Shown here: positions 1 through 42,996 of the stretch, in pieces
Position numbering within the stretch: position 1 is the stretch's first letter
Layout: every line of letters starts with the position of its first letter
Assembly: GCA_000934665.2 (NCBI GenBank)
Contig: JYFJ02003358.1
Coordinates: 1 to 42,996 of the forward strand
Direction: 5' to 3'
Source: Catajapyx aquilonaris
Taxonomy: Eukaryota
Length of the DNA stretch: 42,996 nucleotides
Program-made: the position numbers and the translations under genes
Notes under the pieces: generated by a model
Database searches by the model: none
What the model was told of the DNA's origin: nothing
Seen by the model: only the letters and a program-made list of their open reading frames with translations

Positions 1-117
1 AACCCGCGAGAGGACCTGAAAATACCCGATTTTACCCGCATTTTCATTTTACCCGCACCATTACCCGCAAGCGTCCGAAACACGGCACCGAAATACCCGA
101 ACGTTGGCATATCACTG
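1..117. mobile_element. Probable right end of a hAT-like non-autonomous DNA element, truncated by the window edge
   Basis: Six ACCCG subterminal repeats within 100 bp, ending ...TTGGCATATCACTG. The reverse complement CAGTGATATGCCAA resembles CAG(T/G)G..GCC hAT-type termini. The other end is not visible. Confidence 0.4.
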
Positions 118-324
118 GGATGCAGCACAGGCGGGTAGGGGGGTCTCTCAGTTCGGCCGTTCGGCAATAATCTTCTGAGGGGCAGGGCTAACAACTCAGA
201 TATCACGTGACGCATCTCAGAATAATCTGAATTGCCGAATACGCCTTGTGTTTTGGGAAGCAAAAAATGGCACTTCACATAACCTACCGTACATAATAAA
301 AATAAATCCAATCTTCACTTTCAG

Positions 325-1549
325 CTCCGAACACGATGAGTCTCTAAGTGTAAAAGAACTCATCTACAAAAACAGCGGGCGAAAGGCCAAGACGTTCAAA
401 CCTAATGACAAATACTCACATTCAAAATCCAAGGATTCAGCAAACAAGTACGGGGATCTGATCCGCAAGAAGGTAGATCCAATTGATATACCAATCTCCT
501 ACTCATCGACGGCGAAAACCCGAAAATCCAGACCATCTGTTTCAAATGCCCTCCTGAATCTTATGCACAAAGTGAGTGTGAGTGATGGACAAGTCAATGA
601 AGAAAAGTTTGACACAAAACGAACCCCTTGCCAGACAACTTCAGACAACGTCTTACTTTCATCAGCATCCAAGATCATGGATGAAGTAGCCCAATCTGCT
701 GGGGTAGTGAACCTGCCTTACAGCAAAAGTGTGCTGGCATCTGTGGCTGCTGCACACCAAGAAAGTGTCAACCCCAAGAAGTCTATCAACAGGAAAAGGG
801 AATTGTTACAAAGACCAAGATTTGCGAAAAGCGACACGTCAGAGATTCGTCGCAAAGCTATAACCAACACGTTTCTTAAAAATAACTCTCAGGCAACATC
901 ACAAGGCGATTATGCCGCAGATAAACTGTCTCAAAAAAGCAGCTCTTCTGTGACAACAAATGCGAAAGCGAAAGGTGCCAAATCAACAAAAACAACCCGC
1001 TCTAATCCTTCACTGAACCCAATACAAGAGGACTCTGTTCCTGCAAGAGAACTGATCAAGTTTGTAGTAAGTGAAACTAACAAGATACCAACCTGGAACA
1101 ACATCAAAGAATCGCAACTGCAATCGCAAAAGAAACTAAAGAGTATGCAGAAGAAACAAAACAAGCGTATGATGAAGTCAGTAGATGCCGGTGCACAGAC
1201 AATACGATCAGTGGAGATCCGGGAGATCCTTAAACCACCTGCAGTTTTCAACACCTCATCACAACCTGACCTTTCAAACCAGAGTAAATCTTTCCTTCGT
1301 CATTCTGTGACAGGGATATCTGAAATCATTCAAGAGGAGAACGAGGCTGGTGAAGAACCTACTAAGCGCCCAGAACCACAAAGTAAGGATTATGGGATTA
1401 AAAGTGATGAGGACAGGAAGACTCTTCTGGAAGCGAATAACAGCATCCCTGAGATTGGATACTACAGAGAGTCAATCTACGGTTCCTGGTTGCTGCCCTT
1501 GGCGAACATTCTGCTGAAATCAACCAGTGTTCAGCATTACCCCAAGTAG
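325..1549 (+). CDS. Large terminal coding exon of an unidentified Ser/Lys/Gln-rich, probably disordered protein; upstream exons lie outside the window
   Basis: 1.3 kb stop-free frame in AT-rich DNA; acceptor ttcactttcAG at 323-324; stop TAG at 1547-1549; no domain recognised. Confidence 0.7.
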
Positions 1550-1954
1550 GCATACTATTGACAGAAGGCCAATGACTACTTTCCAAATCTGACAGAAAAA
1601 ATTGTACTCCCTGATAATAGCCAGAGGACAAAATATTCCAATAAATATTATAATAACAAATAGTTCAAAAAAAATTGCAACTGATTTCATTATTTTATGT
1701 TTTATGCTTAGATCACATTTCAAAACATACCAGCACGTGCAATATAAAAATAACTGTAAAAACATGCCCTTGAGGGACTGATATCAATTACGAGCCTATT
1801 AACACGGATGTAGTTGTTGCGTCAGCATGATACCGCCCACATTTCCGCTCACATTTAATTGATTGGTACTGCACACGTGGGAACATATTGGTTTACCTCA
1901 ATCATTGCCTCGCATTGCGGAACTGGAAGCAGAATATTTGGGAAACGGTTGATC

Positions 1955-4217
1955 ATGATCAACATTCATAGATCCCAATATGTATCAGCAGTGTTAGTCA
2001 TGTTCATCTCCACAGGTCATTTTGTGCAAGAAAGGAACATCTGCAAGGATATGGTGAGTATATTAGTGTGTTTAATAGGCTAATGCATCGCAGCGTAATT
2101 TTTCTGAAGGTCATTAATAGCAAATCATTTGCACAGTAAGCATACATAAAGTGACGATATCGTGTATTTTGGTACCATTGCATGAGTCTACAAAATAATA
2201 ACATCAATGATGTAATATACAGTATTTTGAAACCAAGTGCAGATGTCCACCTTCTGTTATGTTGTGGCAACATTTTCTCCCTATGTAGGGCGAGAAGTCT
2301 TGCTGCGATGGATATGAATGGAGTGACGATGGAGAAACCTGCATTCCGATTTCTTTCATTGAACACTCAAACTTACAAGCGACAACACGTAACTATTTCT
2401 TGCATGAGTATTGGTCCATCATACTGTGTGTATAGTTTTGGTGTATGAACCATATTTTTATGAGAATAAATTGCGTCAACTATAGCATAAATCATCAAGA
2501 TCAAATTACCAGAAAGTGAAGAATGTTAATCAATAAATATCACAACTTTTCCTTAAAAAATGAGTCGTCAGCGACGTTCGACGTAGTAAATCCAAGTCAA
2601 GCATAAAATATGCCTAAGAGCATAAAGAGCATAAAGAGATGATCAAGTCAATGAAACGTTGGCTAATACATGTAGGCTACAGTACAATATATCACTGGTG
2701 TGTTGATGACATGTTCCAGCATCGCATCAGGATAAGGAAATTGTTGCCAAATCGATAGAGCACGAAGAAAACGCCATTCCGGAATCCATGGAAGGTCTTA
2801 ATTACGCCTCAGTATCTGGATATGACGCAAGTGCTTCCTCCGAAGTCTACAATATCGTTTCAAATGAAGAATTAGTCAGAGACGACTATTTCGTAGTTCC
2901 TTATCCAGCCAGTATTGGCTACAGTTCTGAGGAAATTCTCAACCAAAAACGTAAGTATAATATCGGAATTTAACTGCGTGGAGGATTTATTATTTCTGAA
3001 TAATCATTGTTATACATGTACTTATTTTCAGCTCCACCTGTCATTGGGATGGAAAGCGAAGATTGCCCAGACGAATTTGTGAAACTTTACCGAATTGGAT
3101 GCTATTATTTTAGCAGCGAAAAAAACTACTTCAACTTTGCTTCGGAGCATTGCAACCGTTTGGGCGGCTACTTAGCTGAGATAGATGGTGCCAATGAAAA
3201 CGAGGCGCTGAAGAAGATCATCTCTGTTGGTAACTCCGCTATTCGTAAAGAGTTACACAGGTAATGTTTGTTTCATTTTAGTCAACAGAAATCACCACTT
3301 GCTGGGTGCAACTGATCGAGATGAAGAAGGGACGTGGATCTGGGAACATTCAAAAAGGCCCATGGTATTCCAAGATTGGTTCCGAGGCGAACCCAACAAT
3401 TACGCCAATCAAGACTGCCTGGTTATCTCCAATTACAATGAATTCAACTACCAATGGGACGATATTGCCTGTTATCACGATTTCTACTATCTATGCGAAA
3501 CAGACGAAAGATTAGAATCTAACAGCACGACCACAAGTCCTAAAGGTGGGTAAGTTTGAGAGAAGTGAGCAACACCATTTGTTTCATAATTATTGGTACT
3601 CCTGATCACGAGTGCACCCGGAAAATAGGGGCTGGTGACACCAGGCAGTAAGCAATAAAATAATTTAATTGCAGATTTGGCGCCACAAACAAACGAGTGG
3701 GATTGCCCTGAGGGATTTAGCAAGGAAGGAATTGAGACATGTTATCAACTTGTCGTAAAACCACTGAACTGGTTTGAGGCCAAAGATGCTTGCAAGGAAC
3801 TGAATGGATACCTGGCCATAGTGGACACTGAAGTCGAAAACACCGCAGTTACCGAAATGATCTGGCAATTAGGTGGCGTACATAATGAAAGCGGTCTCTG
3901 TAAAAGTGACATTTAATTCTTGTATATGACTGGCTACATTTATTATTTTAGGTCATGTGGAGGTGTACATTGGCGCTAACGACGCGGAAGCAGAAGGCCA
4001 GTGGAAATGGGTGGATGGGACGCCAGTTGCTTTTGCAAACTGGGGATCTGGGGAACCCAATAACATGTACAGAGAAGACTGTGCTACCATCAAAGGGCAG
4101 GATTACTACCAATACTCCAGACTTTGGAATGACGCTAATTGTTACGAGAGAAAATATTTCCTGTGTCAGACTGACCAACGCGTGTCGAAGAGCAACCGAA
4201 CTACAATTTTAGTTTAA
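1955..4217 (+). CDS. Lectin gene A: secreted CCxGY-module protein with 2 C-type lectin domains (~451 aa)
   Basis: Exons 1955-2053, 2289-2388, 2720-2950, 3032-3229, 3282-3545, 3675-3872, 3952-4217 with consistent phases. Hydrophobic leader, GEKSCCDGYEWSDDGETC, CTLD motifs LGATD/EPN/WDD and YIGAND/EPN/WND. AATAAA at 4217-4222. Confidence 0.88.
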
Positions 4218-4871
4218 ATAAACATTAGCTAATTTAAATCATAATTAAGTGCTTCCTGTCTCTCGTTTGGTCCCATAATGATTCTAACCAATGAAAGTTC
4301 AGTGCTTCACATTGACTGATGTTCCAGATATCTGTAAAGCAATAATGTGTATGATTCTGCAATACTGACATATCTTACATATATAAATCAAAAAGTTTGT
4401 TGGTATTTATGTATGTCATGGCTACCTAACCCCCTTCCAGAGTACTGAAACTTGGAACACTGACGTCTTATTACGTGCCACTGATTCAGGGAAAAGTCTG
4501 AAAACTGCAATTTTTTGGTGTCTAAATACCAAAAATTTCGAATTTTGTTTTTTATTATGTTTGGTGTCTCATCTTCGGCAACTGTGGCACATAGCTATTT
4601 CTTTTTTATCAATCACCATGCGAAGAACGGGTCCCCCCGTCTATAGGGTATAAAATGAAGCATGCTATATTATGTTCAGTACATCATATAGACGTGGTGG
4701 CATGGACAAGTGGCTTGTGATATCAATGATAACTAACCTCCTCGCACACGGATGCAGCTGTGGAATGATTAGTTACTGGTACAACTGTAACTACTTGATT
4801 GCACGTATCGAGAACTGTTTCCACATCTGAAGAGCTGTCATTTGGCAGAAGCACCTTCCAGTTGCTTCACC

Positions 4872-7800
4872 ATGATCGCATTCAAAAGGTCCCACCAAGT
4901 GCTAGCTTTGCTACTAATAGGTTTATCGGCCGGTTACGCTTTACAAGGAGACAACGTCTGCAGAGATTCGGTAAGTGGGTGAAAAATTGTTATACACAAT
5001 GTGAGGTAATTAAATGCTAATATTACTGCAAATGTATCAGAAAAGCAGCATCGTTACATGCAATAGATCTGCTTCGTTTGCTAGAATTTTTGGTTCGTAA
5101 AAACTTGATAGTGCCTACTCAAAAGAGCAAGCTCGAATTATTGCTAAGCAGTGTTTCTGGGCTGAGATGCAGCGGTCATATGGAAGGGTCAGAATGTTGA
5201 GAATTTGAAATTTCTGTAAGAGTTTAAAATATCCACAGAAGGCTGTAATTATTTTATTGGTATTGGTATTAGTAGGTGACAAGGTATTTTACGAGTCACA
5301 CCTTGGTCACTAACCAACTGGAAATAGAAACTTGACGATTTGGCTTTTTCCACTCTTTGGGTTTCCAAAGAGTGGAAAAAGCCAAATCGTCAAGTTTCGA
5401 ATGAGATATTACCTCAACAAGTTCATGATGTGCAAAGTTTAGTAAAAACATGATGACTAGTACTGAAAAATGAGGCACCATATATCACTGCTTTGAAAAT
5501 TGAAATAAAATTATTACTGCAGGCTCCTAGCACCTTCTGCAAACATTTGAAGGTTGAAAGAATATTGCAAATTCGGAACGTTCTGGCTTCTGTGTAGCTA
5601 AGGAACACTGGCTTGTAATGTTCTAGTTGGCACTATATTTTATCTATCCAACAAAAATACTAGCAGACCAAGCAACATTGGTGCTCTATGGCTCACTTAT
5701 CTAATTTGGTAGCGTACTTTATACAAATGCATTAGCATAGGTGCAGACATAACGACATGGGTCGCAGGAAATGAATTTAGGAGAACGTAATGCTGTATTT
5801 AATTAATGGGTAATGAATCGAGGCCCACACCGGATCCTCCCCTTCGCCAGTTAATTTGTCGCTTACATCCTCCAATAAGCTGTTCAAAAAAAAATCAGCA
5901 TACAACTAGAGGATGCTGCCTGTGATTACAAAATGATATCTGAATATCCGGAAGCACACTTGTAAAATACAGGAGCAACTCTTCCTGCTGATATGATGGC
6001 TTTTGAACAAATTAATAGGAACAGTCCATAATCTAATATTAAGCGATGACATTTGATATTTACAGGGAGAGGAAACATGCTGCGAAGGATACGAACAGAG
6101 TGAAGATGGACAATCTTGCGTTTCAATTCTCTCAACAGAAGAAAACTCCAGCTCACAAGAGAAAAAACGTATACCTTACTGCTCATTGTTATTTGAGATA
6201 TTATATGCTCTGGCTCTGAATTTTCTTCTCAATTCCTATTTAACAGAGCAAGAATAACATGCTAACACAAACTGTTACACGAGCATGCCAAAATAATTTA
6301 CCCTTTCATATTATACTACAGGTAGCCCAACAGCAAATTTTTCCAAGAAGCGAAACGCGCGTAAGAAGCGTGATTACGACGGCAATTCTTATTCATCCTA
6401 TGAATATCTCGCAAGAACTAATGAATTACCAAGCCGAGAACGTGAATACGTTCCAGAATCCATTGAAGCAAGGCATCATTATCCACATGTGGAGAGTAAC
6501 AGCAACTACATCCCTGAATCCATTGAAAGAGGAGGTTATGCTCCAGTGCCTGAAGAGCCCAGCGGCAATATTCCAGAATCTCTCGAACGAGGAGGTTACA
6601 TTTCAGAATCAGCAGAACGAGGAGGTTACGTTCCAGAATCAGCAGAACGAGGAGGTTACGTTGCAGAGTCTGCCGAAAGAGGTTCCGTTCCAGTGCCAGA
6701 AGATCACAATAGTTATGTTCCAGAATCGGTCGAAATAGACGCACGCTACAATTATGGGTCTGAATCTGATGAGAGTGAATCTTCTGAAGTGTACAATTTT
6801 GCTTCTGGAGAAGACGAATCTCGAGCAGGAAACCTCAGATATGTGCCTGATGTTAGCGCTGATTACTGTAAGTGCGGTATTTTTATACAGGCTTAGTGAA
6901 GTATAGTATGTGCTTAGCCTACACTTTTCAATTTCGTGTTGCAGATCTCCCACCTCTATACCCACCACCCCCACCACCTCGCCCAGTCTTTGTTGGACTG
7001 GAGAAGGGAGAGTGCCCAGATGAGTTTGTAGAACTTCATGGAACTGGATGCTATCACTTCAGCAAGGAAAAGTTGCCGTATTCCATCGCTTCCCAACATT
7101 GCACAGAATTAGGCGGATATTTGGCTGAAGTGGAAAGCCACAGGGAAAATGAAGCTCTGAAGAGGATCATATCAATTGGTGATGTGATATTTCCATTTCA
7201 GCAATTCTGAGTCTGAATACTCTTAACCTGTGTAGCAACTGAGAGACACTGAGAAAGGCATTATATTGTCCAGTAAATTATCAAGACATGCTTGTATTTA
7301 GCAATTAGCAGGCCGAGAAGTTACTTGTCAATAATTGTATGACATATCTTTTGGTGAATTAAGATATTCAAGCTACGAGTCTACCTATATCAATAACACA
7401 GGCGACCCTTATTATTTCCTGGCAATTATGATACCCAAGTTCATTTAATCATTTAATGTTTCAGAAAATGACAATCATCATTTGCTCGGCGCAACTGACT
7501 CGGATGAAGAAGGAAGGTGGATATGGCAACATTCGAGAAGTCCTATGATCTTCGAGGACTGGTTCCGAGGAGAACCTAACAATTACGCCAACCAAGACTG
7601 TCTGGTTATTTCCGATTATGACGAATTTAATTACCAGTGGGATGACATCTCCTGCTCTTATTCTCTACATTACGTATGCGAAACTGACGAGCGAACAACC
7701 ACGTCTACAGGTATGTACGAGATTTAAAAAATAATTTATGTATAGTATAACTTCCAAGCCTGCATAACAAACTTGTTTCAGACTCTCATGTCTAATAAAT

Positions 7801-10703
7801 ATTGTCTAAAATAATAATGCAGACCTTTTTCTTCTTTTTTAAAAAAATACAGAAATTGAAACTTCGAGTAGTGAATGGGATTGTCCAGAAGGATTTACTA
7901 AGGAAGGATGTGAGACCTGTTACCAAATCGTCCAGACACCAATGGATTGGTATGAGGCCACAAGTGCATGTGAACAACTGAATGGATACCTCGGCAAAAT
8001 CGAAAATGAAGTTGAAAATAACGCGGTCACAAAAATGATATCGGACCTAGGTATGCCGTCGACATTTATTTACTATAATATTTGTCACCCATTAGCCATT
8101 AGTATACGCATTATGCAGTAATATTTTTAATTCTTCAGGTAATGTGGAAGTGTACATAGGAGGAAATGACATTGAATCAGAAGGAACATGGAAGTGGGTG
8201 GATGGAAAGCCCGTCTCTTTTACAAATTGGGGACCAGGAGAACCGAATGACCAAGGTGGCGAAGATTGTATCACCATCAAAGGACAAGGCCACGGTCCTT
8301 ATTCGGAACATTGGAATGATGCCAGCTGTTACGATAGAAACTACTTCCTGTGTCAGACTGACCATCGAGTATCAAAAAGTGAATGAACATCTATTTATGA
8401 TTCTATTATACAGTGACCACAAAACATTATTGTAAATAATTTTATTCAAATTTCAGAAATCATTATCGAAGGCGAGGAGTGCCCTGACGAGTATGTAAAC
8501 CTCGAAGGTCAAGGATGTTACCACTTCAGTACTTACGACGAGGCAAACTGGTACGACGCTGAAGATCGGTGCAAGAGCCTGGGTGGATTTTTAGTCAGCA
8601 TTGAAACTGAAGAAGAAAACAACGCCATTCGTTCATACATCGAGTCAGGTATTTATCCTATGATCAGCCTCATGTTTTACTTCCTCAAGTAGCAGTGGCC
8701 TGTTCATAATATAACTTTGCTCCTGCAGGAAAGAAGAACTTTTTCATTGGTGCCAACGACATCGCTTACGAAGGCCGATGGATCGACTCAGTGGGAAAAT
8801 CAGTGCAATTCACTGACTGGGGTGAAGGGGAACCAAACAATGCCAACGAAGGCGAAGACTGTGCTGTGTTGAAGGGCAATGGCTTTAACAAGGGAAGGTG
8901 GAATGACGACAGCTGTTACAACGAGTTTTCGTACATCTGCGAAACCCATCTTCGCCGTAAAGATGGCTGTGAGTCTTTCGTCCAAAATATTCCTTTCCCC
9001 AAATTCATCGTTCTCGTTATCTTTATAGTTATTCCTCATGGAAATGGAAATAACTGCCCGGTCGATTTTGAGCTGGTCGATGGACAGTGCTACTTGTTTG
9101 CCTCAGACGACATTGCCATGACTTGGGATGATGCCAACAATTATTGTGAAACCAAAGACAGTTACTTGGCAGAAATGGATTCACCAGAAGAAGGCGACGC
9201 ATTGAAGGAACACATGAAATACTGTACTTTGATTTAATTACTTAATAATAAGTTGGCTCTAGTGTAATTCTAACACCAACAAATTTCATTTTAGCGTATT
9301 ACAGTGCTCATTTCGTTGGTGGCAAGGGGCAAGGAACTATAGACACATGGACGTGGGCAAAGAGCGGAAAGTCAATCAACTTCTGGACTACATTCCCAGA
9401 AATGTATGGTTTCCCCCGACAAGAACTGTGCATGGTGATGGCTCCTTTGAGGTCGCCCGATTGGGTTTGGTCCACTATGCGATGTGACGAGCAAAATTCA
9501 TTCATCTGTGAAACTGAAGCTTCAGTTGTGGAAATTCCCGAAAAACCCACAAGTAAGATTTTTCTGCAAAAATATTTGCAATGTTTTCCATATCTTCATG
9601 GGAAAATTCTGGTTTTGCAAAGATTTGATTTATCACATAATTTAACGAAATTCTACTGAAGTGTATTATTGGAAATTGAACATTTGACAAGTAATAGTAT
9701 TCCTCCCGAGATTCCTCCAAATCATAATAAGGGGATATATTTTGCACATTCCATGGCATAGTGCCCCCCTCACAGTCTAATAAACTATACAATAAAAAGA
9801 CTTCTTTTTCTGAATAAAACACGATTGAAAATTTACAATATTAGGTTATAGTAGTTTAATCTGCAATGATCAGTTTCACAACTTTCTTTCAGGCAATCAT
9901 GATTGTAACTGGCCTTTCAAAGCTATTGGATATGGATGCTACTATGTCGGAGATACCCAAGAAAACTGGTGGGTTGCAGCTGAGACATGCCATGAAAAAG
10001 AAGGCCATCTGATCACTCTCGACGATTCCACAGAAAACAAAATTATCAGAAACTACCTGCAAGGGGGTAAGTAATACCAAGCTTCATTAGCTCTTACTAG
10101 CAACACTGTTGCAATTTCTACACCAATATTATATGTCCAATACAAAAAATGGAGATATTGATATGTAGTACATTATTGAACTGGGTGCATTTTGAAAGGT
10201 GAATACTCATAAAATAATGCTCGTCAATACGTATACAGTAATTCATGCTGGCATTTGATAATTGAGCAAATGCTCCTCATACAGTATGTGAGCTTCTGGA
10301 GATATTTTGTCTTTAATTATACCCTACAAAAAAATGTCACATAAAATTATGTCACTGGATTCCTCCCTAACATGCATTTTTCTTGTTCCTCCCCCCTCTG
10401 GAACAAATTGCGATTGTCATCATAATGTCACTTTTTTTTTTTGCAGAGAGTATGGATCATGTTTGGATCGGAGCATACGATTTAGGTCACGAGGGTCAGT
10501 GGGTATTAGACAGATCTCGGAAGCCAATGGTCTTCTCCGACTGGGCCAAACATGAACCAAACAACCATGAAGGAAATCAACATTGTGCTGCTTTGAAGGA
10601 AGGCATTGATTACCGATGGGATGATGCAGATTGCCTTGATGAATACTATTTTATGTGTGAGAGCGATCCAATTGCGCCAATGCCAACATTGTACTATCGT
10701 TAA
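4872..10703 (+). CDS. Lectin gene B: secreted CCxGY-module protein with 5 C-type lectin domains (mannose-receptor-like tandem CTLDs, ~993 aa)
   Basis: Exons 4872-4970, 6066-6168, 6322-6867, 6945-7178, 7465-7710, 7853-8050, 8139-8378, 8457-8648, 8729-8968, 9029-9223, 9295-9552, 9893-10066, 10447-10703. Signal peptide MIAFKRSHQVLALLLIGLSAGYA, CCEGY, RKKR. EPN in domains 1, 2, 3 and 5; no transmembrane segment. AATAAA at 10777-10782. Confidence 0.9.
6567..6686 (+). repeat. Coding 30-nt tandem repeat, 4 copies (consensus YVPESAERGG)
   Basis: Units such as TACGTTCCAGAATCAGCAGAACGAGGAGGT start at 6567, 6597, 6627 and 6657; a further dispersed copy starts at 6507. Confidence 0.9.
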
Positions 10704-11000
10704 ATCAACTGGAAATGTGAGAACGTGTTATGAGATTTTTTTTCCCCATCCTTAAAATCAACATACAATATCAGAAAATAAAGCATCTTTGAACTCAACT
10801 AATGTGCATTATGGGACTTTTGGCCCACCCTGTAGCAATCCCAGACAGAATGAAATCCCAAAATCCAAATGGCCCTTACCATCACCTACTTTATTGCACA
10901 GTAGTGAAACAGTCACTGACATAAAAATGAGCAAGATCAACAATGAACAATCTGAACACTCCCATTAACAGGATACTACTAATATTGCTTGACATGTGGA

Positions 11001-14000
11001 CTATGAGACAGTACAAAAGTTCTCCTCACTTCCCAGATCAGTGCCCATGTCTCCCTGAAGCATGTGGTTCACAACAGCTCTTGCTAGGTAACCAACTGTC
11101 ACTGGTGTTGGGGAATTAAAAAATCCTGTCATATCATGGCTTCTTTCCTTATTTAAATCCTGTAAAAATAATAATGGTCACATATACAACAGGTTACATA
11201 AACATATTATTTTAGTAGTTGTGTGGAATTGACAGAAAGTGCTGAATAATGCATTATACTGTATGAATACTTCAGAAAACCTATCCTGATGCTATAGACA
11301 CAACAATTAGTACTTAGCAAGGTGAAAGTAAGAATAGGACACCAATCACCTTGCTGTAGTACTAATGGTTGTGATAGATTTTTATGAAAATGTTTTCGAT
11401 TTGGCCCGTGTTGGTTACGATGTCCCATTTCTCCTGCAACTTTGGAATGAGTAAAACTCATCACTGGCTTTACATGCACTAGCAATATCACAGATAGTGA
11501 CAAACTTTGGCTTATTGTAACTTATTTAAGGGGCCATCCATAAAATTAACGCTTGGGGGGGNGGGGGGGGTCCGGCCGACCGTTACGTAATGCCCTCATT
11601 TAAATACAATTAATTGGAAAATTCAATTTCATAACGTAAGTTATGCCTATCCAAGTTTGTCCATCAATAATTCTAGGATATGCACATTTTATTACTGTAA
11701 GTGTTCATCCCTTGTATTGATGAAACACAATGTCATTATTAACAGCATTTTGATTCCATAACAGTTGCGTTTGGCATTCACTGTGACATACCTTGTTGAA
11801 CATGCGCAATGCTTCTTCCAGAAGCTTATCCAAATCAACACTCTTCTCAAAGCTGAGTTCAGGGTTCCTATGCAAAATGGTTGAAACAACACAAAGCAGC
11901 TCAACCATAACCTGTCTGTATTCTGGTCTATCCACCCGGTTGAGGGTCTTTTCTACTAAGAGGGCAAAGTTGAGCTCAGACATGGTCATGTTAGAGATGG
12001 TTGGGTGCTGAGGGAGGTGACAGTCCGCCACACTTATCCCTTCTTTTGTGCGCTTCAGGATTGTCCAAACCATCTGATAGAAATTGTCTGGAACTCGCCC
12101 AAGGCAGCCCTCCAATTGGCGCTTCTGGTATGGGGTCAACCTAAAAGATGTGAGAATAAGCAGAATCACAAAGCTTGTTCAGGTGACCTAAACAATGACT
12201 TGTAACTGACAAAAGTACGATTGTGAAAGTATTACTTTATCTGACCTAGTATGCTTTAGACTGGCTAGCTAAAATAATCCAATTAAAACCACAAATTAAA
12301 AATATACCTCATTGGTATCAACAAAATTATATGATGAGCGTTACAAACTTCTATAACACAATATTATGTCACTTTCAGCATACATGAGCATCAAAATTTC
12401 AAAACACTTCTTACGAATTGTCCACACTCCACTCCCTAATCTTGAAGATCCGATTCAGGAAAACCCTTAGCTCACTGGGACTGTAGCATTCCAAGGGCTG
12501 TGGATCTTGCACAAATCCCATGCCCATGTAGAGCTTCACAGCATGCAAGATCCAACCCACACGAATATTGCGTATCCCATTAAATAAATCTGGACTGGTT
12601 GTCATCAGCTGCCCCACATGTACTATGACCTCCTGCTGCAGCACCGCCTGGTAAATATCAGCAGGTTGAACACGGCTGTAGAGCACCTCATGAATCTCCT
12701 TTGGGGTCATAGGTTTTCCCAGGACAATCTCTTCCTGGCCTACGACACCAACAGTCACCTGCTTTCCGTTCACCAGGACCTGTTGAAGTGGTTAACTTAT
12801 TTTAAAATCAATGTAGATTCTTTTTTGGTTTCTAATTTATGCTTCAGTCAGGGCCCAAAAAAAAAGATTGTCATACCATGCCAGCAAAATTAGCTGGTAG
12901 CAAAAAAAAGGCAATTCAGTAATATGAATAAGCAAGCAGTATTGGGTTACCCTAGGCGATACCTGGTCAAGTGTCACAAGATTTTTGGCAATGTGTTCAT
13001 TACCACAAACTAATATTTTCTCTCAACTGTTGATGTCAAATTTGATGACCAACCTGAGTGATGTAGGGACTGATACTGTCCACCATGTGTCTAAGCAGGC
13101 TGCTGCACCTCCTCACAGTGGCCCACTGCCTCATGGCCCCAGCCTGTCTGGTGATCTGACGTAGCTGGTCTTCCACAGTTACTCCCTCCAGCATAAATGT
13201 TGGGCCTTCTCGTGACAAGAGGATTCCCAGTAGGCAACTCTTACCATACAGTGTAGTTGTGAATTTCAAAGCCTCGAGGATCTCATTTGTTGGCTTTTTC
13301 TGATATCCCTGTTATAAAAGTAGTGGGTTCATTATTACATTCTGCACACAATGTCTGAACTTAAAGTTCCACATTATGTACAACATTAACAAAATTGGTC
13401 AGCAACCATATAATTGCAAGTCACACAACTTGTGTTCTTCATGCAGGTAATAAGAATATTTAGCTACACTTACAGATAAGTCTGAAATGGGTTCATTGTA
13501 CTTCACAATCTTGGGTATGTCTGTGAGACTCTGGAAACCAGTGTACTCATGGACTAGCTGAATAAAAGGCTGTATGTCCAGCTCAAGCCCATCCACAATA
13601 TCCATGAAGTCCAAATGCTCTGCAATATGACAATTCCATTTGCCATGTGATACAATGACAAAAACAAATCCCAAGTGGTTCTCACCAATGCATGAAGAAG
13701 CAATCATGTTCTGAAGCCGTCCAAGTTGAACCTTCTGATTACCGCAGCTGCCAGATTTTAGCAATGCCAGGAGCCCTAAGAATTCTTTAAATTTTGGGTC
13801 TCTACATGCCAAAATAAGAGATCCAGACAGTACCATATAAGACTCACACAGTAAGACTTCACAGAGTAATTTCAGTATATGAAAATGCCACCAGCATTAC
13901 ACCTATTGCTGAAAATGCACTGTTAAAGATTATAATCAATATTGAGCCACTAACCTCATGTGATCTTCCCGAATAAGAATGCAGTAAGTTGGTCTTCCTG

Positions 14001-17000
14001 ATAGTCTCCAATATTTCCCAATAAAATGGATGTCATTTTTTATGTCATCAATTAAAATTGTCATGTCATGAGATAGGTAGAAGTCTGAAACTTCCAGGAT
14101 CAGTGGGTAGCAGAGAACTGTCTGACCAAACACTCGATATATCTATAAAAAATTATGTGTTTTTTACTTAGATAGGAATAACTACAAAATTTAGAGAATA
14201 TAGCACACGCCTATTTACAACTACCACTTGATCACACATATCACCCTAATCAACTGATTTAGAGTTCTACTGTACCTTGGCAGTCCCAAGAGCTCCAACA
14301 GGTCTGGGTGGCCTTCCCTTAAGTCCAAGTTTGTCATTTACTCCCAAGTTCTCATAAACTCTGACAAGCTCTGATGGAGGCCAGATCTGGACTGGCTCTA
14401 TCTCATGAGGGGTCTGGGTGAGAATTCCATAGGTAGCCATCATTGCTTTCAGACGCATTGACTCTGCTATCAGAGACACCTGTACCACCAGGTCTGGAGC
14501 TACAGACTAATGAAACATACACCTATATTAAAACTCATTATTATATCAAGTGTATCTTGCATGCAGTCAGGCCTGAATATTTGGAAGACACATTCATGCA
14601 TGCATTTTCAATCCATTATCAAGATAACGGCCCAATTAAATTGTAAGCATTTGAAAACACACTTACCCCAGTATGGCGCTTGCCCTGGATGGCATTTTTT
14701 GTATAAAAAATAAAAGGACATCGGAAGATCAGTACAGAAAACCACACCACAAGAAATTAATCCAAAAATGCATCAAGCTATAAATAAAAAGCCACCACCA
14801 TGAAATCACACCAAAAGCACTTCAAGAACAATGTGCAATTAGAATGCGAGGTAAAATTAAAGAGATACTGATCAGGCTAATCTTCTTTTAAAAAACTATC
14901 AACAATGTGCATTTGAAATGCAAAATTCTCCATGTGCAGAAGTCTTCCTAAGAGGCTTCAGATACCATACTCAAATAATGAGTTAATGACATTGTTCTAG
15001 AATGTTTCCAAGAGGACATGAATGTATTACCCGCACCATTTGATACAAATACCATACAAGCTAGACATAACTTGACTTTAAAATGTGGCAACTTAATGTG
15101 CACAGGGAAGGACTCAGCAACGAATTGCAATGGCTAAATGTGACACATCACAGAAGCAATTTCTTGTGGTGGTGTCAACCCAAGAATACAGTGGAAGGTT
15201 GGGCATTGCCATAGGAACTCATAAATTTAACAAATCAGACACAGGCTGCTGGTGGTAATAAGTTTGCAGTAACTCTGGAGAGTACACAGCTCTCCAGGCA
15301 TGTTTCTTCCAACAGGCCCAAATTTTGTCCGTAACATCTATTATGTCCCATCTCAATTAATGGTTGCCACATTACTGAGATATTAACAGGATATCCTCCT
15401 CCACTTCTTGCCAACATGATCTTCTTGCTTTATGGCATCATTTACGCAATTGTGATGTGGGCTTTAAAAACCCTCTTTGATCGTCCTCTACACAATGTTG
15501 CACCAGTCGCGGTATATGGAACGGTATATGGAAGAACCCTGCACAGCGGGTACACGGTATATTCCATGAAAAACCGCGGGTTTATTCCATAGCGTTGCAT
15601 CGGTCCAGATAAACGCGGGGTTTTCGGTAGTTCGCTGGCTCATGAGAGACGTAAGAAGGCAAAAATTTTGGAGAGCGCTGATTGGGTCGCAGCACCCGTG
15701 ACGCAATCCGTGACATCATGGAAGTATGGCTATTCGACTAGTATCTACGGCAACCATGTGGCAGGGTTGCCACCTGGTGTCACACAGTATACAAAATCCC
15801 TAGCACCATGACGACACCATAATCCCGCGGTATAAGCAACTTGTGCTGCAGGATCGGCGGGTAGATGGATCCGGCGGTAAATGGGAGGGAGAACGGGCCG
15901 TTTTAGAACAACCGTAGGTGGCGCAACACTTCTCGCGGTATACCGGAGTGAAAACCCGCCGTTTTCCATATACCGTGACTGGTGCAACCGGCCCTTAGTC
16001 ATGTCATAATTACACTTTAGATTTAGTATTTTGTATCTTAGTATCTGTAGAATTTTGATGTCACCAAATATACCGCAACATAACAATAAAAAGACTCGTG
16101 CTATTAAGTTCCAGAGAGTAGATGAACTTCATGATTCAGCATTTAAAATGTCAAAAATATAAGCATAAATGCTGACATTCCCAAGTTACTGTTTCTTTGA
16201 GCTATTATTAAAACACTCGGCTTAAAATCTTTAAGCTGAAATGTAAGGAAGGCTTCAGTGAAGCAGTGGTGCAATAAGACAATAACTCTTGCCTTCATTA
16301 TGCAAGGTAAAAACTACCCATATCAATCACCTAGAAGCAGAGCAAGAAAATCCACAAAAGTTGTTGCTGCTGCGACAACAGAATCTGCTCTGGCTGAGGT
16401 TTGCTTGATGTGCTTCACCGAAAGTTGAAGGAGCAAATCAGTAAATCCAGAACAGGTGACAATCAAATGTTATTAATAGAAGAGTAATTATTATTATTAC
16501 TCGTTCAGGGTTTACCGTCATTTTTAGAACCCAACCTCAAAGGGGTGTATTATGGAATAAGTAGTATTGCACAATCATCATTTTCATTGCATGTGAGTAT
16601 TAGGAAAAAATATTAAACTAGAAAAATAGGACATCATCTAATATTGCTATAGAAATTAAAATTCTTGCACTTTCTTATACTGGATCTTCATATGGCCATT
16701 GAAAATTCTAAGCAATAGCAAAGGCAAACTTTTTATCCCTATATCGTTACATCTCTTGCAGTTCCAATTCACTTTTCTCATTCATGACAACATTGATCGT
16801 TCGCAATGAAAATGTCCATGAAGCAAAAACTGGTTTTTCTGGATATAATGTTGAGTAAGGTATCTTCCTAATCGTATCCTTGGGAAATGCGCTCTTGTTA
16901 TGAGAAAATGTGAGAGAGCAAAAAAGTGCACATACAAACCCACGTAAAAAGAGGGAGAGTTGAAATAATAGACTACAGGTGCATGGACTCGCCTGGAAAG

Positions 17001-20000
17001 CAGAGTACCTTCCACCAGCCTTGGGCCTGACGTAAGATGGCAGGTACCTTCTCATCAGGTCCAGTTCTGTGACACTCAGCAAATGATTGATAAGAAGTTC
17101 TGATATCAGGTAAAGAGCCTGTCCCCAGAGGAAGATGTGCTCGGAGCTTCCTTCCTTGCTCCCGTATCTCAGTTGGCTTCCAGGGTTTCTCCTCTCTCGA
17201 TCTATATTCTCTTTGGGGACATAGTAATACATGGGGACTATGGGATCACCATTGTGATCCACCTTCAAGCGGTTCGCGAGTGCTGATGTATACTCGTCTA
17301 CTTGATCTGGAGCACCTGCAATGTTGACAACAAAATTAATATGCTGGTAACTCTAAGACTGAAAGACTACTACTGACCTACTGTCACTCATTTGCTTGGT
17401 TTATTTGTGCAGGGGAGGTAGGAATGATTGAAGTTAGGTTTTTAAATCAAAAGTAATTAACAGATGTGATAAGCCATGAAGGAAGTTAAATAGAAATCAC
17501 TGTCAAGGAATACCCCTTAATTCAGTTTGTCATTGGCTGATGTGCCCTATTCATTCCAGAATAAATAGAAAACGACAAGAATAAGTCCCTTACCTTTGAA
17601 AACCCCATCAATAATCATGTATATATAGAACAAAGGCCACTCGCACTCCACATGTTCAAACTCCTTGGTCTCGCCATCATAGTAGTAGCGACGAGCTGAG
17701 TCTTCTAATTCAGTAGCATACCCATCCCGCAAAAAGCGCTTAAATCCATATGTGCCCCTCAGCTTGCGCACAATTTTACTCTTGGTAGCTCCATAAAGAA
17801 CCTCATCATGTGTTGCAAAAGCAGGGAATGAAACAGTTGGGAGTAATGATGCATCAATATTTTTAGAGCTTGACTCCTTTGGCAGCATAGTTTCAAATAT
17901 ACTTCTGTTACGATTATGGGCATCAATGTCAACATATATAACACTCCAGGCAGAGCCACGAGTTCCAAACAAATTGAATCCATTAATTGCTTCTAATGCA
18001 GCTTTTGCCATACCAATGCTTGATGCATGTATTTCAGGGCTGCCATCATTGTATTTGGAACCTCTTCCCCACATTCCATAATCTGGTGTGCGATATGCTC
18101 TCTCTACATAATAAACCAGATTCTGCACAAAAGCAATTTCATCTCTGGTATATATGATTTGTAGATCAGATGATATCATCTGCACTAGGAACAACAGCCA
18201 GAGAGAGACAATGTCTATCTGCAAGTGATGGTGCTCATGGTCTTGCAGTACAGTGTCACCTGTCACCAAGTGGAACTTGCAGTGCAGGGAGTTTTGAGCA
18301 CATTGGTTCTTTTTGAAAGCCTCCACTCGTGAAGCCTGTCGTAACCAGCATTCAAGAATACCCCGCATTGTCTTGACAGCTGACTGGCCCAGGATGTAGG
18401 ACCGCCCACGATCATCATCCATGCGCCTTAAGGAATTTAAAAATCCGAACATCCAATCAAAATGTTATACGTATACAGTGTAATTAAGCTTATTTATACA
18501 AATAACCTTACTCTTAGTGTTTAAAATATTTAGCCCATGGCTCATGTCTATTACGAGGGGGGTCCAGAAAGTAAGGTAAAACATTTTTTATCTTGTAAAG
18601 TTTTAATGACAGATACATACAACTCACACATATTGAAGATGTGGTTAATCTTAATGTCATTATTCAATGTGATCATCGAGTTGGTACAAGCACTTGTTCC
18701 ACCAAGTCTTCTATACCCCCTGTCTAGAATTTCGGGTCAAGCGCAAGTAGCCAGGCGATGCCCTCTAATTTCACCTCCTCAGCAGTGGCAAATCATCTTC
18801 CTGACAGGTGACGTTTCAGGGGGCCAAAAAGTGAGAGGGGTCCAAGATTTAGCACATGTGCGAAGGACCCATTCTTTGGATGCACAATGTCACACTAGAG
18901 ACCATGGTGGTTTTTAATTATCCTTCTTCTCTCCAGCCAAAAATGTCCAGACCAGGTCTTCTGCGAAGAAATTCATGGCAACAGTCTACACTTGGTCCCC
19001 TGAAAGGTCACCTGTTGGGAAGAGAGTTGTCCAGTGACGAGGTAAAATTAGAGGTCATGACCTGGCTACTTGCGCTTGACCTGAAATTGTAGGCGGGGAG
19101 TATAGAATACCTGGTGTAACGGTGGTAAATGTGCTTGTACTGACTTGAGGATTACATTGAAAAATGACATTAGCCATATATTCAATATGTGTAAGTTGTG
19201 TGCATCTAACTGAAACTTTCCAAGATTTTTTTTTAAAAATGTTTTACCTTACTTTCTGGGCACCCATCGTAAAACAATCAAGTCTTTATAATAGCAAAAT
19301 CAATATCTTTGGTAAGTTTTTGTTATGTGACAGAAATGCATGGAAATTCCTTCAGCCGGACCAAATAAAAGTTCTTTAATGGAAAAATTTTGGTAATACC
19401 CAGGTTTCACTTCATTTACAGTAAGAATTACCTGAATGACTGGCAGAGAGCCCAGAGTGAAGCTGCACAATAGATGCTATCCCTCACACTACCAATCTGA
19501 GTCTCTGATGAAACAATTGGGAAAAGACCAGTAGTAGGGCTTTGGTAGTTGAGGATCTGCCTCTTCACTGCAATATAATAAAAAATTACATTTCTATTAC
19601 CAAAAATTTGACAAAGGAAAACAAAAAAAAAAAACTGATCTATATGCTACTTGGTGTTTAAAAAAGTGAACCCATCTCGACCCATCCTCTCAGACTTAGG
19701 TATGATGCGAATGTTTGTGGCAAAATTATTCTAATTGGTTCTAGTTTGAAAATTTTTGGCAAGTGAAAGCAATATGTGGTTGGCTCAGTAATGGAACCAA
19801 AATGACATAACTCAAAAAGCGGCCATTTTGCTTTATAACATGACAGGCCCACCTATGTAAACATAAATGCAGTAGGTCCATGTTGCATTGAAAATTCTCA
19901 CTTTACAATAATAATGCCTAAAATAGCAATGATTTTCCTGTGCTACTACAACTGTTACAATTTATTAATGTGAGGATATTATCGGATATTATGACATTTC

Positions 20001-20762
20001 ATTCTCTCTATAATATAATCAGTCCTGACACCCTGAGGATGTAGTCATGAGTCGATTAACCCAAAGAGAGTCATGATTTTGCGTAAGTATAATATTTGTC
20101 CCCAGATCAGTTTAGCAAGCAGTAATTATCAATTGCCCTGCATTTTGTAATAATTGGTAACTTCAACAAAAAAAGTACTTACTTATGCCATAATACATCT
20201 CAAGTTGCCGCACAGAAGTCTCATAGTCCTGCCTTGGTGATACTATCCCCTCGCTACCTTCTCTTTCTGAAGCTGAAACTCCAGCACTGCTCTGCCGCCC
20301 TCCTCTGCTGCCACTTCTTTTATTCCTGCAAAGCAAAGCCATAAGAACAATCGAAGCATAACTACATGACCAAATGGAACGTTGTTACCAATTGTTGTGA
20401 ACACTAAACTGGTGCAGTGTATAATGTGTAAGGATCTATTCTCATATCTGCATGATGTAACCTGTCCTGGCAGTGACAATACTATTTGCAACCAGAAACC
20501 ATTGCTGAACTAGACAGAAACATGTTGGACAACAATGGTTCCCAGCTGTAGATAATCTTCCAATGCTATAAATTCACACCCCTCTGTAATAGTACCGCAA
20601 GCAAACATGGTGCCAGTTATGACATTCATCCTGAGACTGTAAAGCAGCTTTGGCCATGCCTTGTTTTGCATTAGTAATTGCCTTCAAGTTGCACAACAGG
20701 TCAATGAAAATAAAATGATTTCACTTTGGTTCCTCTAAAACTACTTACACGTGTCGTGTCAT
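11001..20762 (-). CDS. PHKB: Phosphorylase b kinase regulatory subunit beta (~1091 aa)
   Basis: Exons 20762-20749, 20325-20183, 19567-19432, 18426-17594, 17315-16993, 14684-14667, 14506-14276, 14142-13955, 13801-13686, 13619-13474, 13308-13054, 12779-12415, 12140-11792, 11159-11001. Motifs [67 protein letters not shown]-terminal CaaX CTVS*. The first exon and the 18-nt exon are less certain. Confidence 0.95.
11530..11650. mobile_element. Degenerate MITE-like fragment in the last PHKB intron
   Basis: TAA followed by GGGGCCATCCATAAA, a poly-G tract (containing an N) and CGTTACGTAA, a pattern resembling arthropod MITE ends. No clean second TIR. Confidence 0.35.
15497..15994. mobile_element. MITE (possibly PIF/Harbinger-like) in a PHKB intron
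   Basis: Inverted repeats GTTGCACCAGTCGCGGTATATGGAA (15497-15521) and TTCCATATACCGTGACTGGTGCAAC (15964-15988), 24/25 match. The right end continues CGGCCC then TTA; the left tip is eroded; the interior is GC-richer than the flanks. Confidence 0.75.
18554..19269 (+). mobile_element. Internally deleted, decayed mariner (Tc1/mariner) element in a PHKB intron
   Basis: TA flanks at 18552-53 and 19270-71. TIRs CGAGGGGGGTCCAGAAAGTAAGGTAAAACATTTTT and its complement with 3 mismatches. Transposase remnants SAKKFMATV and [19 protein letters not shown]...RW*MC..LEDYIEK* with internal stops. Confidence 0.9.
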
Positions 20763-20930
20763 GGCTTTGTCTGTACGTGGATGTTTTAAGGATGGATTCT
20801 ACGTTGCCTGTGGGACCTGTGGGACAACAGTCGTCGCTCTCTCCCGCTCTCCTTGACGCATTTTAAGACGAAGAAGCAGATTTTATAATCCGACCCGTGA
20901 TCCGACCCAGGTCGCCGCCATTGCTGCAAG

Positions 20931-20938
20931 TGACGTCA
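20931..20938. promoter_or_regulatory. Perfect CRE/ATF palindrome TGACGTCA at the PHKB 5' end
   Basis: Exact 8-mer about 170 bp upstream of the proposed ATG, in a CpG-richer patch beside a YY1-like CCGCCAT. Confidence 0.5.
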
Positions 20939-22015
20939 CAGAATTCCGTTCCGGCTGGCCTGATTTACTTATTTTAATTTAAAAACTAGCCACTTACAAT
21001 TGAGTAATAGTATAAATCCTGTATATGAAGTGGAAATTAATAACTTTTTAGTTATAAAAACTTAACTGCGATTCGTAGTTTGTCCAGCAGGTGGAAGCGC
21101 GCGCGATACGAAAGGATTTCGAACTCTAAAGAGAAGGAAGGTTGGAAAATTACGGTAAACTTACGACATCCTACGGAGAAGGAGATCGACATCCATTTTA
21201 CTTCGGTTCATGGTGGCAAGTGCGGCAAATGTCAAATGTGATGAGGTGCAGAAAACCAGTTTGTCACCTCAAGATTCAACTTCTCTCAATTTGTGGGTGA
21301 GTCTAAACAGCATGCTGCTGTTGTTTCACGATATGCGTTGTTTACGTAACATTAGCACGTTTGTGTTCATTAATTGCGTATAGTTTGTCTAGGCCCTACT
21401 CCAAGATTACAGTGGTTGTTTGGTAGTTACCATAGTAACATATTGAATCATCATTGGTGATTGGATAAAAGGGCAAGTTACCACAGTTGTAATTGCCAAA
21501 CAACCAACGCAATAAGACACATCCTGGACACATCTTTAAAATTATCTGGAATACAAAACGACATTTTAATTCTTTTTGCAACTATGCAGGAAATCTCCAG
21601 TTCCTTCTCGTCCCGCATTAATTATTGTTACAAAACAACACTGAATTATATTACATTCTGCTACAGTGCGGTTTTTTCAGTGACAGGTGTAATAATTTTA
21701 TGCTATCCACATTCTCCATAATGACTATTGAAAAGACAACTTCACCTGGCAAGCAAATCTTCAGGGTTACTACAATGGAATTTTAAAGCGAAAAAGCATT
21801 AACATGTGCTTTTGAAAATAACCACATTATAGTACTTTTATTTTTCTCGATGATACCAAGATGATACAGACTGGTGTAATAATCATCCACCATGCAGGAA
21901 AAGACACTCGTCGTCATCAGATCTCGTATGAAAGTGTTTAGAGGGGCTATTACCAAAGAAAGAAAAGAGACAATATGAAATTTATTCTAAATCCTGGTGT
22001 CACGTATAGAAAGTT

Positions 22016-24187
22016 TTAAAACAAGCTTACTTGAGACACCCGCTCATCAGTTTCGCAAACTGAATATCTTAAAGCATGGCAGGCTGCCACTTCCCGTATT
22101 ACACTTCCGTTATCGTTCAGGTATGCGCATGTTAGGTCGTGGACATTACTGCTTCCTACCAAAGCTTCGCTCATACCTAACCAAAAAAAGAAAAAGAATT
22201 TTGTTACATTCTTCTCTATGGTACATAAAAGCAAATCATAAGTAGGCTACCCATATTACCATGTACTCTCAATATATTTGCAAGAGCGTCATTCTCCTCT
22301 ACTGAGTCTAGAATAGCCAAGTAAGCTTTCATCGACGCGCAGTTGGTGTCTGCTTGAGACCAGGTCATTGCATCCTTAACTATTCTATAGCAGCTCCCGC
22401 AGCCAGCCTCGATAAATCCCTCTGGACACTTCCATTCGATTCCAGCATGTTCAATCTCTAAAAAAATTAATACAAATAAATATCGATAAACAAAAACCAA
22501 ACTGGAAGATACCTATACCTGGGATGTGGGTGAAAGTAACTTCCTTCCTCTGGTCGGTTTCGCACACATAATGCAAGTTACGATTGCAGGATACATCATA
22601 CCAGGCAAAATAATTGGTGCCCAGACTGGAAAGTACTAAGCAATCTTGATTAAAGAAATTGTTTGGTTCGTGTCTGAACCAGTTTTCGTAAATTATGGGC
22701 TCTTTGGAATATTCCCATATCCATCTGCCTTCGTCGATTATATCGGTGCCACCAAGGTAATGATGGTCATTATTGACTGGAATTTGATTTGTAACACTGT
22801 TAATACTGTGCATGTAGCTAACACAACTTACAATAATGTAACGAGGCAGAATACCTTCAAAAATCAGTGTTTGAATGGCTTTATCCTCTTCGGAATTGTT
22901 TACTTCTGCTAAATATCCCCCTTTGCTTTCGCAATCCTGGGATGCGGAGGAAAATGAGTCTTTTTCATTGCTTAAAAAGTAGCACCCAATTCCTCGCAAT
23001 TCTATGAATTCATCTGGACAGATCCCACTCTCAAATCCAGCCACTTCTGGTGCTAAAATTCAGAATATTATAGCGAAGTTGTTAGTATAGGTACTTTGGA
23101 GGATCTGTTTCGTAATGAGAAAAAAATAATTGCCTACCTCGTGGATGCGCATTACTAGGAGAGTCAAGAGCATTTTCATAGCTGTAGCTAATGATGTCAG
23201 GATTATTAACTGCCATGTTTCCAGTTCTTGAACCAGATTCACCCGAAGCAAAGTTATAGACTTCACGAGTATCACTGTCGCTGTAAAATTCAGATGACCT
23301 GCTCGGTTCTGCAAAACCTGGCCCTGTGAATATCTCCGGGCTACATTCATGTCTATGAAAAATGTCGCAATATTTATTTTAATATACCTTCGTATTCTAA
23401 CGACTCGGGGATAATGTTCATATTTTCTGAAGATTCTGGAACGTAATTGTTGATTTCCAAAGATTCAGGCACATAATCGTGTTCGTTCGGCTCCGAAAAA
23501 TAGTAATTGTTGTTTTCAGTAGATTCAGGTCTTCCATGTTCTGATCTTTCAATAGATTCTGGTATGTAATCATCATTGTTATTCATGGCTTCTACTGATT
23601 CCGGAATGTATCTATAGGGCATGTCCCTTTCCTCGTGGACATTGCGCTTCTTTCGCACTCTTCTCTCACTTGCCAGTTCTCTTGCTGAAAAGTTTAAAAA
23701 AATACGATTGTTTATTCTATTTTTTAACAGTACCGTTATGACTTACGTGACCCTTGCAATTCCGAGATTGCAATGCAAGCTTTTCCATCAGGGCTCCTCA
23801 CATATCCTTCGCAGCATACTTCTTGGCCCTATTTCAAAACAAGCGATTTTGAGCTTACCACCACAAAATGTCAAAAATACACAGGGTAAGATAATACGTT
23901 GTCATTATGATGAAGATGATGAAATAGGTTTGTTGCATTGACGAAGATAACCTAACAGCGTCACTATGCACAACGTGCTTACGTTATGCTATATTATTAT
24001 CTGATGCAGTAAAAATCAATCGAGCAAACTTCCAATAATTGAACACTTCATAATATTTATTCTAGTGTAGGTCATGTAGGCTACTCACCAACTGTTCACA
24101 AACGCTAGGTTCATTCAGAGGTGTAGCTTTGGCCACAGAAACAACAAGCAGAGGGATTAGCAGCAGATATTTCTCGGAGAAAAACAT
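22016..24187 (-). CDS. Lectin gene C: secreted CCxGY-module protein with one intact and one loop-deleted C-type lectin domain (~487 aa)
   Basis: Exons 24187-24089, 23828-23747, 23684-23388, 23308-23138, 23052-22855, 22776-22519, 22457-22260, 22176-22016. Signal peptide MFFSEKYLLLIPLLVVSVAKA, GQEVCCEGYVRSPDGKAC, RKKR, Y(I/V)PESxE repeats, EPN/WYD. The 3' end is uncertain because a possible donor follows RVSQ. Confidence 0.87.
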
Positions 24188-24759
24188 GTTACACAACTTT
24201 TCACTCCTTATGATGGCAAGAGTCAGAGTATTGCACACAAACTCATTGTATTCCACTGTCACTTATCAGAGACTACTGATTGATATTGTACTACCGGTGC
24301 CATAATCGGTGAAACGGGTGCTTCCGTAGCTCAATGTAACTTATCAAATATCACACAGTAGCAGAAACCTTGCGGATGTATATGAAATCCTGATTGGTTA
24401 CTTCCAAGTTCCAACTTTATAAAGTTTGGTACCGGTACTTACTTTTTACAACGTGTATCCTTACGTTTTGAGCATAATAAACTGTGGCATGCCAACATGA
24501 ACATGGAAGAGATACTTTTTAGCAAGTTAATACTGTAAAAGAGTCAGAATCACATTTCTTGTAGGCTTTCGAAAATAAAGGCAACTATTAACTTCAAATT
24601 TAATTGCTGCATATTATATCTTTATTGCGCTTAACACAGTACATTTTGCTGGAAAGTCGAAATGGCATACGGAAATGTCTGAAAAATTAATGGGTTGTTT
24701 TGGAGCGATATATTTTTTCATATTGTTATTTGCTTTCAAGACGTATACGGAAATTGCTT

Positions 24760-25284
24760 TTAGTCCAAGGCAGGTGTCTCACATATGAAGAAGTTTTCGT
24801 CTTCGCACTCGACATCGTCCCAGTGGAACCGTATGTGCCACTTGTTGCTAAAAGCAGCACAATGTTGCCTCCCAGAATGATTATTGGGCTCACCAGGCTG
24901 CCAGTCTTCGAATTGAATGGGCTTCCTGTGGTAATCCCAGTACCAGCGCCCTTCATGACCCATATCGTACGCACCCATCCAATAGACAACTTCCTCTCCA
25001 CCTGTAAAGGATCCAGAGGCAATGGAGGAGTTTTCTGACATTGTGGCCACCTCATCAACAAACAGGATTTACATTGGCAATATTCTTACCGTGACGTTTC
25101 AGAAGATATTGCCTGATATCTTCGTTTCCTCTTGGAGATTCCACACTGACCAAATGTCCATCCGACAAATGGCGACATTTTTCTGTGGCCGTCCACCAGT
25201 TAGCCACTGAGTCACTTATGTAATAACAGTTTGAGCCCAGTTGCGTGTAAGATGGGTAGCATCTGTCGCTTCCTATGGTTAATA

Positions 25285-25363
<79 letters not shown>

Positions 25364-27840
25364 GCATATAAGTTGTAAACTTCTCTTTGGGGCCATTGAA
25401 GTCTTATACCTGTTTCTGATGGCTCTGGTACAGCTTCACTCACGATTGGATCCGTCTCGCATATGCATGACATACTTTGGGAGCATAAGACAGCATCCCA
25501 GTACCATCCGTCTTCATACGTGAGGGCCATGCACCTGCCCATGTCGGACGTCGTGTCTCTGAACTTTCCTAATGGTGTCATTGGTTTGCCACTGTTGCTC
25601 CAAGTCCAACGTAAATCTTCTGTGTCCACTTCGCTTACTCCCCCAGTGTAGTAAGAAACACGGGTATAATCTATGGTAAAATATTTAAAATTTTTAAAGC
25701 AAGTTATATTATTTTATAATATAGAAGCTAATGTAGCTTATAAAGATTCTCAATAAGATTTTACTCTAATTTAGTTTTTTTAAACGTATAGTAGCCCAAA
25801 TGAAACAATATTAGGCAAAATAATAATTATATTCATAAACCTTATACACATGCAGGATCGTTCCTATAGTGAAACATCAACGTGGAGGAGAGTAATGAGA
25901 AGAACTAACCGCTTTCAAGGTATGACTTGATTGCTTCAAATTCATTATAGGAATCAATTTCCACAAGGTATCCGCTTGAAAATCTGCACCGCGCACTGGC
26001 ACTGTTCCAATCTTCGTAGCCAGAATATTTCTCAATCATGTAGCAACTATCTCCTAGTAGCTTGTATCCTTCAGGACAATGCAAAACACTTCCAGCTAAA
26101 TAGATTTTAAAAAATGAACATTAGTTTTCGTACATTTATGCACCACATGCAGAGCTCTGTTTATTATGATATGAAAGTAACATTACGTCTGTGGCGTGCT
26201 GGTTGACGGACGTTTGTTTCGCAGATATAGCCAAATTTGTTGCGGCATTCATCATCGTTCCATCTCCCTCTGTTGTATCCTTCGCCTTTGAGCACGACAC
26301 AGTCTTCATTACCAGCGTCGTTTGGTTCGTCGTACCCCCATTTTGCGTAACGAACATCCTGTCCCTTTTCTACCCATCTCCAGTGGGATTCATCTTGGAT
26401 ATCGTTTGCTCCAATGTAATAGTCGCGGCCAGGATTTGCTAAATATTATTGACATTCACATTTTCCGCACTTGAAACAATAATAATCAGTAACGAAAAAA
26501 CGTTATATTTTGCCTACTCTTTTCGATGTAGGCTGCTACTGCTGTCACCTCTGCTTCAGAATCCATTGTTGATAAGTATCCTCCCATCTTCTGGCATTGC
26601 TTTTTGGCAGAAAACCAGTCAATCTCTTTTTCGCTATTGCTCACAAAGTGACAGCCAGTACTTTCAATGTTAAAGAATGGTGGTGGACATTCCTCATTTT
26701 CCCGGGGTGGTTCTACACAAAAATTGTAATGATTATACCCTCAGTTAAATGTGTGTGAAAACCCATATTCACCTGAATGCAATCTCATATCAGTTTCGCA
26801 CACGTAGTTCAAATTGTCATCGCAGTAAAAATCATCCCATCTAAAATCAAAGTCACTATAACCGGAAATAGCGAGGCAGTGTTGATTCCAGTTGTAATTA
26901 TTGGGTTCACCGTAGCCCCAGTTCGAAAATTCCATATTATTTCCCGAGTGATCCCAAATCCATGTTCCTTCAGTAACGCGATCAGTGGCTCCAAGATAAT
27001 GGTGGTTCGCATTCTCTATAATATCAGAAAGTTTGTTATAATTATATGGCAAGAGTAAAATTTCGAGTTCATACCTGTAGAAATAATCCTTTTAACGGCC
27101 TCATTTTCTTCTTCATTGTCAATTTCAGCCAAGTAACCTCCTATTTCACGACAGCTGAGTTTTGCTGCATCCCAGGTCTCTCTGTCCTCACTAAAATGGT
27201 AGCATCCTATACCATCTAAATACCGATAATTGCTGGGGCAATCTCCATTGTTACCGACTGAAAGTGCAAAGTGCTGTTGACTGCCAGGTATTATAAAAGC
27301 GAACTTATTATTGGCTACTTACTTTCCTGTGAGCCGCTCTCAATGCTCTCTGAAGAGGAGTACAGGTTATATGGGTACGGGTACGAATAATCTGGATAAG
27401 ATCTTCGTTTTTTCCGAACTAGCATGTTATTATCATCCGATTCCGATATTAATTCATCCAAAAAACCTTCTTCTGACTCACCTGTGGACAAGATTTAGGA
27501 GGTGATTGTGATTATAAAGATAAGGCGGGCATATAGTGCGTATACCGAAATATCAAAATGTGTATTTACTTTCTAAAGCGATGCAGATATTAGGGGCTAC
27601 ACATGTTGCGTTAATGCAATCTGGATGGCACACTGGTACACAAGATCCGAGCTCCTTGGTGTAACCATCACAACAATCTCCATTTTCCTGAAGCAACAAG
27701 TGAGTTAATTGTGTGTATCCATTACAATAATATATTCAGCTTACCTCTTCCACACATCCACGACTTGGTGAGGTGAAGGCAGATGGCACTGCTATGAAAC
27801 AAATAAGCGCAATAATTTTGAACCTTTCTGAATAATTCAT
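24760..27840 (-). CDS. Lectin gene D: secreted CCxGY+NIM-repeat protein with 4 C-type lectin domains (~705 aa)
   Basis: Exons 27840-27745, 27687-27570, 27481-27323, 27257-27075, 27015-26773, 26712-26518, 26438-26187, 26095-25910, 25670-25410, 25272-25090, 25001-24760. Signal peptide, CCDGYTKELGSCVPVCHPDCINATCVAPNIC, RKKRR. EPN in domains 1, 2 and 4. AATAAA on the minus strand at 24621-24626. Confidence 0.9.
25286..25362. repeat. (TAT)n microsatellite in an intron of lectin D
   Basis: About 25 perfect units; source of the spurious poly-Y and poly-N ORF tracts. Confidence 0.97.
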
Positions 27841-29179
27841 TGCGAACTCTTCCCTTGGAATATAATGTTCCAAGTGAGCGTATGTGATTTGCTCCTATAC
27901 GAATAAGATTGTGGCAGACGAGTTGATCTTATCATTGTGTTCCACATGCTACAAGGCATATCAATTTTTTTATTCGGTGACACTTCCGCTTGGTAGAGAA
28001 ATGTCGATTTAACTGACAGTTAGTGTATCAATAAAGAGGATGTTGTATTACATGATAAATCCGCCCACGTATATCTCGTTCACACTGACAGAGTGACATT
28101 GACATTTGGGGTATATGCTAATATGCAGTACAGTATAATTATTCAGTAGGTATATATAATCACAGCATATAACAAGGAGAGTGTGTAATGGTCAGATTGC
28201 AGGTTACACAGGTTACCACTTTGTTGCTCGGTGCTCGAAATCATGAAAGAGAAAAGGCAGGACAACATAGTTACTCAGAAGTTGCTTCCTATTTTTATTT
28301 ACATTTTGCCTATAAAAACCAGGTACATAACTGTCCAAGGAAGAAAAGTCTGGAAGAATAAAGCCCGCATTTTTTTGATGAAGGCGACAAAATAGATTAT
28401 CGTTCTCACTCTCCAGTAGACTTTTCCATGTGAAGAAGACGAATGGCCGTCATCTTGTAACAAAATAAATACTCTCAGCATCCTTGGACACACAAGCACT
28501 CACACTCTTACACTACTCTCTAGTGTTGGACAGTGGGAAAGAAAACTCTCCACATTGCAAGGCTTCAATCGCTAAATACTACATGCTGTGAGATGCGGCC
28601 TAATAATCGCACACGAGGAAATGTGCACATTGTGTTTTGAAATGATTGGAAACACTGTACAGAGTGAAATGTAGTATAAAATCTATCAGCGATCTAACCA
28701 TCACTTATAATACAAAAGTAGGATTGGTATGAGATTCTGAACAGTGTAGACAGTGACGAGTCATAAAATCTATGCCTATGAATGTTATCTCTGTGGCATC
28801 TTTGTGTTCATAAATGACAAATTATTCAAATTGAAAATTGCCTCCCTTCTAATCGGATATTACGTGAAGTCTCTACTGTACGTTAAAGTGTGAAGTTGAA
28901 TATGAAACGAGTTTTCTCCTAAACATACGTATTGATTCAATTCCAATGGAAACAGTATTTGAAACTTTTAAAATTCCGCCATTCCAGTATAAATTTATGC
29001 AATTCATTTTTAAGAGGTGTTGACATAGATGCATTTCATTTTGATTGACTGCTTCTGAGGATCGACTTTCCACATTTTAAAATACTGATCCAATACTTCC
29101 CACAGAGCAGATGTAGGCATAATTTCGGCTACAAAATGAGTCATCGCATGCTGACAGTGAGTATATGCGCTTCACATTC

Positions 29180-32100
29180 TCAGCACTGGGTGCCATCCTT
29201 CCCCGTGAAAGACATAGGTACCTGCAGGGACCCTGTAGAAGGCGACCTTACTAAAGTCATCATTTCCACATCACACAAAGCATCCCCAGCACTATATCTC
29301 TGCCTCTGCGGTTGCGCAGACGCCGATGCAGCCCACAAGCTTTCCTCTGGAGAAGATGGCCGACTGTTCCTGAAAATGCCATCTTCTTCTACCTCCTCCT
29401 GGTGGTTAGCCACGTTTTGCAGGACTTCCGCTGGGATACTCAGCAGTTGCAAAACTCGCTCTTGGTGACTCATTGCCCATTCTTCGTAGTTGTCCACCGG
29501 GTATGATGTCTGAGTACCCCGATGGCAACAGTGGGGTTGTCCAGGGCAGGGAGAGGTGCTTGGAGTACGGCCCAGGCTTGGTGCCAAGTTGCTGGTGCTG
29601 TTGGACAAGCCCTGCAACAGCTGGAGAGCTTGTCTAACCTATAAGAAACAAAGTTATCTCATTGCACTCCAGTGAACTCAGAAAGCCACCATAATGAGCT
29701 AATTAGTTAACTTGCCTCAATGCTGAGGTTTGCTACATCATTGTGGAGGGTAGAGACGTGAGTATCCAGTCGCTCGACGCTATTCTTGGCTTGGTCAACT
29801 CCCTGAAGTTCCAGATTCAGTCCTTCCAAGGACCCAGACCTGTGGTTTGGATGGCCTCTGTCTCGGCCTCCACGACCGCGATCTCTCCCAAATCTTACTC
29901 CAGTCAGGTCACAACTGCGGAACTCGTCAAATCTGGAAATATATAAGAGCATTGTTAATTATGCAAACAAGGACTTGATTTGACCAGCCAAACTACGTAC
30001 TAATGCTAAAACATTTAAAGAGCATAAGCAAGTTATATTTAAAATGCTCTCCAAAAGGAAGGTCAATCTTGACCTGGAAGCAAACTTGTGTCGGAAGGGT
30101 GACCTTGACGCCGGCGAAACTGGAGACTGTTCGCCGTCTTCAGCCAGGTTCTCGTCGTCTTCGCTGATTGATGGTAGTGTCAACGAGGGTCCTCCGTTGG
30201 CGTCTGACTCCTGCTCGGCCTCGTAACCTTCTCGCAAATTGTAGGTCAGGTCATGCTGGATGTCATTGGCGAACTCTTGCTGGAACTCACTGTACAACCG
30301 AAGCACTTCGATCAGTCCAGGTATGTGAATGCACTTGATGTCACAGTAGGTTAGGGCTTTCACATCACAGCTGGACTTCACGAGCACTTCTGTTCCGCCC
30401 TGAGCAAGTTGAATTGTTATGTCACAGCCTACCAGGTCACCCTTTCCTGCAATACATTCGGTTACGTGAAACCATGATAAGACTGCAACATGTACGCTAC
30501 AGTGAGATCCTGAGAAAAAAACAGTGTCCAGAATCCAGAAAAAGGGCAACTTACCCAAAATGGCCACAACCATGCCATTTTGCATGACCTCCATAGAGCC
30601 ATTGCACAAGTAGTAGATATATTGCAGCGCATCCCCTTTATGCACCAAGAACTCTCCGGGAGCGCAGAAATTGGAACGGATGTGAAGGGACAACAGCTTG
30701 AGGCATCCTTGAGGAGCTGGCTCAAAGATTGGCAGTTGAAGTATCTCTCGATGGAGGTGCATCGACACATCTCCTCTCAACTCTTCCGGGAACTCCTTCA
30801 GAGTCTGCAAGTCAAGATGTGATTGTGTTAGGTTTGAACTCGCAATTTCGTATAGTCGCTACAGAATTCTGCAAATGGGCACGTACCTCGTGTATGTCAA
30901 TTCCGTGATTTAGAGACCACATAGTCTGGAAATAGTCCTGCATGCGTTGCTTGAGCTCTTTTGGAACTTGGTGCAAGGACAAAAAGTCCTTCAAATCTCT
31001 CCATTTGCTCTGATACAGAGATCTTCTCGAGTACATCCTTTGAATTATGGCAGTTACATTTCCAAAAACTGCAGCGTGCATCAGAGCTATAGGAGTGAAA
31101 TGGGTGAAATATTAAGGAAGTAACAATAGTTATTTCAAAAACTTTTCAGTTCCTGAAGGTCTTAACCTACTTTTTATAGCTATTACGAAAGTCACTGTCA
31201 CTTGCAAGCTGAATAAAAGTGTTATTTTTCCACCCACGTTTCTGCTATGGAAGTAGAAGGAAACAGTAGGGTGCTTCCAATCTCACCTAATGAGTTGAGG
31301 AAGAAAAGAAACATAGGGAGGTCGGAGAAGCCGAAAGGGAAAATTTAGATTGGGAGCCACTTGCAAGGATCCTTAATTACAAAAGCTTCGCAGTCGACTC
31401 AACAGACTTGGGAGACTTGCAAAAGGCCGTGCAAAATGAGAGTTGGGAACATTTCTCGCAGGAATAAGGTTCGAGCTCCCTTTTCCTCACTGCCAATAAT
31501 TAAATTATTACTCTGCGAAAATTGCATCAGGTGGGGATTAGCTCTTTAGCCTCAAGTCGTCTCTTCGGCGAAACAGTCCAAATTATTACGACTCAGTATC
31601 GATTATGGAACCGATGCTCCCGTCTTCAGGGGGACTACCAGAAAGAGCTAATTACGAAGCTACTTTTCATCAAAATCGCTTCTATTGAGATCAAAATAGC
31701 CTGTCGCAACAGAGTTTAGAAAAAGCAATAATTAATGTTCACCATTAACAGCCTAAAGGCATTAGCACCTTACAGAAAAATAACCTTTTACATTTTCCTC
31801 GAGAAGTTTATTTCTATGGCAAATGTCAAAGTATTGGCAGTTATGATGAAATATAACTAGCCTAGTTCCACAGCAGTTATGATTGGAGTCCTTGAAGGTG
31901 ATCGGAAAAAGAGATGATTTGTAGTTTGAAGTAGGACTACTACAGTATAGGTTGTTTGCTCTCTGGTAGCGGTCACCTGATACAGGTCAATTTTATTCTT
32001 TACGTTTCCTATTTTCCGTGAAGTCGGGAACGAATCGTGGTCTATTGACAAGCGAAATCAATATCATAGCATCTCGAGGAGAAATACAGGGAACAAAATT

Positions 32101-35100
32101 GCCTGAGGAAAGATGTCCACTTTTGTCCCTAAAAGCTGGCTAGGACTGGAAGTCAAAAGAAGCGAAGTTCATGCCAGGAATATAATTGGACATCAGTATA
32201 AGGAACAGTATACTCTATGGTGCACTGTACAAATCCCAAGTTCAATGGAAAAGCTATGGATTGGTTGGTCCGGCAACCATGAAAAGAGAAATGGCAGGTT
32301 GGAAGCAACCATCATGGGTATAGTAGCATGTTGGGAACCTTTGCGAAACATTCCTGAATTGATAGAAATACCAGTTATACTCCTTACCCCCAATGAGCAT
32401 GGCGCAAATGCTGAATATTTTTTCAGGTATGGTGTTGGCAGAGACGTTACCAAATCCAACGCTGGTAAGGCTTGTACAGGTGAAGTAGAGTGCAGTCAAG
32501 TATGACTCCGACCTACTTACATTCGTGGGTGGAATTTGTAACTTCTCGGCTAGTAACACAAGCCATCCTGTAAATAAATTTCATAATTAGCAAAATTATC
32601 ACCACCAATGGACATACAGTACACAAGAACATCTTTGAAAGCGTTGCAGTGAATTTAAAAAGTATCAGTATTAATAAACTTATCATCAAGATGACAGAGC
32701 CCAAGTTTGTTAACTGATTTTTCAAAGGACATACTGTCAGATACATTTTATATTGAAGTTAATTTATTGGCACATTGTTTTTGTTGTGCCACGATATTCC
32801 AAAAGTTACCAAGGGCCATTTTGTTATGTTCCTCAACATATTTATGTGGGAGTTGTTCCTAATAATATAAGGATTTAAAAAATGAAACTCCGTGATTCAA
32901 TGATTGAGTTGTTACACTGACAGGCTTGAAAATAGCAATAAAGAAGAAAAGAAAAATTCTGCGTATTCCAGGCATAAATATCCAGCAGCAGCCCTTTGAT
33001 ATTTGAAATCATTGGAAAATGCTATTTTCAGAGCTGGAATTTCATAACTCATGGCTATTGTTAGGAAACACTGAGTTTCACTTTTCTTCTGATATTATTA
33101 GCAAAACCTACATTAAAAGTGGTTGAGGAACATGATGGAAACGATCCTGGCATCCTTCCATAATTCTTAGGTTTGTCGCTAAGTTACCTGTAATAAGTGC
33201 ATTCGGATTACAATATTTGAACGGTTAAGTAGTGGGTCTTTACTGTTTGCTACCAGCAGTAGGCCTATAAGTTTTGGCGTATCGCTTAATACAAGCTAGA
33301 ATATGGATGCCCTTATTAGTGAAAATAGGCCGAATGATTAATCAGGTGCGAGCATTGTCTAAAAATTACTCATACCTAGCATTTAACCCTGCAATTCCCA
33401 CTAATCTAAGTAATTCCCACTGGGCCATATCTGGCACACCATTCAGTGCAATTTTTGCAACTTTTGCAATTTTTATATTTCTTGTAAGTGCCAAATTGCA
33501 CCAAATGGTGTGCCAGATATGACCCAAGGGGCATTACAGGGTTACAGAATAAATTATTAAAACGCTATAATTACGCGAGTTTATGTAGCTCAGATCTGAT
33601 ATCCACTCTTTTTCAACCAATTCGGATACGAGCTGAACCCTAAATCAGAAATCCCTAAACCTATGGTTTATACATTATTTTCTACAATATTGACAATAAA
33701 CCTGCCTTGAGCTTTAAGAAATCTTGAATGATCATAAACATCTTGAACGGCTTGCATCACCAACAAAAACATCCAAATAAATTCAGTGACGAATCATAAT
33801 TATTTGGCCTCACAATAATTTGCATTTTATAATCCAGTGATTTACAATGATGTACAACTCGCCATTAATAATTTTCTTAGCATTATCAATGATATATCTC
33901 GTCATAAATCTCTTGCATCATCAAGGAATGTAGTGGCGTCGAGTCAAATGACTTGCATATCTCACTCACTATAAATATCCCATAATCACACATGCAAATA
34001 TGTAAAAACAAAAAATTTCCCACACCAACACTATCAACCTGCCGCTGAAAGTAAACAGAGCATTACTTGTCCTAACGCAACTAAGCATTTTAAAAATATG
34101 TGATACAGCAGCACACGCGTATGACGAAAAAGGGAAAAGAGATCGGATGATTTCCAGCGTACCCAGAGACGTTCCAGCAGCTGCCCTTTCACTCTTAATC
34201 TCTTTCTCTGCAATGACGTACCAGATGCAAGCCATCCAGTGTGCTGTCAGGGAGAAGAAGAGCATAAGGAGAGTCAGGATCATGGCGCTGTACTGTGAGT
34301 ATCGGTCCATCTTCTGAAGAAGCCGCGCCAGGCGAAGCAACCGAGTCAGTTTCAACAAGTGTATTTCTGCCATAGACTGAAATAGATCAAGAAATAGTAC
34401 CACATTACATACATTTAACCCGTGCCCATCATTTCAAAGTCAAACTGTGCGTAGGCCTATGACAAAAAATATGAGAGGTCATATGACTGTCCTTTTTTTA
34501 TTGACACCAACTACCAGGAAGAACTACAGAATTTGTTCCAAATCAAGTGTTCATAGTGCTACTTAACGATTTTTTTTCGCATAGTAAGGGATGGTTAGCT
34601 CGTGATAAATAAATAAAAGGGTATAATTTTCATAATGCGTTCCTCCTGGTGTATCCATATTGACCTACTACATTCAATTAATCATAAATATGCATACCTT
34701 TTTTGATATGTGATAGACTCAAAGTAATGAATATAATCTGCAAGTTTTAGATATCCTCCCTGGGACAGCTCATAATTACTTAATGAAAATGGAATATGTT
34801 TGATGCAACTTTGGAAGCTAGACTTGTGAAGCGTAAACCACGAAAATGAAGGAAGAAGGATGAGAAAATATCTCTGCGATCTTCAATTTTCATTTTTTTA
34901 CTCCCCCCCCCTACATCTCATTAAGGCTTGACGAAGAAAATGATTAAGAAAATGCCATAGCAAACTTACCCCGCTATAGACATCGGAGGCGTATAGAAGA
35001 TCAAAGGGCAGTGCGGCCAAAAGGTCCAGTATGAACCAACCTTTGAGGTAATTGAGAGCGATGGTCTTAGAATGAGACACCACCTCTCCTTTCTTACTGA

Positions 35101-38100
35101 CGAATGTTGTGCGGAAATTTAAGATAATGTCTGAAAAGGAAAATTCATCGGCTTAATACTATTGGAAGAAGGGCAAAAAAAAAATAATAGAAGCCCCCGC
35201 ACACGTCTTCAGAATAGGACACGATTGAATGTATTGAATTTCGCGCATTACCAAGGGACGCTCCCAGGGCAGCATTTTCTTGAGAGGAATTCAAAGCAGG
35301 TCGACAAGACGGATTCCGATAGATCCCGCCTTGGGTAGAAAGAGGCCAATTTAAACCAAGAGAGTTCAATGCTCATCCAACGAACCAGACCACACTTCGA
35401 CAGGAATGCAATGTCAGATGAAGAAACCCTTCCCTTCTACACATCCACTCACCCATCCCCCTTCTAAGTCTCTTCATTTGCAAGTTACTCGCTCTCTACC
35501 AGAACCCGGTTCTTGTCCTGACCAAATATTTGCCTCACAGTCAGTATTTGATTACTCAAGAGTCGCAGACTAGGCTGCATGTTGGAACCGTACTATTACG
35601 TCCAACTGGCCACAAACGGACGTAATTAAATAGACTTGTAAGTCAATCAGTATTATGAGCTATTTTTTAGATTACGTAAGGCGTACAGTGAATATCAGTT
35701 ATTGGGCGGTATATAAATAAATAAATTCACTTTGATCCTTCCTCGTAAAATCCAAGTAGGCTCATATGCCATCCCCTTTTGCTTCTGAAACTGTGAATAA
35801 TAACCAGAGAGTGAGGATCAAAGTGAGTGAGCAAGTTGAATGGAATCTCCACCAGTTCCTATCATGTTCAAATACAGTGCAGGTATTCAAATTTTGAATG
35901 CAGATATAAAACGATGGTGTTCTTTGTGCAGTTCCTCCTTTTACTGTACAAATCTCTCGCAAATTTTGAAGAAACCCATTATTCGTCTGCATTCTGTCTG
36001 TCTTTTGCTTTGTTACAGCAGCTTTTAAAGGCACCTTTTGCGCCGTAGAATGCTTTATAACAATCAAAATAAGACCATTATAATACTGTGATTCACTTGA
36101 AAGTCAAGAGAGATCATTCAGGATCATATCCAAGAACTTTCCACTCTCTCTATTCATCCCAAAAGGTTTCAAACAGATTATATTCCATTGTAGAGCAAAC
36201 TAAATTCATAACTCCCGCAGGAACAAACACTGCACAGAACTGCACTTTGTCCAGCGTGGCCTTGGTTGCAACTTTAAGTTACAGGGGCCTCAGAAGGGAC
36301 CCTTTAAAATGTGTTCAGCAAGAAAAGCCATCTTTGAATAATTAAAGTATATAGCCCTAATGTGTATTATTTACACACCATACATCAAACATAACGAAGA
36401 TAACTTCTTCATTGAGTTAAGTTATGCTGGGTTCATAACTATGAAGATTCTCACCACTACTGTCCATTTCAGTTATCTTTAATTGACACTAAGCTGCTTA
36501 CTATAAGCAATACTTATTTTAGAAACAGCAACTTTAGAGAATATCAATAATTACTACATTAATTGGTCACCCTGTGCTATACATGTTGACTTGGGGATCC
36601 TCTTTTGAAGTTCAGACTCGATTCAATACCTGCGTTGCTGATGGATTTTGATTGTGGGATGACACTGGACAGCCCTGACAAAATCAACGCGGACACGGTG
36701 AAAACCCATCTAAAGTCTTTCCCCATGAGAATGTGTACTTTAGGGTTAGAGAATATTTTAAATATATTAAGTGCTAATTATAGGATAAAATTTGAAACCA
36801 CTGCTGGAGGTATTGTATATAGGAAAAGTGTCACGTCTCGGGTTTAAGCTCCTTTCGACATTCTTATGCAAATTTACGGTAGTTGATATGATATCTTGTT
36901 ATTTTCATCATACTCTGAAATATCGCAATTCAGTACCTAAACATGTACTGTACGTTCATTCAACCTAATCTTACTATTAATAGTTGTTATAATTTTTCTT
37001 CAGAATAATTGCTAAAAGAAGGAAATTATTGCCAATAAACTTCACACTAAAACTGACATTTCAATTTGAATATTACGTATAGGGTCACCATGATATTGTT
37101 TATCAGTACAGTACCTTGCCATCAGGATATGTAAGCAAATTACACTGCCTTTGACAATGCCGTCCTCGCTATCCATGATACATCGTGTTGCTATTTCGAT
37201 CACTCGAAACGAAAATTACTTCTTGCGTACATAGCCCTTTCGTCACACATCATCCTCCCACACATATACGCCGTAAATCAATGTTCGAAATATGTGTCGC
37301 TATCAATTGCAAAACATGCATAATTTCAAAGAACCCACCTTGCACACGTTTTCATTAATTGATATCACCGCTGACTACACACGGATTGACAGAAACAAAT
37401 TTCCACTCATATGAGCCCACGCGTGTCGCTTTCAATGGCAATATTTCATAAGCATCTCATTGATTCTATCATCAATGTGACACATCCCTGCTTGCATGCT
37501 AATATTTGTCAGAAACTGCTGCGTGGCTCAGTAGAGGACTTACCAAAGATAAACAAGGCTTCGACGACTACGTCTCCTACGACGGAAGGACGCTCCTGGT
37601 CGTCAACAAACGAGGCATTATACGGCACCACCACCGCCACATAGAAAGTGGCGATAAGTATTAGCCAATCCCAGCAGCTTTTGAAGACACCATAATGACT
37701 CAGTATGAAGCGGGACTTCTTCAGGGCGGCTGTCTTGTATTCCGGAAGTGGACCGGCGCTAGGTTGTAACAAAGACTGAAATGTAATGCAGTAGAGCATT
37801 AGTAACATTCAAATCTAAAGGCAGAGAAAAGCATTAAGCATGTTAAATCCCAGTCAAACTAGGAGTTTAAAACACACCGTAAATGCGAGTAAATCTTGTC
37901 TATGTTGTGACCATAATTAAATGTAAGGCATTTAAATCTTCACCTAGGCGTAAAACTAAGTACCGGTAACTTGAAAGAAAAACAATCAAATTAGCGCTCT
38001 TAATGCATTTTAAACTTGGAGCGTAAGATTTTATTAGGATACCACTATTCTTCCTTTGGAGTGCGGAAAATGAGGACATTAACAAGCCTGTCTTGCAAAA

Positions 38101-39855
38101 TTACGACACAGCTTTATGTACTTAAATGTCAGACTATATAAATTTCATTATCAAATGACTTAGAAGAAATGACTGATCACGCGCCCAGGACTGACAACAC
38201 TAATATTTCTTCAGAGAGAGTGCATCTGTCACTTGACAACAGACGAGAAAATGAGTTATATTAATAATTCAGTTCTTCAAATATTTTGGTCGTTGGGACA
38301 GGGAAAATGGAATAATTAGACAGCCTATATCCCGAATTTTTATTTACGGTAGGGTTAAAAATGAAAATTCCAAGTCTATGGTGTGTATTGCACATCGTTT
38401 CGATTAGTTTATTGGGGAAGTTGAGGCGACTAAGGTCTTACTAACTGACTTATTTGGGAAGGAAAGAGGCATTGAAGGTGTTAAAGAGCAATAAATACGC
38501 CTAGCAAATTGTTGATGAAAATTAAAAATATTAAGTGCAGCCTCCGATGAATTACGACCCATTATGCCACTGAGGCAAACGACATAACTCTTTGTTAGAG
38601 TTCCACGCGTGTTTTGATTGCAAGGAAAATCATTTTCAGAATTCCACTCGGGCAGGAAGTAACGACTCAATATTAGCTCCTCCTCCAATCACTGCGCTTC
38701 AATTCCGTTCATTCTGCGGAGAGCAAAAGGTTAAATGGCTTGAAAACACTTAAAGTAGCTTTTTTATTTTTGTTCCGGAAGAGACGGTAAGACAAGGCAT
38801 ATATTTGGTCTCTCCCTGTGACGACCACCATTTCAGTCCGTGCCCTTCAACCAAATGAGTTTGCTTCGCGCGTTTAACGGCATTTTCGCATTTGCTTTAT
38901 GGCCTGGAAGGTGATCCGCGGCGGCTCTCACACTACCTTACACCTAATCAGATCACCTTTCAGGTAAAACTTTCGGTTCCGGAACCGTTAACTCAGCCGG
39001 GGATTTCACACTCTGATTTATGACAGTAAATGCATTACATAGTACGTGCATTAGATATTCAATGCCATTTTAGTACCTTCGTGTAAAAATATATCGGTGG
39101 TAGTATGCAACAAAAGCATATTACTGCTAGATTCAAACATTAATCGACTTTTGAATTATTTAAAAAATATATAGTATGTCCTCTGGCCTTGCAGCCTCTA
39201 GGTACACAAACTGTGATTTCGATCCCTACCGCTGTGAATGGCGCTAAGGTCTCTGGATGGTGATCAGTAGGGGTGAGACTGGTACAAATCAGGTGATCCA
39301 TGAAAGGTGCGACTTCATCCAGCTGGTGGCAGGCGCCCAAACCAAATTAAGTGGAGACTAATTTCCTCTTGGTAATGGGGAAGGGAGAGCAAATCGAGTT
39401 GGGGCAAATCGACCGCAGGGAAATAGAATCATGTACGGGACTTCGACAGGTCTGCGGTCCTACAACTTCTATGGGCAACATATAAATTCAACCTTGTCGC
39501 CTTTTAACCCCTAGTCCAGCAAGGAAATCATACCTCTTCACCTCGAGTAAATCTGTAATCTCCATATTTACTCAGTCGTAACTTCACGAGCTATGTGCCC
39601 AAGTATGTGCCTGATAAAATCGGATCTCTATTTTCAAGATCTTTGGCAAAATATAGTCTACCGATGTTTGTGTAGCGAAAAATTATTTCGAAAAAGTTAG
39701 CAATTTCAATAATATACTCACGTTGTTGAGTTTGAGTTTGCTCTTGCGTCGATCTTGTTTGTAATGTCCTGAAAGCTGGTACAAGACTGCTCTACTTCTG
39801 CGGCGGCCATAATTTGCTGGAGGCGCTTCCGGATCAACATTGCCATTCGCATCCG
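29180..39855 (-). CDS. Elk: Elk-type (KCNH8/KCNH3/KCNH4-like) EAG-family voltage-gated K+ channel, 5' partial (PAS exons outside the window)
   Basis: Exons 39855-39722, 37775-37544, 35130-34970, 34376-34163, 32567-32388, 31086-30887, 30804-30555, 30446-30074, 29932-29716, 29638-29180. Motifs [16 protein letters not shown]4 [23 protein letters not shown], pore [15 protein letters not shown]-linker [32 protein letters not shown], and a C-terminal coiled coil. Confidence 0.95.
33387..33541. mobile_element. 155-bp piggyBac-like foldback MITE in an Elk intron
   Basis: TTAA-CCCT left end and AGGG-TTAC right end. Arms TGGGCCATATCTGGCACACCATT..GTGCAATTT and AAATTGCAC..AATGGTGTGCCAGATATGACCCA are near-perfect inverted copies. 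Confidence 0.7.
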
Positions 39856-40809
39856 CTGAAAGTGACACTCGTAATTAGTTACTGCTGTTATGTACACTTT
39901 GTAAGGCTTAATTGGGATTTTTGGTGATTTTTGAAAATAATTGGGTGCGCGAACGGGATGAGGAATTGGCGTAGGGTATAGGGCGGATAATTTGAGCAGG
40001 GACAATGCATGGAGTGGACAAAAGTAAATGAATCGGTTGAATTCACAGCTGGGCCTGTTTGTGTACACAGCTGAATGTGATACGTCATGTTTGCAGAGGA
40101 AAGCGATCCCCGAGTGAGCTCCAATCACTTGCGGCTAACCGCTCATCAATCCCCTCACGCACTCATATGACACTATCATTTCATGTTGACACATTCCCAT
40201 ATGCGACAGCGGAAAGCTGCCGGGAGCGATGGTCAAAGCTTCAAACATCAATTACCGCTTCTTCAATAGGCAAAGGGAAAATTACGAGAGAGGAACACAA
40301 AACACCGCGTCATGAAGTTACAGGCGTTACGTGTTGTGCATTTCATATATTAGCATGTAGTACACTTGTATACAGAAATTGCTTTATTCAGATGGACATC
40401 TTTTTGGCCCCGGGAAATCTGGCCAGGAGATAACACACAAGCTACACATTGTGACATGTTTGGTTTATAATGATAACGCAATCTCGTTTCTGGTATATCA
40501 GATTTGCATTTATGTAGGTTGGAATTAGTAGACCTATTGGTCGGCTATAAAAAAGAGCAATCAAATGTGCAGTCGCGAGGACATTTATAGGACGGAATTG
40601 GTCAAGCGTGCGACAACGAATTCACTATAAAATTGACAATGTCTCTTCTCTAATTCTATTTTACGTGGTCGAGTAAACATCCATAATGACGTCCCATGTA
40701 CTGCAGTCTACAAGCAATTGGAGTAGAGCAATCACCGACTTTGAATTGATCCACTTGAAAGTTCTTATATATACCTTCATCATCATTATATGCTCGCAAC
40801 TGTAGGCTA

Positions 40810-40876
<67 letters not shown>
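40810..40876. repeat. (AAT)n microsatellite
   Basis: About 22 perfect units. Confidence 0.97.
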
Positions 40877-41281
40877 GAGGGGTGCTTTTCACCTTTTCGA
40901 TAAAGCACGAACAGTATAGCCTACTACACACGACTATACATGACTCATGCAAATGTTGACATAGAGGGAGGGGAAGTGTCCCCGGGGAAACTCCCGTCAT
41001 TGTCATTGTCAAATCATTTAGGTCAATCTGCAGTCAGAGCTCACGCTAAAACTCACTGGATACCCTTTTAATTCGGACATTCTGGTGTAACTTAACTATA
41101 CGAATGGTATCACAATATGCCAGGTATGTACTGTATAATCCGCTTGTTTAATATATCTGTGTTTTTCGAAGGTCCCATAATATATTATGACGCTATAGCT
41201 GTAGTGAACCACGCTGCTATCACTGGGTCTGACCAAAAGATAAGGAAAACTGTCCAATTTTAATCTGTTGTCTGGATGGGA

Positions 41282-41284
<3 letters not shown>

Positions 41285-41331
<47 letters not shown>
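41285..41331. repeat. (TC)n microsatellite
   Basis: About 23 perfect units. Confidence 0.97.
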
Positions 41332-41333
<2 letters not shown>

Positions 41334-42996
41334 CCTTTCAGGCAGAGCATTGAACAATAGCGGTCGCTCCACCAGCTTGAGGGCTATTGTTTGCTGAAGT
41401 GTTCCAAGTCGCGTTCGGTTATCACAGTGCAACCTGAGATTATAAGGCGAATCGACAGTCCCTCGCCATGTGAGAAAAACATTCGCCGGTGCTATCAGTG
41501 TAGACCCAGGAGAAAAGTTGCCTCTGCAAAGCGAAAATAAGCCCTGGACGACATCGAGTGTAGGACGGTGTAGTGAAGGTGCAAAGAATTGTAAACTTTT
41601 TGGCGACCGTAAAAGTCGGTAAACCAAAGTGGAGTTCTGAAATAGTGATCCCTCATGGGGAGAGCTTGGCGAAGTCTATTGCAAGTGACAAGTTGCTAAA
41701 GCAGGTATGCAGTTGCTTGAGCCCTTTGCACACCACGAGGAAAAAGGACAAGAGCACTACGAGATGTATACTGTATGAATTGGATTATAGTGTGAGAGAA
41801 TGCCATGTGACGCGCGGAACAAACATAGTGACAGTGAAGGTCATATATAAAACCTAGGTCAGTTTTCCTATTGTTTTCTGAACAGATGTTCAACAGCCAT
41901 TTCAGCTAGACAAAATGTAGATTACTTACCTAGAATATAGGCTACTGCATACAGTGTGACGTAAATGTTTGACAATTTAATTACAAAGGAAACAAAAGCA
42001 AATATTACTCTTGTCCTGCAAAAATGTAGATCGGAATGACGCTGACGTCGCGTCGCCACTGACTCTACCGAGAAATTTTCTTCATAATGCAAGTTGCAGA
42101 ACATTCTGGAATGCGCATAGGCCTTCACACAACCCTGCTTTTTTTTGGTAGATTTTTCTAGGTGAAATGTTGCCTCGAAAATATTGGTCGACTTGTTTCG
42201 CATCACATCGTCCAAGAAACGTTCGGAATTGACTGATCCGTGGAAGAAAAATGAACTTAACCTTCATTCGATTTCTCTGCACGGACCCCCAAAAGTCTGT
42301 GAAGCCCTGCAGATATAGGAAGGAAAGGTATCGTAAGATCGGGAGGACGTTAAATATCGATCATTTTGGGCTTGTTTGAAAAATGTTGCTTGCACATTTG
42401 GGGACAGAGCCTGTCCGTGCATGCATGTGACATGTACTGTCAACAGCCCGACCTGAAACACAAGCGCATACATTTTAACAAAACACATTATTTTGTGAAT
42501 ATGCGCACTGATTAAAGTTGCACGCAATATTCTACACTTTAATGCAGAAGTTCACCTTTGGATATTTGGGTTTACTTTTTGTTTAATAAGAAACCTTCAG
42601 TGCACAACTTCTCAGGCCCAATAAAGTGAGTGTAGTAGTCCAGAAAAAGAGAGAAAAATGGCATTTTTCGCATTCCTATACGTTACGACTCCTATTCGCG
42701 AGACCCACGGCCTGTAGAGGCGCTGAAGTCAAATCCAAGATGGACGACAGCGGGGGTACCCGAGCAGGCAGTAGACAGGGCATGAGCTTGGCAAGAGGCA
42801 GGGAGAGCAGCAGACAGGGCTGAGCACGCGCTATGTGGGCAGGGAGGGGGCCAGGGTGGGCAGGTGGGGCAGGCCCCGGGTCGAGGCAGAGAATTAGCTG
42901 AGCCGATACCTACGGAAATAGCTGGGAGAGGGCTCGGCTGTATAGGGGAGTGGGTCCAGACGTGCATGGTGACATTTGGGAATTAATTGCGGCCAA

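Follow-up and report, generated by a model that had tools for sequence, protein, structure and literature searches.

CCxGY-motif exons ahead of tandem C-type lectin domains in a four-gene family of predicted secreted proteins from Catajapyx aquilonaris

Four complete paralogous genes, here called A-D, were found in the 42,996-nucleotide stretch of Catajapyx aquilonaris DNA analyzed (contig JYFJ02003358.1, hereafter the window). All share one build, in which a signal-peptide exon is followed by a small exon carrying a CCxGY motif, an acidic linker and 2, 5, 2 and 4 long-form C-type lectin domains (CTLDs) in A, B, C and D, respectively. By sequence comparison, the head of D is homologous to the insect Nimrod-type N-terminus (CCxGY and first NIM repeat). 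The explanation that we favor, with moderate confidence in the whole of it taken jointly, is that A-D arose as ancient paralogues within a single lineage-specific family and encode secreted, probably convertase-processed, multivalent lectins of the mannose type, their leader stemming from a Nimrod gene. In insects, C-type lectins and Nimrod proteins are usually regarded as separate recognition arms, and a Nimrod leader motif ahead of a lectin array would be a clear instance of phase-1 exon shuffling between the two. Automatic annotation would label A-D “macrophage mannose receptor-like”, overlooking the head as well as the convertase site.

Gene structures and predicted secretion

The gene models were built by hand with GT-AG boundaries at all introns, the splicing being inferred from sequence only. 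Gene A (1955-4217, + strand, start codon at 1955) encodes 451 aa in 7 exons (1955-2053, 2289-2388, 2720-2950, 3032-3229, 3282-3545, 3675-3872 and 3952-4217) with 2 CTLDs, and gene B (4872-10703, + strand, start codon at 4872) encodes 993 aa in 13 exons (4872-4970, 6066-6168, 6322-6867, 6945-7178, 7465-7710, 7853-8050, 8139-8378, 8457-8648, 8729-8968, 9029-9223, 9295-9552, 9893-10066 and 10447-10703) with 5 CTLDs. On the opposite strand, gene C (22016-24187, start codon at 24187) encodes 492 aa in 8 exons (24187-24089, 23828-23747, 23684-23388, 23323-23138, 23052-22855, 22776-22519, 22457-22260 and 22176-22016), with one full and one truncated CTLD and two ambiguous junctions (23323 or 23308; 22519 or 22513). 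Gene D (24760-27840, - strand, start codon at 27840) encodes 705 aa in 11 exons (27840-27745, 27687-27570, 27481-27323, 27257-27075, 27015-26773, 26712-26518, 26438-26187, 26095-25910, 25670-25410, 25272-25090 and 25001-24760) with 4 CTLDs.

The first exon measures 99, 99, 99 and 96 nt in A-D and ends in C-x-x-x at phase 0, so that the signal-peptide exon of 96-99 nt described in an earlier note on this DNA was recovered in all four models, as was the small CCxGY-bearing second exon between it and the CTLD array. Exon 2 itself runs from phase 0 to phase 1, and all junctions downstream of it are phase 1 in the four genes. Its lengths of 100, 103, 82 and 118 nt (A-D) are all 1 mod 3, so that skipping exon 2 breaks the frame; models without it reach a stop at codon 46, 172, 64 and 43, respectively. 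The complete frames and the conserved phases of the GT-AG exons bear out the idea of a four-gene modular family of apparently secreted proteins.

Synonymous sites between paralogues are saturated (pS 0.62-0.90), and all four frames (451-993 aa) are nonetheless intact, with pN lower than pS in 12 of 12 paralogue comparisons (heads 0.38-0.57, CTLD1 0.18-0.37). This argues against the models being partly wrong or the genes decaying, with exons 1 and 2 as relics and the lectin arrays either untranslated or provided with other first exons, a reading that we consider very improbable. It could appeal to the splicing being deduced from the letters alone, to the truncated CTLD and one additional short intron in the linker of C, and to the protein collections searched, in which no annotated protein of the locus was found. 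The conserved exon lengths and phases, however, make exon 2 obligatory, and exon 3 lacks a Met with a hydrophobic stretch after it; intron 2 spans 62 nt in C and 88 nt in D and therefore leaves no room for an alternative first exon.

The four proteins begin with a predicted signal peptide, consisting of Met, a basic n-region and a hydrophobic core of 10-14 residues, with small residues preceding the mature end, as judged solely by eye and by hydropathy (Kyte-Doolittle 19-residue maximum within the first 30 residues of 1.05-1.76). No membrane anchor was seen, with no 19-residue segment past residue 40 exceeding a Kyte-Doolittle value of 1.04 in any of the four, in agreement with the anchorless proteins proposed earlier. 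This suggests that the products of A-D are secreted and soluble.

The CCxGY head and its Nimrod-type relatives

Translated in all six frames, the window contains exactly four copies of the motif CCxG[YWF], at 2301 (+), 6078 (+), 23816 (-) and 27675 (-), as compared with a mean of 0.535 and a maximum of 3 in 200 first-order Markov simulations, none of which reached 4. All four occurrences lie in exon 2 and place CCxGY at residues 37-42 of the proteins: in A (2289-2388, +) at 2301-2315, followed by one more Cys, in B (6066-6168, +) at 6078-6092, in C (23747-23828, -) at 23816-23802, and in D (27570-27687, -) at 27675-27661, where it is followed by a NIM-type EGF repeat that keeps five cysteines out of six. 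Closer examination of that repeat, which had been taken as a NIM repeat behind the CCxGY, showed that it is present with its sixth cysteine replaced by Ala, exon 2 stopping before the closing CxCxxGY. The heads of A-C consist of a four-cysteine knot only (C-x7-CC-x-G-Y-x8-C), in which just the first Cys of a NIM repeat is left. The cysteine number of the heads is even (4 or 8), and their cysteine pattern was kept among the paralogues despite the saturated divergence.

The relationship of the D head to Nimrod proteins was evident in a phmmer search of a protein database, giving 257 matches at E<=1e-3; an organism name was available for 11 of the 20 clusters looked up, and all 11 were insects. 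In an alignment of 16 N-termini including D exon 2, the positions C5, C6, G8, C16, C20, C24, C29, P32 and C35 were common to all 16, and CCxG[YWF] was present in the first 150 residues of 105 of the 159 NIM-type proteins fetched. Against a profile of 97 Nimrod N-termini, D scored 45 bits and the A-C exon-2 frames 18-25 bits, the latter values being partly circular since the CCxGY motif chose both profile and targets; the best other window frames among 1446 targets reached 6.6-7.1 bits. With a profile including the first NIM repeat, A-C scored 15-20 bits, not above the short motif-only profile.

Comparison of the heads with EMI, NIM and EGF profiles and with known folds had been proposed as a check; in the domain searches, only D gave an EGF-type match. 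Specifically, D exon 2 matched the Pfam family EGF_PEAR1L (E 5.3e-5) at 23.6 bits, below the gathering score of 37.5 bits, whereas the heads of A-C had no Pfam match, their exon 2 showing no family of EGF type at E<=0.01. EMI (PF07546) was not matched at E<=1 by any exon-2 translation, exon 2 being scanned alone, and the mature head, which counts about 25-30 residues as far as the Cys behind CCxGY, could not accommodate a complete EMI domain. An AlphaFold model of D exon 2 (pLDDT 87.4) predicted two beta-hairpins, and a Foldseek search with this model yielded nothing at E<=1e-3. The best-ranked entry, an N-terminal fragment of SCARF1, had a TM-score of 0.59 and an rmsd of 2.4 A over 36 columns of the modeled structure, and was not significant (E 1.1).

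In the passages of PMC4073527 that define the Nimrod superfamily, membership takes an N-terminal signal peptide, a CCxGY motif and at least one NIM repeat after the motif, the repeat having six Cys in the pattern CxPxCxxxCxNGxCxxPxxCxCxxGY. All four genes have the signal peptide and CCxGY; without a NIM repeat, A-C fall outside the superfamily by this published definition, and D appears borderline. The Nimrod-type heads ascribed to the whole family in the earlier note stand by homology for D and are left without a NIM repeat or Pfam match in A-C. As proteins with CCxGY but no NIM repeat, A-C offer a natural test of the role of the motif.

Convertase site, acidic linker and lectin array

Head and lectins are separated by a furin-type R-x-K/R-R site, RKKR, in B (6360-6371, +; residues 81-84, at the beginning of its linker exon), C (23644-23655, -; residues 71-74) and D (27405-27416, -; residues 94-97), and no R-x-K/R-R site is present in the gene A protein, so that the convertase site attributed to the family applies to three of its members. 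Its position implies that the two parts may separate after secretion, and the heads of B-D may be cut off at this putative site. The proposed union of a Nimrod head with tandem lectins thus holds at the level of the gene and is weakened as a working molecule in B-D.

This bears directly on whether the proteins could be bridging opsonins, in which a head still attached or associated would dock on a Nimrod-type receptor of the phagocyte while the CTLDs bind microbial glycans, lectin recognition feeding straight into Nimrod phagocytosis. The true CCxGY and NIM module of D and the cysteine pattern kept across saturated divergence are in keeping with such a role, as are excerpts of a preprint reporting, only recently, that secreted NimB proteins act as a link between targets and Nimrod receptors, with NimB2 doing so for Eater (bioRxiv 10.64898/2026.08.28.747790). 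However, RKKR separates head from lectins in three of the four genes, the even number of head cysteines leaves no spare Cys to tether head to body, and a NIM repeat is missing in A-C and present in D as a single truncated copy, as compared with the seven and ten described for AgNimB2 and NimC1, respectively. We regard it as quite unlikely that A-D are self-contained bridging opsonins whose tail reads glycans of microbes or apoptotic cells and in which RKKR cleavage would be the switch arming or uncoupling the bridge. If this were so, an arthropod lineage would have fused C-type lectins and Nimrod, the two chief systems by which it recognizes non-self, into single genes.

An acidic linker between head and CTLDs had been noted and was found in all four genes, rich in Tyr and S-x-E. 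The linker exon of B (6322-6867, +) encodes 182 aa with 36 D+E, 17 Tyr and 12 S-x-E, and includes a 30-nt tandem repeat of 3.8 copies (6570-6682) that translates to a 10-residue repeat. Its equivalents are at 2720-2950 (+) in A, 23684-23138 (-) in C and 27481-27323 (-) in D, giving 6, 12, 9 and 4 S-x-E in A, B, C and D, with 12-36 acidic residues and 6-17 Tyr per 53-182 residues. No relatives of the linker were found in the protein collections searched, and no Pfam family.

A profile of the second half of the CTLD detected 12 full copies and one weak copy in the window, none outside A-D. The CTLD counts of 2, 5, 2 and 4 given earlier hold, with the qualification that the second CTLD of C is truncated, lacking about 35 residues that include the Ca2+/sugar loop. 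Of six CTLD exons scanned, five matched Pfam Lectin_C (PF00059) and four reached the cut-off. Exactly six cysteines were counted in 10 of the 13 domains and seven in the other three (long-form pattern). The tripeptide EPN occurs in 10 of 13 CTLDs, confirming their description as EPN-type, and the long-loop motif reads WND in A2, B2, B3 and D2, WDD in A1, B1, B5, D1 and D4, and WYD in C1, with none of these in B4, D3 and C2. On the other side, Gln in CTLD1 and CTLD5 takes the place of a Ca2+-ligand Glu of mannose-binding protein, and WDD that of WND, which counts against the mannose-type reading. The CTLD tree showed orthology by position, grouping A2, B2 and C2 (100/100), B4 and D3 (98/96), and B5 and D4 (96/96). 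The EPN and long-loop motifs suggest that the CTLDs are of the mannose type and would bind mannose-, GlcNAc- or fucose-type sugars in a Ca2+-dependent manner.

The linkers raise the further possibility of extracellular-matrix, cuticle or mineral-associated proteins, in which the acidic repeat, rich in S-x-E and Tyr, would be phosphorylated and bind cations, and the ligands of the CTLDs would be chitin-associated or matrix glycans instead of microbes. In other phyla, known matrix proteins include CTLD proteins that carry acidic or repetitive stretches, as in the sea-urchin spicule matrix proteins and perlucin, and a “perlucin-like” protein is among the database matches of the CTLDs. The S-x-E, acidic and Tyr content of the linkers and the tandem repeat of B fit this reading, as does the lack of kappaB-like motifs in the 800 bp upstream of A, B, C and D, which also counts against the favored explanation. 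It is nevertheless a minority reading that we think unlikely, given EPN/WND sites typical of soluble recognition lectins, the absence of chitin-binding and cuticle domains, and a linker without relatives or Pfam family.

In the favored explanation of processed mannose-type lectins, the 5′ end (signal-peptide and CCxGY exons) would have been taken from a Nimrod-type gene and joined to a long-form CTLD array by phase-1 exon shuffling, D retaining a truncated first NIM repeat and A-C being reduced to the four-cysteine knot. The signal peptide would be removed in the secretory pathway, and a furin-type convertase probably cleaves RKKR in B, C and D, freeing a cysteine-knotted head peptide of 40-70 residues from the protein body. 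The linker, with which the body begins, is a likely substrate for Ser phosphorylation and Tyr sulfation in the secretory pathway and may serve as a flexible charged spacer, and the multivalent array could coat surfaces that bear glycans or cross-link them. Most probably, the proteins would act as humoral agglutinins or recognition lectins.

Comparison with known systems

No orthologue or close relative of A-D was found in limited searches of protein collections, a likewise limited search gave no RNA run, and a limited literature search gave no published description of a CCxGY/NIM head with a CTLD array, consistent with the earlier impression that the architecture is undescribed. Secreted NimB proteins (NimB1-5, AgNimB2) resemble A-D in their signal peptide, near-N-terminal CCxGY and lack of an anchor, and D also in the NIM-type EGF repeat; D exon 2 shared 34-50% identity with 15 Nimrod-type N-termini, with all aligned cysteines but one in common. 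Unlike A-D, NimB proteins are described in part of PMC4073527 as made up solely of several complete NIM repeats, as against none in A-C and one truncated repeat in D; in all four, an acidic linker and 2-5 CTLDs make up the bulk of the protein. None of the 159 fetched NIM-type proteins contained a CTLD.

With insect CTL-S, immulectins and CTL-X, the proteins share apparent secretion and EPN-type, long-form tandem CTLDs, with five in B and four in D as compared with two in immulectins. A-D belong to CTL-X by definition (CTLD plus other domains). The CCxGY/NIM head is not among the additional domains given in the portions of PMC5842395 and PMC7379682 that treat CTL-X, which name CUB, CCP/Sushi, EGF, FA58C and Ig.

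Tandem long-form CTLDs are also typical of the mannose-receptor family and the invertebrate “macrophage mannose receptor 1-like” proteins, which gave the best PDB and database matches (PLA2R, MRC2 and MRC1 among PDB entries). Mincle was a further PDB relative, with E 1e-19 to 1e-15 across these PDB matches. CTLD identity to mannose-receptor-like proteins was 20-46%, 46% being the best outside match. Unlike this family (group VI), A-D have no type I anchor after the CTLD array by hydropathy and no ricin-type or FnII domain in the exons scanned, and a CCxGY or NIM-like motif was present in none of 120 mannose-receptor-like proteins. The EGF_PEAR1L match of D, although under the gathering score, points to CED-1, Draper, MEGF10, PEAR1 and SCARF1, which, unlike A-D, act as receptors in the membrane and possess a complete EMI domain and numerous EGF repeats. 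Extracellular proteins uniting CTLD with EGF-like modules also include selectins and the thrombomodulin/CD93 group, in which, however, the order is reversed (CTLD, then EGF), the CTLD is single and the protein is membrane-bound.

Gene models and exon structure at the locus

The six-frame translation of the window contained exactly four CCxG[YWF] motifs, at 2301(+), 6078(+), 23816(-) and 27675(-), against a mean of 0.535 and a maximum of three in first-order Markov simulations of the window (0/200 reaching four). Models for four paralogous lectin genes were built by hand around each motif from open frames and GT-AG sites, giving gene A (1955-4217, +; 7 exons, 451 residues), gene B (4872-10703, +; 13 exons, 993 residues), gene C (24187-22016, -; 8 exons, 492 residues) and gene D (27840-24760, -; 11 exons, 705 residues), with A and B forming a tandem pair on the forward strand, and C and D another on the reverse strand, of this eukaryotic DNA (G+C ~40%). 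The translated models showed no internal stops, and their introns (52–1095 nt) were GT-AG throughout.

A recurrent exon build was found in all four genes. As described in the earlier note, exon 1 (99, 99, 99 and 96 nt in A–D, respectively) encodes a signal peptide typical by sequence and ends with C-x-x-x in phase 0. Exon 2 (100, 103, 82 and 118 nt) carries CCxGY at residues 37–42, and all junctions downstream of it are in phase 1. Since its length is always 1 mod 3, exon 2 is the sole possible connector between the phase-0 signal exon and the phase-1 lectin exons, and skipping it leads to a stop at codon 46, 172, 64 and 43 in A, B, C and D, respectively; splicing and expression are deduced from sequence logic. 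Pairwise synonymous differences between paralogues were saturated (0.62–0.90), with non-synonymous values lower in 12 out of 12 comparisons (0.38–0.57 for the heads, i.e. the N-terminal parts with CCxGY, and 0.18–0.37 for the first C-type lectin domain, CTLD1). Judged by this divergence, A–D are old paralogues. That frames of 451–993 codons, exon lengths mod 3, phases and the cysteine pattern have been kept despite saturation argues for selection.

The A/B and C/D pairs are separated by a phosphorylase b kinase regulatory-subunit gene (11705-18464, -), whose exons match Glyco_hydro_15 (E 2.7e-39) and KPBB_C (E 2.3e-26); for one exon the nearest ESM Atlas cluster was eukaryotic with Arthropoda as the commonest phylum, which serves as a lead only. 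The sole N of the window (position 11562) lies between gene B and this gene. Gene D is adjoined by exons of an EAG/ELK/ERG-type voltage-gated K+ channel (29959-37808, -) with a cyclic-nucleotide-binding-like domain (E 9.3e-5, under the cut-off) and an S4-like Arg/Leu repeat in the frame 33969-34433. Directly upstream of gene A is a 456-codon Ser/Lys-rich open frame (179-1549, +), possibly coding, for which no Pfam match was found at E<=0.001. Within 800 bp upstream of A, B, C and D there were no kappaB-like motifs (by consensus strings), and GATA and TATA counts were near expectation.

Relationship of the head to Nimrod proteins

Pfam, structure prediction and database searches were carried out with single exons as queries. 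Exon 2 of D matched EGF_PEAR1L with E 5.3e-5; since the match covers no more than positions 3–25 of 49, its score of 23.6 bits stays under the cut-off of 37.5 bits. Exon 2 of C gave a chance-level match to cEGF (E 0.03), and exon 2 of A and B had no Pfam match. A phmmer search of 1.84 billion representatives with the 39 aa of D exon 2 returned 257 proteins at E<=1e-3; those ranked highest matched it 10–32 times each, indicating that they are built of tandem repeats of the NIM (Nimrod-type EGF) kind. Twenty phmmer clusters were looked up, and the 11 that carried an organism name were all from insects (termite, stick insect, planthopper, flies, wasps, beetle and butterfly); six out of six matches scanned against Pfam passed EGF_PEAR1L. 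The arrangement seen in D, CCxG[YWF] within the first 150 residues followed by C-x-P-x-C, was present in 105 of 159 fetched NIM-type proteins. When D exon 2 was aligned with 15 Nimrod-type N-termini, C5, C6, G8, C16, C20, C24, C29, P32 and C35 were invariant. The NIM repeat earlier proposed for D is incomplete at the sixth cysteine, nearly invariant in this alignment, which is replaced by Ala in D, where the exon ends.

With a profile of 97 Nimrod N-termini, D scored 45 bits and the exon-2 frames of A–C 18–25 bits, against 6.6–7.1 bits for the best other stop-to-stop frame among 1446 targets, the A–C scores being partly circular because profile and targets were both selected by motif. The real tie of A–C to Nimrod is their exon-for-exon paralogy to D. 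By the Nimrod definition in the consulted part of PMC4073527 (signal peptide, CCxGY and one or more NIM repeats), D is a borderline member and A–C fall outside for want of repeats, so that the Nimrod-type label first given to all four genes is narrowed. AlphaFold, run on the same 16-sequence alignment, predicted two beta-hairpins (pLDDT 87.4). Foldseek comparison of the D exon 2 model with the PDB yielded nothing at E<=1e-3; a fragment from the N-terminus of human SCARF1 ranked first (E 1.1, TM 0.59, not significant), and EGF domains from NELL2, fibrillin and Jagged came next. D exon 2 had no match among PDB sequences at E<=10, and its best ESM Atlas score (0.79) was uninformative.

The linker and the lectin array

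Exon 2 is followed by an acidic linker of 53–182 residues with 12–36 Asp+Glu, 6–17 Tyr and 4–12 S-x-E motifs, which in B holds a tandem repeat (30 nt x 3.8). The convertase site ascribed to the whole family was located as RKKR at the linker start in B (81–84), C (71–74) and D (94–97) and is absent from A. A search of 5.8 billion proteins (longer class) with the B linker exon gave 1055 candidates, none at E<=1e-3. B alone has a proline-rich stretch with a six-Pro run (6945-7000, +) between the acidic linker and the first CTLD.

The CTLD numbers previously read from the sequence (2, 5, 2 and 4 in A–D) held, each CTLD spanning two exons. A profile of CTLD second halves detected 12 complete copies, plus the second domain of C as a weak one (E 0.011), and none in the window outside A–D. 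The CTLD exons matched Lectin_C in Pfam, with PLA2R, MRC2, MRC1 and Mincle as the closest solved structures (E 2e-19 to 1e-15). The reported lack of a membrane anchor was also confirmed, with no hydrophobic stretch beyond residue 40 in A–D, and the proteins are therefore predicted to be soluble and secreted. In a maximum-likelihood tree of the 13 CTLDs (named by gene letter and position), grouping was by position and not by gene, with supports of 100/100 for {A2,B2,C2}, 98/96 for {B4,D3}, 96/96 for {B5,D4} and 86/94 for {A1,B1,C1}. The ancestral gene therefore carried a head followed by about five CTLDs, of which domain 2 was lost in D and domains 3–5 in A and C.

The EPN + WND combination predicts Ca2+-dependent binding of mannose/GlcNAc/fucose-type sugars. 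EPN was found in 10 of the 13 CTLDs, together with WND (4), WDD (5) or WYD (1), and B4, D3 and C2 had no EPN/WND-type site. Sugar binding is less certainly predicted for the WDD/Gln variants of CTLD1 and CTLD5. Seven cysteines instead of six occur in B2 (7853-8378, +), D3 (26095-25410, -) and C2 (22457-22016, -), and the unpaired Cys could lead to disulfide-linked oligomers. The second-half exon of C2 (22016-22176, -) encodes 52 residues compared with ~87 in the orthologues A2 and B2, and this CTLD is without ~35 residues, among them the long loop that carries the Ca2+/sugar site. It could represent either a deletion en route to decay or a compact CTLD. A T run, read as poly-Phe, lies beside this exon. 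The C linker requires an extra 64-nt intron, which together with the shortened C2 points to some decay of gene C. The intron between the third and fourth CTLDs of D contains a perfect (TTA) x 25.7 microsatellite (25286-25362), which appears in open frames as extended poly-Asn, poly-Ile and poly-Tyr tracts.

Proposed role and comparison with known families

The A–D proteins would enter the secretory pathway, where in B–D a furin-type convertase could cut at RKKR, in the charged unstructured stretch that separates the head from the remainder of the protein. After signal-peptide removal the number of head cysteines is even (four, or eight in D), so that a cleaved head would be a free, disulfide-knotted peptide of 40–70 residues. 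The body would begin with the acidic Tyr/S-x-E linker, judged by its motifs a likely substrate for phosphorylation of Ser and sulfation of Tyr in the Golgi, and end with a multivalent lectin array that would coat or cross-link glycan-bearing surfaces. The most likely role is humoral recognition or that of an agglutinin, with a matrix or cuticle role ranking second. The head itself may function as a Nimrod-like module, serve as a pro-piece or be a relic. Secreted NimB2 docks on Eater, according to the consulted part of bioRxiv 10.64898/2026.08.28.747790; should the head dock on Nimrod receptors in the same way, the significance of the family would rise.

The combination of head and array was compared with limited samples of proteins. 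No CTLD was found among the 159 NIM-type proteins, the sole EPN...WND regex match (P0091) being ruled out as a CTLD by profile, and no CCxGY/NIM module among 120 multi-CTLD proteins. The latter were the best 120 of 135 proteins matched at E<=1e-6, out of 2473 candidates, by the 12-copy CTLD second-half profile; all were multi-CTLD proteins of a generic kind, whose rank followed their number of domains, and none of these 120 contained PF23301 or PF07546 (PEAR1-type EGF, EMI). The second-half exon of A CTLD1 had one match among 5.8 billion proteins (longer class), a multi-CTLD protein with a bacterial-type TSP3 repeat and an unrelated architecture, and 97 pattern matches among metagenome contigs, none confirmed. 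In a limited literature sample, seen partly as titles and abstracts, no report joining CCxGY or NIM with a C-type lectin was found. Given the saturated divergence of the family, orthologues should exist somewhere. The CTLD array is ordinary and the head is the unusual part of A–D: in the consulted parts of PMC5842395 and PMC7379682, the extra domains of insect CTL-X proteins are CUB, CCP, EGF, FA58C and Ig, none of them a CCxGY/NIM head.

Follow-up and report, generated by a model that had tools for sequence, protein, structure and literature searches.

A C-type lectin gene of Catajapyx aquilonaris with a putative Draper-derived head that lacks one disulfide loop

How does a gene that otherwise reads as a C-type lectin come to begin with part of a Nimrod (NIM) repeat, and what has become of that part in its relatives? 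The question is posed by four paralogs, A to D, in a 42,996-nucleotide stretch of the Catajapyx aquilonaris genome (contig JYFJ02003358.1, assembly GCA_000934665.2), referred to here, at its full length, as the window. An initial annotation proposed that gene D keeps a CCxGY motif and a truncated NIM repeat with an even cysteine count, that D stands closest to a Nimrod ancestor, and that A, B, and C lost the body of the repeat. The window also holds a multi-exon gene between the lectin pairs (~11700-20400, minus strand), one exon of which matches Glyco_hydro_15 and which we take to be a phosphorylase kinase regulatory subunit; a set of exons (~29180-37800, minus strand) with a cNMP-binding match and a pore-like SVGFGNV stretch, presumably an EAG/ELK-type potassium channel; and a Lys/Ser-rich open frame of 456 codons (179-1549, plus strand) with no Pfam match at E<=0.01.

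Gene D lies on the minus strand and is modeled with 11 exons, all with AG/GT ends, encoding 705 amino acids in a stop-free frame; like all gene models and splice sites given here, it is a prediction from genomic sequence. Exon 1 (27745..27840) encodes a hydrophobic leader, a putative signal peptide, and the first cysteine of the head, and ends in phase 0. Exon 2 (27570..27687) carries the rest of the head, and exon 3 (27323..27481) an acidic linker with the sequence RKKRR. RxKR is a furin site, and we take RKKRR, and RxKR elsewhere in the head-lectin genes, to be a furin-type site. Four C-type lectin-like domains (CTLDs) follow: CTLD1 (26773..27257; exons 27257-27075 and 27015-26773), both exons of which, the only two lectin exons of D that were scanned, score above the Pfam Lectin_C cut-off; CTLD2 (26187..26712; exons 26712-26518 and 26438-26187), with EPN and WND; CTLD3 (25410..26095; exons 26095-25910 and 25670-25410), which is degenerate and lacks EPN/QPD; and CTLD4 (24760..25272; exons 25272-25090 and 25001-24760), which ends in the stop codon. 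EPN is thus present in the first, second, and fourth domains. The architecture is of the secreted type, with no hydrophobic membrane segment.

The 118 bases of exon 2 (27687-27570, minus strand) translate exactly into the peptide first reported, between a CAG acceptor and a GTAAAT donor, entering in phase 0 and leaving in phase 1. Aligned with the published NIM consensus CxPxCxxxCxNGxCxxPxxCxCxxGY (PMC4073527, in the part of the text available), the peptide matches through the fifth cysteine, as had been claimed, with NA for NG and an N-A-T sequon at that position; CCDGY sits directly before the partial repeat, and the final CxxGY is missing. Exon 2 stops after the fifth cysteine and is therefore short of a complete six-cysteine repeat, whereas all 67 first modules examined from outside the family have a further cysteine within 6 residues. 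Nor is there a NIM array; the model has a single incomplete repeat, followed by four CTLDs. Chance does not account for the pattern: across all six frames of the window, CCxGY joined to the NIM core is seen once, and in none of 200 shuffles, and the shorter CCxGY..C pattern occurs three times (in A, B, and C), compared to five times over all 200 shuffles together. Read on through its donor, exon 2 meets a stop after 5 codons, and the 88-nt intron 2 would be too short to hide an exon. Past a stop but still in frame with exon 2, this intron (27569-27482, minus strand) reads ICPPY, resembling the missing C5-x-P-(G)-Y, with no sixth cysteine after it. A similar motif appears in frame in ~1% of shuffles, the pattern having been picked after the fact, and ICPPY may be what is left of the lost loop, or a coincidence.

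Two other domain identities were considered and rejected. For the cEGF subtype (PF12662), named at the outset as the observation that would count against a Nimrod affinity, Pfam returned no row for D at E<=10, and a sub-threshold row appeared only for the short head of C (E 0.026); the Pfam rows for the D exon were EGF_PEAR1L and C_tripleX, both below cut-off, and all three homologue candidates retrieved with the exon are insect proteins with 6-21 NIM repeats. The module is thus NIM-type rather than cEGF. An EMI domain (PF07546) spans ~80 residues with seven spaced cysteines and ends in CCxG(Y/F)..C, according to the excerpt of PMC3342094, whereas D has only four cysteines in 20 residues and lacks the exon that matches EMI in Draper.

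Exon 2 contains seven cysteines and exon 1 contributes Cys29 (in GCVEE), giving the eight cysteines of the mature head (29, 37, 38, 48, 52, 56, 61, and 67); Cys14 lies inside the hydrophobic leader. The heads of A, B, and C have four each, at 30/38/39/51, and the models thus confirm the reported counts of eight versus four. The even number is not in itself remarkable. What the NIM consensus describes is an EGF in a shifted register: it starts at the last cysteine of the previous unit and stops before the last cysteine of its own EGF, so that loss of the final CxxGY..C removes one whole disulfide (5-6). Placed in disulfide register, the D head reads as a four-cysteine knot (C-x7-CCxGY-C, fibrillin FUN-like) followed by C1-C4 of an EGF, only the C5-C6 loop being gone, and an even count is then what one would expect. 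The general FUN-type arrangement, C-x(n)-CC-x-G-aromatic..C, is present in D, and the C-x7-CC spacing is found in A-D. In fibrillin, the FUN knot pairs its four cysteines 1-3 and 2-4, and EGF1 pairs 1-3, 2-4, and 5-6 (PMC3794157, in the portion available). By homology, D would pair Cys29-Cys38 and Cys37-Cys48 in the knot, and Cys52-Cys61 and Cys56-Cys67 in the half-EGF; the heads of A-C would be the knot alone, a two-disulfide mini-domain.

Structural comparisons are compatible with such a module. A profile built from ten head exons and searched against the PDB found its best whole-head match in fibrillin-1 FUN-EGF1 (2m74, positions 4-50, i-E 1e-5); the N-terminus of SCARF1 also matched (positions 2-50), and WIF-1 scored highest in total, by virtue of five plain EGFs. 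An AlphaFold model of D exon 2 reached pLDDT 82; it lacks Cys29 of exon 1, so the disulfides are inferred and not read off the model. Compared with 48,161 chains, its top fold match was again 2m74 (residues 60-105, 40/40 aligned, rmsd 2.6), although with a Z of only 3.1. Foldseek returned no match for this model at E<=0.001, and the D exon alone gave 0 sequence matches in the PDB. Residues at the FUN-EGF1 interface of fibrillin include G70, W71, V82, P83, I84, and P97 in the excerpt of PMC3794157. D has G, an aromatic (Y), VPV, and P at these packing positions, and the half-EGF therefore probably still packs on the knot. A single-sequence model of the corresponding exon of paralog E was poor (pLDDT 58). 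Atlas searches are leads only: the best score for D, 0.80, was uninformative, and E reached 0.86 with a cluster of EMI and EGF_PEAR1L proteins. Since fibrillin FUN-EGF1 and the SCARF1 N-terminus contain the same knot and EGF1, this combination is not peculiar to Nimrods.

We propose, with a probability of about 70%, that the first three exons of a Draper-type gene were joined to lectin exons and that the resulting head was worn down in whole disulfide units. Once the EMI middle exon was gone, a four-cysteine knot like fibrillin FUN would have remained; D would have kept the N-terminal half of the EGF/NIM repeat, packed on the knot, without the 5-6 loop; and the ancestor of A-C would then have lost the rest of the repeat once. 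The members of the family bear on each of these steps.

Paralog A (1955..4217, plus strand; 451 aa, two CTLDs) has head exons at 1955-2053 and 2289-2388 with the knot only, keeps the CxP, and has no RxKR. Paralog B (4872..10703, plus strand; 993 aa, five CTLDs; head exons 4872-4970 and 6066-6168) and paralog C (22016..24187, minus strand; 492 aa, two CTLDs; head exons 24187-24089 and 23828-23747) also have only the knot, each with RKKR and PES repeats. Intron 1 of B contains an inverted repeat, ~30 bases per arm by eye (window 5341-5400). The second CTLD of C (22176-22016, minus strand) is cut down to 99 aa and lacks EPN/WND: the domain is decaying in a gene whose frame is otherwise open.

The head family is wider than the window, as searches of the same genome place further members on other contigs. 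Paralog E (contig C1059; 485 aa, two CTLDs) retains all six EGF cysteines and the GY, with no RxKR site in its model. A near-identical copy with an identical head exon translation lies on a 2.1-kb contig (C12130) and probably represents a recent duplication or a haplotype left uncollapsed in the assembly. Paralog F (contig C3602; 1234 aa) has all six EGF cysteines, an RHKR site, a linker of ~890 residues, and two CTLDs. Upstream of F on the same contig stand three tandem two-exon genes, G1-G3 (L039:8384-8011, 7748-7336, and 7067-6617, minus strand; 102-104 aa each), which encode only a leader, the knot, and a full EGF with all six cysteines and are candidates for tiny secreted Draper-head peptides. 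Gene H (contig C3306, L080:793-598 and downstream, minus strand) combines a leader with an EGF lacking the knot, a short E-like cysteine segment, and several CTLDs; the gene just upstream of it is presumably of the anoctamin type. In the 24 stretches examined (20 upstream of other CTLD genes, from 148 CTLD matches, and 4 others), no further CCxG head was found, and the only EGFs were that of gene H and two unrelated ones. The knot's four cysteines and its glycine are invariant in all ten aligned heads. B, C, D, and F have the furin-type site after the head, and the A and E models lack it.

Two further features of the genome surfaced in these searches. The 148 CTLD-exon matches form a large expansion over many contigs, and many of the best carry NWW..YDLGHEG, often in tandem arrays (e.g., contigs C3172, C3201, C470, and C1138); this YDLGHEG-like type, which recurs at many loci, also includes the terminal CTLDs of B, D, E, and F. 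The DNA pattern for CC[DE]G[YF] gave 563 matches, swamped by a dispersed repeat with one fixed 15-mer that makes up a large share of the 100 matches listed.

Did A-C pass through a D-like state? A tree of 15 of the 17 CTLDs, leaving out C2 and E1 as long branches, unites the first CTLDs of A, B, and C without that of D (97/95; 94/96 with all 17 domains), and trees that place D1 beside A1+B1, or beside C1, fail the AU test (p=0.026 in both cases). As this clade excludes D1, the EGF body appears to have been lost once, in the ancestor of A-C, in agreement with the earlier proposal that these genes shed the NIM body and kept a two-disulfide mini-domain. An EVYN linker motif is common to A-C alone. 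The spacing before CC, seven residues in A-D, compared to 32 in E, 18 in F, and 14 in G, favors D as the sister of A-C. Terminal CTLDs are less informative: the free tree joins D4 with F2 (87/84) and not with B5, the alternative of B plus D survives the test (p=0.11), and a tree built from the last two CTLDs of four genes did not resolve. The claim that D is closest to the ancestor did not hold. E and F keep the complete six-cysteine EGF, and E also keeps the middle-exon phases of Draper, so that by these sequence features E, not D, is closest, with D less eroded than A-C and more eroded than E and F.

A reading in which D is both nearest to the Nimrod ancestor and the direct intermediate from which A-C derived is therefore doubtful. 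D does fall outside the A-C clade and has in common with A-C the cluster, the C-x7-CC spacing, and the type of the first CTLD; the tail of its exon, CIALE, resembles CIAISE of C, as would be expected had a deletion in a D-like exon given rise to A-C. CIPIS of A, however, is an equally good match to CVPV, the start of the repeat, an ancestor with a full EGF and two independent losses fits the trees equally well, and 'nearest' is already refuted by the more ancestral modules of E and F. In our preferred reading, a Draper-type head eroding by whole disulfide units, the family would form a graded series that runs through full EGF, half EGF, knot only, EGF only, and head-only genes.

What the head does is a more tentative matter. 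EPN-type CTLDs bind mannose/GlcNAc-type sugars with calcium, and the lectin part of D could act as a multivalent pattern-recognition unit that binds such glycans on microbes or dead cells. Furin would probably free the ~70-residue head from the lectin, or else the head would stay on its acidic tether. A place for this furin-processed head and glycan-binding lectin in opsonisation or clearance is conceivable, and we hold it less probable than its opposite. The head would serve as a small protein- or surface-binding tag, on the model of NimB4, a protein with bridging-molecule features that attaches to apoptotic corpses (PMC8419693, in the portion available), or of fibrillin FUN-EGF1, which binds protein and heparin (PMC3794157, likewise). 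The head-only genes G1-G3 suggest that the head can work alone.

It is unlikely, though the family lends it some support, that the half-EGF persists as a neutral leftover: a pro-piece, unfolded or dispensable, which furin removes and which is tolerated since its even cysteine count avoids mispairing. That the family tolerates heads with a full EGF, a half-EGF, the knot alone, or (in gene H) the EGF alone would support a dispensable half-EGF, and the furin-type site after the head in four of the genes is compatible with removal. Against this, the cysteines and glycine of the knot do not vary among the ten heads, the head-only genes are intact open frames, and the A and E models have no site at which such a pro-piece would be removed. 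More speculative again, and rather improbable as a whole, is that the family comprises undescribed secreted Draper-head/C-type-lectin proteins working as furin-processed two-part opsonins, in which the lectin marks glycans and a FUN-like micro-domain, either set free or kept on its tether, engages Draper-type receptors or the surfaces of dead cells, with a reduction series linking the EMI/NIM head to the FUN knot. If this were true, the genome would hold a natural series with a free-standing FUN-type domain of ~22 residues and a stable two-disulfide half-EGF.

The probable source of the head is read from its exon structure. A Draper-type gene in the same genome (contig C2978) has a first exon with leader and GPNVC (phase 2), a middle exon that matches EMI in Pfam (E=1.3e-6; phase 0), and a third exon with CCPGY and a complete EGF (phase 1). 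The head exons of E have the same phases, 2, 0, and 1, the middle exon being shrunk to 43 bases, although the phase-2 first donor of E (GTATTA) is a weak predicted site. Its start, LQGDHVC, compares with LEGPNVC in Draper and LQGDNVC in B. The models of A-D, F, and G have no middle exon but keep a phase-0 exon opening with CCxGY. In a fibrillin-type gene (contig C2092), the first cysteine and the CC lie in one exon, and an intron separates the FUN knot from EGF1. These exon phases, common to E and the Draper-type gene and different in the fibrillin-type gene, point to Draper, and descent of the head from a Draper-type gene is the reading they favor, a module of 30 residues being too short to place in a tree. 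The Nimrod link proposed at the outset thus appears to hold at the level of the superfamily, and specifically for Draper. Non-insect arthropods examined have Draper-like proteins and no B- or C-type Nimrods, with a sensitivity caveat, in the excerpt of PMC4833078, which fits a Draper source.

Comparison with the first modules of insect NIM proteins counts against a Draper source. In pairwise scores of the D module against 74 modules, insect poly-NIM first modules rank 1-26, E ranks 40, Draper 47, and fibrillin 59; the set is 64/74 poly-NIM, however, and these have a median of 88.5, not far from the scores of E (86) and Draper (84).

A head taken from a FUN-EGF1 pair of the fibrillin/LTBP/VWCE type, as a matrix-binding module and not from a Nimrod, is quite improbable. 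The C-x7-CC spacing of A-D equals that of fibrillin FUN, 2m74 is the best whole-head PDB match by both profile and fold, and the fibrillin-type EGF1 of this genome reads CVKPNIC where D reads CVAPNIC; the intron positions, however, agree with Draper and not with fibrillin, and the linker between knot and EGF (C-xPx-C) is 3 residues long in D, in Draper, and in each of the 64 poly-NIM first modules, compared to 4 in fibrillin. Very remote is a separate capture of the D exon from an Eater/NimC-like poly-NIM gene, independent of the E and F heads: the cysteine spacing of D (9,3,3,4,5) is modal for insect poly-NIM first modules, and the stretch from EGF C2 to C3 is 5 residues long in E, F, and G, but the Draper of this genome, like D, has 4 there, D has exon phases and head spacing in common with A-C, two queries found no poly-NIM gene in this genome (weak negatives, as the controls were not picked up either), and B- and C-type Nimrods were not found in the non-insect arthropods mentioned above, under the same caveat.

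A head of this kind joined to CTLDs was also sought elsewhere. A single CTLD exon found no homologue in other species at E<=1e-5. The head profile gave 3398 matches, crowded by many-repeat proteins, with a CTLD in 0 of the 151 proteins examined, and the CTLD profile gave 426, with no head among the 120 listed; all three are weak negatives. Literature searches, covering titles and the starts of abstracts, found no description of a Nimrod/EMI/NIM head joined to CTLDs, also a weak negative, and nothing relevant on a two-disulfide truncated EGF.

Among known systems, the closest to the family heads is the Draper/NimA/CED-1/MEGF10 type, in which an N-terminal xxNVC..CCxGY..C is likewise followed at once by a NIM-type EGF, with phases (2,0,1) as in E and a 0-to-1 exon of CCxGY plus EGF as in D, E, and F. 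The family differs in that the EMI middle exon is shrunken in E and absent from the A-D, F, and G models, and in that there is at most one repeat, no EGF array, and no hydrophobic membrane segment, with CTLDs instead. Secreted Nimrod B proteins (Drosophila NimB1-5 and AgNimB2) have a signal peptide, as predicted for D, and then CCxGY before a NIM repeat (PMC4073527, in the part available), and the binding of apoptotic corpses by NimB4 is a possible model for how the head may work (PMC8419693, likewise). Nimrods have 2-16 NIM repeats (excerpt of PMC7718733), seven in AgNimB2, whereas D has less than one repeat and four CTLDs.

Fibrillin-1 FUN-EGF1 (2m74), LTBP-1L/2, VWCE, and SCARF1 (8hn0/8hna) carry the same C-x7-CC-x-G-aromatic..C knot on an EGF, but their EGF is complete and that of D is not, and the intron positions differ in the fibrillin-type gene of this genome. 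The FUN homologues named in the excerpt of PMC3794157 all have an EGF after the knot, whereas A-C have the knot alone; the N-terminal region of SCARF1 is described as flexible in the excerpt of PMC11563577, which gives no disulfide detail. Multi-CTLD lectins, such as macrophage mannose receptor-like and invertebrate tandem-CRD proteins, have tandem CTLDs with EPN/WND as D does, and the CTLD-profile matches are mostly mannose-receptor-like among the best 120 of the 426; a CCxG head or head-profile match occurs in 0 of these 120, and D is without a membrane anchor.

On this comparison, D is best classed among the C-type lectins, as one with a putative Draper-derived head. Its parts are all known (a Draper/Nimrod head, an EGF, a furin site, and CTLDs), and exon shuffling into lectins is a known process, so that the lineage-specific Draper-head/lectin family would be a new combination of known parts. 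D exon 2 is one step in the series and modest alone; the useful point is the graded series within one genome, in which the 'CCxGY motif' of Nimrods appears as the end of a four-cysteine FUN-like knot that can stand alone, and an EGF appears able to lose exactly its 5-6 loop. The head-only genes and the knots of A-C are easy to make and could be used to find out directly what the CCxGY region of Nimrods and Draper binds.
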